Of a DNA stretch of 64,000 bases, positions 1 through 64,000 are shown in pieces. The stretch spans positions 1,408,001 to 1,472,000 of the forward strand of contig CP147778.1 in the NCBI GenBank assembly GCA_037305845.1, read 5' to 3'. Both the position numbers and the translations under genes were made by a program. How positions within the stretch are numbered: the first letter of the stretch is position 1; every line of letters begins with the position of its first letter. Source of the stretch: Candidatus Freyarchaeum deiterrae. Its GTDB lineage: Archaea; Asgardarchaeota; Jordiarchaeia; Jordiarchaeales; Jordiarchaeaceae. Under the pieces are notes generated by a model. The model had not been told where the DNA came from. It saw only the letters and a program-made list of their open reading frames with translations, and ran no database searches.

Positions 1-1879
1 TCATGCTCCTTTTGACTGGGCGGCTATCGCTGATTTGCGTAGGCATCCTGAGATTTTAGAGGAGTATGGTATTGATCCGCATGTGGTGGAGGAGTTGGAG
101 CCTGTTTCTTTGATTGAGACTGAGGGTTTGGGTGAGCATCCTGCGGTAGAGCTTGTTGAGGCGGCGGGTATTAGTGATCAGAATGATGAGCGGTTAGAGG
201 AGATAACTAAGGAGGTTTATCGGAAGGAGTTTCATAAGGGTGTTCTTAGGGAGGTTACTGGTAAGTATGCGGGGCGTGGTGTTAGTGAGGTTAAGAAGGA
301 GTTGATTGCGGATTTTGTGGATGAGGGTAAGGCGAGTAGTTTGTGGGAGACTGCGGAACCCGTGATTTGTCGTTGCAATACGCGTACTATTGTTAAGATT
401 TTGGAGAATCAGTGGTTTTTGAAGTATAGTGATACGGAGTGGAAGGCGAGGGTTAGGGAGCTTATGGGGCGTATGGTTATTGTTCCGGATGAGGCGAGGA
501 GTGCTTTTGAGTATACTGTGGATTGGTTGGAGGATAAGGCGTGTGTGAGGAAGAGTGGATTAGGTACTAGGCTTCCTTGGGATCCGGAGTGGATTGTGGA
601 GACTCTGTCGGATTCTACGATTTACATGGCTTTCTACACGATTGCTAATTACATTTATGGTTTGGGGGTTCCTGCTGAGAAGTTGATTCGTGAGGTTTTT
701 GATTATGTTTTGTTGGGTAAGGGTGTTGTGGATGAGGTTGCGGGTAAGAGTGGTTTGGATGAGGAGCTTTTGGAGAGTATGCGGGATGAGTTTGAGTACT
801 GGTATCCTGTGGCTCTCAGGAATTCGGCTAAGGAGCTGATTTTTAATCACTTGACATTTTTCTTGTTTCAGCATGTGGCTATTTGGCCTGAGGATAAGTG
901 GCCTCTGATGGTGGGGGCTAATGGTATGATTCAGATTGAGGGGCAGAAGATGAGTAAGTCTCGGGGGATTTTTATTACTATGAAGGAGGCTTTGGATCAG
1001 TATAATGCGGATCCCACTCGTGTGGAGTTGGCTTATTCTGCGGAGGGGCTTACTGATCCGGATTGGAGGGTTCAGGAGGTTGTGAGTCTTCGTAGGAGGC
1101 TGGAGATGTTTTATGATTTTGCTACCGAGCTTCCTGAGACGAAGGCTTTGGACCGGGATATTGACCGCTGGCTTTCGAGTAAGCTTAATAGACGTATTAA
1201 AGCGGCTACTGATTACTTTGAGGTTATGAGGAATCGCTCCGCTCTTCAGGAGTGCTTTTTCGATTTGTGGAATGATATTCGCTGGTATATGAAGCGGACT
1301 GATGAGTATTCCGATGTTTTGAGGTTCACTTTGGAGGCTATGACTCTGATGCTTGCTCCTGTGGCGCCTCACATCTGTGAGGAAATCTGGGAGAAAACAG
1401 GTCATAAAAAATTCATTGTTCAGGCATCTTGGCCGGTTTATGATGAGAAGTGTTGCGATGAAGAGTTGGAGATTGAGGAGAATCTTATCGGTAGCATCAT
1501 TGGGGATGTTAAGGAGATTCTCAAGGTAACTAGAATTGAGAAGCCGTCCAAGATTGTTCTTTTCATGGCTCCGAGTTGGAAGTATAGGATTCTGGAGGAG
1601 TCGATTAAGAGCAGGGAAGATTTGATTAAGAGGGTTATGATGGATTCTGAGGTTAAGAAGCAGGGCAAGTCGGCAGCGGATTATGCGCAAAAACTGCTTA
1701 AGAATCCTCGTTACCAGTTGATGGCTCCGGAAAAGGAGTATCAGACTCTCGTAGAGGCAAAAGATTTTCTTGCCAAAGAGCTTGGAGCGAATATTGAGAT
1801 CCTGAAGGCTGAAGAGTCAAAGCATGAGAAGGCCAAAGTCGCAGAGCCTATGAAGCCAGGGGTTCTTATAGAAACATAA
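1..1879 (+). CDS. leuS: Leucyl-tRNA synthetase, 5'-truncated by window edge
   Basis: Frame open from base 2 (HAPFDW editing-domain motif); contains WLEDKACVR, ETLSDSTIY, KELIFNHL, KMSKS and the archaeal C-terminal AEPMKPGVLIE. Confidence 0.95.
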   Translation, partial: HAPFDWAAIADLRRHPEILEEYGIDPHVVEELEPVSLIETEGLGEHPAVELVEAAGISDQNDERLEEITKEVYRKEFHKGVLREVTGKYAGRGVSEVKKELIADFVDEGKASSLWETAEPVICRCNTRTIVKILENQWFLKYSDTEWKARVRELMGRMVIVPDEARSAFEYTVDWLEDKACVRKSGLGTRLPWDPEWIVETLSDSTIYMAFYTIANYIYGLGVPAEKLIREVFDYVLLGKGVVDEVAGKSGLDEELLESMRDEFEYWYPVALRNSAKELIFNHLTFFLFQHVAIWPEDKWPLMVGANGMIQIEGQKMSKSRGIFITMKEALDQYNADPTRVELAYSAEGLTDPDWRVQEVVSLRRRLEMFYDFATELPETKALDRDIDRWLSSKLNRRIKAATDYFEVMRNRSALQECFFDLWNDIRWYMKRTDEYSDVLRFTLEAMTLMLAPVAPHICEEIWEKTGHKKFIVQASWPVYDEKCCDEELEIEENLIGSIIGDVKEILKVTRIEKPSKIVLFMAPSWKYRILEESIKSREDLIKRVMMDSEVKKQGKSAADYAQKLLKNPRYQLMAPEKEYQTLVEAKDFLAKELGANIEILKAEESKHEKAKVAEPMKPGVLIET

Positions 1880-1980
1880 CAAAATCTTTCTTTATTGGAT
1901 TTTATCCGGAAAAATTGAAGCCCATGCAACCTTTTTTATTATTTTGGAAATGTACAAAAAGGTACTGAAAAAATGAGGAG

Positions 1981-3546
1981 TTATTTTTTTGGCCAGGTTA
2001 CTGTTTGGGGGACTTCGGGGAGTTTGTCGCCTATGTACTTTTTGATTTTTTTTGGCCAGTCGTCATAGTTGAATCCGTGGCGAATTAGGTTGACGTATGC
2101 GAATCTTGATGGTCCTATGCCTACGCAGCCAGTGTAGACTGTTTTTCGGGTTTTGTCTCGGAAGTGGAATCTTTTTGCGTAGAAGTCGGTGTGTACGTGG
2201 AAGCTGGCGATTTCTAGTTCGGCTTCGGGTCGGCTTTTGGTTTCGAAGGGTAGTATTACTGTGAGGTCGTAGGTTTTAACGAATTCTTCTTTTTCCTTTT
2301 TTTCTTCTGTAATTCCGGCGTGTTCTAGGTATACAGCGGTGGTTGCGTCTACTCGGTATTCAAGGTCTAGGTCTTTGTCTACAATGATTTTTGCTTTTTC
2401 GAGTATTTGGTCTCTGATTTCTATGGTTTTTTCGGGTGGTGCCATGTAGACGAATTCTATTCTGTGGAATTCGTTTAGGCGTTCTAGTCCTTTTAGTCCT
2501 CCTCCCTCCCATCGCCAAGTGGGTCCGTTTTTGTCATATAGCTTTATAGGGTTTTTTCCCAGTTCCTCTACGTCTACTATTTCTTGGGAGAATAGTTCAT
2601 AGAAGGGTTCACATTGTGCGTAGGCTAGTCCGAACGTTGGGGGGCGGAGTTTTTTCTGTAAGAGTTCTACGGGAGGGGTTCCAGTTATTTCCGCGTAGTC
2701 TAGGATCTCTTCGAATTCTTTGGGGTCTCGGGATATTGGGGGGCAGGCCCATATTATTTCGTTGGCTATTCCGAAATGTCCCTTTCTCATCTCTACGTCG
2801 AGTGGGATTAGTCGAGGTAGAATAACTTCTTTGAAGCCTAGGGGTTTAGCGATTTCTTCGACCACCATGCTTTCCACGGCTCGAATGAGTGCTGCGTAGG
2901 GGGGCATTATCTGCCAGATGCCCGCTCCTAGGAATTCTTTAACCCACCCTAGTTTGATCGCTGTTTCGGTTGGATCCTCTCGGAACTTGTATTTTTGTAG
3001 GCCTTTATTGCTCCTTTCCACTGTGCGGGTGAATTCAGCCTTTCCCGTGATGTGTTGAGCAGCAATTTTTTCTTCGAGTCGCCGCAGTAGACGGTCGGGG
3101 TAGTTTCTTTTGAGCTCACTTTCGTCCATTTCCACCATAGTAATGTAAGCCTTTTTGTCTTCGATTTTTAATTGCTTGGTGAAGGGCAGTGTTAAGGGCT
3201 CTAAGGGTTCTTTTTCGAGCTCGGCTTCAATCTGGTACTCTGTAGCAACCGTTTTTCGAACACCAACATGGTATTTCTCTCCTAAGAGCTCGGATAGGGA
3301 GTTTGATAGTCTGAGTACCGCGGCGTGTGCTCTCACATACCTGCCGCTGATTATTTGCAGTTCTACTTTATTACCCTTCAGAGTCCATCTTGTTACTTCT
3401 GCTCCCTCGGACTCCTTCCCTTTGGGGGCTCCTTTTTTGAGCACTTTTTCGTTAGCGTCATCAAAAAAGGCCTTTAATTCATTTTGAGCTTCTTTGGGTA
3501 GATTATCGCTAAGTTCAAGGTAACCATTCAATTTTAAAAGCAACAT
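1981..3546 (-). CDS. serS: Seryl-tRNA synthetase, rare methanogen-type (zinc-dependent)
   Basis: N-terminal SGRYVRAH domain; AQCEPF, WRWEGGG..GLERLNEFHRIE and TGCVGIG motifs; GAGGTGAGG SD before ATG 3546. Confidence 0.9.
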   Translation of the reverse strand: MLLLKLNGYLELSDNLPKEAQNELKAFFDDANEKVLKKGAPKGKESEGAEVTRWTLKGNKVELQIISGRYVRAHAAVLRLSNSLSELLGEKYHVGVRKTVATEYQIEAELEKEPLEPLTLPFTKQLKIEDKKAYITMVEMDESELKRNYPDRLLRRLEEKIAAQHITGKAEFTRTVERSNKGLQKYKFREDPTETAIKLGWVKEFLGAGIWQIMPPYAALIRAVESMVVEEIAKPLGFKEVILPRLIPLDVEMRKGHFGIANEIIWACPPISRDPKEFEEILDYAEITGTPPVELLQKKLRPPTFGLAYAQCEPFYELFSQEIVDVEELGKNPIKLYDKNGPTWRWEGGGLKGLERLNEFHRIEFVYMAPPEKTIEIRDQILEKAKIIVDKDLDLEYRVDATTAVYLEHAGITEEKKEKEEFVKTYDLTVILPFETKSRPEAELEIASFHVHTDFYAKRFHFRDKTRKTVYTGCVGIGPSRFAYVNLIRHGFNYDDWPKKIKKYIGDKLPEVPQTVTWPKK

Positions 3547-3733
3547 CCTCACCTCTTGAGTAGAAAAAAATCTGAATTTACCCCAGCAAGAGAAAACATA
3601 GATTGATTGGTGCTTCAATGATTGTTAATTATGTATTGCTGAAATCTCCTTTTTAGAGGGATTACAGTGTACCCACTTGAAAAGGCAGTGTATAAAAACG
3701 TTTTGGAAAGGAAGGCTTTTTCGTTGTTTGAAT

Positions 3734-4165
3734 TTAGGGAACTTCAGCAGTCGGTGTCATGATGGTGTACTTTACTAGTTTAACACCCTTGAGGGCAAGG
3801 AGTTCATTGTTTAGTTTTTCAACATCCTTTACGTTTCCTCTTACTGCCAGAACTATCATACATTCCCTCTCATCTAGGTGAACATGCATCGAAGACGCGA
3901 CGAGGTTAATGTTTTTATGCTCTAGTTCGGTGATTTCATCCATTATTCCTGTGACTTCATGGTCCAGTATAATGGTTATGGAGCCCGCCATTGAGCCCGC
4001 ACTGTTATGCATCCAAGTGTAGTTTACTATGAAGTCTCGCATCGCCTTGCGTATTGCGTCTGACCTGCCTTGTATTCCAAGTATCTCAGTCACCTTATCA
4101 AAGTCTTTGAGCAAGTCTTCCGGAAGAGAGACACTGAAACGAATAACTTTTTCCGTTTCTGTCAA
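3734..4165 (-). CDS. nikR: NikR-family nickel-responsive regulator
   Basis: RHH N-terminus (RFSVSLP..RSDAIRKAMR), SMHVHLDERECM metal site. Confidence 0.9.
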   Translation of the reverse strand: MTETEKVIRFSVSLPEDLLKDFDKVTEILGIQGRSDAIRKAMRDFIVNYTWMHNSAGSMAGSITIILDHEVTGIMDEITELEHKNINLVASSMHVHLDERECMIVLAVRGNVKDVEKLNNELLALKGVKLVKYTIMTPTAEVP

Positions 4166-4187
4166 GGTTTCGACCGCCGATGATTTT

Positions 4188-5948
4188 TTAGGAAAGCAAG
4201 TTGAGGATGGTTAGAGCATAGATTTTGGCTGCTGTGAGCAACTCATCTACAGATATACTCTCGTTAGCGGCGTGAGCTTCCTTAGAATCTCCCGGCCCAA
4301 AAACTGCTGTGGGAATGCCGCGTAGAATGCATTGTTTGGCCACTGTAGCGCCTCCTATTCCGATAAGCTTCGGTGAGCTTCCTATTACTTCCTGAACTAC
4401 ATTTGCAAGTACCCTAACAACGGGGTCTTCAGGGGATACTTCTGTGGGAGGGTCTGAAGCTATAGGTTCTATGGTGACCTCCAATTCTGGATTCTCCCTC
4501 TTGACGCTCTTCACTAACTCACGCAGTTCGTTCACTATCTGTTTAGGTTCTTGGGAAGGTAAATATCTAATGTCCACTTTGGCTTCAGCGGAAGCTGGAA
4601 TCATATTAGTGGCTATTCCGCCCTGAATGGTTCCCACATTTATGGTTGGAGTATTAAATAATGGATGTTCAACATATTCCATTTTTAGATTTTCTATTCG
4701 GGCTAAAACTTTTGAAAGATTCACAATCGCGTTAGCACCCTTTTCAGGCATACTACCGTGACCCTGCGTACCCGTGCTCCTCAACTTAACCCATAATCGT
4801 CCTTTCTCCGCTATCTCGATTGATTTACTCTTGGTCTGTTCAGCCACCAGAGCATAGTCGGCAGTCAGCCCCCTCTCGTTTAATAGGTATTTTATGCCAA
4901 GCTCATTTCCAGTTTCCTCATCCGCCACAGCAACAAACATTAGACGCCCTCTGATAGGGAAATTAAACTCCTTAAGTGCCTGGAGGGCGAGAAGAACAGA
5001 GGCTGCAGGACCCTTATCATCCACCGAACCCCTACCGGCTATTCTACCATCAGTAGGAGTTGCCTTAAAGGGGTCATATATCCATCCATCTCCCGGTGGT
5101 ACTACATCAAGATGAGTTATAATCATTAAAGCGGGTGAAGCTCCCTTATCAATCCAACCCACCACATTGGTTCTACCACTCTCCTTCTCATAAGTCTCAG
5201 TGTGCAACCCAATCCTGTACAGTTCTCCCTGAACAACATCCGCGGCAAGCTTCTCGTTACCCGGTGGGTTAACAGAATGAGCAGTAATCAAATCCCCAAG
5301 AAGGTGTAAAAGATATTCCCTACGCTGATCAATGAATCCTAAGACCTTGCTTTTAACCTCGGGAACCACCACGCCCTTCGTTACTGAGGAGGGTTTCTCT
5401 TCAATACCCAACAAACGTCGAGCGATGCTTTGAAATGCCATGCTCACCTTATCGCCGGTCTTAGCACTAGTTTCTATATAGGGAGCTCCTAAACTTCTTG
5501 CAAACCTCTCAGCCTCTTGCTGAGAAACTACACGCGCACTGGCAAGATCATTCTTGTTTCCGATTATAACAATCGGCACCTCGCCGCAAACATTAAACAA
5601 GTCCTTCTGCCAAGCAGAAACATTCTTAAAAGACTTTGTGTCGGTGAGGTCAAAAACAATTATACCACCCTTAGAACCTTGATAAAAAAAGGATCTAAGA
5701 TGAGAAAATGAAGGCTGCCCACCAAGATCCCAGACCTGCAAAGTCACAATGGAATCTGCCACATTCATAGTATGAGCAGCGAACGAGGTTCCCAAGGTCA
5801 TCTTGTAATCTTCGGAGAACCTGTTTTCGGTCAATCTCACTATTAGGCTTGTCTTACCCACACCGCCATCTCCAACTACTACGACTTTGAATGCGTATTC
5901 TTCTTGTTTGGAGCTCATGTCCAGTCCACCCCTTTTTTCTTTTGCCAT
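4188..5948 (-). CDS. Fusion of Rab-like small GTPase (N-term) and M20 metallopeptidase/deacylase (ArgE/DapE-like, C-term)
   Basis: G1 GDGGVGKTS, G2 YKMTLG, G3 WDLGGQ, G4 NKND, G5 ETSAK; then HLDVV, GRGSVDDKG, DEE, GHGS, AHAANE. Confidence 0.9.
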   Translation of the reverse strand: MAKEKRGGLDMSSKQEEYAFKVVVVGDGGVGKTSLIVRLTENRFSEDYKMTLGTSFAAHTMNVADSIVTLQVWDLGGQPSFSHLRSFFYQGSKGGIIVFDLTDTKSFKNVSAWQKDLFNVCGEVPIVIIGNKNDLASARVVSQQEAERFARSLGAPYIETSAKTGDKVSMAFQSIARRLLGIEEKPSSVTKGVVVPEVKSKVLGFIDQRREYLLHLLGDLITAHSVNPPGNEKLAADVVQGELYRIGLHTETYEKESGRTNVVGWIDKGASPALMIITHLDVVPPGDGWIYDPFKATPTDGRIAGRGSVDDKGPAASVLLALQALKEFNFPIRGRLMFVAVADEETGNELGIKYLLNERGLTADYALVAEQTKSKSIEIAEKGRLWVKLRSTGTQGHGSMPEKGANAIVNLSKVLARIENLKMEYVEHPLFNTPTINVGTIQGGIATNMIPASAEAKVDIRYLPSQEPKQIVNELRELVKSVKRENPELEVTIEPIASDPPTEVSPEDPVVRVLANVVQEVIGSSPKLIGIGGATVAKQCILRGIPTAVFGPGDSKEAHAANESISVDELLTAAKIYALTILNLLS

Positions 5949-6291
5949 TTTTTTCTGGTCTGTGATTATTTAATTATTTTTTTGGGTATATATTGTTTTA
6001 GTTTTTTTAACGTATATTTTTAGCGGTTACTTGATTTTAATATCAAATCTTAATTTTAGTAAAGTTAGATATCCGAGCTAAAAGTCATTTATAGCGTGTT
6101 TTTGTCGTTGTTGTGGTTGGGAAAGGTCGTGCGGTTGCAATAACCCTTCTCTCATAGTGCTCTAAACTGGGAGTTTTTATGGATTATAAGCTTGTTGAGG
6201 ATATAACTAAAATTTTGTTTTGGGAAGGAAAATGAAAAATTTTTATTAAGTAGGGAGTTTAGAAAGAATTATAGTTTATTTTTTAGAAGAA

Positions 6292-7245
6292 TTGAAGGTG
6301 TTTGATTTGTCAGTTGAGAAGCAGCTTTTGATTTGTGGTGCTGGGCCAGCTGGTTTAAGCGCCGCTATTTATGCTGGTAGGTTTGGTTTGGATACGGTGG
6401 TCTTGGAGGAGAAGGTTTCTGGTGGTCAGGCAGCCATGGCCGCTAATGTTGAGAACTATCCCGGATTTACTAGTATCAGGGGAATGGAGCTGATGGATGT
6501 CATGAGGAAACAGGCTGAGCAGAGCGGTAGTGAGATTCGGGATTTGGTGCCTGTTAAGAAAATTGAGAGAGAAGGAGAGAAATTTAAGATTGTCTCACAG
6601 ACAGATACGTATATAGTGGATGCAGTTATTATTGCAACTGGACGTGAACACACCAAGCTTGGTGTGCCGGGGGAGGAAAGGCTTACTGGTAGGGGTGTTA
6701 GCTACTGTGCGACCTGTGACGGCCCCCTGTTTAAGGGTAAAAGGGTGCTTGTTGTTGGTGGCGGGAACACCGCTTGCTCTGAGGCATTGTATCTGAGTGA
6801 GATTGCGGGTAAGGTGCATATGGCTCACAGGAGGGATGACCTAAGGGCGGAAGCCTATTACAAAAGAGTCTTGCAGGATAGGGAGGTTCATATTCACTGG
6901 AACACTGAAGTAAAGGAGATTGAGGGAGATAAAATTGTAAAGAGGATTCGTCTCTTCAATAATAAAACGGGAGAGGAGATTTTGTTGGATGTCGATGCGG
7001 TGTTTATAGCAGTGGGCTATGAACCTATGAGTGAAATTGCGAGAGAAGCTGGAGTCGAAGTAGACAACGAGGGGTATATAATAGTTGATAGAGAGCAGAA
7101 AACAAACGTAGAGGGAATTTTCGCCGCTGGAGATGTTACGGGTGGTGGTGTCTTTCAGATTGCTAAAGCAGTTGGTGAAGGAACTACGGCGGCAATAAAC
7201 GCCTACCTGTATATCAGAGGCGGTTGGTATGCTACCAAAGAATGA
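6292..7245 (+). CDS. trxB: Thioredoxin-disulfide reductase
   Basis: GAGPAG, GVSYCATCDG, GGGNTA, HRR, FAAGD. Confidence 0.93.
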   Translation: MKVFDLSVEKQLLICGAGPAGLSAAIYAGRFGLDTVVLEEKVSGGQAAMAANVENYPGFTSIRGMELMDVMRKQAEQSGSEIRDLVPVKKIEREGEKFKIVSQTDTYIVDAVIIATGREHTKLGVPGEERLTGRGVSYCATCDGPLFKGKRVLVVGGGNTACSEALYLSEIAGKVHMAHRRDDLRAEAYYKRVLQDREVHIHWNTEVKEIEGDKIVKRIRLFNNKTGEEILLDVDAVFIAVGYEPMSEIAREAGVEVDNEGYIIVDREQKTNVEGIFAAGDVTGGGVFQIAKAVGEGTTAAINAYLYIRGGWYATKE

Positions 7246-7448
7246 AGCGTTTTTATAACAGAATGAGTGGGTTCAATCCTTTTTCACATGTTCTGCGAGT
7301 TCTATATTTTTCTAAGTTCAACGGTAGTAAAAAGTTACTTATGGTAGGATTGGATAAAATTCTCAAAAATTAGGCCTTCGTGATAACTGAACAGTCCAGC
7401 GCTTTTAGCTGAGATTTTATAGGGAGGATGTAAGTTAATTTGAAAGAT

Positions 7449-8396
7449 TTATTTTTGGTCCCAGTAGGGTTGTCGAATGTATTTGTACGCATTGAGGGCA
7501 GCTTTGATTCCTTCTCCTATTGAGGTTGAGATTCTCATAGCTCCACCCGCTACGTCCCCAGCTGCGAAAATTCCTTCTACACTTGCTTTTTGGTCACAGT
7601 CGACTTTAATTGTGCCATTTTGGTCGATTTCTAGGTGCAGGTCTTTTAGAATTTCGCTACCGGGTATCGTGCCGAAGCAAAAGATAACTTGGTCCGCTCT
7701 CATTTCATTTTTGTTTTTGGTTTTGTTGTTTTGAAGTGTGACTTTTGTTACCAGGTTGTTTCCTTGGATCTTTGTTATTTCAGAGTTATAGATTATGTTT
7801 ACTCTACTTTTGCTTAGTTGTTCTACAAGTACCTCGTCTGCTCTGAAGGATTCACGTCTGTGCACGAGGTGGATCTCTTTTGCTATGTCTTTCAACGTCA
7901 GGGCGGTTTCTATAGCAGTTTCTCCTCCGCCTACCACGATCACTATTTTGTCCTTCATGCCGGAAGGATTTGCAAGCTCGTAACTCACGCCCTTATTTTT
8001 AAATTCCGTCTCTCCCTCAATTCCGCCTACAGAGCTTTTAGAGTGGGAACCGGTGGCAATTATGACCGCTTTCGCTTTGTAGGTTTCTCCATCCTCTGTT
8101 TCAATCAATTTATCACTGTTTTCAATCGAAACTTTGGAAACTCTAGAATTGCATTTGATTTCTGCTCCAAATTTTTCCGCTTGACGGAGCAGGGCTTCTC
8201 CAACTTCTTTTCCCTTCACTCCCTCAGGGAACCCGATGAAGTCGTCTACGATTTTGGTTCCATATACGTTTGCTGGTTTACCGCCAACTCTATTAGCCGC
8301 TTCTAGGACGAGAGTTTTTAGTTTTCTCCTTGCGGCAAAGGCTGCAGCTGAAAGCCCCGCTGGTCCAGCTCCGACTATTACTACATCATATTGCAA
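7449..8396 (-). CDS. TrxR-fold FAD/NAD(P)H oxidoreductase lacking CxxC (ferredoxin-NADP reductase-like)
   Basis: GAGPAG, GGGETA, HRRESFRA, FAAGD present; GVSYELANP replaces GVSYCATCD. Confidence 0.85.
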   Translation of the reverse strand: MQYDVVIVGAGPAGLSAAAFAARRKLKTLVLEAANRVGGKPANVYGTKIVDDFIGFPEGVKGKEVGEALLRQAEKFGAEIKCNSRVSKVSIENSDKLIETEDGETYKAKAVIIATGSHSKSSVGGIEGETEFKNKGVSYELANPSGMKDKIVIVVGGGETAIETALTLKDIAKEIHLVHRRESFRADEVLVEQLSKSRVNIIYNSEITKIQGNNLVTKVTLQNNKTKNKNEMRADQVIFCFGTIPGSEILKDLHLEIDQNGTIKVDCDQKASVEGIFAAGDVAGGAMRISTSIGEGIKAALNAYKYIRQPYWDQK

Positions 8397-8510
8397 GAGT
8401 TAACCTCTCCAAAATTATAAAAGTTGTATGAAATAGAGAATAAGAATAATAAAAGATTAACCCTATAAATTGTATAAATTGACTTACTAAACTTTTAGAG
8501 TTGTTTAAAG

Positions 8511-8918
8511 ATGGTTGCCTTAATCGCTACTGTGGTTATTAAGGATGATGAAGGTAGGGTTCTTTTGGTGAAGGAGAACGGATTATGGGCGGTTCCAGGT
8601 GGGAAGGTGGAGAAAGGTGAAAGGGTGATAGAAGCCGCGGAGAGAGAAATTAGGGAGGAAACAGGATACCAGGTTAATATCACTAGTTTAGCGAGGGTGT
8701 ACGAGTTAAAGAAGGCGGAGGATTACAATCTGTTTTTTGTGTTTAGAGCTAAGATAGTGAAAGGTGTGAGGGAGGGTGATTTAGGGTTTAGATGGTTCAA
8801 TGTGGATGAGATTAAATCATTGAATACCTACCCTGAAACATATATATTACTTAAAGGATTGGAGAAAAAATCCCCAAAATCGGCGGATTATCCCTTTGAG
8901 ATTCATTTTTACTTTTAG
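8511..8918 (+). CDS. NUDIX hydrolase
   Basis: Nudix box [23 protein letters not shown]. Confidence 0.9.
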
Positions 8919-9127
8919 AATTGTTTAAAGAAAAATATTATCATAATTATGATAAGGTTTAGCTCGAATAAGCTGATTTTCTAGATTTACTTTGAGTTAA
9001 GAATAGTTACACACAATTTTTAAATATCATCCAAATAGATAGCCAAATATAGCTAAGTAAACATCGCATTATTTGAAACCTGGAGTCTTTATCTAAAGAA
9101 ATGAATGAAATCTTGGATGGTTGAGCA

Positions 9128-10096
9128 ATGCGCAGAGAGAATGATATACAGGAGCTCATGTCAAAGTTTTTGGAAAAAGATCGCATGGCACTTGCAAAAA
9201 TTATTACAATTGTGGAGAATGAACCTGAGAGATCCAAGGAAATTTTTGATATTTTATATAAGAACACAGGAAAGGCGTACATGGTTGGTATAACTGGATC
9301 TCCAGGCGCCGGAAAAAGCACATTGATTTGCAAGTTGGCACAAGAGATGAGAAATAGGGCGAAGACCGTGGGGATAATTTCTGTCGATCCCTCCAGTCCT
9401 TTCAGTGGAGGGGCTTTTTTAGGTGATAGAGTTAGGATGAGAGAAATTAACTCTGACCCTGAGATATTCATTCGCAGTGTGGCGTCGAGAGGAATGTCTG
9501 GTGGACTCTCCAAAGCCACTTATGATATCGCCACGGTGTTTGACGCTTATGGTAAAGACTACATAATCATAGAAACAGTGGGAGCGGGACAAGCCGAAGT
9601 CGACGTTATTAAAATCGCGGATACGGTAGTTTGCGTGTTTATGCCGGGGGCTGGTGATTCCATACAGGCTCAGAAAGCAGGAATCATGGAAATCGGTGAT
9701 ATAATGGTAGTAAACAAAGCGGATTTGGATGGCGACAAATTGGTGCTCCAACTGGAGATGGCATTAGATTCTTACACTAGGCAAACCGGTTGGCGCCCAC
9801 CAGTACTCAGCACAATAGCTACTGACGGCGTGGGAATCAGCGAGCTGTTAAACGCTATTGAGGAACACAGAAAACACATTGAATTGTCAGGTTTGTTTGA
9901 AGAAAGACGCAGAAACCATATTGAGAAGAAGATAAAAGATATTGTGGAATCAACAGTTCAGGAATACGTATACAAGTATCTCAACGAGGACAAAGAGATT
10001 GAAAAGCTTGTGGATAAAGTTTTCTCGAGAGAGGATAACCTTTACTCAGCGGCTAGCAAGCTTTTAAAACCAGTTATCAAGAAATTTGAGGAGTAG
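9128..10096 (+). CDS. meaB: MeaB/ArgK GTPase (B12-mutase chaperone)
   Basis: GITGSPGAGKST, VDPSSPFSGGAFLGDRVRM, ETVGAGQ, KAGIMEI, NKAD. Confidence 0.92.
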   Translation: MRRENDIQELMSKFLEKDRMALAKIITIVENEPERSKEIFDILYKNTGKAYMVGITGSPGAGKSTLICKLAQEMRNRAKTVGIISVDPSSPFSGGAFLGDRVRMREINSDPEIFIRSVASRGMSGGLSKATYDIATVFDAYGKDYIIIETVGAGQAEVDVIKIADTVVCVFMPGAGDSIQAQKAGIMEIGDIMVVNKADLDGDKLVLQLEMALDSYTRQTGWRPPVLSTIATDGVGISELLNAIEEHRKHIELSGLFEERRRNHIEKKIKDIVESTVQEYVYKYLNEDKEIEKLVDKVFSREDNLYSAASKLLKPVIKKFEE

Positions 10097-10637
10097 AGCA
10101 ATAACCTTGAGACAGAGATTAACTAAGGGAATAATTCAGGCGTACTATGGTACTGGAAAAGGTAAAACCACAGCTTCGCTAGGACTAGCCTTTCGTGCCA
10201 CAGGGCACGGGTTTAAGGTACACATGATACAATTCATGAAAGGAGAAGTGAATTACGGAGAGATAAAAGCCTCTAAAAATTATCCCAACATTAAAATAAC
10301 ACAGTTCGGAAGACCGGAAATAATCGCAGAACCAGAAAAAGTTGACATAGAACAGGCAAAAGAAGCATTAGAACTAGCCAAAAAAACAATCGAAGAAGAC
10401 GAGTACGACGTTCTTATCCTAGACGAGGTGGGAGTAGCCATTGAAATGGGATTAATAAACGTCAAAGACGTTATTGAAATATTGAAAAAAAAGCCCCCAC
10501 AGATGGAAATTGTTCTTACCGGCAGATACATGCATCCCAAACTACTAGAAATTGCTGACCTAGTAACAGAGATGAGAATGGTAAAACACCCCTTCGTCAC
10601 CCAAGGATTACAAGCCAGAAAAGGCATCGACTTCTAG
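10086..10637 (+). CDS. cobO: ATP:cob(I)alamin adenosyltransferase (CobO/BtuR family)
   Basis: YYGTGKGKTTASLG, QFMKG, ILDE, LTGR, ADLVTEM..KHPF..ARKGIDF. Confidence 0.92.
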   Translation: MRSRAITLRQRLTKGIIQAYYGTGKGKTTASLGLAFRATGHGFKVHMIQFMKGEVNYGEIKASKNYPNIKITQFGRPEIIAEPEKVDIEQAKEALELAKKTIEEDEYDVLILDEVGVAIEMGLINVKDVIEILKKKPPQMEIVLTGRYMHPKLLEIADLVTEMRMVKHPFVTQGLQARKGIDF

Positions 10638-10668
10638 GAAAAATGGGTGAAGAGAAAACTTGTACTAA

Positions 10669-11439
10669 TTAGACGTGACTAACAAGCCAATCCACTATAG
10701 TCTTGAAGACTCTTTTTCTAACGGAAGGCGGAGTAAGATTGTGGTCCGCGTCAAGAATTATTAGTTCTTTTGGTTCCTTAGCCTTCTCGTACAAGGCTTT
10801 CACACCTTCTAGGGGTATTAATTCATCTTGAGCTCCTGCTACAATAAGAAGAGGCTTCGGAGAAATCTTATGCACGAGTTTTATAGGATTGTATTCTTTA
10901 GCTTCCTCTCTAAGAAGAGAGAGTAAGTTAGGATAATTTAGACCTACAACTTCTCCTGGAAGAAAGTATTCCATAGAGTTGATAGTCATTTCGAATAAAG
11001 GGTTACTAAACATCAGCTCTGTATCAAAAACAGGAGCTCTTACTGCAACCGCTTTAACATGATTATCCTCAGCTGCAAAACATATAGCCACCCCACCACC
11101 CATGCTTTCCCCGTAGAGACCTATACGGGATTTATCGACAAAATCGAGTTTGGTAAGATAATTTATAGCATTTCTGCAATCAGTTATCTCCCCCTTAAAA
11201 CTGAATGGACCCTCGAAATCAGGAGATGTACTTTCTCGATGCCCACGGAAATCAAAGCACAGGTAAACATAGCCCATTCTCGCTAGGCTCAAACCAATTT
11301 CGGTCTTGTTCGCGTCTCCTGGGAATCCGTGAAGATAGCAGACAGCGGGGAAAGGAGATTCATGGGGCGAGGAGGGTATCAATATATCACCAACAATATT
11401 TATCCCATCACTTACAAAACTTATTCGTTGGTGTTTCAA
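10669..11439 (-). CDS. Alpha/beta hydrolase
   Basis: HGFPG, FDFRGH, GESMGG nucleophile elbow, D..H triad near C-terminus. Confidence 0.88.
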   Translation of the reverse strand: MKHQRISFVSDGINIVGDILIPSSPHESPFPAVCYLHGFPGDANKTEIGLSLARMGYVYLCFDFRGHRESTSPDFEGPFSFKGEITDCRNAINYLTKLDFVDKSRIGLYGESMGGGVAICFAAEDNHVKAVAVRAPVFDTELMFSNPLFEMTINSMEYFLPGEVVGLNYPNLLSLLREEAKEYNPIKLVHKISPKPLLIVAGAQDELIPLEGVKALYEKAKEPKELIILDADHNLTPPSVRKRVFKTIVDWLVSHV

Positions 11440-11613
11440 TTTATTCGCCTGTTGATTTGGTAAATCCGAATTTGATTTTGATGTTGTGGAATATTGGCGG
11501 GTAATTTCTTAAATTTATTGTTTGGCGTAGGTTGATGAAAATAGAAATTTAAGAAAGAGGCGTTTAGGATTTATTAGTGTCTTGTGTAAAGCTTGTTGAG
11601 GATTTGGGTAGGA

Positions 11614-12144
11614 ATGGAAAACTTATCAGCTTTGGAGAGTGAGTGGTATATTCTTAACGAGATGCTTGGCGATCTGAAATCTAGGAAGATGCAAGTCCCT
11701 GTGAATGTCGTGGAGAATTTAAGGTATACTCGTTTCATAATTACGCATTACACGGAGTCCACGGAGGGAGAAACACACTCACATGAGGATTATCTTATGG
11801 ATTTAGAAGTAGCTCTAAATAATGTAAAGGCGGCACTGTTTGCTACAGCTCAGGAATTGGGTGAGGACTATGTTGCTCTATGGAAGAAGAAAATTGATGA
11901 GGCCCCACTGAATCCTCCGCCACAGCGTAAAAAGACTTTTGTTAAGGGAGTGCCTAGAGACAGCGGATTAGACTTTGTGCGTATTAGGTTTGATAGGGTT
12001 ATACCAGAATCGGAATTGACACATGTCGCCAAAAAGTATAAAGTCAGCATAGAGTTAGAGGAGAAAGAAAAAATGGCCGTTGTGTCGGGCGCTCGAGAGA
12101 ATGTTAAGGAAGCAATTCAAGAGATAGCAAAAAAATATTTATAG
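11614..12144 (+). CDS. Conserved archaeal protein (DUF2096-like)
   Basis: W.IL.EML.DL..R...VP..V...LR pattern and F.KGVPR motif recalled for this family. Confidence 0.65.
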   Translation: MENLSALESEWYILNEMLGDLKSRKMQVPVNVVENLRYTRFIITHYTESTEGETHSHEDYLMDLEVALNNVKAALFATAQELGEDYVALWKKKIDEAPLNPPPQRKKTFVKGVPRDSGLDFVRIRFDRVIPESELTHVAKKYKVSIELEEKEKMAVVSGARENVKEAIQEIAKKYL

Positions 12145-12174
12145 ATTGTTATTGGTTTCTAAATTAGATTGGTT

Positions 12175-12972
12175 TTAGGGTAATTCCTTCTCTAGTCTTT
12201 CTTTTATTTTTATGATTTGTTTTATGGATGCAGATTCGGGGGAGCTATCTAACGGTGCTTCATCGTGCAAATCCGCTTTGATTATTTCACGATCGTAGGG
12301 AATCACGGCGATAAGTTCTAGCCCCAATTCCTTGCTAGCCTTCTGCAAAAATTTAGCTTCTTCATCATCAGCAACTTTATTTCCAACTATGAAGAGTTTC
12401 TGGACGCCTAATCCTTCTGCAAGCTCTTTGATCCTTTTAGCGAGATCCAGGGAACGTGATCCAGGCTCCACAACTATTAACATGGCGTCTACTGCTTTCG
12501 CTGTTCCCCGTCCTAAGTGCTCTATCCCAGCCTCCATGTCCATAACTACTATTTCGTCTCTTTTAAGCACTATATGAGACAATAGAGCTCTTATGAGGGC
12601 GTTGCCCGGACACATACATCCTCCGCTTGGTTGTGTAACTGTACCCATTACCAGCAGCTGGACTCCATCTGGGCCTATAACCTTGAAGCGGTCTGGAATA
12701 TCAGCTACCTTAGGGTTGATTATGAAGACGCCCCCCGAAGAACCAGGCTTCGCACCTGTACGTTCCTCCACAAGTTCATTCATCTCAGAGATAGGGGTTA
12801 CTTTCTCCATGGTTTCGCGGGCAATACCCAGCGCCTTGTAAAGATTCATACTGGGATCCGCATCAATTGCAAAAACTTTTAATCCTTCTCTTCCAAAAAG
12901 GCGTGCTAAACTTCCAGCCACAGTGGTTTTTCCTACTCCTCCTTTGCCGGCTACTGCGATTTTAAGACCCAA
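12175..12972 (-). CDS. cooC: CooC/AcsF nickel-insertion ATPase for CO dehydrogenase/ACS
   Basis: GKGGVGKTT, DADP, GGCMCP, DMEAGIEHLGRGT. Confidence 0.92.
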   Translation of the reverse strand: MGLKIAVAGKGGVGKTTVAGSLARLFGREGLKVFAIDADPSMNLYKALGIARETMEKVTPISEMNELVEERTGAKPGSSGGVFIINPKVADIPDRFKVIGPDGVQLLVMGTVTQPSGGCMCPGNALIRALLSHIVLKRDEIVVMDMEAGIEHLGRGTAKAVDAMLIVVEPGSRSLDLAKRIKELAEGLGVQKLFIVGNKVADDEEAKFLQKASKELGLELIAVIPYDREIIKADLHDEAPLDSSPESASIKQIIKIKERLEKELP

Positions 12973-13142
12973 GCAATGACCTCCGGGTTGATGTTTTTCT
13001 CTTTTTGTTTTTACCAGAAGGTGGGTTTTGCTTAATAACTTTTTGAGGTTTAGGATAGGAGTGGTTAATCCTTAAGTCCGTTAAATTATTTTAGTAGAGT
13101 AGTGTTAGGATTTATGGCTTTTATGCATAGAAATGAAATTAA

Positions 13143-13610
13143 TTGTATGGTGGTCTTATGGGTCAGGAACATGGTTTTTTGAGTAGGGAGATTAGAGCAG
13201 GGATTGAAGATTTTTTGAAGGGAGATTTGAGGTTATCTGAAAGTATGAAGTTTAAACAGAAAAAAAATGAAAATGCTGTTATTGTTACCACCAATATTTA
13301 TTTAAAAGAGAAATCTGAGCTCCAAGAATTTTTTTTACATATTTCTGCTGCTGTAGAATCTATTATTAAGAAACATTTGGCGCTTAATGGTGAAATAATA
13401 AAATTAAGCGCCGAGAAGGGAACGGTTAGCGACAGGGGAGAAATTTGGTTTGAGATAGTTGAAGGAGTGGTGTTTGAGGTTTATTGCTTCACCTGTAAGT
13501 CGATAAGCTTTGTAAGAGTCCTGCATGAAAAGCAGCTCTATGGAGAAAAAAATGAGTGGATAAGTTTAGACATAGACGAGTATTTGGATTCGCAATGGTT
13601 TGAAGAGTAG
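13143..13610 (+). CDS. Hypothetical protein
   Basis: 155-aa ORF filling an intergenic gap; one CxxC; no recognised family. Confidence 0.6.
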   Translation: MYGGLMGQEHGFLSREIRAGIEDFLKGDLRLSESMKFKQKKNENAVIVTTNIYLKEKSELQEFFLHISAAVESIIKKHLALNGEIIKLSAEKGTVSDRGEIWFEIVEGVVFEVYCFTCKSISFVRVLHEKQLYGEKNEWISLDIDEYLDSQWFEE

Positions 13611-13705
13611 GGAGATTTTTACTATTGAAGTCACAAAAATTTTATTTCAAGCCCTACTCGTACGAGAATTATAATCTCTTTATTAGGAGAGGATGATATT
13701 GCTAA

Positions 13706-14713
13706 CTATTTTCTTTTCGAAGTTTTCGGTGCAGTTTTAGGTGTTACTTTCGGCTCAGGCTTGGGTGCAGTTCCGGGTTTTGGTTTTTGTTCTGTTTTCG
13801 GTATTGCTTTTGGTTCTGGCTTTGCGAGTTCATCTCCACCTAGCTCAAAGAAGAATATTCTTTCTGGTTTAAATTGTGATGGACTTGGGGCTTTTTCTAC
13901 TTTAATTTGTCCCTTGATGAGTTCTATGTCTCCTGTAAGAGGATTCATTATGAATTCTTTCTCTTCGGTTTTCCCATCATGGGATGGAATTTTTACTTTT
14001 ATTAGTCCATCTTCGAATTGCCATTCGAAAGTTATTAGTGGTTTCCATTGTCCTTGTTTTCCCATTACGTATAGTTTGGGTATCGCTTTTGGATTTTCAT
14101 GCACATCCTCCATCAACGAGCTGAGTTTCGAGAAGGTTTTTTCTGTCCCATCGGGATAGGTGGCTTTAAATGGAGGAATGTACTCTACCAGGAAAAAATT
14201 TTGTTTTTCATCAATCATGGGATAAGACATATTGGTGGCTGTGATAAGAGATGTTCCCAGTTCTAACTCGAAGTTTATGAGAAACGTTGTTTCCGCTACT
14301 TCGTACAGCTCTTCGGTAAGTTTCTGAGCGTTAAATTTGATTTCGCTCCAGCTTAGTCCAAGCTTGAAGGAAGGGGCGCCCCCCTGTTCTTCGGCTTCGG
14401 ATAAAGTTTGAATAAAGTTTTTCTCAGGTTTATTTTTGGAAACTGTTTTTTTATAAAAATCCTCTAGTTTTTTCTCATGCTCCTCATCACAGTAGAGTTC
14501 AACCATGATGTCGAGACGTTTTAATTCACCTTTTTTACCGCTCAACATATCTTGTATATCAGCTGCTTTTAACGTGTCTCTGAGCCTCTTCACCGCGCCT
14601 CCGGTGAGGGCGAGTTTTCTGTAAAGTTTTCTATGCGCGGCTATTGTGTTGTATAAGGAATCGGAAATTGGGGGACGCGTTTCCTCCAAATATAATCGTT
14701 GGGTCTTTTCCAT
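13706..14713 (-). CDS. Hypothetical protein with C-terminal Lys/Pro-rich repeats
   Basis: 335-aa ORF ending KPEPKAIPKTEQKPKPGTAPKPEPKVTPKTAPK. Confidence 0.75.
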   Translation of the reverse strand: MEKTQRLYLEETRPPISDSLYNTIAAHRKLYRKLALTGGAVKRLRDTLKAADIQDMLSGKKGELKRLDIMVELYCDEEHEKKLEDFYKKTVSKNKPEKNFIQTLSEAEEQGGAPSFKLGLSWSEIKFNAQKLTEELYEVAETTFLINFELELGTSLITATNMSYPMIDEKQNFFLVEYIPPFKATYPDGTEKTFSKLSSLMEDVHENPKAIPKLYVMGKQGQWKPLITFEWQFEDGLIKVKIPSHDGKTEEKEFIMNPLTGDIELIKGQIKVEKAPSPSQFKPERIFFFELGGDELAKPEPKAIPKTEQKPKPGTAPKPEPKVTPKTAPKTSKRK

Positions 14714-14803
14714 TTATAATCTTCTCCTGAACGGATTCTGAATCAGAAGTGTGTGTTATTAATATTATATTATGTAAGCACAAATACAAAAGTATTCTCC
14801 AAC

Positions 14804-15589
14804 TTACGCTAAAATAGACCCATAAATTACTAGGAAGATTAACATAATAGCATATGACGAAATGAACGCAGCAGTCGTAGATAGCTCGTTTACCTGCCGG
14901 ATCCCTAGCGCTATTATAAATGCCGCCCAGAGCCAGCAAGCGAACTCTATAATTGCAACAACATTCCAAACCGCGGACATGAAAACAAGGGTTATAGATA
15001 TTCCTGCCTGGAGGAGATTAGCGCCAACTGGAATAACTGTTGAAGGCAGGCTTGTAAAGAGAATTATAACGGATATAGCTCTACCTATGAGTACCGGCGT
15101 GTAAGCATAGCCGATTATTGATAAATCCCTTTTGTAGCTGCTCTTTTTTCCCACTAATTTGAACGGAAGCCAGTAGAGGAAACCAATAAACAGAAACTGA
15201 ATGAAGACCAACACAGCATTTGAGAATATTCTGCCTAAAATGGCTCCATTGCCCAAAGCACTAAGAATCCAATAATCCCCGAAAGGAAAAATATGATTCC
15301 ACCCTGCGGCATAGTAGAGGGCAAGGCCAAGGACGTTAAGCAAATATATTATAAAAGGTCCTGCAGCGTCAGGAGCTCTTGAAATATCGTAAAAGGCTTG
15401 GCTAGGGGCAATTATGGCTTTAGCTATTCGAACCGGAAAGGGCATTGCACTAATTGGTTCTTTTTCAGGCCTTTTGAGTAAAGGAAGCAGTCTCTCTAGA
15501 GTTTCTTCAGCTAACCGGTAATTACAATCCGGACAAACTTCTTCATCTGCTGCAACAAGTGCACCACACCTCGGACAACTCATGGTCAT
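14804..15589 (-). CDS. Zinc-ribbon + Yip1-like multi-pass membrane protein
   Basis: CPRCG..CPDC N-terminus; I..P..AF..I, IIGYAYTP and several hydrophobic helices typical of Yip1 domains. Confidence 0.75.
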   Translation of the reverse strand: MTMSCPRCGALVAADEEVCPDCNYRLAEETLERLLPLLKRPEKEPISAMPFPVRIAKAIIAPSQAFYDISRAPDAAGPFIIYLLNVLGLALYYAAGWNHIFPFGDYWILSALGNGAILGRIFSNAVLVFIQFLFIGFLYWLPFKLVGKKSSYKRDLSIIGYAYTPVLIGRAISVIILFTSLPSTVIPVGANLLQAGISITLVFMSAVWNVVAIIEFACWLWAAFIIALGIRQVNELSTTAAFISSYAIMLIFLVIYGSILA

Positions 15590-15844
15590 ATGAACTTCTC
15601 CATTGTTTAATGGAATATTTCGCTTTGGCTTCCCTAATCAGACTTGATGAGTTGAATTACCCTTAGATGGAAAATTTCGTTCCCAATTTAAATGAACACT
15701 GGAATCGCAGGTTTTCGGTATTTAGCCTTGAAACCAAGAGTACAAGTACTCACCATTTGTGGAGAACTTTAGTGAATTAATAGACGAGAGTGAATATATT
15801 TTTTCTGTTTATTATAAATTGGCGCCAAAACACATCTAACAGAC

Positions 15845-16492
15845 TTATTTCAAAATTTTTCCGGTTTTCATGAACCATAAGTATAGGTCTAATTCCCCAA
15901 GAGATAGACCCACCCTTTCACTCAACATTTCCAATTTTTGCTCTATTTCAAGGTATTTTTTTCTGGTCAATGTTTTAGGAATTTCACTAATTAACCCATA
16001 TTCAAGCATAACTCTTAGGATGTGCCTATCGAGTATGGCAACATTCTTAAAGCCAACATTTCTAAGAAAGTGGCTAGCCTCTTTGTAGCCTAAACCCATA
16101 ACATTCTTGACCAACCATTCTCTAGCTACCCTTTCATCAGAAAAACTAGTAATAATTTCTTTGATATTGAGAAAATCTCTTGCACAAACAATAAAATCAG
16201 CTCTTCTCTCTGAAAATCTATGACCCTCTTCCCTAAGTTTGCAACAAAGATTTTCTTGGGGCAGTCTTAAGAAATCCTCACAGTTTAGATCTCTTTGAAT
16301 TTTTAAACCAAGCTCAGCGCTAGAATACGCCGTTAAAATACAAAAACAAAGCTCCGAAAACCACTCTTCATTTCCCTTATCATGAAGCCCCTTAAAATCA
16401 CTCATCCGCTTGGAAATTTGTCCACTTACTGAACCAGCTTTCAGCACATTTACTTTCTTAACCAAATCGTCTATTCCCAAGAGGGACACCAT
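15845..16492 (-). CDS. ogg: 8-oxoguanine N-glycosylase/AP lyase (Ogg2 type)
   Basis: ELCFCILT, GLGYKEASHFLRNVG, ILDRHI, DLYLW..KTGKILK. Confidence 0.93.
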   Translation of the reverse strand: MVSLLGIDDLVKKVNVLKAGSVSGQISKRMSDFKGLHDKGNEEWFSELCFCILTAYSSAELGLKIQRDLNCEDFLRLPQENLCCKLREEGHRFSERRADFIVCARDFLNIKEIITSFSDERVAREWLVKNVMGLGYKEASHFLRNVGFKNVAILDRHILRVMLEYGLISEIPKTLTRKKYLEIEQKLEMLSERVGLSLGELDLYLWFMKTGKILK

Positions 16493-16581
16493 TACTAGAT
16501 TATAAAAAAGGAAACCCCACTTTCATCTAAAATTAATAGAAACGAACAAGTACCAAATATAATTATTTTTTGAAAATTTTT

Positions 16582-16848
16582 CTAGAATATACCAATTTCG
16601 GTTGCCACATCAATCGCATTGTTTTCTGATGAAAGTTTTACGAAGGCCTTTTTCTTACCCCCGGGAAGAATCAGGGTAGTCACTTTATCAACCTTCACAT
16701 TGTAGAGCTCTTCTACAGCCCTCTTTATACTCGTCTTATTAGCGGTTCGATACACTAGAAAAACTATCTTATTTTGGGATTCTATCAGTTCCAACGCAGA
16801 TTCCGTGGTTACAGGCCTTATTATAACCTTGTAAGGATTAAAACCCAT
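16582..16848 (-). CDS. rpl23: 50S ribosomal protein uL23
   Basis: RPVTTESA, NK..IKRAVEELY.VKV.KV, GGKKKAFVKL. Confidence 0.95.
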   Translation of the reverse strand: MGFNPYKVIIRPVTTESALELIESQNKIVFLVYRTANKTSIKRAVEELYNVKVDKVTTLILPGGKKKAFVKLSSENNAIDVATEIGIF

Positions 16849-17061
16849 TTGACTTGTCTCCTACATTATAACAATGCTCTGTAAAGCAAGAGCAGAGCCC
16901 TTAATTAAATTTTTCTTATCGAAAAGCCTTCGAACCAAATTAACCATCTACCCAAGAACACAAAAAGCCACATCTTCATATGTAGAATTACAAATTTTAG
17001 ATGTTCACCTTAACAAATAAAGACTGAAACATAAAAAGAATCGGTAGAGCATAATAGCCTC

Positions 17062-17943
17062 TTATTTTGAAGTGTTTTCGCGATACATATTCAAGACAGC
17101 TAATGCTGCTGATACTGCTTCCTCAGTTCTGACAGTTCGGGTTGCCTGGTTAGGTATAAAGTTTACCAAGAAATCCCCGATCTCCTGTGGGCTCTTTTTC
17201 TCCCTCTCAAGGAGTTCCTTTAATCCCTGATAAGGCCCGCCAAAAACTAAAATAAGTTTCCACGCATCTTTCCATCTTTCTAAAATCTTCTCCGAAACAT
17301 CCCTGAAAGCAGTACCATATTTAGAGGTTAAAATAATCAACGCCGGACGAAGCTTTTGAAGAGTCGAACCCAGAGAATCTCTAGAAATCGTAACCGAGTA
17401 CCCCCAATAATCCCGAATCTCATCCGGATTCGCCTCCTCTAAGTACAGCTCAGTATTTTTCACAACCACCTTAACGGTAACCCGGCTGTTCATTGGTAAA
17501 TTCGCCCCTATGAGTCTCTGAGGTTGCTCCACCCCAATATCCACCAAAGTCCCTTCTGAATCATTCACAACAACCACACCCTCTCTAAACTCTCCATTAC
17601 GCAAATCCGTTTTCCTACTCTGAAGAGGGTGATGAGGAGATGCAAGGGGGGGAAGAACCCCCGCGTACTTCAAAAGAGGTGACGGAGGAAAAAGACGTTT
17701 CTTTAAATACTGAGGCGCCTCCATATAATCCAAAATCTTCTTAATCAGAATCAAATCCTCTCTCTGCTCACTATAACTATGATCCGCATAAAGCAAAATC
17801 TCAGATACCCTAAAAATAGCAGCCAAACGCCCCACCTGCCCCACCTTCAGAGTTTTAAGCCTCAAATTCGGCGCATCCGAAATCAAAGAACCGGGAAGAA
17901 CAAGTTTAATATCCAAATATTTCAATCTAGGCAACTCTAACAC
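17062..17943 (-). CDS. SPOUT-class RNA methyltransferase (MTH1/SPOUT1 family)
   Basis: PQYLKK.LF, AGVLPPL..PHH, DYWGY, VFGGP, PNQATRTVRTEEA. Confidence 0.9.
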   Translation of the reverse strand: MLELPRLKYLDIKLVLPGSLISDAPNLRLKTLKVGQVGRLAAIFRVSEILLYADHSYSEQREDLILIKKILDYMEAPQYLKKRLFPPSPLLKYAGVLPPLASPHHPLQSRKTDLRNGEFREGVVVVNDSEGTLVDIGVEQPQRLIGANLPMNSRVTVKVVVKNTELYLEEANPDEIRDYWGYSVTISRDSLGSTLQKLRPALIILTSKYGTAFRDVSEKILERWKDAWKLILVFGGPYQGLKELLEREKKSPQEIGDFLVNFIPNQATRTVRTEEAVSAALAVLNMYRENTSK

Positions 17944-18078
17944 ACCAAAAACTTTTCATCAACACATTATATTCTCCACTAACAAAAAGTTATATGCTTG
18001 ACTCAAGCTAAGCCGAACTAAACAAAAGAAAAGCAAAAGCCCTACTTTCACACTCAGAAGTTGAAAATTACAGAAAAA

Positions 18079-18291
18079 TGGTGGGGACGGAGAGATTTCC
18101 AAGGAGAAACAGAGTTTCCCATTTTGAACTCCCGACTAACAGGTTTCTTCAGCTCACTGCTCCAGAAGTTCATCATCTTCTGGTCAGCAAACCTGATTAT
18201 TATCATTGCCTCTGGAGCCTGCCGTGCTTCTTAGCCGAGTTCAGAACAACCAAACTATTGTCCCGAACAACTCTGACTACACTACGTCCCC
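18079..18291 (-). tRNA. tRNA-Trp(CCA) with three BHB introns: 18/19 (18272-18231), 37/38 (18211-18145), 59/60 (18122-18096)
   Basis: Acceptor GGGGACG/CGTCCCC-A-CCA; removing the three introns restores D-loop AGTCAGGAA, anticodon stem GCAGG/CCTGT with loop CTCCAGA, and T-loop TTCAAAT. Confidence 0.92.
18145..18211 (-). ncRNA. Intron-encoded box C/D guide sRNA in tRNA-Trp (predicted Cm34 and Cm39)
   Basis: Box C ATGATAA, D' CTGA, C' ATGATGA, D GTGA; guides CAGGTTT and TCTGGAGC are complementary to the host pre-tRNA with D+5 on C39 and C34. Confidence 0.85.
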
Positions 18292-18544
18292 ACCGAAATG
18301 GGTTAGGCAGCAACACACCAAACATGGTGCGTGTAAAAATGATAAGTGCAAGAATTACATAAAGTTTTTGTTTCCCTCCTCTTTTGCCTCTCAAACCCCG
18401 CACACCTAATTTCAGAACACAAAACCATTACAATAAACCATAAAACATCAAACCAGTAAGCAATAAAAAGCCACAAAAATCAAAAAAGTCCAAAAATAAA
18501 CAAACACACAAAACCGCAAAAAAAACACGAAATTAGGAATGCGG

Positions 18545-18689
18545 CGTCGCTGTTCCGTGTTCGGTAAGAGAACGGGTGATCCCCATGCACTATGACCGGC
18601 ACCGAGGCGCCAGCATTCGGTTTTTCCGCTCCCTCGCGGAGAGCAGTACTCACAGAATCGTACATGAGCTTAACTTTCACGCAGCGACG
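18545..18689 (-). other. BHB processing stem flanking the permuted 5S rRNA
   Basis: Outer helix CGTCGCTG (18689-18682)/CAGCGACG (18552-18545), 4-bp helix CGTG/CACG, 3-nt bulges AAA and GAA. Confidence 0.85.
18554..18675 (-). rRNA. rrf: 5S rRNA, circularly permuted gene (3' half 18675-18606, TC linker, 5' half 18603-18554)
   Basis: Helix I GGTGCCGG/CTGGCGCC, helix II GTGCATGGG/CTCATGTAC, loop C CCGAAC, loop E AGTA and GCGA-capped helix IV are all present but in permuted order. Confidence 0.92.
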
Positions 18690-18713
18690 TCTATCTCTCA
18701 CATAACAAACGGA

Positions 18714-18721
18714 AATATAAA
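18714..18721 (-). promoter_or_regulatory. TATA box for permuted 5S precursor
   Basis: AGAAATG-TTTATATT about 25 nt upstream of the start of the processing stem. Confidence 0.65.
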
Positions 18722-18997
18722 CATTTCTAAGCAATAACAAACAATATACACACCCTCAAACTACAGGCATAAACACAAAAACATCATCATAAAAACACGT
18801 TAAATTACAAAGAAAAAAAACAAGTATGGCCGGTTGAAAACAATAATGATATTCTTATGAAAGTAGTAGCCTTGCAGATACAAATACGACTTAATCCACA
18901 CATCCTCCGCAAAAATTAACCAACTAGAGACAGCGTTCAACAAATGAACAGAAAAATTTATATTTTAAAGTTAATTCTAATCAAACACACAGAATGC

Positions 18998-19132
18998 GCC
19001 CAAGTGGTGTAGCCCGGTCTATCATCGCGGCCTGTCACGTCGTGGACACAAAAACGATGGTTTAGTGGCGGGAACCCGAGGCCAAAAAACAAAGGTTTTA
19101 TGGCGGGAATTCAAATCTCGGCTTGGGCGCCA
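18998..19132 (+). tRNA. tRNA-Asp(GTC) with two BHB introns: 45/46 (19046-19073) and 53/54 (19081-19109)
   Basis: Acceptor GCCCAAG/CTTGGGC-G-CCA; anticodon GTC 19034-19036; BHB helices TCGT/GCGG and CCCG/CGGG with 3-nt bulges; upstream TTTATATT at 18957. Confidence 0.92.
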
Positions 19133-19331
19133 ACACTTCTTCTATAAAGCAGTTTCCAATTATTGAGGATTTTTTAGGTTTTCCATTTTTAGATATGAAA
19201 TAGCTCTGCTGTGATTTTTAAAAAAATAATTATGTGATCTATGAATGAGTAGAGGAGGTTAAGCTCGGAACTCAGAAAGGGAAAAAAAATATAAATCTCC
19301 ATAGGCTATCTTAGGATGCTCTGAAAAATGT

Positions 19332-19497
19332 GGGCCGTTAGCTCAGGGGCGCAACGAAACCGTTGAACCGAGAAATTAGGTAGAGCGTCTGACTTCGGTG
19401 GACTTCCCCCCGAAGGGTGAAGCTTTTAACCAGGCGGTCGCGGGAAGCTTCTGAAACTTATCGGGGCTCGCGAATTCAAATCCTGCACGGCCCGCCA
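19332..19497 (+). tRNA. tRNA-Lys(TTT) with three BHB introns: 15/16 (19347-19375), 30/31 (19392-19421), 53/54 (19445-19474)
   Basis: Acceptor GGGCCGT/ACGGCCC-G-CCA; anticodon TTT 19425-19427; splicing restores GCTC-AGTTAGGTA-GAGC, TCTGG/CCAGG and GCGGG-TTCAAAT-CCTGC. Confidence 0.92.
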
Positions 19498-19690
19498 AAA
19501 CTCATTCAGATTTTCTGTATTGAAAATTGAATGTTTTAGGTTGAAAAATTTGAGAGTTGTATGATAGAATAAGAATATAAAGTGCTTTGTTTTAGTTTTT
19601 CATTGTTGTTAGTTTCTTGTAGTCGCGTGGGATGGTTTAAAACAGATTTATAGTTTGTTTGTGATTGGTTGATTCCTAGAAGTGGTTGTT

Positions 19691-22600
19691 ATGTCTAATG
19701 GTGAACAGTTGGATAATTGGCGTATTGTGGAAGCTTTCATCGAGGAAAATGGTCTGGTTCGGCAGCACCTAGATTCTTATGACGAGTTTATTAGACATGG
19801 ACTGCAGCAGGTAGTAGACGAGATTGCAGCCATTGAGCCGGAAGGAGAGAATTACTACGTTAGGCTGGGTAAAATTGAGATAGGGAAGCCTACAGTGAAA
19901 GAGGCTGACGGCTCAACCATGCCGGTTTTTCCCAACGAGGCCCGCATCCGTAACCTGACATATGCCTCAAACCTTCACTTGGAGATGGCTATAGTTTATA
20001 GTGACGAACGGGGAGGAGATACTGAAGAAGCCCCAGTTGAGGTTTACATAGGCAGAATTCCAATCATGTTAAAATCCGAAAAGTGTCCCCTTTCCCAGTT
20101 GAGCAGGGAGGAACTCATAACTCTGGGAGAGGATCCCGATGACCCGGGAGGCTACTTTATTATAAATGGAAGTGAGAGGGTTCTGGTCACTCAGGAAGAC
20201 CTCGCCCCTAACCGTATCCTTATTGAGGAGGCTAATAAGAGCAGTTCATCCACCCACGTTGCTAAAGTTTTTAGCACAGCTCAAGGTTTCCGAGCCCCAG
20301 TAACTATGGAGCGACGACGAGACGGCTCCCTCAGGATTTCTTTCCCCTCGGTTCCCGGAAAGATTCCGCTAGTAGTTTTAATGCGCGCCCTCGGGCTGGA
20401 GAGTGATAAACAGATCGCCGAGGCGATTTCCGATGAGGATGAGATTGTCCGCGAATTAATTCCCTCAATTGAGGCGGCGTCTACAATTATCTCCCGTGAC
20501 GAGTCACTTGACTACGTTGGCAAGCGTGTCGCCGTGGGTCAGACCAGAGACTACCGCCTGAAGAGAGCGGAACAGGTTCTGGACCGGTACCTTCTCCCAC
20601 ACATCGGTACTGACGCTAAGGACCGGTTAAGAAAAGCGTTCTACCTGGGCCAGATGGCTTCGCATATTATTGAGTTGGCTCTCGGCAAGAGAACCGAGGA
20701 TGATAAGGACCATTACGCTAATAAGAGATTGAAGCTCGCCGGTGACCTGCTGATGAGCTTGTTCCGGGTGGCTTTCCTCAGCCTCTGCAGAGACATTAAA
20801 TACCAGCTTGAGAGAAACGCCGTCAGAGGCAGACGGAGAAACATCAAGACTGCAGTTCGTGCAGACGTAATTACAGACCGCTTACATCACGCGCTCGCAA
20901 CAGGAAACTGGGTAGGCGGCAAAGCCGGAGTAAGCCAGCTTCTAGACAGAACCAATTATATGTCCGCCCTCAGCCACCTCAGAAGAGTCGTTTCTCCCTT
21001 GAGCAGAAGCCAGCCTCACTTCGAAGCTCGAGACCTGCACCCCACCCACTGGGGCAAAATCTGCCCTAACGAGACACCAGAAGGACCTAACTGTGGACTA
21101 GTTAAAAACCTAGCGCTCCTAGCTTACATATCCGTAGGCGCAGACGAAAAGGAGATTGAAAGCGTCTTCGTGGATCTAGGTGTGCAACCCATAGAAGAGA
21201 TAAAGAGAGAGAAGGGAGCCAAAGGCGCCCAAGTCTACGTCAACGGTCGACTGATAGGAGTACACATGCAACCTCTAGTCCTCGTAGCGGAAGTAAAGAA
21301 GCGGAGGAGAAGCGGCCAAATAAACAATGAGGTAAACATCGCCTACTACTCCGACACTAACGAGATACAGACCAACTGCGACCAAGGACGAGCAAGACGC
21401 CCCCTAATAATAGTGGAAAACAAGACCACCAAATACACCACAGAACACGCGACAAAACTCAGAAGCAAGGAATGGAAGTTCAGCGACCTAATACGCAGAG
21501 GAATAGTGGAATTCCTAGACGCAGAAGAAGAAGAAAACACCCACATAGCAATGACCCCACCGGACATAAACGAGAAAACCACCCACATAGAAATCGCGCC
21601 CACTTCAATCCTTGGAATATCTGCATCCATAATACCCTACCCCGAACACAACCAAAGCCCAAGAAACACTTATGAAGCTGGAATGGTAAAACAAGCCCTC
21701 GGATTATTCGCAGCCAACTACCGAACAAGAGCAGACACACGCGCCCATCTACTCCACTACCCACAAACCCCAATGGTGAACACAAAATCAACCACACCCA
21801 CAGGATTCGACAAAAGACCTGCAGGACAAAACTTCATAGTAGCAGTAATATCCTACGAAGGATACAACATAGAAGACGCCATAATAATAAACCAAGCCTC
21901 CATACAACGCGGACTAGGAAGATCAACCTTCTTCAGAAGCTACGAAGCTGAAGAAAGGAAATACCCCGGAGGACAAGAAGATAAATTCGAAATACCCGAC
22001 CGCAGCGTCAGAGGATACCGCGCCGCAGAAGCCTACCGCCACCTATCCGACGACGGAATAATCGAACCCGAAGTCGAAGTCCTAGGCGGAGAAATAATAA
22101 TAGGAAGAACAAGCCCCCCAAGATTCCTAGAAGAAAACGCAGGCTTCGAACTACCCACCCAAACCCGAAGAGAAACCTCAACCAGCATGCGACACGGAGA
22201 ACTAGGAACCGTAGACACAGTAAGCGTAACCGAAACCATAGACGGAAACAGACTAGTCAAAGTCAAAATCAGAGACCTAAGAATACCCGAACTAGGCGAT
22301 AAATTCGCAACACGCCACGGACAAAAAGGAATAATCGGACTAATAGTACCCCAAGAAGACCTACCCTTCACAGAAGACGGCGTAGTCCCAGACCTCATAG
22401 TCAACCCACATGCAGTACCATCACGAATGACCATAGGACAAATAATAGAATCCATAGCCGGAAAAGTAGGCGCACTCAGCGGAAGAAGAATAGACGGCAC
22501 AGCGTTCAGCGGCGAACCACTAAAAGACCTATACAAAGAACTGACCAGCAGAGGCTTCAAACACAACGGTAGAGAAGTAATGTACAACGGAATAACCGGA

Positions 22601-23032
22601 AGAAAATACGAAGCAGACATATTCATAGGAGTCGTATACTACCAAAAACTACACCACATGGTATCAGACAAAATCCACGCCAGAGCCAGAGGACCAGTAC
22701 AAATACTAACAAGACAACCGACAGAAGGACGAGCCAGAGAAGGCGGACTCAGATTCGGAGAAATGGAAAGAGACTGCCTCATAGGCCACGGAAGTGCGCT
22801 AATTTTGAAGGAGAAGCTTGTCGATGAGAGTGATAAGACTACTTCTCTTGTTTGTGAGGATTGTGGTATGCTCGCCGTGTACGATAAGAATAAGGGTCGT
22901 TACTATTGTCCGCTTTGTGGTGAGGATATTCGGGTTTCCAAGGTTAACATGAGCTACGCCTTCAAACTGTTGTTGCAGGAGCTTATGGCTTTGGGTATTG
23001 CTCCGCGTCTTAAGCTTGCGGAGAAAACTTGA
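19691..23032 (+). CDS. rpoB: DNA-directed RNA polymerase subunit B (unsplit Rpo2)
   Basis: GGYFIINGSERV, ETPEGPNCGL, GDKFATRHGQKG, QKLHHMV, GGLRFGEMERD. Confidence 0.98.
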   Translation: MSNGEQLDNWRIVEAFIEENGLVRQHLDSYDEFIRHGLQQVVDEIAAIEPEGENYYVRLGKIEIGKPTVKEADGSTMPVFPNEARIRNLTYASNLHLEMAIVYSDERGGDTEEAPVEVYIGRIPIMLKSEKCPLSQLSREELITLGEDPDDPGGYFIINGSERVLVTQEDLAPNRILIEEANKSSSSTHVAKVFSTAQGFRAPVTMERRRDGSLRISFPSVPGKIPLVVLMRALGLESDKQIAEAISDEDEIVRELIPSIEAASTIISRDESLDYVGKRVAVGQTRDYRLKRAEQVLDRYLLPHIGTDAKDRLRKAFYLGQMASHIIELALGKRTEDDKDHYANKRLKLAGDLLMSLFRVAFLSLCRDIKYQLERNAVRGRRRNIKTAVRADVITDRLHHALATGNWVGGKAGVSQLLDRTNYMSALSHLRRVVSPLSRSQPHFEARDLHPTHWGKICPNETPEGPNCGLVKNLALLAYISVGADEKEIESVFVDLGVQPIEEIKREKGAKGAQVYVNGRLIGVHMQPLVLVAEVKKRRRSGQINNEVNIAYYSDTNEIQTNCDQGRARRPLIIVENKTTKYTTEHATKLRSKEWKFSDLIRRGIVEFLDAEEEENTHIAMTPPDINEKTTHIEIAPTSILGISASIIPYPEHNQSPRNTYEAGMVKQALGLFAANYRTRADTRAHLLHYPQTPMVNTKSTTPTGFDKRPAGQNFIVAVISYEGYNIEDAIIINQASIQRGLGRSTFFRSYEAEERKYPGGQEDKFEIPDRSVRGYRAAEAYRHLSDDGIIEPEVEVLGGEIIIGRTSPPRFLEENAGFELPTQTRRETSTSMRHGELGTVDTVSVTETIDGNRLVKVKIRDLRIPELGDKFATRHGQKGIIGLIVPQEDLPFTEDGVVPDLIVNPHAVPSRMTIGQIIESIAGKVGALSGRRIDGTAFSGEPLKDLYKELTSRGFKHNGREVMYNGITGRKYEADIFIGVVYYQKLHHMVSDKIHARARGPVQILTRQPTEGRAREGGLRFGEMERDCLIGHGSALILKEKLVDESDKTTSLVCEDCGMLAVYDKNKGRYYCPLCGEDIRVSKVNMSYAFKLLLQELMALGIAPRLKLAEKT

Positions 23033-23077
23033 GCGAGGGTTTTCTCCTATAAAAAAATTTTAATTTATTTTTCTTAT

Positions 23078-23512
23078 TTAGCCGAATTGGTCGGTTATCA
23101 TTAGGTCTTTCATTTTTTCTATTTCGGGTAGTTGGTCGACTTTTTTTTGTTTGAAGAGGGAGTAGCTTTCCATGTTTTTGCTTTTTACCATTGCTATGAT
23201 GTCGTAGACTCCGCTTGTGCAGATGTACACTTTGATGACTTCTGGGTATTTGGCTATTTTTTTTGCAGTTTCTTGTGTTTTTTGGTGGTTGGTTTCGATT
23301 AAAAGTATTGCTAGTATATCGTAGCCTAGTTTTCTCCAGTCTATGGATATTGTGAATTTTTTGATTGTTTCTAGGTCTAGTAGTTTTTTTATTCTGTTTG
23401 TAACTGTACCAGCGCTTACTCCGGTTTTTAGTGATATTTCTTTCACTTGTGAGCGAGAGTCATTCTCTAGTATGTCTAGGATTTTTCGGTCTAGTTTGTC
23501 GAGGATTTTCAA
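23078..23512 (-). CDS. Lrp/AsnC transcriptional regulator
   Basis: LDKLDRKIL..L..DSR, HTH, SGVYDI. Confidence 0.9.
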   Translation of the reverse strand: MKILDKLDRKILDILENDSRSQVKEISLKTGVSAGTVTNRIKKLLDLETIKKFTISIDWRKLGYDILAILLIETNHQKTQETAKKIAKYPEVIKVYICTSGVYDIIAMVKSKNMESYSLFKQKKVDQLPEIEKMKDLMITDQFG

Positions 23513-23710
23513 GGCTTGGCCCCTCGGTTTGATTAACCAAGAATGGTTAAAGGAAGGATATAAGTATGCTGGTAATTTTTTTAATGAAATTTTTCGAAAG
23601 CGTAAAAAATATGTTTAATTATTATAGAGAAACGAAAATCGGATTAAATTGAAGTTGGGTAAGTTAGAAATGTGGTTTTTTTGGGATTTGAATTATGATG
23701 TGGTGGAGTG

Positions 23711-24127
23711 TTAGAGTAGCTTGTTGATCAGGCCTTTCTCGATAGCGGGGGAATAGTTATTTTTTTGGGTGGTCAACACTCCTTCAGCTTTCTTTAAACT
23801 TGTGACTGAAAGGACGAAGGCTTCTTCCACACCGACGGAATATGAGTTCATGATTTGTCCTGCGTCGGTAGCGATTCCTATATCGCATACTACTATGATT
23901 ACATTCAGGGTTTGCCTTAAAACTGCGAGCATTAAATCTATGTACTCGCCTTTTCCCTCTTGGAGGCTTTTTGAAGCAAAAAAGGCGATGGAAATCGTGG
24001 AGACGAAGATTCGATTCCCCTCAGCTTTTGCTTTTCCCCAAATTTCAGTGGTTTCTTCGTTTCCCTCAATAAGGCTTAAGAGGAAGGACGAATCCGCAAC
24101 AAGAATCAAGTTAATATCACCCAACAA
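23711..24127 (-). CDS. PIN-domain-like protein (degenerate)
   Basis: LVADSSFLLSL and S.ISI.. PIN-like pattern; later acidic residues appear absent. Confidence 0.6.
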   Translation of the reverse strand: MLGDINLILVADSSFLLSLIEGNEETTEIWGKAKAEGNRIFVSTISIAFFASKSLQEGKGEYIDLMLAVLRQTLNVIIVVCDIGIATDAGQIMNSYSVGVEEAFVLSVTSLKKAEGVLTTQKNNYSPAIEKGLINKLL

Positions 24128-24286
24128 CTCGTACTGTCGAAGATTGCAGTCGGCTGAACATTAATTATAACTCATTAACTGAAAAACAATAAAAACATTG
24201 CTACGGAAACAGAAAATAGTTGGAAAACTTGTGTGTTTCTCAATAAAAAAGGCGTAATTATGAGTGGGGCAAAACAGAGAAGTGTG

Positions 24287-25039
24287 TTATAAGTTGTCTC
24301 CGCAGCTGCAGAAGATTTCGTGGAGGAGGTCGAAGAGTTCTTCATATCCTTCTCGGTTTATTATTGATGTTGCGATTACTCTCACGGAGGGGTGTACTTT
24401 TTTTATGATTTTGAGCGCGTCTAGTGCTAGATCCGTGATTACTCCTCTCTGCTCCATGGTGGTTATTTTCTCTCTGAGCAATTCGGGGTCGTTGAGCATT
24501 TCTATAAACTCTTTGGACTTCAGCATGTCTGATTTGTGCAGGACAGTTATCAGACTAACCCCTAGTTGAATCTGGATGGCTATGCTCATTAGAAGAGCAA
24601 CGACGAATCCGGTGGTGGTGGGGGAGGTGTCTGCGCCTAGTAAGAAGATTCCGCATACCCGCATATCGCGAAGTTTTTCCATGAACAGGCTTCCGGTAGG
24701 TTTGAACGCAAAGACTTCTAACTGGCCCGGGGTATCAATTAATACGTAGTCAGCTTCGGTTTTTTTCATCCGTTCTATGATTTGATCTGACGACTCGTAT
24801 ATCATTTGGCTGGCTCTTATTATGGAGGCATTCGGACCTATGTGCTCTTTTTTCATTATTTCTGAAACTCGAAAAAAGTTCCTTATATCGAAATCCGGAA
24901 CGTAGGGCAGATACTCTGCCCCGGCGTCTAGATTAAAAAATTTTACTTTGTAACCTTTTTCGGCTAGGAACCCGCCGAAGCTTCCTGCCAGTGAGGTCTT
25001 TCCTGATCCCGCTGGTCCCAAAAAGGGAATTGCGAACAT
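24287..25039 (-). CDS. GPN-loop GTPase
   Basis: GPAGSGKT, NLDAG, IGPNAS, DTPGQLE, C-terminal CSCGD. Confidence 0.92.
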   Translation of the reverse strand: MFAIPFLGPAGSGKTSLAGSFGGFLAEKGYKVKFFNLDAGAEYLPYVPDFDIRNFFRVSEIMKKEHIGPNASIIRASQMIYESSDQIIERMKKTEADYVLIDTPGQLEVFAFKPTGSLFMEKLRDMRVCGIFLLGADTSPTTTGFVVALLMSIAIQIQLGVSLITVLHKSDMLKSKEFIEMLNDPELLREKITTMEQRGVITDLALDALKIIKKVHPSVRVIATSIINREGYEELFDLLHEIFCSCGDNL

Positions 25040-25266
25040 TTGTATTATCCCTACCTATCAATTTAAAATGAGAATTTAAAAATTAATTTTTATTTAGACG
25101 CGTGGTAATTTTGTTACTTTTTATACACTATGATTGGAGTATTGAAGAATTTTTAATCTTTTTTCTGAGATTTACTGTTAAGAATTGAAAAATCGTTTGT
25201 GTCAGTAATAAAACATGTGTCATATGGTGGAAATAACTAAAAAGAGAGGTTTATGAGTGGTTCCGC

Positions 25267-25548
25267 TTAAGCTAATTTTATTTCGGTTCCAATAGCTTGT
25301 CCTGGTAGACCGTGTTTGAAGTGGGCGCTTACTACGCCGTTTTTACCGTGAATCTTCGTGATTTTTCCTCTCATCTCTTTCCCTGAAGTGGTTTTCCATA
25401 TTACTGTTTTACCAATAAATTTGGCGGCTTCTTTGTCAGAATCGATTCCCTGTATCTTGATTAGCATGTATTTGTTTCTTTGGGTTCGTATTCCGTGGAC
25501 GTAATTTAAGATGGAACATTTTCTTCCGATAACTGTCTTGTCAGACAT
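25267..25548 (-). CDS. rpl35ae: 50S ribosomal protein L35Ae (eL33)
   Basis: GKITKIHGKNGVV.A.F..GLPGQAIG. Confidence 0.93.
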   Translation of the reverse strand: MSDKTVIGRKCSILNYVHGIRTQRNKYMLIKIQGIDSDKEAAKFIGKTVIWKTTSGKEMRGKITKIHGKNGVVSAHFKHGLPGQAIGTEIKLA

Positions 25549-25816
25549 TTTTAGCACCTTCACACGATGGTTTCTAGGGTAAATTAGCAGCGTCCTCTAA
25601 AAAGGATTATGGTTAATTCTGTACATGCGTCACATAAATATGTATTATTTTTTGAATTAGAATTTTTAAATATTTGGTTTGAGTTACAATCAAAATTAAA
25701 ACAAGTGGCAAATCGGTAATCATAGTTTATTTTTGCTTTGAGTTAGTGTATTTGCGAAACATTTAATACCATGTTTATGTTAATGGTGGAATACTATTGT
25801 AAGGTGGTTTGGATTT

Positions 25817-25880
25817 GGTGATGCCCTGCCAATATCTAATGACTGGACTTGGATGTGGTGGTTCGGTGATGCCCTGCCAA
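25817..25880 (+). repeat. 16-bp direct repeat GGTGATGCCCTGCCAA x2 in the asd leader
   Basis: Identical copies at 25817-25832 and 25865-25880 (48-nt period). Confidence 0.85.
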
Positions 25881-26050
25881 ACATGCTTTTAAGTCTACAC
25901 CATATTGCTTTTTTTAGTTTGAATTCGATTTTCAGAGAGTGCAAAATTAAAATGCTGCTTTTAGAGGGAATGAACTGTGAATGCAGATGAGGGTATAGTA
26001 GTTAAATTTGGAGTTTGTGTCTGAATTAAAAAGAAACTGGAGGTTAAAGA

Positions 26051-27127
26051 TTGAAGAAGATAGACGTGTCAATTTTGGGTTGCACCGGTACGGTCGGTCA
26101 AAGATTAATAGAGATGCTTTCTAACCATCCCTGGTTCAACATTGTCTCTATCGCGGCTTCGGAGAGATCATCTGGTAAAACTTACAGAGATGCTGCGGTA
26201 AACTGGTATTTGCCAGAGGATATTCCTAAAGATTTGGGAGATATGATGGTGGTTAATACTGATCCAAGTGAGGCCGCAGCTCCTCTTGTTATTTCTGCTC
26301 TGCCTTCGGATGTAGCTAAAGACGTGGAAAGGAAATTCGCTGAGTCGGGTTGTGTGGTTGAGAGTAAGGCTAGTGCCTATAGGATGGAAAAGGACGTCCC
26401 CCTGATTATCCCTGAGGTAAACCCGGATCATGTTAAACTATTAGACGTTCAAAAAGAGAATCGGGAATGGGACGGATGCATAGTTACCGATCCCAATTGT
26501 ACGGCTATGGGTTTGATTATGGTTCTCAAGCCCATTCACGACCGTTTCAAACTTGATACAGTATACGTAAGCACGATGCAAGCTATTTCTGGAGCGGGTC
26601 TTCCCGGTGTACCCGGACTACTGATCACTGATAACGTGATACCGTTCATTAAAGACGAAGAGCAAAAAGTGATGAATGAAACTCGTAAAGTTTTAGGCAA
26701 AATTGAGAATAAGCAGGTTAAGTTAGCAGATTTCAAAATAGCGGCTTCATGTAACAGAGTCCCAGTGGTTGAGGGACACACTGAAACCGTTTTCATTAAA
26801 ACCAAAGAACCCGCGAACGTTGAAGAAGTTAAAAAATTGCTCAGAGAGTTTAAAGGCGAACCCGCAAAACTGGGTTTACCTAATGCGCCCAAAAACCCGA
26901 TAATAGTTAGAGATGAAATAGATAGACCTCAGCCACGTTTAGACCGTGATGCAGGCACTGTTCCAGGGATGAGCGTGACTGTTGGAAGAATAAGACCGGG
27001 TTTCGACGAGAATTCATTACTCTTGACGCTTGTTAGTCACAATACCATTAGAGGCGCGGCGGGAAACGCGGTGCTTAACGCGGAACTCCTTTACGCGAAA
27101 AATCTTCTGGGAGGCTCAAGAAATTGA
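26051..27127 (+). CDS. asd: Aspartate-semialdehyde dehydrogenase
   Basis: [44 protein letters not shown]. Confidence 0.95.
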
Positions 27128-27906
27128 GAGGAAAAGAAGTTAGGTTGAAACGAATAATAAAAAACGGCAAATCTGTTGTAGTTCCCATGGATCATGGAGT
27201 TACTAATGGTCCCATAAAGGGTTTAGAGAACATAAGGGAAATGGTTGAACTGGTTACACGAGGTGGAGCAACTGCAGTTTTACTTCACAAGGGTATACTA
27301 AGACAGCTAGAAAAGGTACCAGACTGCGGATTAATAATGCATCTCTCAGGAAGCACCGCTTTAGGCCCAGATCCCAATTGGAAAGTTATTGTTGGAACGG
27401 TAGAAGAAGCAGTTAAACTGGGTGTGGATGCGGTTTCCGTACACATTAACGTAGGTAGCGAAAAAGAAAATGAAATGTTAAGGGACCTCGGTCATATATC
27501 AGAAGACTGCGAGAATTGGGGAATGCCTCTAATCGCTATGATGTATCCCCGTGGAAAAAACATCGATGCGTTGGATCCCAAAGCAATTGCTCATATTTCA
27601 AGACTAGGTGCAGAACTCGGAGCAGACATAATAAAAACTCCATTTACTGGAAACGTCAGCACTTTCGAGAAAGTGGTTGAGGGGTGTCCGGTGCCCATTA
27701 TTATTGCTGGAGGTCCTAAGACAGAGACAGACCGCGAAGCTTTACAGATGGTTAAAGATTCTATGGATGCAGGAGCCGTAGGTGTGGCGATGGGAAGAAA
27801 CGCGTTTCAACATGAAAAACCAATGGCTATTGTGAGGGCAGTTTCAGAAATAGTGAAAAATGGAATTTCCGTTGAGGAAGCCTTAGAAATTTTGGAGTCT
27901 ACATAG
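27124..27906 (+). CDS. aroA': 2-amino-3,7-dideoxy-D-threo-hept-6-ulosonate synthase (AroA', MJ0400 type)
   Basis: PMDHG, HLSGST.LGPDP, AMMYPRG, GADIIKT, GRN; lies between asd and DHQ synthase II. Confidence 0.88.
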
Positions 27907-27908
27907 CA

Positions 27909-28991
27909 ATGAAGAGAATAATAATAAGTTTAAAGGATAATTGGGAAGAAGCAAAGGAGTTAGCGGTAACCTCAATGACTTGTGGAATAAACACTTTCAT
28001 AGCGGATGAATCAATCATACCTCAACTCAGGGAATTAGGCTCTGTGACCGTTTTCTCTTTTTCAAAGAATGCTAAACCCGATGTGCTACTTACCACCGAA
28101 ATAAGCCCTGAAAAAATTTCCAAAGTTATGGAATATGAAAAAAGCGTCTCATGCTGGGTAAAAATTAAAACAAAGAAGGACGAGCAAACGGTGTTAGAAC
28201 TCTCAAAAAGAGGTGTTCCATACATTATTGTAGAAGCTGAGGATTGGAAGATAATACCCCTAGAAAACTTGATAGCAGAACTTCACAAATCTGAAACAGA
28301 ATTATACGCTGAAGCGGAAAGTAGCGAGGAAGTGAAGACCCTCTTTCAAACTCTAGAACTTGGTGTAGATGGAGTAGTTTTTACACCACAAACGGCAAGT
28401 GAAATATCTGAACTAGGGAAAATAATTGAGATGCCTACAAAACTTGATTTGGTTCCAGCAAGAGTCATCGAAGTAAGTGAAGTGGGTTCGGGAGATCGGG
28501 TCTGCATAGATACCTGTTCACTCCTAAGGAAAGGCGAAGGGATGCTAGTAGGCAGTCAATCACAGGGGTTGTTTCTTATCCATAGTGAAACCCTTGAAAC
28601 AGAATTTGCCTCCTCCAGACCATTCAGAGTAAACGCGGGAGCTGTCCACGCTTATGTATTGATGGTGGACAGGAAAACAAAATATCTCTCGGAGCTGGAG
28701 GCCGGAGATAATGTACTTGCAGTTGATTATCTGGGTGTTTGCAGAGAAGTCGTAGTTGGTCGTGTAAAAATAGAAAAAAGGCCTTTACTTCTCATAAAGG
28801 CAAAAATAGATGAGGGAAAAATAGTCCTAAAAACTTTGGTTCAAAACGCTGAAACGGTGAATATAGTAAACAAGGAGGGAAAGCCAGTTTCAGTAGCGAA
28901 GTTGAAACCAGGAGACGAAATACTAGTTTATACTATTACTGGTGGTCGACATTTTGGAAAAACCGTGGAGGAAACAATAATAGAACGATAA
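27909..28991 (+). CDS. aroB': 3-dehydroquinate synthase II (AroB', MJ1249 type)
   Basis: DWKIIPLENL, GDRVCIDT, RPFRVNAGAVH, QNAET, GRHFG. Confidence 0.95.
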   Translation: MKRIIISLKDNWEEAKELAVTSMTCGINTFIADESIIPQLRELGSVTVFSFSKNAKPDVLLTTEISPEKISKVMEYEKSVSCWVKIKTKKDEQTVLELSKRGVPYIIVEAEDWKIIPLENLIAELHKSETELYAEAESSEEVKTLFQTLELGVDGVVFTPQTASEISELGKIIEMPTKLDLVPARVIEVSEVGSGDRVCIDTCSLLRKGEGMLVGSQSQGLFLIHSETLETEFASSRPFRVNAGAVHAYVLMVDRKTKYLSELEAGDNVLAVDYLGVCREVVVGRVKIEKRPLLLIKAKIDEGKIVLKTLVQNAETVNIVNKEGKPVSVAKLKPGDEILVYTITGGRHFGKTVEETIIER

Positions 28992-29040
28992 AAGTTGACT
29001 AAAGGTAAAGAGTTACCCAGATCTTTTAAGTTAAGAGTTA

Positions 29041-29529
29041 TTATCTTTTGTCTTTAAGGTTCAATATAATAGGTTTAAGTTCAAGTTTTTTGTATGCTTC
29101 TTTAATGAACTCTAAATTTTCACTGGGTTTTTTGCCTAGGTAAAGTAAATGGCTCACGCAGTCTCTTTCGCAGTCACTGGCACCAAATTTTCTGCATACC
29201 ACTTTTGCATTTTCTTTAAGCTCTCTCACCACATCATGCTCCTTATTTTCAGCAGCTTTCGCAAAAACTACACCTAAAACTTTGGAGAACTCATGTGAGA
29301 GGAGGTAGTCAATATGCCAGAATTTCTTCTTTTTATTAGAAAGATGCCTCGTTATTCTACCCATTAGACCGCTAGCGCCCTTTCCCATAGCGGAACCGGT
29401 GTATACATAAAATCCAGCGGGAAAGGTAATTTTCCCAAGTTTACCTATCTGAATCAGCGTCTCAGTCTCAAGCTCTATTAGTAGGGAGTAAACACCTTTC
29501 TGGTCAGCTCTAGTAAACATTGTTGTCAC
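29041..29529 (-). CDS. GIY-YIG/DUF123 nuclease-family protein
   Basis: GVY.L, GFYVYTGSA, RI.RH, WHIDYLL, FGASDC..C.SHL. Confidence 0.88.
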   Translation of the reverse strand: MTTMFTRADQKGVYSLLIELETETLIQIGKLGKITFPAGFYVYTGSAMGKGASGLMGRITRHLSNKKKKFWHIDYLLSHEFSKVLGVVFAKAAENKEHDVVRELKENAKVVCRKFGASDCERDCVSHLLYLGKKPSENLEFIKEAYKKLELKPIILNLKDKR

Positions 29530-29583
29530 TAATCTTTAATTAATAGGAGAAGAGGGAGTATTTTGAAGCGTGTTGAGAGATTT

Positions 29584-29654
29584 CCCGTCTCAGCGTAACT
29601 ATAATCAATCATCCCTAAAGGTCATTCTTGCCGGTTTGCTTCATCGATTTCGGG
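29584..29654 (-). ncRNA. Box C/D guide sRNA, predicted 23S rRNA targets A1913 and G1945 (E. coli numbering)
   Basis: CCCG/CGGG terminal stem, C box TCGATGA, D' ATGA, C' GGGATGA, D CTGA; guides antisense to GTAACTATAA and CTTGCCGGTT. Confidence 0.85.
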
Positions 29655-29878
29655 TATTCTCAAAATTACTGTTTTTTCTATAATAGAGTATCTTAAAGCT
29701 GATTAAATCTTTTCTGACTAGGATTCAATTTGGTAAACAGTTTTTTATGAAAAATATTTAACGGGGTTCAGTCTTTAAAGTTAGATATAACTTCTGATTT
29801 CTCTATTTTTTTGTAAAACTTTAAATGTTTTAATGTTCTTATTCTTAACTTAGCAGAAGTTTTTTAGGAGATATTGGG

Positions 29879-31285
29879 ATGCAAAAGGAAAATCGTTCTG
29901 GAGCAAATAACACAGAATCTGCTAGTTTCTTCTCTATTGACCTGCTACGTAGAGGTCTTAGTAGTTTAGAGTCTAATGTGGAAGATGTTAGACTCGGATT
30001 GGACGCCTCCATTTCGGGTAGTTTGGAAAATTTGAAAGAGAATGTTCTCAATATGGGAGACGAAGTGAGTCAACGTGTTGTTTCCAAGATTCATATTCAA
30101 TTTGCTTCAGAACTAATTAAGAACACCTTTGTTGACACCGTATCGGAAGTCGTTGAAGAGATAAGAGATCAAGCGATACGTAACCTCTCTGATGCCACCG
30201 AAAAAGAAACGCTACTTTTTAGAGAAGGTATAAACAAGTTCGCTAATGATTTTCTCGGTGTCCTTCAGAAAGAGCAGGAAAGAGTAAAGTTGACAATGAG
30301 TCAGTTTGATCAACAACTTGTAGAAAAAGAGAATACATTAAAAGAGAGAGCTCGAATTCTTTCAGAGAGTGAAAAAGCACTCGAAACAACCAACACTCAA
30401 CTAGCAGCGAGAAGCAAAGAACTAAAAGATAAAGAAAAAGAATTGAACGCAAGAAGAGACGAACTAGAAAGAGCAAGAACCGAACTAGAAAGAGCAAGAA
30501 CGGAATTAGAGTCGACAAACAGAGAGCTATCAACCCTCCAAAGGACACTCGAAAGGGAAAGAACGAGGTCGGGTGAATTAGAGGGAAAATTGGAGGGGGC
30601 CCGACATGAGTTATCCAAGTTTGATGGTCAGATAAGAAATCTAGAGGGCATGGTTAAAGAAAGAGACGCCTTTATAGCGGAAGGCGTAAACATGATTAAA
30701 ATCAAAGAGAGAGAAGTTGATAGGCTAAAAACGCTAATTGAGGATAGGCGTAAAGACGTAGAATACAAGGAGCAAAGACTAAGAGAAGGACGGAAATTAA
30801 TCGAACAATTAGAAGAAGAAGCAAATGGAATACGAGCGGAGATCGAGGAACTGAAAAAGGATGAGGAAGCCAACGCTGACATCATCAGAGAAAAAGAAAG
30901 TAGTTTACATCTTAAGGAAGCGGAAATAGACTCTTTAAAGTCTGAGATACAGATAATCGAAAAACAAGTATTTGTAGGTAAGGACGAACTAGAAGCGCAA
31001 GTCAAAGAGTATGAGTCAAAGACCAAAGAATTAGAAAAAATGAAAGAAGAGCTAGAAAGAGAAAAGAAGGCTCGCGAAGAACAATTAGAGAAATACCGAG
31101 GAGCCATGACACTTGATCCCAGATTTAAAATATACTTCATAGTTGAGAGCATCAAGAAAATATCTATTGAAAACTTAATCAAATCCACAGGAATAGTTCC
31201 AGCACAAGTACGACTTAACCTTGCCTGGCTTGAAAGAGCGGGAATGGTAAAAGTAGAAGGAAATATGGTACTCGTCGCAAAATAA
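29879..31285 (+). CDS. Long coiled-coil protein with C-terminal winged-helix-like domain
   Basis: About 270 aa of E/K/R/L heptads, including the tandem ELERART repeat (30461-30501); C-terminal DPRFKIY..HTH..LERAGMVKVEG. Confidence 0.8.
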   Translation: MQKENRSGANNTESASFFSIDLLRRGLSSLESNVEDVRLGLDASISGSLENLKENVLNMGDEVSQRVVSKIHIQFASELIKNTFVDTVSEVVEEIRDQAIRNLSDATEKETLLFREGINKFANDFLGVLQKEQERVKLTMSQFDQQLVEKENTLKERARILSESEKALETTNTQLAARSKELKDKEKELNARRDELERARTELERARTELESTNRELSTLQRTLERERTRSGELEGKLEGARHELSKFDGQIRNLEGMVKERDAFIAEGVNMIKIKEREVDRLKTLIEDRRKDVEYKEQRLREGRKLIEQLEEEANGIRAEIEELKKDEEANADIIREKESSLHLKEAEIDSLKSEIQIIEKQVFVGKDELEAQVKEYESKTKELEKMKEELEREKKAREEQLEKYRGAMTLDPRFKIYFIVESIKKISIENLIKSTGIVPAQVRLNLAWLERAGMVKVEGNMVLVAK

Positions 31286-31342
31286 TATCTTTTAAACACA
31301 AGAACTCAAGTAGTTAGAATTTACTAAATTTGGTGGCAGTCT

Positions 31343-31504
31343 TTAGCAATCACAATTTAGACATAAGTGTTTACCGCAAAATTCACAGACTGTGCTATGT
31401 GTAATGCATACGGGGCGCCCGCAATCTTCGCAGTAATGTTCTGTTTTTTCATGGCAGATATAGCACAGGTCTTTTTCAGCTACTGTTTCATAGACTGCTA
31501 CCAT
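31343..31504 (-). CDS. 53-aa Cys-rich zinc-finger microprotein (not in ORF track)
   Basis: MVAVYETVAEKDLCYICHEKTEHYCEDCGRPVCITHSTVCEFCGKHLCLNCDC; GGTGA SD upstream. Confidence 0.8.
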   Translation of the reverse strand: MVAVYETVAEKDLCYICHEKTEHYCEDCGRPVCITHSTVCEFCGKHLCLNCDC

Positions 31505-31748
31505 TCTTACTTTCACCTTTAATTAAGTAGGTTCTAAAAAGATATTTTAAAATAGTGTACCAAAAGGAACACGAATCTTCCGGAATGATTCAAGTATAAC
31601 ATTAGCAACCGTAATCTTTTTGGGGAAGAGTAAAAGATATCAATTAATAGGGAAAGCCGAGAAAAAGAGAGTAACTTTTTCCAAGTTTCCTTTAAAGAAA
31701 ATTACTTAAGCGTTGAATTAGTTAATTAACTTATATGTTTCGTAAAGG

Positions 31749-32054
31749 GTGAGTTTTATGCCTATTGATATGTCTCAGGTTAAGAAGATCCTTGGAACGC
31801 ACATAATTGATAATTACGGTCTTGTTTTCAGATTACGCAAATTGGATCTGGATGGAGGTTATTGGAAAGCGATATTTGGGTATCAACACATGGCTCTTGG
31901 AAAATATATTGGAGATGTGGGAGAAATAAGGGTAGATGCCAAAACCGGGAAAGTTATAGCGGCCCCGAGCAAAGAAGAAGTTAGAAGCAAGGTTCTTGAT
32001 TATCAGAAAAAAGTAGAAAGGGCTTTAAATCTAATTAGAGAGGGGAAAGTGTAA
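31749..32054 (+). CDS. Hypothetical protein, PepSY-like motif
   Basis: YW...GEIRVDAKTGKVI motif. Confidence 0.65.
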   Translation: MSFMPIDMSQVKKILGTHIIDNYGLVFRLRKLDLDGGYWKAIFGYQHMALGKYIGDVGEIRVDAKTGKVIAAPSKEEVRSKVLDYQKKVERALNLIREGKV

Positions 32055-32127
32055 AAAGTCCTATTTTAAAGAAAGAGTTCATAGTTTCAAACGATTCCTT
32101 ACTCGCTTCTTTTTGAAGCTTTTTTGA

Positions 32128-33024
32128 TTAAGTTCTATTTTTTAAAATTTCGATTATCTGATAAAATAGATCATAAGCATTTGCATAATCAGTGTCCTGC
32201 ATTAGTTTTTCTCGTACCATTTCAAAGATTTTAGAGAATTCAGCCTTTTCATTTTTTTGGATGACTCTTTTTAATTCACTAAGTATGCCTTCCAACTTGT
32301 CCAAAAATTTTAGAAATTCGTTATTTTTCATTTGAATTTCCGAGTATAGTTCTGGAGCCTCCCCGAAAACACATTCGGTCAGGAGAAGCTGTAATGCGAA
32401 AGTGGTGCCAGAGAATTCCTTAATTTGGGGAAGTGTATCCGGTATTTCTAGTAGAGCTTTTCCAAATAAGATATTCAAAAAGTGAGGTAAACTAAGAACT
32501 GTACTAATCATTCGGTCGTGAGTTTGACCGTCGGTTAATACCACTTTAGCGCCCTCCTCGCTGAAAATAGCTCCCAATTTTTCCGCTGCGTCCTCCGAGC
32601 CCTTAATCGGTATAATTGCTACTGTGTGGTTCATTAAATTTTTGGCGCCAGGTCCAAACATTGGATGGATACTGACCGCTTTAAACCCATATTTGACCGT
32701 CTGTTCTTCTAAAGTTTTGATTATATCTCCCTTCACCGATGTAATATCGAAAACAGTTGCCTTTCGATCGACGTGCGGTGCTATTTCTCTTATAACACTT
32801 GCAGTACTGGGAATCGTTACCGAAACCATGACCAAATCTGCATTTTTCACTGCTTCCTCATTATTTTTTGCATGGTTTACCCCGAGTTTTTCAGCTGCAG
32901 CAATTAATTTTTCACGATTCCTAGCGCTCAAAACTACAGTATAACCTTTATTCTTGAAATATTGAGCGAACCATACGCCCATGCGTCCGGATCCTCCGAC
33001 TATGGCAATCTTTGGAGCTTTCAT
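32128..33024 (-). CDS. tyrA: Prephenate dehydrogenase
   Basis: GGSGRMG, DITSVK, HPMFGP, HDRMI...LSLPH. Confidence 0.93.
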   Translation of the reverse strand: MKAPKIAIVGGSGRMGVWFAQYFKNKGYTVVLSARNREKLIAAAEKLGVNHAKNNEEAVKNADLVMVSVTIPSTASVIREIAPHVDRKATVFDITSVKGDIIKTLEEQTVKYGFKAVSIHPMFGPGAKNLMNHTVAIIPIKGSEDAAEKLGAIFSEEGAKVVLTDGQTHDRMISTVLSLPHFLNILFGKALLEIPDTLPQIKEFSGTTFALQLLLTECVFGEAPELYSEIQMKNNEFLKFLDKLEGILSELKRVIQKNEKAEFSKIFEMVREKLMQDTDYANAYDLFYQIIEILKNRT

Positions 33025-33068
33025 TTTTATCCCTCTTCTAAATTAGCCACATTTCGTAATTCATGACT

Positions 33069-33341
33069 TCAATAATCGCTTTCTTTTTGTATTTTTATGG
33101 AATACTTAATTAACAAATTAGTCAACTCTTCACCGAGTTCAGGAAAAATCTTCAACTCTTCACAGGTCTTCCGCACATTGACAAGAAGACGCCTCTCAGC
33201 CTCATCGTCTTTTATGGGAAGACCCCTTAAAGTTTTTAATCTTCCTATAGCCTTTGCAAGTTCCAAACGTTTCTTTATTAGTTTAAGTATTTCGGTTGTA
33301 ATTTCACCAACCCTTAATCTTAGTGTTTCGAGTTCATCCAA
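33069..33341 (-). CDS. Chorismate mutase (AroQ type)
   Basis: LETLR..., KRL.LA..IGRLK...PIKD..E, SIKIQ; position between aroC and tyrA. Confidence 0.88.
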   Translation of the reverse strand: MDELETLRLRVGEITTEILKLIKKRLELAKAIGRLKTLRGLPIKDDEAERRLLVNVRKTCEELKIFPELGEELTNLLIKYSIKIQKESDY

Positions 33342-33549
33342 AGTTTTTACCTCAAAGAATTCATGATATTAAGAATATGAATTGACCTAAAAATCTGGTA
33401 AAGTTATTACTGTTTAAAACTTTCGGGTAAATTCTACAAGTTTAAAACTAAATTCCAATAAATTGAAGCGTCTTTAGTATAAAATAATGAATGGTAAATA
33501 GTCCGGACTCAATTTTTATTTTTAGAGAAGAGAGTAGTAATTGAACGTT

Positions 33550-34653
33550 TCAAGTTTTTCTCTCTAAAACTCTTGGAATCAGGTTAGCTGAAATTGCTTG
33601 GTCTACAATAACCAATGCAACCATTGATTCTACAATAGGAACCGCTCTTGGTACGATGCATGGATCATGTCGCCCCTCAATTTCTATTGAGGTTTCTTCC
33701 ATGTTTCTAAGGTCAACTGTTTGCTGGGGTTTCCCAATTGATGCAGTGGGCTTTATGGTAACTCTACAGATTATAGGCATGCCGTTGCTTATTCCTCCTA
33801 AAATTCCTCCCGCATAGTTTGAAAGGGTTACTACTTTTCCCTCCTGAACAGCGAAAGGATCGTTATGCTGGGAACCCGCCATTTTAGCTGCATCAACACC
33901 GCTCCCAAACTCAACACTTTTCACCGCGGGAATGGCGTAGAGAGCTTTACTCAAATCGCCTTCAAGAGTATTGAAAACTGGATCTCCTAGTCCTGCGGGT
34001 ATGTTTAACGCTATGCACTCAATGGTTCCTCCTACACTGTCTTTTTCTCCTTGCACCTGTTTTATACGTTTCATCATTTGCTTAGCGGCTTCTGAATCAG
34101 CGCACCTCACCGGATTATTCTCTGCTTTTTTTATTTCTTCCAAGTCTGTTTTAGCCGCTTTAATTCCCCCAATCTCCGTGGTGTGTGCCAGAATTTCAAT
34201 GTTAAGATTTTCTCCGAGTATTTTTTTGGCTATAGCGCCTCCCATGACATAGGAGATAGTGATTCTTCCAGAGAATCTTCCTCCTCCCCGATAGTCGTTG
34301 AAACCACCATACCTGATTCTTGAAGTATAGTCAGCATGTCCGGGTCTCGGTTCGTACTTGACTTGTTCATATTTACTAGAATCTATATCTTCGTTCCATA
34401 CAATCATACAAATCGGTGCGCCTGTAGTATAGCCCTCAAACACGCCAGAAAGTATCTCAACCTTGTCAACCTCAGCCCGAGTAGTGGTTAACTCACTTTG
34501 TCCCGGTCTTCTTCTATCAAGCTCTCTTTGTAGATCTTTCTCCGAGAGCATCAGTCCTGCAGGGCATCCGTCAACAACGGCGCCAACACATTTACCGTGA
34601 CTTTCACCAAATGACACTAAAACAAATCTATTTCCAAAAATATTAGCCGTCAT
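33550..34653 (-). CDS. aroC: Chorismate synthase
   Basis: FGESHG, RRRPGQS, RPGHAD, GGGRFSGR, GRHDPCIVPRA. Confidence 0.97.
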   Translation of the reverse strand: MTANIFGNRFVLVSFGESHGKCVGAVVDGCPAGLMLSEKDLQRELDRRRPGQSELTTTRAEVDKVEILSGVFEGYTTGAPICMIVWNEDIDSSKYEQVKYEPRPGHADYTSRIRYGGFNDYRGGGRFSGRITISYVMGGAIAKKILGENLNIEILAHTTEIGGIKAAKTDLEEIKKAENNPVRCADSEAAKQMMKRIKQVQGEKDSVGGTIECIALNIPAGLGDPVFNTLEGDLSKALYAIPAVKSVEFGSGVDAAKMAGSQHNDPFAVQEGKVVTLSNYAGGILGGISNGMPIICRVTIKPTASIGKPQQTVDLRNMEETSIEIEGRHDPCIVPRAVPIVESMVALVIVDQAISANLIPRVLERKT

Positions 34654-35950
34654 TTTTTTTCACCAATCTAAAATCCGCGCCCAGAGAAATCATGTCCTCA
34701 ATGAAAGAGGGATAAGAGACATCAACGGACTCAACTCCCGAGATAACCGTTTCCCCCTCCGCCGCCAGAGCAGCTACGGAGAGAGCCATAAGTACCCGGT
34801 GATCATTATAACTCTCAACATGGGCCCCTTTAATTTTCCCTCCATAGACGATTAGGGCATCCGGTTTTTCTTCTACCCGAACCCCCATTTTAGATAACTC
34901 CTTAGCCATGGTAGATATTCGGTCACTCTCCTTAAAACGAACATGCTGTGCATTGAATATTTCAGTCTTACCTTCTGCTACAGAGCCTAACACTGCGAGA
35001 ACAGGGAGTAAATCGGGATTATCGCCACAATCAAATGAAATACCATTTAATTTCTTGTCACCTTTTACTCTAACATATTTTTCCCCTACTTCAATTTCTG
35101 CTCCCATCTCCTGGAGTAAATCAACGATTTTCTTGTCGCCCTGTGCTGTATCCATATCTAAGTTCTGAATCTTTACATCAGAATCAGTTATAGCAGCAGC
35201 TGAAAGAACAAGTGATGCCGAAGAAAAATCTCCAGGAATTCTGACACTAGCTGGTAAATAAGTTTGTTGTGGAGGAATAATTAATCCCAAGTTGGGCAGA
35301 TATTCTATTTTTCCCCTAAAATAATTAAGAAACTCCAAAGTCATGTCAAGGTAAGGTTTTGACTTTAGCTCAGAAGTGAAGCTTATTCTTGTTTCATTTT
35401 CAGCCAAAGGGCAAGCGATGAGCAGAGCAGAAATAAATTGAGAGCTAATATGTCCCGGTATCTTGGTTTCTCCTCCTTTAATCCCACCGCCCTCAACTAT
35501 AATCGGAGGCTTACCATCTCCTCTTGTGGAGAAGCATTTCGCTCCCAACTCACCCAAGGAAGTAATAAGCGGTCCCATTGGTCTTTGTCTTATTGAAGAG
35601 TCTCCAGTGAGTACCGTGAATCCTGGTGCTAGGGCAGAAACAGCAGTCATAATTCTAATAGTAGTCCCCGAATTATCAACATTTATAACATCTTCAGGGG
35701 TTTTAAGAGAGGAAGAACCCGAAACATACCAAATTCCCTCGCCTCTACTTTCAATCGCGGAGCCCAAGGCTTCACAAGCCCTAATTGTTGAAAGAGTATC
35801 TCTACTGATCAAGGGATTAAGAATTTCAGACTTCCCCTCAGCAAGTGAGGCAATGACAAAAACTCTGTGGGTGTAACTTTTGGAAGGGGGTGCAGAAATT
35901 GCACCTTCTAGACTCCCTTTACCAATAACCTTCAAAGACATTAGCATCAC
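34643..35950 (-). CDS. aroA: EPSP synthase
   Basis: PPSKSYTHR, NSGTT.R, SSQFIS, KESDRI, DHR. Confidence 0.97.
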   Translation of the reverse strand: MMLMSLKVIGKGSLEGAISAPPSKSYTHRVFVIASLAEGKSEILNPLISRDTLSTIRACEALGSAIESRGEGIWYVSGSSSLKTPEDVINVDNSGTTIRIMTAVSALAPGFTVLTGDSSIRQRPMGPLITSLGELGAKCFSTRGDGKPPIIVEGGGIKGGETKIPGHISSQFISALLIACPLAENETRISFTSELKSKPYLDMTLEFLNYFRGKIEYLPNLGLIIPPQQTYLPASVRIPGDFSSASLVLSAAAITDSDVKIQNLDMDTAQGDKKIVDLLQEMGAEIEVGEKYVRVKGDKKLNGISFDCGDNPDLLPVLAVLGSVAEGKTEIFNAQHVRFKESDRISTMAKELSKMGVRVEEKPDALIVYGGKIKGAHVESYNDHRVLMALSVAALAAEGETVISGVESVDVSYPSFIEDMISLGADFRLVKKNDG

Positions 35951-35953
35951 TCT

Positions 35954-36817
35954 CTAGATTACTTTGGCCTTTTCGTTATTAAATTCGGTGCGAATAATTT
36001 CTCCTCCTAATGCACTCCAAGAAGCTTCGATATCACCACAGATATCCCTTGGACATAGAGCAATCGTTGCCGGACCCTTACCTGTTAATCCAGCCGAAAC
36101 CGCTCCCATTTCAAGAGCCCTAACTGTAGCTTCAGTATCAAACCCCAGGGCTGCGGAGTAAATCAGACCGTTAAGGGTAATTGCGGTCTTATAGTTCCCG
36201 TTTTGCGCTATGTCAAAAACATGTTCTACATAATTTTTCATGGCTTTTATTCTTTTAACGTTACTCTCTATTGTGAGGTATTTCTTTACGGGTACATGAA
36301 TAATTACCGCAAGGTCTTCTTCAATCTGTTGTCTTCTAAGTAATATTCTTTTCGAATTATTGGTGAGCACAAATCCTCCAAAATATGATGCACAAGCATC
36401 ATCAAAAGCTCCAGTAATGGTCACTCTCGCTTCTAACGCTGCATCAACACCTAAGCCAATGATGTTTAAATCATCTAAATCTTCTTTCAGAGCTGCAACA
36501 GTAGCTAAAGCTACCGCGTTCGCCGCAACACTGCTGCTCTTAAGCCCCCTGGAAATTGGAATAATGGAATCAGTTATTATCCTTGCACCGTATTCTTGGC
36601 CTAGTCCAAAGTGATTCAGAACATGTCTCACAGTGGCGCGGATTAGTTCAGTATTCTCAGATGGATCATTTAGAATCTTTCCCTCAAAAAATCCTGATTC
36701 ATCCAAAAGATTTACTTCAGCTTTTGTCCAAAGAGCAAGCCCAAAAGCAGCGCCCAAACCGGTTGCAATTGCGTTCACAACTGTTCCAGCGCCGAAAGCC
36801 AAAGCCTTACCTTTCAA
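35954..36817 (-). CDS. aroK: Archaeal (GHMP) shikimate kinase
   Basis: VVNAIATG.GAA, GLKSSS, TITGAFDDA, LTGKGP. Confidence 0.95.
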   Translation of the reverse strand: MKGKALAFGAGTVVNAIATGLGAAFGLALWTKAEVNLLDESGFFEGKILNDPSENTELIRATVRHVLNHFGLGQEYGARIITDSIIPISRGLKSSSVAANAVALATVAALKEDLDDLNIIGLGVDAALEARVTITGAFDDACASYFGGFVLTNNSKRILLRRQQIEEDLAVIIHVPVKKYLTIESNVKRIKAMKNYVEHVFDIAQNGNYKTAITLNGLIYSAALGFDTEATVRALEMGAVSAGLTGKGPATIALCPRDICGDIEASWSALGGEIIRTEFNNEKAKVI

Positions 36818-36820
36818 CTC

Positions 36821-37675
36821 TTAATCCCTTCCAACCAAGCCTTCAACAACCGCTTTTCTCATAATATCTTTAGGAGCCTCGCATCCAGTCCACATTTTAA
36901 AACTAATTGCGCCTTGATTAACTAGCATACCAACGCCATTAATGGCTTTTGCACCAACACTCCGAGCGTACTTTAGAAGCGAGGTTTCTAAAGGATTGTA
37001 AACAATATCGAAAACTACCAAATTTTTGTGTAAAAACTCTTTGGGAACAGGTGACTCAGTAACATTTGGGTGCATTCCTACCGAAGTCGTGTTAATAAGT
37101 ATATCAGAATCATTCAAAGAGTTCTCCAATGATTTGAGTGCTAAGCTTTTTCCCTCAACTTTGGAGCCCACATTTGTTAATTCTCTAGCCAAATTCACAG
37201 CCCTAATCCTTGTACGATTCAAGATGATCAATTTTGAGCAAATGCTGGCGAGTTGGAAAGTGATTGCTCGAGATGCACCACCAGCTCCTATAACTACTAT
37301 TTTCTTATCTTCCGGGTTTACTCCCTCTTCTCTCAAAGTTTCCAGAGCCCCTAATCCATCGGTATTGTAACCTAATAGTTTCCCCTCCTCATTAACCACG
37401 GTATTAACCGCCCCTATTTTTCTAGTGGTAAGATCAACATCGTCTAGAAATTTAATTATTGAAACCTTATGTGGAATGGTTACATTAAAACCTTTTAAAT
37501 TGAAGGCTCTAGCTCCCTTAACAGCGTTTTTTAAATCTTTTTCCGAGACCCTGAAGGGGAGATAGAGGTAATCAAGATCCAAGTACTCAAATGCAGCGTT
37601 GTGCATTCTTGGGGATAACGAATGTTCAATAGGATCACCAATCACACCCACAACTTTGGTAGCTCCGCTGACCAC
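36821..37675 (-). CDS. aroE: Shikimate dehydrogenase
   Basis: HSLSP.MHN, NVTIPHK, GAVNT, NTDG, GAGGA. Confidence 0.96.
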   Translation of the reverse strand: MVSGATKVVGVIGDPIEHSLSPRMHNAAFEYLDLDYLYLPFRVSEKDLKNAVKGARAFNLKGFNVTIPHKVSIIKFLDDVDLTTRKIGAVNTVVNEEGKLLGYNTDGLGALETLREEGVNPEDKKIVVIGAGGASRAITFQLASICSKLIILNRTRIRAVNLARELTNVGSKVEGKSLALKSLENSLNDSDILINTTSVGMHPNVTESPVPKEFLHKNLVVFDIVYNPLETSLLKYARSVGAKAINGVGMLVNQGAISFKMWTGCEAPKDIMRKAVVEGLVGRD

Positions 37676-37720
37676 TCACGAACCTCCGAATTGTCTCTAA
37701 ACTTCTAAAAACGTAGTTAG

Positions 37721-38422
37721 TTAAACCTTTTTTTCTATGAGAGAAAAGAGAAGCGTGTGTATTTTTCTCATAACTTCTAAATCAATTTGGCCCGGTGCAG
37801 TAATTGTCTCTAACGCAGCGTAGGTTAAATAAGAGCCGAAAAATGGGCATAAAACCCTAGAGATTATGCCCCTTTCTCCCATGCAAAAGGAGATGATCTT
37901 AATCCTCAAATCATGGGCCTGTTGAGGAAGTGAAAGTAAAACTAAATTATCGTTTATATCATTGGCGAAAGTAATAAGTTTTACCAATTCTGCTCCTTTT
38001 TGGTGCGCTTCGCGGATTTTCTGTACGAGTATTTCACTTCGGGGGGTATTTTTAAATGAGTGAAAAGAAAGAATAACTTCTACTGAATTCTGCTTCGCGA
38101 GTTTTAGTAATCGTTTTAGATTAGAACTGCTCATATTTAACTCCAAGTCTACAAATCTCGGTTTGGCTTCGATGCATTTTTCTAATAGCTCAATTCTTTT
38201 TTTCTCTTCGAGTTCAAAGAAACCCCCTTCATCTTTTTTCCTTGCCGTTAATATCAGGGGAATTGATGTTTTAGAAACAATATCTGAAAAATCAATATTC
38301 ATGTCTTCAAGATAGTCTACTCTGATTTCAATAAAATCTGGGCTGCTTTTCATCGCTGATTTGACTTTTTCAAGTAACATTTCCGGATTTTTAACGGCTA
38401 CAGGAACACATATCAAAGCCAC
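37721..38422 (-). CDS. aroD: 3-dehydroquinate dehydratase type I
   Basis: EIRVD, T.R...EGG, SFH.F..TP, MG..G..SR, APGQ. Confidence 0.95.
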   Translation of the reverse strand: MALICVPVAVKNPEMLLEKVKSAMKSSPDFIEIRVDYLEDMNIDFSDIVSKTSIPLILTARKKDEGGFFELEEKKRIELLEKCIEAKPRFVDLELNMSSSNLKRLLKLAKQNSVEVILSFHSFKNTPRSEILVQKIREAHQKGAELVKLITFANDINDNLVLLSLPQQAHDLRIKIISFCMGERGIISRVLCPFFGSYLTYAALETITAPGQIDLEVMRKIHTLLFSLIEKKV

Positions 38423-38616
38423 TTAAGTTGCACCAACTCTGCTTACGGTCTCTGAACTAAGAGAGGCATTTATATTATTCAATCTATCCACCCAGTCTAA
38501 AAAACTTGAAAATACAATATTTGGAATGCCTTTCAGAGGCTCTTTCCCCAAAATCAGGCATTGGGTTTGTTTTCAAAAATAGTTTTTATTCTAAAGTTTA
38601 GACCTAAATGCGGTAT

Positions 38617-38796
38617 TTAAGCGTATACATGTTCTCGCTTTACAGCCGGATTGAATTCTGAATATTCTTCCTTCTGTAAAAGGTCTCGAATAGCGAATCT
38701 TATTGCTTCACGTAGGTTTGCGTAAAACCCTTTTTCCACTAATAAATTCAAGTCATCTACGTATTCTTTGGGAAGTTTAACAGAAACCGGTTTCAT
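38617..38796 (-). CDS. 59-aa ribbon-helix-helix (CopG/CdrS-like) regulator (not in ORF track)
   Basis: MKPVSVKLPKEYVDDLNLLVEKGFYANLREAIRFAIRDLL... Confidence 0.82.
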   Translation of the reverse strand: MKPVSVKLPKEYVDDLNLLVEKGFYANLREAIRFAIRDLLQKEEYSEFNPAVKREHVYA

Positions 38797-39014
38797 ATGT
38801 AATTATAAATCAAAACTAATATAAAAAACGTTTTATCTAAAAATTTTGATGAAATACTTCAAAAAAATAGAATCTGGCAGTATTAAAAGAGGAAAACAGC
38901 GGACATGTAAAAAAAGGAAAAAAATTTAGAGATAAAGCTACTTTACAAGATTAAAAAATTTTTATTAATGATTATGGCCATTAAACAAAGCTTAGTCATC
39001 TATCGGTGATAGGT

Positions 39015-39293
39015 ATGAAAGTTAGAGCCCATGTATTTGTCAGCGGAAGAGTGCAAGGTGTTTACTTCAGACAGCATACTAAAGATGAGGCGGATAGAGT
39101 AGGAGTAAATGGATGGGTCAGAAACCTTAGCGATGGAAGGGTAGAAGCTTTAATTGAGGGAGAGAAAGAGAAAGTTGAAGAAATGGTTCAGATCTGTAGA
39201 AGAGGACCGCCGTCTGCACAAGTTACTGATATAAACGTTGCCTTCGAAAACTACACTGGCGAATTCAAAAATTTCAGTATAAGGTACCGATAA
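39015..39293 (+). CDS. acyP: Acylphosphatase
   Basis: SGRVQGVYFR, GWVRNLSDGRVE, GPP.A.V. Confidence 0.95.
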   Translation: MKVRAHVFVSGRVQGVYFRQHTKDEADRVGVNGWVRNLSDGRVEALIEGEKEKVEEMVQICRRGPPSAQVTDINVAFENYTGEFKNFSIRYR

Positions 39294-39737
39294 AAATAAA
39301 TTTATTTATTAAATAAAACCAAATCGCTTTTCATTAAGCTAAATAATGTTTTTTTGAGACTTGAGGATAGCATGGGAGGGGAGAGGAGCCAGGAAAACTC
39401 TAAAAATAGAAGGGGTGGATGCGGTTCACACAACCCTGGCTCCTGAATAAACCCTGAACCAAACTCGTTGGAGGGGATACAATTAATATCCAAAGTCGAC
39501 TTAAAAACTCCACTACGCGTAAAGTGTAATTATAAAATTCTTTAGCTTTCATTACACATGACACAGGCTATAGACCAAACAACAACTTCTTAATTATAGA
39601 AATGCATAAAAATTAGGCTTCAAAGTCTTAGATTACTGATAATACATCAAAAACTATAAGTTAGTTGTAATCAATTTAACAATTTCAATGAGAATTTACC
39701 ACTTCTAAAAATGGAATAAAAATTACAAAAATGGGTA

Positions 39738-40205
39738 GTGAGTAAAATGGGAGAATCTGAAAATGAGAATAAAGGCGAGTTCTTTGGAGGAGAACTCTTG
39801 AACTTTTTAGAAAAAAATGAGCAAAAAGTCATCGAATACTTGGATAACATAGCTCAGGAAAGTAAAGTTGTAAGAAGCAGTATACTAAAATTCATTTGCC
39901 ATAGGAAACCCGAATTGGGGCAACGTTTAATACAACACCTTATCCAAAAACATCAAGAAAAACTGGAAATAATTTATATTCACGACGGTATAGAAGAAAT
40001 TTTCACCAAAAACCCTAAACTATTCTTCGACTTAGTAGAGGAACATATAGATAGCCCGACTAAATGGAGACAAAAACTAGTAACAGATCTGCTGGAAATA
40101 ATATCGGAAACTGTGTTAAAGTTTGACAAGGAAATAGAAGAAAAAGAAAGGAAGGAAACCTTATCTGGACTTACCAAGATGATAAACTTGTTAGGATTAC
40201 GATAA
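39738..40205 (+). CDS. Hypothetical helical protein
   Basis: 155-aa ORF, no recognised motif. Confidence 0.65.
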   Translation: MSKMGESENENKGEFFGGELLNFLEKNEQKVIEYLDNIAQESKVVRSSILKFICHRKPELGQRLIQHLIQKHQEKLEIIYIHDGIEEIFTKNPKLFFDLVEEHIDSPTKWRQKLVTDLLEIISETVLKFDKEIEEKERKETLSGLTKMINLLGLR

Positions 40206-40444
40206 TGATTCTTGGGAAATCAGCTTATGAAAATAAAGTGATTTTACAACATGTTAGGGTACATTTGTTTTATCTTTTTATACATAGATAATGTTTAAAT
40301 ATTAAAAATATTTTATATAGTCTAGGCTGGGCTAACGTGGTGAGGTGAACTATTACCTAGATCGTAGTATGGGTCTCAGTTTCTAGGAATAGGGATTGAA
40401 TCAAATCAAATAGCCTTCATTCATTAAACGTATAATATTATGGT

Positions 40445-41329
40445 ATGGGTGGTGTTGTATTGAAAACATTTAGCGCCAGAAAGGAAGCTATTGAGAGAAA
40501 TGTTTTAGAAAAGAGAGATGAGTTGCCTTTTACTGCTCTTGAAGACGATAAACTTCTCGGGAGGCATAGGGTAAAGGTTAACGTTTCTTGGGAAAACGAC
40601 ATTAGGGGTAAGAATAAATTAAACTTTTTTAAGGGGTTCCCGGCCAAGCTTTACATCACCGAGTCACGCTTAATCATTAGTTCTGAATTTTATTCACAGG
40701 ATAAAGTTTCTAGATTTGTAGGGCGCATACCTATAGGCTGGATGAGATATAACACAGTATACGTTGAATTAGCCATTAATAAAATTAAGAAAGCCTCCTT
40801 CACAATTTTTGGAAGTTATATAGAGTTAGATCCTCATGGGAATGTGGGCGAGACTAAAATAAACTTTTATAATCTCTCAAGAGGGGAAAGGAGACTGATT
40901 AAGGAGGATTTGGACACAGCTAGAGTTTTTAAAAGAACAGCCCCTGAATCAGGGATAGTGATTTTAGATAGGCCTATTGCAGACGCAGTAACACAGCGTT
41001 TTGCGATGCTACGCCACGAAGCTATAGTTTCAAAACCAACTTCCAAGAAACCTGAAGTGAAGAAAGCTACGAAGGTTCCAATTAAAAGAGTAAGTATGAA
41101 AGAGAATGCTGATGCCGGTACTGCGGTAGAACCCGTGCAAAGTGGTATCGAAGAAGTTAAAGAAAATGCAGAGAAGCCAAGTCTGCTCTTAGAGAACAAG
41201 CTTGAAAAAACCCCACAGGAACGCGTATTGATGACACTTCAAGCGCAGGTAACAAAATGCAGATTTTGTGGACAAGAGATACTGAGAAGTGCCAAAAAAT
41301 GTCCTAGATGTGGAGCAATCAACCTGTAA
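40445..41329 (+). CDS. Hypothetical protein: possible PH/GRAM-like domain, low-complexity linker, C-terminal zinc ribbon
   Basis: KLYITESRLII motif; C-terminal CRFCG..CPRCG. Confidence 0.72.
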   Translation: MGGVVLKTFSARKEAIERNVLEKRDELPFTALEDDKLLGRHRVKVNVSWENDIRGKNKLNFFKGFPAKLYITESRLIISSEFYSQDKVSRFVGRIPIGWMRYNTVYVELAINKIKKASFTIFGSYIELDPHGNVGETKINFYNLSRGERRLIKEDLDTARVFKRTAPESGIVILDRPIADAVTQRFAMLRHEAIVSKPTSKKPEVKKATKVPIKRVSMKENADAGTAVEPVQSGIEEVKENAEKPSLLLENKLEKTPQERVLMTLQAQVTKCRFCGQEILRSAKKCPRCGAINL

Positions 41330-41387
41330 AAGCTTAAATCTTCACCCAATTGTTGGAAGTATATTTAAACCCTTTATTATTCTTTAC

Positions 41388-42557
41388 TCATAAACTAGAT
41401 TGGGGTTGAGCCGGGGTTAATGTTATTTTCTGTTTTTCTTTTGAGATCATCTCATCGGGGAGAAGTTCGTTGTCTTTATAGACCTTGAAGTCAATGTAAC
41501 ACTCTTTGGTTTCAGAGACTTGAGGAGTGTCCCAATTTATCGCACCGTACATTCTCTGCTCTCCCTTTTGCTGGTTAAGTTGAAGTGTTTTTAGCTTGTT
41601 TTCACTATTTTCGTCTACTATTAGGACATCAACTCTTAGTTTTGTTGGTTCAACGCTCTGGAGAATTTTCACATTAAAGTTCACCTTTTCTCCTCCGGTA
41701 ATCGAAATTGGAATTTTGGGAGATTCATTTATTCTTATTTTTACAATCGGCTCGGATGATAGTTGAACCACTATTTTTAGAGCTGTGCACTGTTCGCGTT
41801 CTTGTTCTTCTTGTTTGAACTTAACGCGGGCCACTACGAAACATTCTCCTAGACTGTTTATGGGGATTATGCTTCTTGCCTGAATCGCTTCAGGCCTTCC
41901 CGGGGGAATATTTCGGGGCTCGCTGAATATCTTGATCTCTTCCCCTCCTAATGGTATAAGCAAAACCTCTACGTTAAGTGAAATCGGTTTTTCCGAGTTA
42001 TTTTTTAAATCGCAGAAATAGTCCTGTCTGTCTCCCGCAATAATTCTTTCTCCTTTAATGTGAGGGTCGGACAATTCAAGCATGTTCTTGTTACGCGAAA
42101 TAGGTACGGTAGTCTTTTTTTCCGATACAGCTGTTTTACCTACTTGTAATCCTACTCTTAGACTAACTGATTTAGCTTCGGGTGGAATTTTATTAATCTC
42201 CAGAGGTAAGGGGATGAGATATTTCCCATCGCGGGAAACACTCTGGTCGAGCGTCACCTTCTTGAAAACATTTTTCTTAGAGGCAAGTTCCACTTTAAAA
42301 CGAAGATCAGTAGGATTAGGTATCTTATCTACCTTCAGCCCGATGTATGGTGCAATTTTTAATTTCTCAGCTAAGGGAGGAGAAATGTTAGTAATACCAC
42401 CCAATTTAAATATTTTTTTCAAGTTCTTTTCCGTTTTCAAACAAAATTCCCCCGAGTTAACATGTTGAATGAGTTTCATACATAAAAAGATTCTGATTTG
42501 AGCTAAAACGCGGCTTGAATATGGCGATAATCTATCTATAACAGAGTAACTCCCCAT
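41388..42557 (-). CDS. Hypothetical beta-rich protein
   Basis: 389-aa ORF with alternating strand-like patterns; start uncertain. Confidence 0.68.
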   Translation of the reverse strand: MGSYSVIDRLSPYSSRVLAQIRIFLCMKLIQHVNSGEFCLKTEKNLKKIFKLGGITNISPPLAEKLKIAPYIGLKVDKIPNPTDLRFKVELASKKNVFKKVTLDQSVSRDGKYLIPLPLEINKIPPEAKSVSLRVGLQVGKTAVSEKKTTVPISRNKNMLELSDPHIKGERIIAGDRQDYFCDLKNNSEKPISLNVEVLLIPLGGEEIKIFSEPRNIPPGRPEAIQARSIIPINSLGECFVVARVKFKQEEQEREQCTALKIVVQLSSEPIVKIRINESPKIPISITGGEKVNFNVKILQSVEPTKLRVDVLIVDENSENKLKTLQLNQQKGEQRMYGAINWDTPQVSETKECYIDFKVYKDNELLPDEMISKEKQKITLTPAQPQSSL

Positions 42558-42722
42558 ATTCTAGTTGTAGTAGTTTTATAACCGTTAATTAGCTAAAGAT
42601 AACACAACCTTGCGGGCTCATCTTTAAATAATATATGGTAGAATCTTATATATGCTTCCTTCGGGAAGAAGAATTAATTAGGCAAATTTATTTCTCTATT
42701 AGGAAGTAATGGAGGAAACAAA

Positions 42723-43208
42723 ATGTCAGAAACCGAACGACCAAAATTAGCAAATCTAGTATCTGTAATTTTTATAATCGCAGCCATAGGCATAATACTA
42801 CTGGGGTACATTTTCTTCCTCAAACCACTATCGTCCGGACCATCAACGAGCTCTTTTTCATCGTTCTCATTTTTACTCGGGACGCCTGAAGGTATTCTCA
42901 CGTTTTTCTCAGGGATATACATTCCAAAGGTACTTTCGATACAAATGAGTGCAAGTAACTATACTTTAATGTACGTATTCGTCATAATATTGGCAGTTAT
43001 ATTAGTTGTTTCAGCTTTCGGATTCGCTTACAGAAAGAAATGGGGATACTATCTTGCCATCATCAGCTCAATTATCCTAATCGCAACTCCATTTCTCGGA
43101 TACATACTAGGTTTTCCAATTATCTACATTGTAGGCGGCGTGGTTCTTCTTGTACTAGGAATAATCTTCATTCTGTATCTAAGAGGGGATGTAAAGAAAG
43201 AATTCTAG
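42723..43208 (+). CDS. Hypothetical membrane protein
   Basis: About four hydrophobic segments, GGAGG SD, C-terminal LRGDVKKEF. Confidence 0.75.
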   Translation: MSETERPKLANLVSVIFIIAAIGIILLGYIFFLKPLSSGPSTSSFSSFSFLLGTPEGILTFFSGIYIPKVLSIQMSASNYTLMYVFVIILAVILVVSAFGFAYRKKWGYYLAIISSIILIATPFLGYILGFPIIYIVGGVVLLVLGIIFILYLRGDVKKEF

Positions 43209-43544
43209 TGAAAAGACTCAGTTAATAAATCTCAGAGAAAGAAGCATTAAAAATAGACATTGCTAATATCTTAATCACCCTCTATTTTTATTTATAAACC
43301 ATTAAAACCGAACGAGAAATTAATAGGACATATGATCTGCCCATAAAATAAGTCACGTATAATAGTTAAAGGAGTAATGTATAAAAATTAAAAGACATCA
43401 GCTTGTTCCCTAGATTATTTTTCTAAAAATTATATCTGTAAATCAAATCCTCAAAAAAATAGAGTAAGAGGGCTTCCACCACACAAGCTATCCCAAAACG
43501 TCCTAAACTTGTTCTAAATAGAAAGCTCTACCTAATTGGGAATA

Positions 43545-45031
43545 TTACCCCTTTACAACACCAAGAGGACGCAAACGTGCAACCATAGACGCTATCCCCG
43601 CATCATGCGAAGCTTGCACCACTTCATCAACATTCTTGTAAGCCTCTGGGGCTTCCTCACTCACAACTTGAGCACTAGCCGCCCTAACAAAAATCCCCTT
43701 CGACAAGAGTTTGCTTTTCACACCCTCACCTGAAAAGCTCTTAATCGCCTGAGTCCTACTCATCACACGGCCGGCACCATGTGCGGTGGAGCCGAAACTA
43801 AGCTCCATTGCTTCTTTTCGTCCTCTAAGTATGTAGCTGGCGGTTCCCATGGTTCCAGGTATTATCACCGGCTGACCTATGCTTCTATATTTTTGTGGAA
43901 CTTCTGGATGGTCTGGCGGAAAGGCGCGTGTGGCTCCTTTTCTGTGTACATAAACAGAGTGAGTCTCACCGTTAACCTTGTGCTTTTCTATCTTTGCTAT
44001 GTTATGCGCCACATCGTAAATCAGATGCATATCAAGATCTTCAGCTGACCTTCCAAATACGTTTTGAAAGGATTCTCGTATCCAGTGTGTTATACTCTGT
44101 CTATTTGCCCAGGCGAAATTCGCGGAGGCAGCCATAGCCGCTAAGTAGTCTTGTCCCTCAGGACTGTTTCCAGGAGCGGCTGCTAGTTCTCTATCGGGTA
44201 AATTAATTCCGTATTTTCTTGAGGCGTTTTCCATGATTCGTAGATAGTCAGAGCAGACTTGATGTCCTAGACCCCGTGAACCCGTGTGAACCATTACGGT
44301 AACCTGATTCTCACTTAATCCTAAGACCTTGGCTGCGTCTTGATCAAAAATTTTCTCTACGTATTGAATCTCGAGAAAATGATTACCTGCCCCTAATGTT
44401 CCCACTTGGGCAACCCCTCTCTCCTTTGCTTTGCTTGACACTTTTGAAGTGTTCGCTCCCTCCAATTTTCCATTCGCTTCGCAGTTTAAAGCGTCCTCTT
44501 CCCATCCGAAACCGTTTTTAATAGACCAGCTAACGCCCTCGGAAAGAATTCCGTCCAAGTCTCTAGCTGAGAGTTTAATTTTTCTCTTAGATCCCAAACC
44601 ACTAGGCACATTATCAAACATTTCTTTTGTTAACTCTTTTATCTTGGATTCAGCGTCCTTCCTCTCAAGATTGGTTTTAATCACTCTAACACCGCAATTG
44701 ATATCATACCCAACCCCGCCGGGACTTACAACTCCGTTGTCCTCAATATCAGTAGCGGCTACTCCGCCTATTGGAAAACCGTAGCCCTGATGAGCTTCCC
44801 TCAGTAGAGGACATCCTCTCCTGAATCGGGCAGGGTTACGGAGAATTTTTTTATGCCTGGCAGGCTGCATACGTTAACGGCTTGGATTAGAGTTTGATCC
44901 TTATAAATATCTTTAAGCAATACCTCGTTTGCAATAATTCTGGCTGGAACCCTCATGTAGGGTCGATAATCTTTAGGAATCTCCCAAATGTTTTTATTAA
45001 TCTGCTTAAGAGGAATATTTCTTGTACTCAA
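43545..45031 (-). CDS. rtcB: RNA-splicing ligase RtcB, join(45031-44825,44795-43545), about 485 aa after intron removal
   Basis: Exon 1 ends ..NVCSLPGI...TLPD; exon 2 begins [11 protein letters not shown] and holds [49 protein letters not shown]; GAGGTGA SD before TTG 45031. Confidence 0.92.
44796..44824 (-). other. 29-nt BHB-type mRNA intron in rtcB
   Basis: TCAGGAGAGGATGTCCTCTACTGAGGGAA; exact removal gives PD^AHQGYG; helix CCCG/AGGG, bulges AT^T and AA^G, internal hairpin CAG..AGAGG-ATGT-CCTCT..CTG. Confidence 0.85.
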
Positions 45032-45565
45032 AACAATCACCTCAGTTCAACAATAAATAAATCAATTCAGGGAGGGATATATTAGGTTAGAAATTTGACA
45101 GATTGATACTCCGCTTTGTTTAACATGGTTTATATCTGTAACTCTCTTAAAATATTAGTTGTATTTATTTTTAATGCGTATACCAAATTCCAAAGTCCAG
45201 AGAAACAGTTTATCACTATTGATTGTTCGGTGCTTCTCCGTTTTTCTTAGTAGGTATTCCTGGTTTTATATGCCACTTCAAAGAGTTGTTGTATATAAAA
45301 TTATCTAGTTTGCTCAGTAAGAAGATTAAGAATCTCTTAAAAGGGAAGTATTTTTAATTAAATCAGAGTTTTGATATTGAATAGAACCAATGACTTCAAT
45401 GAGAACCTAAGCTGAGAGCAGTTCTTAAATTGAAATTTAGGTTACTAGTATAGAACTAGCAAGCATTATTTCCATATTTTTGGGTACAAAGTAAGGAAGG
45501 TATGCGAAAAATTGAAAACTCCAAACACACAACTTAAAACCAAAAGAAAAGAGCGGCGATGAAGT

Positions 45566-47347
45566 ATGCACCTAAGACAACCCATATGCGTAGTACTGGG
45601 ACACATAGACAGCGGAAAAACCAGCATACTGGACAAAATAAGAGGAACCGCCGTACAAAAAAGAGAAGCAAGAGGCATAACCCAACACATAGGAGCAAGC
45701 ATGCTGGACGCAGAAACCATCAAAGCCATAGGAGGAGAACTCATCAAGACATTCAACATAACACTAACCATACCAGGCATCCTGGTTATTGACACACCGG
45801 GGCACGCGAGCTTCTATAACTTGCGTCGTCGTGGTGGTGCGGTTGCTGATTTTGCTATTCTTGTGGTGGATGTTTTGAGTGGTTTTCAGGCGCAAACCTA
45901 TGAGTGTGTTGATATTTTGAAGTCGCGTAAAACTCCTTTTTTGATTGCCGCTAATAAGATTGATAGGATTAATGGTTGGGTTCCTTCGGGTTCTCTTTCG
46001 GTTCTTAAGAGTTTGGGTAGTCAACCTGATTTTGCTTTGCGTTTTTTGGATGAGCGTATTTATGAGATTATGGGTGACTTGTCACGTCTGGGTTTTCCCG
46101 CAGATCGTATTGACAGGGTGCGTGACTTTACTCGTAATATTGCCATAATTCCTACTAGCGCTGCTAATGGTGAGGGAGTTGCTGAATTATTAGTCGTTCT
46201 GGCAGGTTTGGCTCAGCAGTATTTAGCTAAACGTTTAGAGGTTAGTGAAGGCCCCGCCAGAGGAGTGGTTTTGGAGGTAAAAGAAGAGCCAGGTTTGGGT
46301 CACACTGTAGACGCAATAATTTATGATGGTATTTTGCGCAGTAATGATTCGATAGTTTTCGGTGGTTTGGGAAAGGCGGTTAGTACCTCGATTCGCGCTT
46401 TATTGTTGCCCAAGCCTTTAGATGAGATGCGCGACCCACGCCAACGTTTTGACAGCGTTGATGAAGTTGTGGCTGCTGCCGGCGTGAAAATCGTTGCTCC
46501 TGGTTTAGAAGGGGTAGTTGCAGGAGCTCCTTTACGCGTTATTGATAGTTCTTCCAGGCTTGAAGAAATTGAAAAAGAAGTTCAAGCGGATGTAGAGGCA
46601 ATACGCATTGAGACCAGTAAAAGTGGCGTTATTCTTAAGGCGGATACTTTGGGCAGTTTAGAGGCTTTAGTGAATTATTTTAGTGAACGCAAGGTTTCTG
46701 TGCGTTTAGCAGATGTGGGTGACGTAAGCAAACGCGATGTGGTTGAGGCAGCGGTGGTTGCAGATAAGGAGCCTTTTAACGCAGTAGTTTTGGCTTTTAA
46801 TGTGCGTATTTTGCCGGATGCTGAAGAAGAAGCGGAGGTTTCCGATGTCCCCATTTTTCGAAGCGATGTAATTTATGGTTTGTTTGAGGATTATGATAAG
46901 TGGGTTGCTGAGAAGAGGGAGGAAGAACGGCGGCGAGCTTTAGTGGGAGTGGTACGCCCGTTTAAGATTAAGATTTTGCCGGGCTTCATTTTTCGAAAGA
47001 GCAAGCCTGCCGTCGTAGGTGTGGAAGTTTTGGAAGGCTCAATGATCCCCAAAGTCAGACTAGTTAATGGGGATAATCGGCGCGTGGGCGAGATTATGCA
47101 GATTCAGGACGAGGGCGAAACACGACAGGTGGCACATAGGGGTACTAATGTAGCTATTAGTATTCGCGGCCCTACAGTAGGACGTCAAATTCACGAGGGC
47201 GATGTTTTGTATTCGGATATTGCAGAAGTTCAACTTGAAAAGCTCTCGCGAGAACTTGGGGAGGAGCTTAGTCCAGACGAAATGAATGTATTGAATGAAA
47301 TCAAGAAATTCAAAAGAAAGGAACTTTTTAACTTTGACGAAAGTTGA
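45566..47347 (+). CDS. infB: Translation initiation factor aIF5B (IF-2)
   Basis: RQPI..VLGHIDSGKT, GITQHIGA, DTPGH, NKID, KADTLGSLEAL. Confidence 0.96.
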   Translation: MHLRQPICVVLGHIDSGKTSILDKIRGTAVQKREARGITQHIGASMLDAETIKAIGGELIKTFNITLTIPGILVIDTPGHASFYNLRRRGGAVADFAILVVDVLSGFQAQTYECVDILKSRKTPFLIAANKIDRINGWVPSGSLSVLKSLGSQPDFALRFLDERIYEIMGDLSRLGFPADRIDRVRDFTRNIAIIPTSAANGEGVAELLVVLAGLAQQYLAKRLEVSEGPARGVVLEVKEEPGLGHTVDAIIYDGILRSNDSIVFGGLGKAVSTSIRALLLPKPLDEMRDPRQRFDSVDEVVAAAGVKIVAPGLEGVVAGAPLRVIDSSSRLEEIEKEVQADVEAIRIETSKSGVILKADTLGSLEALVNYFSERKVSVRLADVGDVSKRDVVEAAVVADKEPFNAVVLAFNVRILPDAEEEAEVSDVPIFRSDVIYGLFEDYDKWVAEKREEERRRALVGVVRPFKIKILPGFIFRKSKPAVVGVEVLEGSMIPKVRLVNGDNRRVGEIMQIQDEGETRQVAHRGTNVAISIRGPTVGRQIHEGDVLYSDIAEVQLEKLSRELGEELSPDEMNVLNEIKKFKRKELFNFDES

Positions 47348-47486
47348 TTAGAGGAGTGCCAGTTTTTGGAAGATTTTATATGATACGAGGCAATTTTGGC
47401 AGATTCGCTTAATAATATGAGAAACACTAATTGCGAATGGTTTAAAAGGAGTTCTTGTTAGTATTTTTTGTACCTATTGGAGGTTA

Positions 47487-47861
47487 TTGTTAATGCCCGG
47501 ATTTAAACTGGTTATTTCTGATCCAGAGAAAGGTCGTTCTTTGCAGATTGAGGTTGATGAAGCCAAGTCTCGTTCCTTGTTTGGTACGCGTATAGGCCAG
47601 AAGGTCGATGGTGGACCTCTGGGTTTCGGTGGGTATGAGTTTTTGATTACTGGGGGAAGTGATAAGGATGGTTTTCCAATGCGTAAGGGCATTCACGGTC
47701 CTATGAGAAAGAATATTCTTATGAGCACCGGCCCAGGTTTTCATCCTCCATACGAGGGACAGCGGAAGAGAAAGAAAGTTCGAGGGGATACTATCTCAGA
47801 GGATATGGCTCAAGTGAACATGAAGATTGTTAAAATGGGTGCTAAGAACATCTTTGAATGA
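47487..47861 (+). CDS. rps6e: 30S ribosomal protein eS6
   Basis: ITGGSDKDGFPM, G.RKRKKVRG, QVN.KIV. Confidence 0.95.
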   Translation: MLMPGFKLVISDPEKGRSLQIEVDEAKSRSLFGTRIGQKVDGGPLGFGGYEFLITGGSDKDGFPMRKGIHGPMRKNILMSTGPGFHPPYEGQRKRKKVRGDTISEDMAQVNMKIVKMGAKNIFE

Positions 47862-47945
47862 TATGATGTTTATTGACCTATTTTTCTCGAATATTGGTGC
47901 TGCTGTCTTTATTTTCCCAGAATTCTGGAATTTGGAGGTTTTCTG

Positions 47946-48461
47946 ATGAGTACATATAAGTTGGGATTAGGTTCTACAGTAGAGTTACGGTTTGCATGTG
48001 ACGCTATGCTAGGACGCCTTGCACGGTGGCTTCGTTTACTTGGCTATGATACCTTTTATTCTTCTGAAATCAAGGACGCTGAACTTTTGGAGGTTTGTTC
48101 GCAAGGAAATTGGATTCTTCTCACTCGGGATGTGGAATTTTTTAAGCAAGCAGTTTTACAAGGTTTAAGAGCAAAGTTACTACAGGAGAATTCTTTTCAG
48201 AACCAGTTCGCCGAGGTTGTGGAGAGTTTCGGGTTAAATCTAAGAATTACGCCCGAAGGTTCTCGCTGTCCGACCTGCAACGGGTTAATTCATAGTATTG
48301 ACAAAGAGGAAGTTAAGAATAAAGTTTCTGCGAATACCTTGAATTCCTACGATTCTTTTTTTATATGTTCTAACTGCGGTAAGGTATACTGGATGGGCCG
48401 GATGTGGCGATCTATAGTTAGAATTTGCGAAATGGTTAGCATGAAGTTAGGGAAAAGTTAG
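47946..48461 (+). CDS. Mut7-C RNase domain (DUF82) protein
   Basis: DAMLGRLARWLRLLGYDT, LTRD, RCP.CNG, C..CGKVYW.G. Confidence 0.9.
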   Translation: MSTYKLGLGSTVELRFACDAMLGRLARWLRLLGYDTFYSSEIKDAELLEVCSQGNWILLTRDVEFFKQAVLQGLRAKLLQENSFQNQFAEVVESFGLNLRITPEGSRCPTCNGLIHSIDKEEVKNKVSANTLNSYDSFFICSNCGKVYWMGRMWRSIVRICEMVSMKLGKS

Positions 48462-48505
48462 GTTTTTTTGAGCCAATGCATCTATTTTTTGAAAAAAAAT
48501 CGATT

Positions 48506-48663
48506 TTTTGATAATTATATTTCTCTTTATAATATAAAAGTTTTTATGAAAGATTAAATTTTTCGATATATATGATTTTCAAGTTATTACATATATTTTT
48601 ACAAGAAATATTAGATATTTTGATAATTATATTTCTTTTTATAATTTGAAAGATTTTAGGAAA
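48506..48663 (+). repeat. Imperfect ~46-bp AT-rich direct repeat x2
   Basis: TTTTGATAATTATATTTCT(C/T)TTTATAAT.. at 48506 and 48618. Confidence 0.7.
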
Positions 48664-48746
48664 AATTTTTTTATAAGTGTTGTTATGAGATTTTTGAACT
48701 AAACTTAATGTGATTTCTAGACTCTTATTCTGAGAGGAATGGTATA

Positions 48747-49361
48747 ATGACTCTTGAGGAAGGTAGATTTCTAGTTAAGCTCGCTCGTCGGGCTGCTGAG
48801 ACTTATGTTAAAGAAGACGTGAAGATTAAGGTTCCTGAAGAAACCCCAGCTAAGCTGCTTGAGAATAGTGGCGTTTTTGTGACTCTGAATACTGTTTCTA
48901 AAGGAGGAGATAAGCGGTTGCGCGGTTGTATAGGTTTCCCTCTCCCCTACCTTCCTTTGGCTCAGGCGGTCATCGAGTCAGCAATCAGCGCTGCCAGCGC
49001 AGATCCCAGATTTCCTCCCGTGGAGCCTAGTGAATTGGACGATATTGTGGTCGAGGTTACTGTTTTAACACCTCCTACTTTAATCGAAGCTAAAGAGCCT
49101 AAGGAATACCCCGACAAGATTAAAGTTGGTAAACATGGTTTGGTAGTTGAACGGGGGCCCTACAAAGGGTTGCTTCTCCCTCAGGTTCCAGTGGATTGGA
49201 ACTGGAATGAGGAAGAGTTCTTGTGTGAATGCTGTGTTAAAGCGGGGCTTCCACCCGATTCGTGGTGCGATAAGAAAACCAAAGTCTATTGTTTTCAAGG
49301 AATTATTTACGAGGAAGAAAGTCCTAATGGAGAGATAGTTGAGCGTTCATTGAAGGAGTAG
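48747..49361 (+). CDS. AMMECR1-domain protein
   Basis: GVFVTL, LRGCIG, DPRFPP, GLLLPQV, KAGL. Confidence 0.93.
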   Translation: MTLEEGRFLVKLARRAAETYVKEDVKIKVPEETPAKLLENSGVFVTLNTVSKGGDKRLRGCIGFPLPYLPLAQAVIESAISAASADPRFPPVEPSELDDIVVEVTVLTPPTLIEAKEPKEYPDKIKVGKHGLVVERGPYKGLLLPQVPVDWNWNEEEFLCECCVKAGLPPDSWCDKKTKVYCFQGIIYEEESPNGEIVERSLKE

Positions 49362-49383
49362 TTATTTACGGAGGCTTTCAGGA

Positions 49384-50559
49384 ATGAGAGTGTACTTTTC
49401 CCCAAATGGAATGGCTCTGGGTCATGCGGGACGCCTTGTTCCTATTGCAAAGAAACTAATCAGTAATGGCGACGAGGTTCTCTTCTCAACTTATGGAGAT
49501 GCGGTGGGTTTTGTTAAGGCGGCGGGTATGCCTGTGGTTAGTGTACCTAGAATGGGACTTGTTGAGAGTCCAGATGGTACTATTGAGATGCTCAAAACCA
49601 GTATTAGATGGCCTAAGTATGTTTGGATTTTTATGAAGCAGGTCATTTCCGAAATTAGGCTCTTGAATAGTTTCAAGCCCAGTGTAGCGGTATCAGATTC
49701 TCGTTTGTCCACTGTTTTGGCCTGCTGGTTGTTGAGAATTCCTTGTCTTCTGTTACTGCATCAGATTAAGTTGCTAGTACCTCACAAGAAGAAGCTCAGT
49801 AGTTTTAAGGAAAAGCTGAAGCATTTTGCGGAGTGGTTCATTCTTTACACTACCCACCTACTTTGGAATAGGAGCACTAAGATTCTTGTTCCAGATTTCC
49901 CACCTCCGTATACCATATTTAAATCTAATCTTGACGTCCCGGAGAAGCTCATGAGTAAGGTGGAATTTGTTGGACATGTAATTGAAGAACCTCAGTCTCT
50001 GCTACCGAGCCAAAAGGATTTGAGGAAAAAGTTGGGGTTCGATGATCGCCCACTCATCTTTGTCGGGGTTTCTGGAACCAAAAAAGAGAGAGAACTTCTA
50101 GCTATGAGGCTTGATGAAATTTTTAGCGAGTTTCCCGATGAGTATAATATTGTAATGACTTTGGGAAGACCAGATAAACCGGACAACTTTGTGCAAAAGG
50201 GTAATCTGCGTATCTATAATTGGGTCACAGATAGATATCCTTTAATTAAGGCCTGTGACCTCGTGGTATCTAGATCAGGTCATAACACTTTAGCTGAGTC
50301 CATGTATTATGGTAAACCGTCAATTCTTATCCCAACGCCTGCACACACTGAACACCAAGAGAACTCCAAGTCTGCAGAGCGTATGGGTATTGCTAAAGTC
50401 GTGCAACAAAAGGATCTATCGAAAAATATACTGTTGGAGAGTGTAGAGGAAATCCTTAACCACTCAGAGTATAAAACGCGTATAAACAGAATCCAGAAAA
50501 AAATTTCAAATTTGGATGCTATTCAATCGATTATAGATGCCGTCTATCAATTTGGATAA
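49384..50559 (+). CDS. GT-B glycosyltransferase (GT28/MJ1255-like)
   Basis: GMALGHAGR, SRSGHNT..E, P...HTEH..N. Confidence 0.85.
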   Translation: MRVYFSPNGMALGHAGRLVPIAKKLISNGDEVLFSTYGDAVGFVKAAGMPVVSVPRMGLVESPDGTIEMLKTSIRWPKYVWIFMKQVISEIRLLNSFKPSVAVSDSRLSTVLACWLLRIPCLLLLHQIKLLVPHKKKLSSFKEKLKHFAEWFILYTTHLLWNRSTKILVPDFPPPYTIFKSNLDVPEKLMSKVEFVGHVIEEPQSLLPSQKDLRKKLGFDDRPLIFVGVSGTKKERELLAMRLDEIFSEFPDEYNIVMTLGRPDKPDNFVQKGNLRIYNWVTDRYPLIKACDLVVSRSGHNTLAESMYYGKPSILIPTPAHTEHQENSKSAERMGIAKVVQQKDLSKNILLESVEEILNHSEYKTRINRIQKKISNLDAIQSIIDAVYQFG

Positions 50560-50585
50560 AATATAATTTTGAGAGGTTTGTCCTT

Positions 50586-51443
50586 TTGGTTGAGGATAAG
50601 TTAACAGAGAGAAAGGTATTAGAATTTTTAGAAGAAGATCTGGGGTTTGGAGATATTACCACAAATGCACTCATCCCAGAGCAGACCACGGCTGAGGCTA
50701 GGATAATTTCCAAAAGAGAGGGAGTAATTGCAGGTATACAAGAAGCAGACATTATTTTTAAGCTCTTAAATATTGACTCTAAACCGCTAGTAAAAGACGG
50801 AGACAGGGTTACGCGTGGGCAAATTATAGTCGAGTTGTCTGGTTCCGCTAGAAACATCCTAATGGCGGAACGAACGGTTCTAAACATAATGATGCGTATG
50901 AGCGGTATTGCCACTGAGACATCTAAACTAGTGGATGCCGCGAAAAAGATTAACCCTAAACTTAGAATAGCTTGTACCCGCAAGACTACTCCGGGTTTCA
51001 GATATTTTGAGAAGAAAGCCGTCGCCCTGGGTGGCGGTGACATTCATCGGTTCCGACTTGATGACATGGTTCTAATCAAAGACAACCACATAAGTGTAGT
51101 TGGCAGTGTTACTGAAGCGGTGAACCGAGCCAGATCTAAATGTAGTTTCTCCAAAAAAATTGAGATAGAAGTTGAAAACGCTGACCAAGCAATCGAAGCA
51201 GCGAGAGCAGGAGCAGACATAATCATGTTTGATAATATGTCTCCCGAGGATGCCAAAAAAACACTGGAACTCTTAGAGAAGAAAGGACTAAGAGACAGCG
51301 TACTCATTGAATTATCCGGTGGGATTACCCCAGAGAATATCGATAGGTACATGGCTCTTAATGTTAATATTATATCCATGGGTTACATCATCCACTCCAT
51401 AAGGGCCTTAGACATTAGTTTAGATTTCAAAAAAATGAGGTAA
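50586..51443 (+). CDS. nadC: Quinolinate phosphoribosyltransferase
   Basis: EDLG.GDIT, TRKTTPG, HR..L.D..LIKDNH, EIEVE, DNM. Confidence 0.95.
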   Translation: MVEDKLTERKVLEFLEEDLGFGDITTNALIPEQTTAEARIISKREGVIAGIQEADIIFKLLNIDSKPLVKDGDRVTRGQIIVELSGSARNILMAERTVLNIMMRMSGIATETSKLVDAAKKINPKLRIACTRKTTPGFRYFEKKAVALGGGDIHRFRLDDMVLIKDNHISVVGSVTEAVNRARSKCSFSKKIEIEVENADQAIEAARAGADIIMFDNMSPEDAKKTLELLEKKGLRDSVLIELSGGITPENIDRYMALNVNIISMGYIIHSIRALDISLDFKKMR

Positions 51444-51579
51444 AGTCTATTTTTCATCACTTATCCATATAGTTTTAAAAAAAAGCAGTTGTTTTGTTTA
51501 TCATAGGTAGTTTTTTGAGGGCTAAGAATTTCAAAGAATATTCTTGGCTAATTTTTACATAAGCGAGAGTGACTAGACT

Positions 51580-52788
51580 ATGAATCAGAAGGAAGTAAGT
51601 GAATCCCCAGTCGAAATTCTTAAGGAATGGAAAAAAAGTGTTCTTGTACGTTACGGGGAATTGTCGCTTAAGAGCCCTTCAGTTAGAAGCTTTATGGAAA
51701 ATATTCTGATTAGAAACATAAAGTGGATGCTTGATAGGAAAAAAATTCCTTATGAGAGTATCATCAGAGAGAGAGGGAGAATCTTTCTGGACAGCGACTT
51801 TCCCAGAAAAGTGTGTGAGGGCCTCTCAAACGTTTTTGGCATAGTGTCAACCAGTCCGGTTCTGGAAACATCCACGGACATAGATGAAATCGTACGTCTC
51901 TCGCTACGGGTAGCCGAAACTATAATCGGATCGAATGAGAGCTTCGCAGTTAGAGCTAGAAGAGTGGGGACTCATAAATTCACTTCTATCGATGTTGAAA
52001 GAATAGTGGGAGAAGCGATTCTTAATAAAACAAGTAGACTAAACACCAAAGTAAATCTAAAGAAACCTGATAAGTACATTTTCATAGAGGTCAGAGAGAA
52101 AATGGCTTATGTATACCACGAGGTTTTCAAAGGGCCTGGAGGCTTACCTTATAGTTGTGAGGGAAAGATAGTTTCACTTTTCTCGGGGGGTATAGACAGC
52201 CCGGTTGCTGCATGGTTGATGATGAAACGCGGATGTAAGATAATTCCAATATATTTTGATAACTCCCCATACACGGATCAATCTACGCTTAATCGGGCTA
52301 TGAGTGTAATAAAAATCTTAAGAGAATATGCTACTCATGACAGATTTTATATGTACGTAGTTTCTCATGGTAAAACCCTAGAAAAGGTAATTAATCAGGC
52401 TCCTCGTAATCTGACCTGTCTTCTATGTAAGCGAACACTTTATCGCGTAGCTACTGCAATAGCAGAAAGAGAGGGAGCGAAAGGCATTGTGACAGGTGAG
52501 AGCTTAGGACAAGTCGCAAGCCAAACATTAGACAATCTTACGATTCTAAACGAATCTACGAATCTCCCAGTATACCGCCCTCTAATAGGACTAGACAAAT
52601 TGGAAATAGAAGAAATCGCCAGAAAAATTGGAACATACGAATCTTCTAGCATTAACGTTACAAGTTGTGGAGCTGTACCAAAGAAACCAGCAACAAGAGC
52701 AAAATTGGAAAAGGTAAAGTCAGCTGAAGAAATTATCAACTCTATACAAGAAGAGATAAATTCCGTTGAACGTGTTTATATAGACTGA
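51580..52788 (+). CDS. thiI: tRNA 4-thiouridine synthase
   Basis: RYGEL.LKS, THUMP domain, SGGIDSPVA, CLLCKR, GESLGQVASQT. Confidence 0.95.
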   Translation: MNQKEVSESPVEILKEWKKSVLVRYGELSLKSPSVRSFMENILIRNIKWMLDRKKIPYESIIRERGRIFLDSDFPRKVCEGLSNVFGIVSTSPVLETSTDIDEIVRLSLRVAETIIGSNESFAVRARRVGTHKFTSIDVERIVGEAILNKTSRLNTKVNLKKPDKYIFIEVREKMAYVYHEVFKGPGGLPYSCEGKIVSLFSGGIDSPVAAWLMMKRGCKIIPIYFDNSPYTDQSTLNRAMSVIKILREYATHDRFYMYVVSHGKTLEKVINQAPRNLTCLLCKRTLYRVATAIAEREGAKGIVTGESLGQVASQTLDNLTILNESTNLPVYRPLIGLDKLEIEEIARKIGTYESSSINVTSCGAVPKKPATRAKLEKVKSAEEIINSIQEEINSVERVYID

Positions 52789-52892
52789 ATCATTCGAAGG
52801 AATATTTCCGAAAATTGAGTACTAAAAAAGGTTTAAATACATCTTTTTACTTGGTTTTTGCACCTATAAGTTAATTTAGCTGAGGGAATTTA

Positions 52893-53333
52893 ATGGTTGG
52901 TAAATCACCCAAAGGCGAGTTTGCAGCTCGTACACTCAAGACAAAAAGTAAAAACGCGAGATGGAAAGACAGATATTATAAACGTAGAATGTTACACCTG
53001 GACGTTAAAGCAGACCCCTTAGAGGGCGCTCCGCAGGCTCGAGCCATCGTGCTTGAAAAGGTTGGAGTGGAATGCAAACAGCCAAACTCTTCCATTAGAA
53101 AATGCGTCCGAGTACAACTCATTAAGAACGGTAAGCAGATTACGGCTTTCCTACCGGGCGATGGTGCATTAAACTTTGTTGATGAACATGACGAAGTCAT
53201 TGTAGCGGGTATAGGCGGAGCTAGAGGCGGTGCCTTTGGTGATATACCCGGAGTGAGATGGAAGGTTGTTAAGGTCAACGGAGTGTCTTTAGAAGCCCTT
53301 CTTATAGGAAAGAGAGAAAAACCAATAAGGTAA
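52893..53333 (+). CDS. rps12: 30S ribosomal protein uS12
   Basis: [22 protein letters not shown]. Confidence 0.97.
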
Positions 53334-53424
53334 GGATTATTCCCAAAATTATCTTAAATTATAATTAATGTTAACACTAAGACGAAATAATCAGCATTTT
53401 CCACAAAAAGAGGTAAGTAATGAG

Positions 53425-53991
53425 ATGAGCGAAATCAAAGTATTTGGAAAATGGATAACAGATGATGTTGAAGTGCATGATGTAGGACTAAGAGGAAGTA
53501 TTAATCTCACTCCAAAATATGTTCCTCATACTGACGGCCGGCATGAACATAGAAGATTTATGAAAGCCCGGGTTTTTATAGTAGAGAGGCTGATTAACAA
53601 GCTACAGAACCCTGGACGAAATGCTGGCAAAAAAATGAAGGCCCTTAACATTGTCAGACTCACTTTTGAAATTATTAATATAAAGACCGGGGAAAATCCT
53701 TTACAAGTCCTAGTTAATGCTGTAGAAAACGCGGCTCCTAGAGAAGAAACCACAAGAATCAGTTACGGTGGAATTGTTTACCATCAAGCGGTGGACGTCT
53801 CTCCCCTGAGGCGAGTGGATCTTGCCTTAAGGTTTATAACAAATGCAGCCAGAAAAGCAAGTTTTGGTACACAGAAAACCATAGAGGAATGCTTAGCAGA
53901 CGAATTAATTTCAGCGGCCAATAATGAAACTAAAAGCAGTGCGGTAATGAGGAAAGAAGAAAAAGAGCGGATAGCAACATCAGTACGATAA
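53425..53991 (+). CDS. rps7: 30S ribosomal protein uS7
   Basis: IVERLIN, NPLQVLV.A..N..PRE, AVDVSPLRR; ATG 53425 follows GAGGT SD. Confidence 0.97.
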   Translation: MSEIKVFGKWITDDVEVHDVGLRGSINLTPKYVPHTDGRHEHRRFMKARVFIVERLINKLQNPGRNAGKKMKALNIVRLTFEIINIKTGENPLQVLVNAVENAAPREETTRISYGGIVYHQAVDVSPLRRVDLALRFITNAARKASFGTQKTIEECLADELISAANNETKSSAVMRKEEKERIATSVR

Positions 53992-54246
53992 AGCATTTAT
54001 GCGACATAACACAAAATTCTATGGAAGCTTTTTCCTCAATTTTTTAAATTAATTTAAAACCTCTATAAGGCTAGCTTATCAAAAAATTGACTTGATTTTT
54101 ATCTGGTAACTGAATTATAAGAAATAGGAAAATTACCAATATTTCGGGAACATTAACTGTATATTTGACTTTCTTTTTTCTAAAAATGCAAGTAATCGAA
54201 ATTTAACCTTTAAAAGGTTAGAGTAGATAGTTTTATGATATGATTT

Positions 54247-54687
54247 TTAACTAATTATTACGTCATCTATTTGGAAATGCCTCCGTGCCAACAAACGAGC
54301 GCGGGCAACATTACGGCCACTTTTTCCAATAGCTATTCCTTTGTCTTTGGAGTCTGCGTTTACAACTGCCACTTTTCGTCCGTTTCTTTTTTCCGTTATG
54401 TGGATGGATTTTATGCGTGCCGGGGCGAGAGTATTTTTTATAAAGTCTTCAGGGTTATCTGCGTACTCCACGACGTCGATGGGTTTTTTGATAAAGTCTC
54501 TAACTCTTTTTATGTTTGTGCCTTTCTTGCCTATTGCCATACCGATGTCTCCTGATTTGATCACGAAAACAATTCTTCCTTCTTCTTCGTCGATAATGCA
54601 ATCCTTAACTACAGCACCAGTTATGCTCTCAAAGAGAGCAATATATCGGAGCTCGTTTGAGGTAAGTTTTACACTATAGCTTGCCAT
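54247..54687 (-). CDS. nusA: Archaeal NusA (KH domains)
   Basis: Two G.AIGK.G.N KH motifs; position after rpl30e. Confidence 0.95.
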   Translation of the reverse strand: MASYSVKLTSNELRYIALFESITGAVVKDCIIDEEEGRIVFVIKSGDIGMAIGKKGTNIKRVRDFIKKPIDVVEYADNPEDFIKNTLAPARIKSIHITEKRNGRKVAVVNADSKDKGIAIGKSGRNVARARLLARRHFQIDDVIIS

Positions 54688-54692
54688 TTATT

Positions 54693-54992
54693 TTATTCCT
54701 CCTTAAGTTTTAGAATTTTAGAATCTCCTGGTTGTTCAACTGCCATGCATGCTATCATGTGGGGTCTTCCACAAACGGCGCCGAGATCCCAGCTTGTGCC
54801 AGAGTAGGTGTAGACTGAAACCTCGGAGAGTTCACCGTAGTGGAGAACCTCTTGTTGAGTTTCTATTGGGCAGTTTTTAGATATAATTACTAGTTGGGGT
54901 TTTCCCTGTTTTATTAGTCTTAGTGTTCTTTTTGTGCCTAGAACTACTTTTCCAGTTTTAACTGCAAGAGTTATTGCTTTGTCAACGTCCAA
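54693..54992 (-). CDS. rpl30e: 50S ribosomal protein eL30
   Basis: KTGKVVLG, LG.VCGRP, PGDS.IL. Confidence 0.95.
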   Translation of the reverse strand: MDVDKAITLAVKTGKVVLGTKRTLRLIKQGKPQLVIISKNCPIETQQEVLHYGELSEVSVYTYSGTSWDLGAVCGRPHMIACMAVEQPGDSKILKLKEE

Positions 54993-54993
54993 T

Positions 54994-56190
54994 TTATGTT
55001 TCCTCCTTCTTATTTTCTTGTTTTGGGTATTGGCCCATTAATAAGTCAATTGCGCCGGTACCTACGGGTATCATTTGTCCTACAATAACGTTTTCGGTTA
55101 TACCGCTCAGAGTATCTTCCTCCCCTTTTACGCTCGCCTCTATTAAATGTTTTACTGTTACCTCAAATGCAGCTCTTGCAAGAACGCTTTCTTTCTCTCC
55201 ACTTATTCCATGGCGTCCAATTTGCCTTATGTCGCCGGAAACCGTCATTAAATCCGCTACTAACATTATATGGCGAATATCGACATCAAGCCCCTGTTCA
55301 TCTAGAACCTTGCTTGCCTCTTCGATTATGGCATTTCGGGCAGCCTCGACGCCGAGAGTTTGGGCGACTTCATGAATATGGTTTGAACTGGTTCTTGAGA
55401 CATCGACGCCTGGAATACGGAGAACTTCAGGTAGATTTGTTCCCTCTGAATACAAAACGTATTCATTTACATCTCTCTCTTTTTTAATGACAACACGATC
55501 TATTCCTATAACTCCCTTCAGAGTTAGGCTTCTTGTTTTTTCAAGAAGTTTTTGTAGGTCTGCTAAGCTCTCATACTCTGGAGTCAGTAAAATAGTGTTG
55601 CCTTGGAGAACAACTTCGCCTTTCTTAAGGTTTTTTACCTTTTCCAATACCATTTCCGCTGTGATACCCTTGTCCTCCACGAGTTCAGGATCCAAATTAA
55701 TTACAATCTGCATTGTGGTAAGGTCTATTTCCACATTGTACGCAACATTTTCTATTCTTGTAGTTTCAATCAATCTCGCTACTTCTCTTGCCTTTGCGAG
55801 ATCGTAACAGTGCTCCTTATCTAAATGAATTGTCATCATTGGAGTAGCGGGGTTACGTCTGGCGTCAACAATTTCTATTAAACGAGGCAAACCTAGTGTT
55901 ACGTTAAGTTCAGCTACACCGGCGTAGTGGAATGTCTTTAGTGTCATCTGTGTGCCTGGTTCTCCCAAACTCTGAGCAGCAACTGTACCTACAGCCTCTT
56001 CAGGTTCTACTAATACCTGAGAATAAGCTTTTTTGACCTCTTCTATTATTTTCTTAACTTTTTTTGGGGTAAAATTATCTTCATTAATTCTGGCTTTCAA
56101 AGCCTTCTCAAGCTCATCAATTAGTAAGGATGGAAGAGAAGCCTCGCTTCTTAGCTTTTCTATTTGGCTTACAATTTCCTCAATTGACAT
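54994..56190 (-). CDS. rpoA2: RNA polymerase subunit A''
   Basis: AAQSLGEPGTQMTLKTFH, GLPRL.E, RAAFE, ENVIVGQ..P.GTG. Confidence 0.97.
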   Translation of the reverse strand: MSIEEIVSQIEKLRSEASLPSLLIDELEKALKARINEDNFTPKKVKKIIEEVKKAYSQVLVEPEEAVGTVAAQSLGEPGTQMTLKTFHYAGVAELNVTLGLPRLIEIVDARRNPATPMMTIHLDKEHCYDLAKAREVARLIETTRIENVAYNVEIDLTTMQIVINLDPELVEDKGITAEMVLEKVKNLKKGEVVLQGNTILLTPEYESLADLQKLLEKTRSLTLKGVIGIDRVVIKKERDVNEYVLYSEGTNLPEVLRIPGVDVSRTSSNHIHEVAQTLGVEAARNAIIEEASKVLDEQGLDVDIRHIMLVADLMTVSGDIRQIGRHGISGEKESVLARAAFEVTVKHLIEASVKGEEDTLSGITENVIVGQMIPVGTGAIDLLMGQYPKQENKKEET

Positions 56191-56336
56191 TTTAACTCAC
56201 TTTATACCTCTAAGGGCGTCTAATACTTAATGAGTGGCGTATTTTTTATTCAGCAGTTTTCTTACTTTGTCCGTAGCTAACTTTTTCCACTCCATCTATA
56301 ATTTACATGAGTACTCAGATTGGTAGCGTCCTATAT

Positions 56337-58985
56337 TCACTCTTCCTCGCTGAGTACTTTTTCGATTATTACTTTTATGTTTACTGATTTACCATGATCG
56401 CTTTTGGATGGGTCTGCTCCGTCTTCTCCATACTGGAATTGAATTATACTTCCAGCCGCATTTCTAACAGTTCTGTCATACTCCACCTTGATGTCTTGAA
56501 GAGCGTTTATCAATCTTCTCTGCATATATCCGCTGGTGCTAGTTCTAACAGCTGTATCAACTAATCCTTCTCTGCCACCCATCGCGTGGAAGAAGAATTC
56601 AATGGGACTCAATCCCCTCTGATAACTAGCACTAACAAAACCTCTTGCTTTTGCGCTCAAGTCGCCTTCCTCAAAATGAGGCAGTGTTCTGTTTCTGTAT
56701 CCTCTCTGTATTCTGCTACCTCTCACCGATTGTTGTCCTACGCAGGCAGCCATCTGTGCAAGGTTGAGCAGAGTTCCTCGTGCGCCAGTCTTAGCCATTA
56801 TTACTGCATGGTTTTGCATACCGAGGTATTCTCCCGCCACATCACCAGCTTTGTCTCGAGCATTAGAAAGTTCCTGCATAATTAGCATCTCTAATGTTTC
56901 TTGAAGTGTTCTGCCGGGTAGACTCTCGAGTTCTCCTCGTCGGTATGTGTCAACTAATTCATTAACTTTATTATTAGATTCCTGCAGAATTTCGTTTACA
57001 CGGGAAAGAGCTTCCTTTGTTATGTCTACATCGTCAATTCCCATTGTAAAGCCCAATCTAGTTATCATAAGCGTTAACATTCGTGTGACCGAGTCTAGGA
57101 AATCACGCGCTTGATCCGCTCCATAATCTTTTACAATTCTGTGGAATAAGCTCTCAGGTACTCCCGCACCGAAAGCGGATTTATCAATTACACCCGAAAC
57201 GAGATTTCCGTTGCGAACCATTACAAAGTAATCATTTGGGCAACTCTCCTTCGAACATGTATCACATCGTTTACAGATTTTTGCTTTAAAGGAGAGATTC
57301 AGGTCTTTGGGTAAAAGAACGCTGAAAATTTGTTTTCCTGTCCAGAGTTCCATGGGGCTTTTAATTGCTGGAGGAGGAAGTTCAGTACGTCCAGCTACTA
57401 AGAGAAGGTCGCATGTATCCTTTCTGTTAAAGAAAGTATCCTTTTTCGTGAGCAAATAAGCTGATGAAATAAAATCTTGAATGCCGCCTATAATCGGACC
57501 GCCGTAACGCGGACTAAGGATATTTTCCTGAACTCTCATTAAAACAAAGGCTTCTGCTCGCGCCTCCTCACCCTGGGGAACGTGAAGATTCATTTCATCT
57601 CCATCAAAATCTGCGTTGTATGGAGGACAGACGCAAAGATTTAATCTAAATGTTTTAAACGGCATCACGCGTACCTGATGTGCCATTATGGACATCCTGT
57701 GTAATGAGGGCTGTCTGTTAAAGAGCACAATATCCTTATCTCTGAGATGCCTCTCTACAATAAATCCCACTTCTAGAGTATCCGCGATAGCTTTTCGATC
57801 CTTTACGAAACGAAGGTCAATTCTTCTTCCATCGCTACGTATAACGTAGTTTGCACCCGGAGGTTTCTCAGGTCCCCTTATAATTAGCTCTTTCATTTCC
57901 TCTATATTCCACTCGGTTATTCGCTCAGGTATTGTCAAAATTTCCGCGATTTCAAGGGGTACCCCAACCTCATTTATACCAAGATTAGGGTCAGGGGATA
58001 TCACGGTTCTTGCAGAAAAGTCAACTCTCTTCCCTGATAGATTACTTCTAAAACGGCCTTCTTTTCCTTTAAGTCTCTGCGCGAGAGTACGCAGAGCTCT
58101 TCCAGACCTGTGTCTTGCCGGTGGTATTCCTGACATTTCATTATCAAAGTAAGTAGTAACATGATACTGAAGCAGTTCCCATAAGTCCTCCACGATAAGT
58201 TGAGGAGCACCCGCCTCAATATTCTCCCTCAAACGTTGATTGATACGGATAACATCAACAAGTTTGTGTGTAAGATCATCTTCAGAACGGACCCCCGAGT
58301 CTAGGGTGATGCTAGGGCGTACTGCCACAGGGGGCACGGGTAGGACGGTGAGAACCATCCATTCAGGCCGAGCGAATTTGGGGTTTATTCCAATCAAGCG
58401 ACAATCATCATCAATAATTCGCTCACACCTGTCTCTGACATCACTCGGAGTTAAACGAATAGATCCTATGTCGGTCTCCTCATAAAATGTAGTGGGCTTT
58501 TCTAAACGGATCTTAAGCTGTTTCTCTCCACAATGAGGGCATGTACTTATTCTGGAGGCTCTCTTTGTTACCTCCGTCGTTATACTATCGCTCAAAGTTC
58601 CAGTTTCTTTCTCATAAGCATCCATTTGCTCTTTAAAAACCGTAATTTCATCATCAGGCAGAAGGAGACGTGAACAAGAGCGACAGGTGGCTCTAAGAAT
58701 TTTCTGAAGAAGTTTAGCAAATCCCTCATGAATCACGGGGCGCGCTAACTCAATGTGACCGAAATGACCCTGGCATTCTCCTACTCTACTTCCACACGTC
58801 TTGCATCGTCTACCTGGTTCTATTGTTCCAAGTCTGCTGTCCATTAATCCCGAGTCTATCGGTGCCCCGTCCTCGTCGTATGTGTCGGGCGTTATTATTC
58901 TAGTAACGGACATTCTTCGGATCTCGTCTGGTGATAGTAATCCAAATTTTATCGAGTCAACAACCTTGGGAAGTCTGAATGCCAA
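56337..58985 (-). CDS. rpoA1: RNA polymerase subunit A'
   Basis: GHFGHIEL, GKRVDFSARTVI, NRQPSLH, YNADFDGDEMN, GREGLVDTAVRT. Confidence 0.98.
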   Translation of the reverse strand: MAFRLPKVVDSIKFGLLSPDEIRRMSVTRIITPDTYDEDGAPIDSGLMDSRLGTIEPGRRCKTCGSRVGECQGHFGHIELARPVIHEGFAKLLQKILRATCRSCSRLLLPDDEITVFKEQMDAYEKETGTLSDSITTEVTKRASRISTCPHCGEKQLKIRLEKPTTFYEETDIGSIRLTPSDVRDRCERIIDDDCRLIGINPKFARPEWMVLTVLPVPPVAVRPSITLDSGVRSEDDLTHKLVDVIRINQRLRENIEAGAPQLIVEDLWELLQYHVTTYFDNEMSGIPPARHRSGRALRTLAQRLKGKEGRFRSNLSGKRVDFSARTVISPDPNLGINEVGVPLEIAEILTIPERITEWNIEEMKELIIRGPEKPPGANYVIRSDGRRIDLRFVKDRKAIADTLEVGFIVERHLRDKDIVLFNRQPSLHRMSIMAHQVRVMPFKTFRLNLCVCPPYNADFDGDEMNLHVPQGEEARAEAFVLMRVQENILSPRYGGPIIGGIQDFISSAYLLTKKDTFFNRKDTCDLLLVAGRTELPPPAIKSPMELWTGKQIFSVLLPKDLNLSFKAKICKRCDTCSKESCPNDYFVMVRNGNLVSGVIDKSAFGAGVPESLFHRIVKDYGADQARDFLDSVTRMLTLMITRLGFTMGIDDVDITKEALSRVNEILQESNNKVNELVDTYRRGELESLPGRTLQETLEMLIMQELSNARDKAGDVAGEYLGMQNHAVIMAKTGARGTLLNLAQMAACVGQQSVRGSRIQRGYRNRTLPHFEEGDLSAKARGFVSASYQRGLSPIEFFFHAMGGREGLVDTAVRTSTSGYMQRRLINALQDIKVEYDRTVRNAAGSIIQFQYGEDGADPSKSDHGKSVNIKVIIEKVLSEEE

Positions 58986-59278
58986 CTAATCAACTCCAAA
59001 ACACTATCAGCTCATCTCTTAAAACTCAAAAGTAGTATCCCTTACAACCAAAGAAGAACCTCGCACAACTTATAAACTTTTCTTCAATTTCTTCAGGAAC
59101 CTCGTCTTGACCCTGTCTTTTTCCTTATGATATGCACACATTGGTCTTAATTTTTTTAGGCCTTTTTATAAGAAGCCTCAATAAAATATGTCATAATCTG
59201 TAGATATGATTATACAGGATTATTTAAAGCCTACTACCCTCAATTCTTTCCCTTTTTGAAATGTGGCGAGTTTTGTAT

Positions 59279-61099
59279 TTATAAGACGGTAACACTCTTC
59301 GCTAAATTCCTCGGCTTGTCAGGGTCGTATCCTCTTTTGGTGGCAGCGTAATAAGCAAATAATTGTAGCGGTACCACGTAGGTGATAGGCGAGAATGCTG
59401 ACGCGGTTTGTGTTATATCAATCATCTTATCGGATAACTTTTGTATCTCATAATCTTCTTCTTCTGCTATGCTTATTATTGTGGCTTCGCGTGCTTTCAT
59501 TTCCATAATGTTTCCAATTATTTTTTCATGCGTTTCATCGGGAGGTGTGATAAAGACAACCGGAAAACCTGGCTCGATTAACGCTATTGGGCCATGTTTG
59601 GATTCTCCCGCGGGGTACGCTTCGGAATGAATATATGAAATTTCTTTTAGTTTTAGAGAACCTTCCATCGCGGTGGCGGTACTAATCCCTCTTCCCAGAA
59701 ATAGGAAATTCTGTTTGTTAGCATATTCATAAGCAATATCTCTTATCAGACTCTCCTGCTTGTTAATGGTTTTCTCGATAATTTTAGGAGTTTGTGAGAG
59801 TTCTTCTCTAAGATGTTCTATTTCACCACTGTCGAGTTCACCTGTAACTCCTGCAATCTTCAAAGAGATTAAGGCCAGGCTAGCTAATTGTACCATGAAT
59901 GTCTTTGTTGCAGCAACTCCTATTTCGGGTCCAGCCTGCGTGTATAAAGTCAGGTCGGACAATCTGGAAATGGTACTTCCCATCACGTTTGTTATGGAAA
60001 TTATTTTTGCTCCGTTGTCCTTAGCAAATTTTACAGCATTTAGGGTGTCAGCGGTTTCTCCTGATTGGCTTATTGCGAGAATTGTTGTATCATCGTCTAT
60101 AAGGTTCGCTGTTGATTCCTGGAATTCCGAGGATATTATCGATTGGCTTCGCACAGAGGAGAGCTTGGATAACATGTATTTTCCAGCTAATCCTGCATGA
60201 TTTGATGTCCCCGCAGCTGTGATATATAATCTTTCTGAATCATTAAGGGCTCTTGCGATCTCATCGATTATTTCGGGTCTTATCATGAGAGTATTATTGA
60301 GTGCGTGAGGCTGTTCATGAATCTCTTTGAGCATAAAATGAGGATAACCACCTTTCTGAGCCATTTCGGGCGTCCAGGGAACATCAAATATTTTTGGTTC
60401 TACCTCCACCTCCCCATTGATGGTTTCGATGCGCATTTCATTACATTGAATAGTTGCCATTTCACCATCGTTCATTAATACAACTTTTCTTGTAAATGGA
60501 AGAAGCGCAGGTATATCTGAGGCGCAGTAACGCGTGTTTTCACCAATACCTATTACCAGAGGACTGCCATTCCGGGCGCAAACTAACTTATCTGGCTCCT
60601 TTACATAAATAATGACTAAAGCATAGCTTCCCCTTATTTTTTGCAGAGCCAGCCTAGTAGCCGTACGGAGATCACACTTGTTTTTTGTTATAATCTCTTC
60701 TATTAGGTGCGGAATAATCTCGGTGTCCGTTGCTGATACAAACGTGTGCCTTTTTCCTAATTCATCCCGAAGTTCTAGAAAGTTTTCAATTATACCATTG
60801 TGAACCACTGCGATTTTATTTGTACAATCAACATGAGGGTGTGCGTTTATTCTTGAGGGAAGTCCATGTGTCGCCCATCTTGTGTGACCTATTCCTGTTG
60901 TGCCAGGCAACTTGTCCAAGTCTAGTTTTTCATGTATTTCTTTTATTTTCCCCTTATCTTTTTTTAGGGAGATTGCGTTTTGATAAATTGTTGCAATACC
61001 TGCGGAATCATAGCCACGATATTCCAGTCTTAGGAGAGCTTCATGTATAATAGGTGAAACGAGTTGATTCTTGTCTACGATACCCACTATTCCGCACAT
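59279..61099 (-). CDS. glmS: Glutamine--fructose-6-phosphate aminotransferase
   Basis: MCGIVG, LEYRGYDSAG, GHTRWATHG, SQSGET, KHGP, PRNLAKSVT. Confidence 0.97.
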   Translation of the reverse strand: MCGIVGIVDKNQLVSPIIHEALLRLEYRGYDSAGIATIYQNAISLKKDKGKIKEIHEKLDLDKLPGTTGIGHTRWATHGLPSRINAHPHVDCTNKIAVVHNGIIENFLELRDELGKRHTFVSATDTEIIPHLIEEIITKNKCDLRTATRLALQKIRGSYALVIIYVKEPDKLVCARNGSPLVIGIGENTRYCASDIPALLPFTRKVVLMNDGEMATIQCNEMRIETINGEVEVEPKIFDVPWTPEMAQKGGYPHFMLKEIHEQPHALNNTLMIRPEIIDEIARALNDSERLYITAAGTSNHAGLAGKYMLSKLSSVRSQSIISSEFQESTANLIDDDTTILAISQSGETADTLNAVKFAKDNGAKIISITNVMGSTISRLSDLTLYTQAGPEIGVAATKTFMVQLASLALISLKIAGVTGELDSGEIEHLREELSQTPKIIEKTINKQESLIRDIAYEYANKQNFLFLGRGISTATAMEGSLKLKEISYIHSEAYPAGESKHGPIALIEPGFPVVFITPPDETHEKIIGNIMEMKAREATIISIAEEEDYEIQKLSDKMIDITQTASAFSPITYVVPLQLFAYYAATKRGYDPDKPRNLAKSVTVL

Positions 61100-61148
61100 T
61101 TTTTTCCCTCAGCTTCAGGATAGTTAAAACTAAGATTAGTCTTGCTTT

Positions 61149-62513
61149 TTATGTATTTGTGTCTACACCACCCTGAAGTATTTGGTAACCATTATAGGGC
61201 TCCCGGGAAGTTATTTCTCCACATAAGTTAGTAGTCATTTGTTTGTATATTTCTTCCATGTTTTTTGTATGCCCTAGAATATAGATCAATTTTACATAAG
61301 CAGTTTCAGGTAACATATTCTCACAGGGAATTACTCCTATTTTTAGAAGATCTCTTCCTCTTTCATACACATTCATTCCTACAAATCCGTAAAGGCATTG
61401 CGAGGTCATCGCTATGGGGATATTTTCTTCTTTAGCTCGGGTTAAAGAATCCATTAGAGTTTTGGGGCAGTGACCTAAACCGGTACCAGCCAGAACAATT
61501 CCATGATATTTTGAATCTATAAGGTGGTTAATAATATCGGCTTCTATTCCAGGATACGTAAATACCAATGCAACTTTAGGGTCTAGTTTTGTATCCGATT
61601 CCACCTCGCCTTGCTTCTTCCTTTTTTTATAATCGTTTCTAATCATTTTTATCTCATTATTCAGCACTAACCCAAGAGGGATATCTCCAATTGTACGAAA
61701 GGCGTCTCTTCTACTGGTATGCATTTTTCTAACTCTAGTTCCCCTGTGAATCAAGTTATAGTCGTCGCTACTATGCCCATGCATACAAATAACCACTTCA
61801 GCTATATCGCTAAACGCGGCAACTCTAGCTGCGGAAATCAGATTTATCGCTGCATCACTTGATGGTCTGTCACTACTCCTCTGGCTTCCAACTAAAACTA
61901 CTGGAACTGGTAAATCTTTTAGCATAAATGATAACGCTGAAGAAGTAAAGTGCATAGTATCTGTGCCATGGGGAATAATGATTCCGTCTACTCCCGAGTT
62001 TATTTGTTCAGCTGCCATTTCCGCAATTTTAACCCAGTATTCCGGTCTCATATCTTCTGAAAATATTTCAAACAAGAGTTCTGTTTTTAGATTACAGACT
62101 TCTGCAAGTTCTGGAACCGCACTAAAAAGCTCCTGAGGAGTAAAAGCGGGCATAACAGCCCCGGTTCTGTAATCGAGCCTACTCGCCACCGTACCCCCAG
62201 TGCCAATAAGAAATACGTTTGGTTTCTTGGAATCGAACTCAACTTCTATTTCGGGGATGGCGTAAAGACCGGGGTTATATCCTATCTCTTTGATTTCTGT
62301 ATCATCTGTAATTTTTACTCCGATGTTGTAGCCAGTGTCTAGTTTAAGAACTAGATGCTGATCATCACCCATATCGGATCTTGGTAGTAATACTCCCTTG
62401 TATGTTGCTTCAGGTGTAACTACTTCAATAACACTCCAAATCTTGACTTCTGCGAACTCTAGCTTTTTTCTAACAAATCCCCAATATCCTTGTAATTCCT
62501 CTTTTATGGTCAT
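61149..62513 (-). CDS. gatD: Glu-tRNA(Gln) amidotransferase subunit D
   Basis: KLDTGYNIG, TGGTVASR.DY.TG, HGTDTM, SQRSSDRPSSDA. Confidence 0.96.
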   Translation of the reverse strand: MTIKEELQGYWGFVRKKLEFAEVKIWSVIEVVTPEATYKGVLLPRSDMGDDQHLVLKLDTGYNIGVKITDDTEIKEIGYNPGLYAIPEIEVEFDSKKPNVFLIGTGGTVASRLDYRTGAVMPAFTPQELFSAVPELAEVCNLKTELLFEIFSEDMRPEYWVKIAEMAAEQINSGVDGIIIPHGTDTMHFTSSALSFMLKDLPVPVVLVGSQRSSDRPSSDAAINLISAARVAAFSDIAEVVICMHGHSSDDYNLIHRGTRVRKMHTSRRDAFRTIGDIPLGLVLNNEIKMIRNDYKKRKKQGEVESDTKLDPKVALVFTYPGIEADIINHLIDSKYHGIVLAGTGLGHCPKTLMDSLTRAKEENIPIAMTSQCLYGFVGMNVYERGRDLLKIGVIPCENMLPETAYVKLIYILGHTKNMEEIYKQMTTNLCGEITSREPYNGYQILQGGVDTNT

Positions 62514-62515
62514 TA

Positions 62516-64000
62516 TTATCCCTCTAACCTTTGTTTTAATTTTTTACGAAGGAGTTCAGCCACTACTTTTCCGTCGATGTTGCCCCTAACTTTTTCCATC
62601 ACTTTACCCATCATAGGGCTAAACGCTCTTTCTCCGTTTTTTTCTATAAAGTCGCTGCTTTCATCAAGTATTTCATCGATTATTCCTTCAAGTTCCTCCG
62701 TGGTAATGGTTTCCAGTTTCAATTCTTTGAGAGCGTCCTCAACTGTAATTGAGGGAGATTTTCCAAGTACTCGAAGGACTTCCTCCACTGCCTCTTTTGC
62801 AATTTTACCTTCAGAGAGAAATTTGAAAGTCTCTTTAATTTTTTCTTGAGGTATTTCATCTGTTTGAATGTTCTCTCTATCCAGTGCTTTCATAGTTTGA
62901 AGAAGAGATACAGCAACGATCGTCGGATCTATTTTAATTTCTTTAACAATTTCCATGAAAAGCTCCATTTTTCCAGATCCCATCAATTCCTCTGCGAACA
63001 ATTCGTTTATCTTGTATTTCTTTGCCAAGCGTTTCTGAACCACCCAGGGATATTCTGGAAGGTTTTTTCTAATTGATTCTACTCTTTCTTTTTCTATAAC
63101 CAGTGGTGGCGAATCTGTATCGGGATATAGACGCGCCCCGCCATGTAACTCTCTTAAGAATTCGCTGTTGCCATTTTCTAGGGCTCTTCTGGTTTCTCTT
63201 AGTACACCCTTTAAGGCTCGCTTGGCGCGGCTAACGGCGTTATCCAATGCCTTTTGTGCTTTACTTTCATCTCCAATAACAATTGCATATGAGTCCATCT
63301 CGTCCAGAGCGAGAAAGCTTCGCAGCTTTGAATCCTCTTCCACACTGATGTTGTATTTATCAAGTTTTTCATCGGAATGGATAATGCCCTTTAGTCCGGT
63401 AATCACTGTTACTCTCTCAGCGATTTCCTTTCCAAAACTTTTTCCTGGTTGAACCTCTTTGCCTAATAATCCAGCAAATTTGGGCAGCTTTACCGACAGC
63501 ACTTTTTCTTCCTTTTTCTTATTTTTAATAATCTTGCATTTGGTAGAAGCGAAAATCTTGGAAGCATCTTTATATTCCGGTGAAAAGTCTTCTTCCTTTA
63601 CCCCTCGTTCTAATAGCTGCTTCTTAATGTCTAGTAGTGCAACTTGTCTTATTGTCTCATTTTCAGCTAGTCTAGGGATCCATTCTAACTTCTGGACTCC
63701 CTTGATTTCAACCCGCTCACCGCCCTCTATACTGACGTTAATATCCTGTCTTATGGTTCCAAGTCCCCTCTTTACCTTCTCTGTTGATCGTATAAGCATC
63801 CCTATCTTGTAAGCGGTTTTAAGAATTTCATCCGGATTTGTTATTTCCGGTAATGTAACGATTTCCACTAGGGGAATTCCCAATCTGTCTATTCTATAAT
63901 AAACTGTTTTCTCTTCTTCCCTAATTTTTCTAGCAGCATCCTCTTCTATACAAATAGTGGAGACTCCGATTTTCTTACCGTCGAGTGGTATGAAGCCGTC
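62516..64000 (-). CDS. gatE: Glu-tRNA(Gln) amidotransferase subunit E, 5'-truncated by window edge
   Basis: Frame open to the edge (EEDAA..YRIDRLGIPLVEI), RGLGTIRQD.N.SI, G.ARLYPDTD. Confidence 0.95.
   Translation of the reverse strand, partial: DGFIPLDGKKIGVSTICIEEDAARKIREEEKTVYYRIDRLGIPLVEIVTLPEITNPDEILKTAYKIGMLIRSTEKVKRGLGTIRQDINVSIEGGERVEIKGVQKLEWIPRLAENETIRQVALLDIKKQLLERGVKEEDFSPEYKDASKIFASTKCKIIKNKKKEEKVLSVKLPKFAGLLGKEVQPGKSFGKEIAERVTVITGLKGIIHSDEKLDKYNISVEEDSKLRSFLALDEMDSYAIVIGDESKAQKALDNAVSRAKRALKGVLRETRRALENGNSEFLRELHGGARLYPDTDSPPLVIEKERVESIRKNLPEYPWVVQKRLAKKYKINELFAEELMGSGKMELFMEIVKEIKIDPTIVAVSLLQTMKALDRENIQTDEIPQEKIKETFKFLSEGKIAKEAVEEVLRVLGKSPSITVEDALKELKLETITTEELEGIIDEILDESSDFIEKNGERAFSPMMGKVMEKVRGNIDGKVVAELLRKKLKQRLEG

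Follow-up and report, generated by a model that had tools for sequence, protein, structure and literature searches.

A BHB micro-intron in the ligase gene rtcB of Candidatus Freyarchaeum deiterrae: self-dependence of RtcB as a probable by-product of a lineage-wide intron invasion

The 64,000-nt stretch of contig CP147778.1 analyzed here (the window) carries tRNA genes, a 5S rRNA gene and rtcB, the gene for the RNA ligase. A sequence-only reading had proposed that the RNAs from all three each require cleavage at BHB motifs followed by ligation, and that this ties translation and the supply of ligase into one circuit. Is this a circuit, or do the three share enzymes for other reasons? BHB cut sites were confirmed in all three RNA classes, and dependence of tRNA, 5S rRNA and mRNA on EndA/RtcB is supported. 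Their location in one window holds as proximity only, as 26 kb and about 20 unrelated genes lie between the 5S gene and rtcB.

On the raw window, ARAGORN called zero tRNAs. After removal of eight BHB introns at the canonical cuts, it called perfect tRNA-Trp(CCA), tRNA-Asp(GUC) and tRNA-Lys(UUU) genes. The tRNA-Trp gene (positions 18079 to 18291, minus strand) has three introns, located in the D loop (18231 to 18272, 42 nt), at 37/38 (18145 to 18211, 67 nt) and in the T loop (18096 to 18122, 27 nt). The second of these contains a box C/D sRNA (Rfam sR3, E value of 7e-6, slightly under the gathering score), whose guides pair with its own pre-tRNA-Trp, with Cm34 and position 39 as predicted targets. 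The plus-strand genes for tRNA-Asp (18998 to 19132) and tRNA-Lys (19332 to 19497) have two introns (19046 to 19073 and 19081 to 19109) and three introns (19347 to 19375, 19392 to 19421 and 19445 to 19474), respectively. Multi-intron tRNAs have been published for Freyarchaeia and Atabeyarchaeia, where introns occur in 92 to 95% of tRNA genes (PMC11291895), and the tRNA part of our finding is the same trait. The main text of that paper uses "intron" of tRNAs only and contains neither "5S rRNA" nor "frameshift".

The sole 5S-like locus found in the genome (18545 to 18691, minus strand, including the flanking BHB arms) is circularly permuted, with the 3' part upstream of the 5' part and a short loop bridging the native ends. 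A canonical BHB encloses the gene at its new termini (central helix CGUG/CACG, bulges AAA/GAA, outer arm of at least 8 bp), and joining the ends of the released 122-nt unit (18554 to 18675) makes the conserved CCGAACACGGA-AGUUAAG motif whole again. An Rfam search made no 5S call at this permuted locus (17 bits). The layout recurs in many relatives with differing BHB arm sequences, and the excised unit is probably closed into a ring. The earlier claim that each RNA class requires ligation stands for tRNA and rtcB; 5S rRNA may need it too, as we infer from the gene layout, since a nicked molecule might also fold. The closest precedent is the permuted SRP RNA gene of Thermoproteus tenax, which yields a circular RNA (PMC4731332). 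There, as here, the gene halves are swapped, the new termini fall within a conserved loop, leader and trailer form a BHB, and the host lineage is rich in tRNA introns. In contrast, the permuted RNA here is 5S rRNA and its ring is predicted only, whereas the SRP RNA of the present genome is unpermuted, with a simple intron interrupting its helix 8. Archaeal pre-16S and pre-23S rRNAs are processed by EndA/RtcB (PMC12918454); reliance of rRNA on both enzymes is thus shared with our case, but 5S rRNA was stated not to be so processed in the cultures studied there. The canonical 16S BHB stem is present in this genome, while a simple scan of the 16S and 23S genes found no convincing micro-introns and no clear match to the 23S stem. 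Literature searches on permuted archaeal 5S rRNA found nothing on point.

The rtcB gene, on the minus strand, consists of an exon of 69 codons with a TTG start (44825 to 45031), a 29-nt BHB intron that introduces a frameshift and an in-frame stop (44796 to 44824), and a second exon of 416 codons (43545 to 44795). The last codon of exon 1 encodes the Asp65-equivalent residue. Two opposite-strand 3-nt bulges (AUU and AAG) flank a 4-bp central helix, CCCG/AGGG, with one G-A mismatch, next to an inner hairpin. When the intron is removed by cutting each bulge after its second base, the functional sequence is regained: a 485-aa RtcB that has every active-site motif and 287 identities over 480 aligned columns with the Thermococcus kodakarensis protein. 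Among 10 aligned loci, the central helix is CCCG/CGGG in six and CCCG/AGGG (three pairs plus G-A) in four, this genome included, and the bulges read AYN and AWG. The inner helix is 81% paired and the adjoining outer helix has 1 to 2 bp; 8 nt away, the two exons pair with each other in a 5-bp helix that shows C-G/U-A covariation, and the motif is therefore a relaxed one. The insert is present in all six genomes of the genus and in further metagenome loci, is 29 to 30 nt long, varies in sequence and breaks the frame every time by a stop or a shift. Pairing holds for 88% of cells in the structure alignment, with a covariation score of 0.148 that 1 of 500 shuffles reached, although the sequences are related and this figure is not a probability. 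A promoter scan with a bacterial consensus was uninformative. Both EndA subunit genes are present, and the catalytic subunit has an N-terminal loop insert, which we take to resemble the broad-specificity loop. EndA presumably cuts the rtcB intron and RtcB presumably joins the exons. No other rtcB and no ATP-dependent Lig_C ligase were found in the genome, and the proposal that RtcB depends on itself is thus supported.

The raw sequence, with its frameshift and stop, might suggest a pseudogene or an assembly error. This reading is virtually untenable and already refuted by conservation: independent assemblies have inserts at the same site, all motifs are intact, there is no second rtcB, and many RNAs need the ligase. 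It is also very improbable that the gene is simply split, with the stop and a re-initiation yielding chains of 70 and 418 aa. For most clade members, gene callers do report two products, of 70 and of 418 or 419 aa, and in many of the inserts a stop, GAGG and ATG or GTG follow one another in this order. However, re-initiation from the purine run and ATG/GTG close to the end of the insert, itself very improbable, has to contend with a start codon that is CTG or CCG at several loci and whose TG is accounted for by pairing to an invariant CA. Moreover, the break sits inside an active-site motif, and a precise intron-less 485-aa form exists.

This form comes from public sequencing runs. In one related strain, the SRR28530379 and SRR28530383 contigs agree at every position of a 4,161-nt stretch apart from the 29-nt rtcB intron, and the junction falls exactly on the predicted cuts; an alternative BHB register of 31 to 32 nt contradicts this junction and does not restore the frame. 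For kae1, the SRR28530378 and SRR28530382 contigs share 12,572 nt without a mismatch and likewise differ at the predicted cuts alone, by a 27-nt intron. The intron-less forms are probably spliced RNA, an origin that we infer from the contigs. The other possibility, that they are DNA of a subpopulation with precise intron loss, so that splicing would be implied and not directly seen, is quite unlikely. The contigs do include divergent genes and intergenic DNA, unusual for RNA and a point against our preferred explanation, and their ends are common to the intron-containing contigs. However, precise loss would be required in two unlinked genes with zero other differences in 16.7 kb, and there is a clean division among the runs, with the introns in 382 and 383 and none in 378, 379 and a third run. 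A literature search for the SRR285303xx runs traced no paper. A JGI pattern scan open to spliced or unspliced rtcB returned solely intron-containing copies; no spliced fbp form was seen among 15 of 27 cluster members listed, and no full-length Freyarchaeum-type ahcY representative was found.

The suggestion that other frameshifted genes hide BHB introns held: they occur in at least 14 protein genes of this genome, more than half of them metabolic or repair genes, as well as in SRP RNA and RNase P RNA. When the genome was scanned for short BHBs whose removal restores the frame, 15 matches scored at least 7, against 1 to 3 in five altered-geometry controls; the scoring was tuned on known examples, which inflates this enrichment. 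Signal stood out from controls only when bulge bases, inner stem and short length were scored; neither loose BHB filters nor energy-constrained folding gave any enrichment, and introns longer than 36 nt were at control level. Orthologues verify introns in kae1, ahcY (three), fbp, selD, hypD and alba; ahcY has at least as many intron sites as rtcB. In selD and pcm, the profile runs continuously across the junction, and compatible halves flank putative introns in gatE, endoQ, an HD protein and a flavin oxidoreductase. BHB inserts that two outgroups lack are also present in helix 8 of SRP RNA and in the CAGAAAC motif of RNase P RNA; literature searches for SRP RNA introns of this kind found no paper. 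One high-scoring candidate (C1:2568255) is probably false, as the frame that follows it encodes an HtrA protease that has a start of its own. Cut-and-join processing at BHBs explains why rtcB, kae1, gatE, tyrS, selD and 5S rRNA seem damaged or absent when Asgard genomes are annotated.

Across relatives, tRNA introns, permuted 5S rRNA and the rtcB intron are nested or independent traits and are not co-distributed. The permuted 5S gene occurs in at least 11 families (f1 to f6, f8, f9, f13 to f15 and f17), many with an intact rtcB and few tRNA introns, and a heavy tRNA intron load in f1, f2 and probably f13. In a search of 301 genomes, the rtcB intron at this site was seen in f1 only among the matches listed (150 of 332), beyond which further rtcB introns may exist. 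The sister family combines heavy tRNA load, permuted 5S rRNA and mRNA introns, yet its rtcB is intact. Two short rtcB proteins in other lineages reflect a contig edge and a single-base frameshift, respectively. The co-occurrence expected of a co-evolved circuit was not found, and uncorrelated traits, which the sequence-only reading had itself named as grounds for abandoning its linked circuit, are largely what we see; the circuit is not supported.

We think it probable that conserved RNA motifs were invaded lineage-wide by micro-introns and that RtcB self-dependence is a by-product. The anatomy, conservation, distribution and precise intron-less rtcB and kae1 forms are observed. BHB micro-introns of 13 to 35 nt, sometimes longer, would have invaded Jordarchaeia and settled in those motifs of tRNAs, mRNAs, SRP RNA and RNase P RNA that are most strongly conserved. 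A two-subunit EndA of broad specificity would cut each bulge behind its second base, and RtcB, together with archease, would then join the ends. The 5S permutation would be an older, separate rearrangement whose 122-nt unit is released by the same enzymes and probably ring-closed, and the rtcB intron a late, family-specific member of the invasion, persisting because the catalytic codon tolerates precise loss only. New RtcB would then depend on existing RtcB, a positive loop that is obligatory and is also a shared bottleneck. This loop amplifies and does not buffer, and, judged from sequence, it appears not to be a selected regulatory circuit. The imperfect rtcB BHB, with its G-A mismatch in about half of the loci and weak adjacent outer helix, counts against this explanation.

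It is rather unlikely that the rtcB intron is instead a tuned sensor, selected to couple the supply of ligase to how active EndA is or how heavy the splicing load is, and gating translation jointly with the tRNA and 5S steps in an XBP1-like manner. There is only one ligase gene, all Freyarchaeum-clade copies examined retain the intron, and the rtcB BHB scores 7.3 against 9 to 11 for several other introns; EndA must cut first, so that more EndA would give more RtcB, a plausible feed-forward match. However, endA alpha, endA beta and archease are uninterrupted, the fbp helix is about as imperfect, most intron-bearing genes lie outside translation, the traits do not co-occur, and in relatives with long contigs the 5S gene and rtcB are 160 to 540 kb apart. 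In a toy model with arbitrary parameters, RtcB falls and collapses under load, with no homeostasis. It is unlikely, too, that the intron is a selected, condition-responsive switch by which low EndA/RtcB capacity shuts off RtcB synthesis, as a dormancy-type gate. Such a switch would halt tRNA, 5S, SRP and RNase P RNAs and dozens of housekeeping mRNAs together and would be an archaeal forerunner, in logic, of regulated RtcB-dependent mRNA splicing in eukaryotes.

Splicing of XBP1 and HAC1 goes through IRE1, a stress-activated nuclease that recognizes stem-loops, and yields a transcription factor. The likeness to XBP1 that had been drawn for rtcB is mechanical only, in that a protein nuclease would remove a short frame-changing intron and RtcB would join the ends. 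It does not extend to regulated splicing: the sites have the same BHB form as those in tRNAs and not that of IRE1 stem-loops, the nuclease would be the tRNA endonuclease and not a dedicated, signal-activated enzyme, and the product is a housekeeping ligase. The analysis turned up neither a regulated sensor nuclease nor a signal. Regulated or not, RtcB having to ligate its own message would be a clean, testable case of self-dependence.

Among archaeal mRNAs, BHB introns in the literature comprise only that of cbf5 and one in a Haloferax 5' UTR (PMC7714728), and splicing is documented so far, in the literature found, for one coding gene; our searches on Asgard mRNA introns and rtcB autoregulation found nothing on point. 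The cbf5 pre-mRNA of Sulfolobales and Desulfurococcales has an EndA-cut BHB intron with a proposed negative-regulator role (PMC2738675), a proposal that resembles, and lends some weight to, the one for rtcB. Both introns are short, and each sits at the codon for the catalytic Asp of an enzyme that acts on RNA. Unlike in the cbf5 case, the intron here lies in the gene of the very ligase used for splicing, and rtcB is one among at least 14 protein genes so interrupted in a single genome. Protein-catalyzed cut-and-join splicing appears routine for many essential mRNAs in relatives of eukaryotes, where every major structural RNA class also appears to pass through it, and the question of splicing before the spliceosome becomes directly testable.

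Other insertions occur in rtcB. Family f9 has a second BHB intron, unrelated to the Freyarchaeum one, so that rtcB introns were gained at least twice in Asgard archaea; selection for feedback could also yield such gains, a point in favor of the sensor. Several other Asgard families have inteins in rtcB at DIN|C, and both the inteins and the f9 intron are expected from targeting of conserved sites.

The single-copy rtcB gene, encoding the ligase RtcB, is interrupted by a 29-nt insert directly 3' of the codon for a catalytic residue that corresponds to Asp65 of the Pyrococcus horikoshii enzyme. The other five genomes of the genus each have, at the same site, a 30-nt insert containing a stop, as do further loci; these inserts differ in sequence, but the bulge-helix-bulge (BHB) motif is kept in its central helix, its bulges and its inner stem. 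Database rtcB representatives with >84% identity are all exon-2-only proteins, and full-length ones appear from 70% down. One cluster member is, however, a complete RtcB protein of 485 aa, encoded on a contig from SRR28530379. This contig and that from SRR28530383, which represent the same related strain, are identical across 4,161 nt apart from the 29-nt rtcB intron, and the junction matches the prediction exactly, with the G-A variant seen in this genome. In addition, the contig from SRR28530378 precisely lacks a kae1 intron of 27 nt that SRR28530382 and SRR28530383 contain; across 12,572 nt there is no further difference. Since two precise losses affect unlinked genes in one strain, the intron-less contigs are probably RNA-derived assemblies. 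Insertions have hit rtcB repeatedly: several families have inteins between DIN and C of RtcB, and two f9 genomes (L251 in G143 and L262 in G083) carry another, independent BHB intron of 29 nt in rtcB, between GVGY and DINCG, with a patchy distribution inside that family.

The sequence-only reading had placed BHB motifs in tRNA, 5S rRNA and rtcB; these were confirmed, and their extent is larger than claimed. Three tRNA genes at approximately 18 to 19.5 kb of the window were missed by ARAGORN and Rfam in the raw sequence, but tRNA-Trp(CCA), tRNA-Asp(GUC) and tRNA-Lys(UUU) are perfect after excision of three, two and three BHB introns, respectively, at canonical cuts. Intron-rich tRNAs are already known for this lineage (PMC11291895). 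The tRNA-Trp anticodon intron contains a box C/D guide of a familiar type, targeting its own pre-tRNA. Only one 5S-like locus was found in the genome, a single contig of 3,576,204 bases. Its 3' part is followed by a short loop linking the native ends and then by the 5' part, with canonical BHB flanks. The BHB cuts free 122 nt, and joining of the ends rebuilds the conserved motif after loop C; the excised 5S rRNA is predicted to be a ring. This order is found in f1 (the family of this genome), f2 (its sister family, of the same order-level taxon), f3, f4, f5, f6, f8, f9, f13, f14, f15 and f17, in most cases with a perfect central helix, and the gene is normal in f7, f10, f12 and f16. In L049 and L050 (G021 and G031), the 5' BHB half-site of the permuted 5S gene is doubled, with copies approximately 30 nt apart; the outer copy pairs with the trailer arm, which suggests two-step processing. 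The usual BHB processing stem is present at the 16S gene. The 16S, 23S and 5S genes are unlinked (C1 of this genome, approximately 1.805 Mb and 1.837-1.840 Mb), and several universal rRNA motifs have no exact match, consistent with divergent rRNA.

The suggestion that other frameshifted genes hide BHB introns also held: a scan of the genome points to many mRNA introns besides that of rtcB, and at least 14 protein genes including rtcB contain them, more than half being metabolic or repair genes. Introns in kae1, ahcY (three), fbp, selD, hypD and alba were confirmed against intact orthologues; the kae1 site is common to f1, f2 and f3, one ahcY intron is common to f2 and one to f13, and those of selD, hypD and alba are common to f2. 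Family profiles run unbroken over the predicted junctions of selD and pcm, and for gatE, endoQ, an HD protein, a flavin oxidoreductase, porA and tyrS they agree either with both halves or with where the restart is expected. Introns are likely, from motif restoration only, in moaE, a RuBisCO-like gene and an unnamed gene (C1:1715664, 2174686 and 2434719, all minus strand). The ahcY mRNA (L136) carries introns of 56, 29 and 191 nt, all with perfect central helices, and the longest could accommodate cargo such as a guide RNA. The kae1 introns of f2 (L181-L185), which share the site of the 27-29-nt f1 introns, are minimal, with a length of approximately 13-14 nt and an inner stem of 2 bp; a second break of approximately 122 nt in kae1 of G004 (L189) resembles a tandem duplication and not a BHB intron.

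BHB inserts also lie in the conserved cores of SRP RNA and RNase P RNA in f1 and f2, and none was found in two outgroups. The SRP RNA intron (L278; C1:1689733-1689764, minus strand) is 32 nt long at the helix 8 tip, compared with 31 nt in G005 and 24 nt in G006; the RNase P RNA intron (L280; C1:1698728-1698750, plus strand) measures 23 nt within the conserved CAGAAAC motif and 19 nt in G006. G011 and G021 lack both. The genes for both subunits of the splicing endonuclease, endA alpha and endA beta, and for archease are uninterrupted, and a search of the genome for an ATP-dependent ligase of the Lig_C type found none.

It had further been proposed that these RNAs form a circuit, for which co-occurrence of the rtcB intron, the permuted 5S gene and tRNA intron load across relatives was the suggested check. 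The distribution across families does not bear a circuit out. With the number of clean tRNA matches as a proxy for low intron load, f1 has 5-7, f2 2-8 and f13 12, whereas f3, f5, f6 and f8 have 26-38; 5S is permuted in the latter four, so permutation does not track tRNA load. Because f2 combines heavy tRNA load, a permuted 5S gene and introns in mRNA, SRP RNA and RNase P RNA with an intact rtcB gene, the rtcB intron is most simply a single late gain nested in older traits; loss in f2 would account for the pattern less simply. The splicing system plainly works without this intron, although a single event is beyond statistical test. Given that RNA feedback logic does not apply to inteins and that ahcY has three sites, persistence at conserved sites is a sufficient explanation. 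For a point chosen at random in the genome's intron-rich part, the chance of having an intron-bearing gene within 27 kb is 43%, and that of having rtcB itself so near is 1.5-3%; the closeness of the loci in the window is weak evidence for a circuit. In relatives with long contigs 5S and rtcB are distant; contigs of f1 relatives are short. Taken together, we consider a dedicated circuit unlikely.

Mechanistically, EndA would cut each bulge, and RtcB would join the exons and probably also circularize the excised pieces, 5S among them. As RtcB would be needed for its own message, the loop would be positive. In a toy model with arbitrary parameters, steady-state ligase drops as competing load rises and collapses to zero. 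This self-dependence is a real vulnerability that evolution could have turned into a switch; regulation is, however, not indicated by the present evidence. The proposed likeness to XBP1 stands for the chemistry of rtcB splicing and not for class membership. The cbf5 intron and permuted SRP RNA are known kinds of which the present features are variants; no report of the rtcB intron or the permuted 5S gene was found in the literature searched.

Elsewhere in the window, the N-terminus of a 586-aa open reading frame (4188-5948, minus strand) reads by eye as that of a Rab-like small GTPase, and it is apparently fused to a region resembling a peptidase/deacylase. A weak Rfam C/D-box match (E 3.3) at 14237-14330 (plus strand), antisense to a coding gene, is probably due to chance.

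Follow-up and report, generated by a model that had tools for sequence, protein, structure and literature searches.

The 5S rRNA gene of Candidatus Freyarchaeum deiterrae is circularly permuted, a reading that is virtually certain: at 18689-18545 on the minus strand of the window (the whole 64,000-nucleotide stretch of DNA analysed here), the 3' half of the molecule is encoded before the 5' half. With high confidence, RNA from this locus is spliced to a ring of 122 nt. The permuted locus is also probably the organism's working 5S gene, with the spliced ring as the mature ribosomal RNA.

Both halves lie in one transcription unit on the minus strand, as do all features of the locus described here. 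A putative TATA box, TTTATATT (18721-18714), with a purine-rich BRE-like stretch before it, ends 25 nt short of the outer stem, in agreement with the distance given in an earlier note on this DNA. Among the first 30 permuted loci inspected, 16 have a TT[TA]A[TA]A box that precedes the 5S 3' half by 45-54 nt. The leader (18689-18682) and the trailer (18552-18545) are the arms of an outer processing stem, identified by pairing and covariation, in which 8 of 8 positions pair. Inside this stem CGTG (18681-18678), invariant in homologues that share the cut register of this locus, pairs at 4 of 4 positions with CACG (18559-18556), which the mature RNA uses in helix III. Two 3-nt bulges at the new ends of the molecule complete the motif: AA^A (18677-18675), with a predicted cut at 18676/18675, and GA^A (18555-18553), with a predicted cut at 18554/18553. 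A run of eight T (18525-18518) is a probable archaeal terminator.

Between the bulges, the 3' half (18675-18607) comprises the 3' strands of helices III and II, domain γ and the 3' strand of helix I, and the 5' half (18602-18554) the 5' strand of helix I, loop A, the 5' strands of helices II and III, and loop C. The helix I 3' strand (18614-18607) pairs with 18602-18595, and in the fold the usual 3' and 5' ends of this helix are joined by a CUCG tetraloop (18606-18603). The permuted order and the BHB-type flanks claimed in the earlier note are thus as it described them, and so is the CTCG-capped hairpin; its linker of "only TC" is instead a 4-nt loop on an 8-bp helix I. The register of the BHB was right too, with a refinement of its type: no Watson-Crick pairing adjoins the second bulge on its inner side, so the motif is a relaxed BHB and not a strict one. 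Its computed fold lies 1.1 kcal/mol above the minimum-energy fold, with a central-helix probability of about 0.18. Since the central helix takes up the CACG of mature helix III, the precursor and product folds are mutually exclusive. When each bulge is cut behind its second base and the ends are joined, the product has 122 nt, 18675-18554, and the conserved loop C/helix III motif is restored; the RF00001 alignment shows that the ends meet within the two-A bulge of helix III. This product, which the earlier note had derived from the EndA rule, was confirmed both by re-permutation and by the joint found in RNA.

The identity of the locus was examined with an nhmmer profile built from 8 collinear Asgard 5S genes. 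The native sequence gives two matches in reversed order, model positions 46-117 (the 3' half, 34.9 bits) upstream of positions 3-50 (the 5' half, 27.5 bits), and the re-permuted sequence gives one full match (positions 3-117, 75.9 bits) that aligns to collinear Asgard 5S without gaps. The predicted join scored best of 49 joins tried, tied only with two registers of identical letters. The re-permuted RNA is a full-length 5S that folds with helix I and domains β and γ. With a covariance model built from 19 permuted 5S genes of other genera, the locus is a single match at 18543-18691 (104.1 bits, E 6e-28), and no collinear 5S gene exceeds 38 bits. Rfam model RF00001 has no match anywhere in the window at its gathering threshold; on the native locus it gives one sub-threshold match of 17.3 bits (cut-off 38), covering the 5' half only, where the earlier note had expected two partial matches in reversed order. 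Such a score is expected because the gene is permuted.

The host genome, a single contig of 3,576,204 bases (40.7% GC) rated 100% complete, has no collinear or second 5S gene in a search of its whole length with RF00001 and two HMMs, and none was found downstream of its 23S gene. The normal collinear gene that the earlier note had named as a possible refutation is therefore not found in this genome. Motifs of 16S and 23S rRNA lie about 30 kb apart in the genome (1805462-1806506 and about 1836144-1839900), neither linked to the 5S. The surroundings of the locus include, by eye, multi-intron genes for tRNA-Trp (18079-18291, minus strand), tRNA-Asp (18998-19132, plus strand) and tRNA-Lys (19332-19497, plus strand), all three of which ARAGORN missed. 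A fused RNA polymerase B gene at 19682-23032 gives an archaeal gene context.

RNA evidence comes from contigs of public runs aligned to 18400-18900, the RNA being that of relatives that differ from the window at 2-5 bases. Three metatranscriptomes from different studies, X11 (soil) and X15 and X16 (peat), contain a back-joint from 18674 to 18553 that goes back 122 bases; its 2-letter ambiguity includes the predicted joint of 18675 to 18554, and 33-49 letters lie on the short side of the joint. In the RNA of close relatives, then, a ligated junction is present at the predicted site, as the earlier note had anticipated, and DNA run X6 has no such back-joint. RNA cover extends over 18553-18674 only: it begins and ends at the cut sites, shows no loose ends and never reaches into the trailer. 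Both the joint and the tetraloop are crossed by the X16 contig of 152 nt, which equals 122 nt plus a 30-nt overlap, and by the X11 contig of 151 nt. A contig of 152 nt is what such an assembly makes of a closed circle, and an end repeat of 2 nt would not suffice to create an assembly cycle. If a relative had a collinear gene, the joint would be accounted for, but the unbroken run through the tetraloop would not. In X15 and X16 a G>A change at 18606 (plus strand) replaces the CUCG tetraloop with UUCG. As assembled contigs, the RNA data carry no information on levels, strand or ends, and a mixture of molecules cut and left unligated with molecules ligated and re-opened could yield the same assembly cycle.

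An artefact of assembly, or a pseudogene with the true gene collinear or elsewhere, is a reading to which we give almost no weight. Nothing was found in its favour beyond the failure of Rfam to call the gene at 17.3 bits. The permuted order is supported by a contig of DNA run X6 that matches the window over 18457-18900 with zero differences; all sampled words of the locus also occur in five further DNA runs, which may be the assembly's own source. The same order is present in 4 of 5 congeneric genomes, and a score of at least 60 bits with the permuted covariance model was obtained for 83 of the 151 Asgard genomes that are at least 90% complete, a count that shows the spread of the layout and not its number of origins, since kin are not independent. 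The outer stem moreover covaries among these genes.

A pattern scan of all species genomes placed permuted genes in records of Jordarchaeia, Freyarchaeota, Baldrarchaeota, Njordarchaeota, Hodarchaeota, Heimdallarchaeota and Promethearchaeota. Ten bacterial matches of the same pattern were collinear 5S genes or chance and were rejected. In a set of 41 genomes, 8 have a normal 5S over the cut-off, many others have two adjacent sub-threshold matches, and none has both. The permuted model scores at most 38 in the 40 genomes of the family whose neighbouring gene carries a Thorarchaeota name. Both states occur in genomes of the Lokiarchaeia type: the 5S genes of two single-contig ones (6.0 and 4.3 Mb) are collinear, and a related large family is permuted. 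A pattern search of five Loki-type genomes gave chance matches only. The collinear 5S of three families has a DUF1512 gene as its neighbour, and so has the permuted gene of Baldrarchaeia; this shared neighbour places the permuted gene at an orthologous position. Two further loci appear to be permuted 5S genes opened elsewhere, one on the 5' side of loop C (L173:1500-1680, plus strand) and one inside the 3' half (L174:1430-1600, minus-strand reading), which suggests repeated shifts or origins.

Over 80 homologous loci the central helix has 4 of 4 pairs in 67 and 3 of 4 in 13, its register rebuilds the conserved motif, and the predicted circles range from 115 to 131 nt. Two main cut registers occur, one base apart: A (GA^A, as at the window locus) and B (GAA^G). 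In register A (10 genes) pairing in the outer stem reaches 98.9%, with 27 double-sided changes, and in register B (19 genes) 94.1%, with 73 such changes, which makes 100 in total among divergent sequences. Control stems with the arms slid were 20-58% paired, and arm swaps averaged 74% (A) and 49% (B). The low outer-stem score of register A in the 80-locus count comes from genes with a nested intron. Covariation of the flanking stem in relatives, proposed in the earlier note as a check, is thus evident from compensatory changes and from 94-99% pairing.

The linkers that close helix I bear on the fate of the ring. Ordinary RNA libraries under-sample linear RNA of 120 nt and favour rings, and the contigs cannot show ends, so the ring could be an intermediate: as with permuted tRNAs, it would be opened again in or close to the tetraloop, yielding a linear 5S of the normal kind. 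Permuted tRNA genes are expressed via a circular intermediate, and those of Thermofilum have predicted intervening sequences of 1 and 7 nt (PMC3218864), so that a short linker does not by itself exclude re-opening, for which the earlier note had seen little room with 2 nt. However, the RNA contigs, which show neither ends nor levels, cross the tetraloop without precursor flanks. In addition, among 68 genes scored, the linkers are 3-4-nt loops in 64 and 4-nt loops in 51; these are stable caps (UUCG, UACG, UGCG, CUCG and others) with no common sequence, and no tRNA-like element for RNase P or RNase Z was found in them. An engineered 5S in which a 4-nt connector links the native ends is tolerated in Escherichia coli (PMC7283268), and the structure therefore does not require opening. 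Re-opening is an unlikely but appreciable alternative; the ring probably stays closed and is likely to be the form present in ribosomes.

The splice site of the permuted gene is also used by introns. A collinear 5S with a 22-32-nt BHB intron at the exact register-A site occurs in 15 metagenome contigs and one bin. Most of these genes adjoin a split RNA polymerase B, and cluster names for that group are Aenigmarchaeota; three belong to another archaeal type. The copy in the bin, on a 9-kb contig (G053:C117) in an Asgard bin, was considered as an Asgard intermediate and rejected: it is probably misbinned, since it has split RNA polymerase B neighbours and the corresponding cluster at a sister locus bears the name Aenigmarchaeota. 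A literature search for 5S introns in Aenigmarchaeota-type groups found no report. In permuted genes of the Heimdallarchaeum and Atabeyarchaeia type a 29-31-nt hairpin intron is nested at the junction, so that two successive rounds of splicing are needed.

These introns also weigh on the view that the RNA is cut at the bulges, stays mostly unligated and works as a linear permuted 5S, with rings as a minor by-product. A linear permuted 5S does exist in brown-algal mitochondria (PMC4267664), and low-level 5S circles, read as possible steps of degradation, are known from other archaea (PMC3326292, PMC12558985). Yet the collinear introns at the same site must be ligated, the break in an unligated RNA would sit in the conserved helix III bulge, and the joint is single, precise, identical in three studies and rebuilds a conserved motif. 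We consider the unligated form very improbable; the spliced ring is the reading preferred here. As to origin, the introns would fit a route in which a collinear 5S interrupted by a BHB intron in helix III gave rise to the permuted layout, intron first, as proposed for SRP RNA (PMC4731332). Convergent use of a ready-made half-site is a possible alternative.

The enzymes presumed to carry out the reaction are encoded by the host. Two EndA-family proteins are encoded outside the window: a catalytic-type subunit closest to Aeropyrum-type solved structures (3p1z, 3ajv) and a second protein without the histidine motif. Two EndA types fit a heterotetrameric endonuclease, the kind most relaxed in its choice of substrate (PMC4731332). 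The presumed ligase, RtcB (43548-44798, minus strand; PF01139 match of 571 bits), is encoded about 25 kb from the permuted 5S, and genes for uL18 and uL5 are present in the genome. Under the proposed scenario, the gene would be transcribed in permuted order from its TATA box as a short transcript of its own. The leader and trailer would pair into the outer stem, and the leader CGUG would take the CACG of helix III, forming the relaxed BHB. The tRNA-splicing endonuclease would cut both bulges and RtcB would join the ends within the two-A bulge of helix III. Helix III could then form, giving the normal 5S fold with its usual ends sealed by the tetraloop, and the 122-nt ring would be loaded as mature 5S with uL5 and uL18 into the large subunit.

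The nearest parallel is the SRP RNA of Thermoproteus tenax (Plagens et al. 2015, PMC4731332). That gene, too, has a swapped order, its own TATA promoter and a short leader; a BHB forms between its leader and its trailer, a conserved element is regained on ligation, and the circle is the mature form, as proposed here for the 5S ring. Its host likewise has very many tRNA introns and an endonuclease of the two-subunit type; in the complete 3.58-Mbp Freyarchaeum genome nearly all tRNAs have introns (PMC11291895). Unlike the SRP RNA gene, the 5S locus encodes a ribosomal RNA and is found in many families of a phylum, not one genus, and EndA cleavage of its precursor is predicted from sequence. Permuted tRNA genes of Thermofilum pendens and Cyanidioschyzon merolae similarly have the 3' half upstream, a BHB at the new ends, a circular product and sometimes an extra intron (PMC3218864, PMC3978253); a tRNA must be re-opened to expose its acceptor end, whereas 5S needs no such end and its linker is a stable tetraloop.

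Other rRNAs share some of these features. The earlier note knew of no genomically permuted 5S gene, but brown-algal mitochondria have one, mtPerm-5S (Valach et al. 2014, PMC4267664), in which helix I is likewise closed by a hairpin. Its ends lie at the α/γ junction and its product is linear, unspliced and stays permuted, whereas the ends of the Asgard locus are ligated and map to the helix III bulge, within a BHB. Archaeal 16S and 23S rRNAs are also circularised in a BHB-dependent manner, and circular 23S rRNA has been reported in ribosomes (PMC7758197, PMC12918454); in those cases the gene is collinear and the circle is closed through flanking spacer, whereas ligation of the 5S builds its conserved core. 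Processing by circularisation has been said to apply to 16S and 23S "but not 5S" (PMC12918454). Circular 5S sequences do appear in RNA-seq of Sulfolobus and Halobacterium (PMC3326292, PMC12558985), from collinear genes, at low level, with heterogeneous ends and possibly through degradation, in contrast to the single genome-encoded junction described here. A literature search for circular 5S in archaea with this class of gene found no report, most subscription journals lying outside the search.

The 5S of cellular ribosomes is generally treated as a linear, collinearly encoded molecule. The joined 122-nt RNA in close relatives implies that ribosomes with a circular 5S are probably built, and as ligation is needed to make the conserved 5S core, ribosome assembly would depend on EndA and RtcB. 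More broadly, we lean with modest confidence towards the view that in most Asgard lineages, including those of the Hodarchaeales and Heimdallarchaeum type, 5S is encoded only in permuted form and translation runs with a closed 5S made by the tRNA-splicing machinery, with an intron-first origin suggested by the Aenigmarchaeota-type and nested introns. Prediction of 5S had failed for two circular Heimdallarchaeum genomes (PMC8813620); the scan found two permuted copies in each, which close this published gap. The rRNA annotation and quality calls of metagenome-assembled genomes are affected across Asgard archaea. With Hodarchaeales-type genes permuted, and those of Thorarchaeia and some Lokiarchaeia collinear, the finding is relevant to which form of 5S the archaeal ancestor of eukaryotes had.

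Follow-up and report, generated by a model that had tools for sequence, protein, structure and literature searches.

The only rtcB gene of Candidatus Freyarchaeum deiterrae, which encodes the RNA-splicing ligase, carries in its coding sequence an insert that is very probably a genuine protein-spliced archaeal intron of the BHB/BHL type. The gene lies in the window, by which we mean the whole 64-kb stretch of DNA analysed (window coordinates are genome coordinates minus 1,408,000), from a closed genome of 3,576,204 bp. There rtcB is found as two pieces on the minus strand, with exons separated by 29 nt (44824..44796), bearing out the two out-of-frame ORFs described in the first-pass annotation. 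The features of the locus are:

45037..45043, minus strand: Shine-Dalgarno-like GAGGTGA preceding the TTG start, read from the sequence
44825..45031, minus strand: rtcB exon 1, 69 codons, from TTG at 45031 to Asp69
44831..44841, minus strand: 5' strand of the exon-exon helix, CCGTA-A-CCCTG, from the 11-copy alignment
44827..44830, minus strand: 5' strand of the 4-bp central helix, CCCG, from the 11-copy alignment
44796..44824, minus strand: probable BHB/BHL-type intron, 29 nt, with cuts between 44825 and 44824 and between 44796 and 44795
44823-44802, minus strand: inner hairpin of the intron, from the fold
44803-44801, minus strand: in-frame TGA stop inside the intron, from translation of the unspliced frame
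44801-44798, minus strand: 3' strand of the central helix, from the fold
44779..44789, minus strand: 3' strand of the exon-exon helix, CAGGG-C-TACGG, from the fold and the alignment
43545..44795, minus strand: rtcB exon 2, 416 codons plus stop

We tried all deletions of 26, 29, 32 and 35 nt around the site in silico. Removal of 44824-44796 was the only one that gave the motif PDAHQGY at the right length, in a 485-aa RtcB; adjacent 29-nt registers read PEAH or PDSH. The series thereby confirms the boundaries first proposed, with the insert lying between CCC GAT and GCT CAT CAG and its exact removal restoring PDAHQGYG, this being the sole working register among the 29-nt deletions. In silico, cleaving each bulge behind its second base restores both the frame and the conserved motif, and the same junction occurs in a natural contig (L040, below). 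The unspliced rtcB message encodes a 77-residue peptide ending at the TGA, a stop that does lie in the intron as had been claimed.

Both exons look like parts of a working ligase. Exon 1 covers positions 2-62 of the NCBIfam RtcB model. Asp65 of the Pyrococcus horikoshii enzyme is an active-site residue required for activity. Exon 1 ends in its counterpart, Asp69 (alignment to PDB 1uc2/7lfq). The exon 2 motifs DINCG, GNHF, HTG, HRKGA, HGAG and EEAPxAYK are intact, and after intron removal the RtcB of the window contains metal-binding and guanylylation motifs. The GAGGTG and TTG start are kept in the related contigs L033, L037 and L041. Upstream, about 520 nt without a long ORF (window 45044-45565) separate the divergent rtcB and aIF5B; towards the middle of this stretch some 40 nt are conserved at 79-96% within the genus, a possible rtcB promoter. 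Some relatives have a nuclease-like gene between aIF5B and rtcB (L037:797-1330, L038:761-1330 and L031/L096), which is absent from the window.

The motif is a relaxed BHB/BHL rather than a canonical BHB. The geometry first drawn holds in its helices: we find the inner stem, the central helix CCCG/AGGG with its G.A mismatch, and outer pairing between CCCTG and CAGGG. It holds less well in its details. On the 3' side 8 nt remain unpaired beside the outer helix, as a loop that a conserved helix closes, and the lowest-energy fold in the window genome slips by one base so that GAU is bulged instead of AUU; the best predicted fold shifts register in several copies. The geometry alone occurs in 0.25% of random 29-nt genomic windows, and together with an equally stable inner hairpin in none of 200,000. 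We found no sequence similar to the intron in the rest of the genome, and no tRNA in the 64-kb window with ARAGORN, Rfam or a T-loop search; the window thus offers no tRNA intron for the comparison drawn in the first-pass annotation. One C/D-box sRNA-like match was seen in the window (18152-18210, minus strand; Rfam sR3, 37.4 bits, below the gathering score of 41).

The insert is shared throughout the genus, here Jordarchaeum/Freyarchaeum of the Asgard archaea, the nearest relatives of the window genome including entries labelled Jordarchaeia, Freyarchaeota and Ca. Jordarchaeum madagascariense. All six genus genomes (the window genome and five others) have it at the same codon, and each of 11 distinct genus copies has an insert of 29 or 30 nt with a TGA or TAA stop after the same GAY (Asp) codon. 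Same-position inserts with covarying pairs had been named as a check on the intron, and these 11 copies, with their compensatory changes, provide them. In the alignment 91% of cells are paired, versus 40-48% in slid controls. Two-sided changes occur at three pairs, one of them joining two synonymous exon positions; the exon-exon helix is 100% paired in the 11 copies, with one compensatory change from C-G to U-A at synonymous sites, and in the central helix three C-G pairs are invariant while the fourth is G-C in five copies and G.A in six. The covariation score was reached by 6 of 500 shuffles, a figure drawn from few, related sequences, for which kinship can beat shuffles without any structure and counts are not independent events. 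Four-fold sites in the 5' flank (the wobble positions of a Ser, a Val, a Thr and a Pro codon) are invariant in 4 of 4 cases, versus 18 of 153 elsewhere in the gene. The protein itself is under purifying selection: synonymous differences exceed non-synonymous ones 2.3 to 2.9 times in both exons (0.30 versus 0.13 per codon pair in exon 1).

Outside the genus the insert was not seen in the genomes checked. In the sister family, and in the remaining Asgard genomes listed, rtcB is an open frame of about 480-550 codons without it. We searched 331 genomes and, among the 150 matches listed, beyond which lay 143 weaker ones, checked nine short rtcB frames outside the genus; each was either cut off by the end of a contig or broken by an isolated stop, and none had an insert at this site. 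When 185,579 species were searched for a pattern at the same position ending in GGGAA, which misses introns with other ends, only five Jordarchaeia genomes matched. In the RtcB tree the proteins of intron-bearing genes group together (support 100/99), with the intron-less family as their sister, in keeping with a single gain. In two other Asgard copies (G013:C38 and G034:C1) the RtcB frame runs to about 1,000 aa and contains a large in-frame insertion close to DINCG, consistent with inteins; rtcB of Asgard archaea hosts more than one kind of intervening element. Annotation has missed the intron, as the first-pass annotation predicted: genus RtcBs are recorded throughout as truncated proteins of 418-441 aa or as a pseudogene.

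A natural intron-less twin of the gene also exists. Among RtcB protein clusters, the 22 others at 84% identity or more are all called as truncated, and those at 70% identity or less are nearly all full length. One cluster member, P0123, is a full 485-aa RtcB, whose residues 6-485 align to P. horikoshii RtcB with an E value of 5e-199. The source contig of P0123, L040 (SRR28530379; the contig is common to two runs), is identical over 4,161 nt to L041 (SRR28530383) except for 29 nt absent exactly at the predicted cuts; the copy in SRR28530382 is unspliced. The junction cannot slide, because the intron ends are not repeated, and since the twin organism has the G.A form of the central helix, its junction settles the register as first proposed.

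These twin contigs represent either in vivo splicing or precise intron loss within one population. No read set that we used, including the library behind L040, is labelled as RNA. We think L040 somewhat likelier to be DNA, a precise intron-loss allele, than RNA with mostly spliced rtcB, because porA of the twin organism keeps its intron in the same run (SRR28530379), on a 5.7-kb contig spanning opposed genes. Either reading supports the intron boundaries; only the RNA reading proves splicing, and if L040 is DNA then the intron is dispensable. Among JGI metagenome contigs searched for spliced or unspliced junctions there were five matches, all unspliced. A search for short junction-spanning proteins found none above 76% identity and none of the genus clade, and the protein clusters of pcm, alba, ahcY, HD, gatE, cbf5 and porA yielded no second spliced gene at full length; porA calls of 392 aa were rejected as spliced products, being wrong-frame extensions over the unspliced intron. 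We found no RVT_1 reverse transcriptase in the window genome, which leaves a cDNA route of intron loss without a candidate enzyme. Precise losses have been discussed for the cbf5 intron (PMC2738675), and so far only proposed there.

The closed genome encodes the machinery that such an intron needs: one rtcB, one archease and two EndA-family genes, pointing to a two-subunit EndA. Archaeal RtcB joins the cyclic-phosphate and 5'-OH ends left by EndA. Another intact rtcB had been named as something to check for, and there is none, so that a single rtcB with an intron, taken with known archaeal biochemistry, supports the earlier suggestion that RtcB is needed to ligate its own message; we consider such self-ligation most likely. 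RtcB is inferred to be the ligase of this organism, which also encodes a LigT 2H enzyme and a Clp1 kinase; a search of the genome for a dedicated ATP-dependent RNA ligase found none. Matches to PF09414 were rejected as a dedicated Rnl, being weak, in frames of about 600 aa, and probably DNA ligases. EndA alpha has its best match in Aeropyrum pernix EndA and retains the catalytic His and the A. pernix-type loop, which permits cleavage of relaxed motifs (PMC3241643). Both endA genes and the archease gene are uninterrupted, rtcB being the only split gene among the splicing components. The gene for EndA alpha is near genome position 1,921,000. That for the beta subunit, near 1,733,000, is separated by about 1 kb from the LigT 2H phosphoesterase gene (genome 1,733,162-1,734,913), and the Clp1 kinase gene abuts the intron-bearing porA.

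rtcB is one of ten or more split genes in this genome. Further BHB-type inserts of 28-33 nt split protein genes, most at conserved motifs, and rtcB ranks among the best short candidates, beside others, in a de novo BHB scan. Its output is noisy above 45 nt, and junctions between genes are picked up too; only split genes with motif or Pfam support were counted. In genome coordinates the inserts are:

1472189-160: gatE insert, split at a conserved motif
1483446-415: cbf5 insert, Pfam support
1589381-354: porA-type insert, Pfam support
1619887-919: nadE insert, Pfam support, between profile positions 136 and 138
1876927-899: ahcY insert, Pfam support
2244134-165: pcm insert, Pfam support, between profile positions 59 and 61
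987065-095: HD hydrolase insert, Pfam support
1125569-598: alba insert, Pfam support
2636190-158: leuC-type insert, split at a conserved motif
2285374-405 and 2434719-689: weaker inserts

The porA intron, confined to the genus, was found in the congeners checked and is absent in G009, the same pattern as for rtcB; the cbf5 and gatE inserts extend to the sister family.

A possible objection is that rtcB is a pseudogene or an assembly error, as two out-of-frame ORFs with a stop might suggest. We give this next to no credence: the same insert is present in a Logan assembly that was made independently and matches the window at 99.98% identity, it is common to eleven distinct relatives, purifying selection acts on both exons, and no second rtcB exists in a lineage with introns in 92-95% of its tRNA genes (PMC11291895). 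Nor does it seem at all probable that splicing is dispensed with and that RtcB is made as two chains, by re-initiation in the insert, frameshift or stop read-through. An in-frame NTG does stand three codons before exon 2 in 10 of the 11 inserts (ATG in four, GTG in two), and gene callers start there; however, five copies, that of the window among them, have CTG or CCG there, and the TG of this codon is explained by pairing with an invariant CA of the stem. Lengths of both 29 and 30 nt and stops of both TGA and TAA rule out one shared recoding rule, the break between chains would fall in the active-site motif, and a precise intron-less twin exists. The intron could instead be the passenger of a selfish element, an adjacent free-standing nuclease cutting intron-less alleles in collaborative homing. 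Two genus lineages do have an ORF of 177-189 aa with a PD-(D/E)xK-like motif upstream of rtcB. Its modelled structure is similar to nucleases of the restriction type, with a best Z of 7.7 and an rmsd of 2.6 over 101 residues, although a Z under 8 is a modest match. Against this, the ORF is absent from the window genome and from four of five congeneric genomes, two of its distant relatives that we looked up are nowhere near rtcB, the Jordarchaeum copies read EIEG where the family has EVKG, and the RtcB tree fits plain vertical descent. The PD-(D/E)xK-like family comprises 54 clusters with no Pfam match; the intron itself has no ORF, and the nuclease gene is neither inside it nor consistently linked to it. 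Homing is thus possible, weakly supported and on balance quite improbable.

The remaining alternative refines the intron explanation rather than replacing it: the intron may be kept by selection as a gate tying the supply of RtcB to splicing activity. The first-pass annotation had proposed such an autoregulatory loop, linking ligase level to splicing flux, and our results do not so far support it: the loop would be positive, about ten unrelated genes are split alike and the sister family lacks the insert. We regard a selected gate as unlikely, though not without arguments. The intron is present in all 11 genus copies, always with a stop or frameshift and with frozen flanks; rtcB is the sole interrupted splicing component, the endA and archease genes being open; and a negative-regulator role has been proposed for the cbf5 intron (PMC2738675). 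The loop can make RtcB synthesis conditional on EndA. But with a positive sign low ligase would lead to still less ligase, and since scarce ligase means fewer finished messages, such a loop cannot steady the RtcB level. Nor does retention call for a regulatory role, since the porA intron is kept throughout the genus in the same way and those of gatE and cbf5 go back further. At the rtcB site neither the sister family nor any other Asgard genome that we checked carries an insert. A bolder version, in which the rtcB intron is a selected feedback gate within a genome-wide programme of mRNA splicing and the activity of EndA and RtcB jointly sets how much ligase is made and how much product comes from ten or more core genes, is likewise doubtful.

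On the reading we prefer, that of an ordinary protein-spliced intron in rtcB, the pre-mRNA would fold with a 4-bp helix between the bulges, clamped by the conserved exon-exon helix; the two-subunit EndA would cut after the second base of each bulge, and RtcB, aided by archease, would join the exons to give the 485-aa ligase. Existing RtcB would then be needed for making new RtcB, and an unspliced message would yield a 77-residue dead-end peptide. Historically, the intron would have been gained once on the genus stem and inherited vertically since, as one of ten or more mRNA introns, most at conserved motifs, in a cell where almost every tRNA is already spliced. The most likely reason for its persistence is that nothing short of an exact deletion will remove it; the dependence of RtcB synthesis on EndA would be a by-product, not a selected switch.

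The cbf5 pre-mRNA intron, the closest parallel, was reportedly studied by Watanabe in 2002 and by Yoshinari in 2006. Reviews list two EndA-spliced archaeal mRNAs, and of these only cbf5 has its intron in coding sequence (PMC10485636). Like that of rtcB, the cbf5 intron of Desulfurococcales/Sulfolobales (Yokobori 2009, PMC2738675) is short, coding, at the active-site Asp and of relaxed BHB form; both have their cuts, predicted ones in rtcB, between bulge bases 2 and 3, occur in hosts with hetero-oligomeric EndA and are lineage-restricted. They differ in that the rtcB intron follows the Asp codon where that of cbf5 splits it, in that it is one of ten or more in its genome, and in that its host gene is the splicing ligase itself, in an Asgard archaeon; cbf5 splicing was demonstrated by cDNA, and that of rtcB is predicted here from sequence. 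HVO_1309 of Haloferax volcanii (Schwarz 2020, PMC7714728; PMC10485636) likewise has an EndA-cut BHB mRNA intron, which unlike ours is 46 nt long and lies in the 5' UTR, leaving the reading frame unbroken, in a host with an alpha2 EndA. The same organisms as ours, the Freyarchaeia/Atabeyarchaeia, have introns of the same motif class in 92-95% of their tRNA genes (PMC11291895), with repeated gains at non-canonical sites (PMC11291895; bioRxiv 10.64898/2026.10.13.758758); both studies cover tRNA genes only, and rtcB is mentioned in neither. Our own search for a published report of an rtcB intron, which left most of the subscription literature outside its range, found none.

In XBP1 a short frame-shifting intron is excised by a protein endonuclease and sealed by RtcB. 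This unconventional splicing of a eukaryotic mRNA, in which RtcB takes part (PMC8718801), resembles the proposed splicing of rtcB in all three respects. It differs in its nuclease, IRE1 acting on two stem-loops, in being a proven regulatory switch, and in having a target other than the ligase. If the feedback gate were true, regulated mRNA splicing that depends on RtcB, as in XBP1, would have an archaeal forerunner in the rtcB intron.

Because all genus RtcBs are misannotated, gene calls for the Jordarchaeia need intron-aware correction. With a conserved intron in the ligase gene, the splicing machinery would depend on itself. Together with the other split genes, this intron suggests that in one of the close prokaryotic relatives of eukaryotes coding mRNAs are routinely spliced by proteins.
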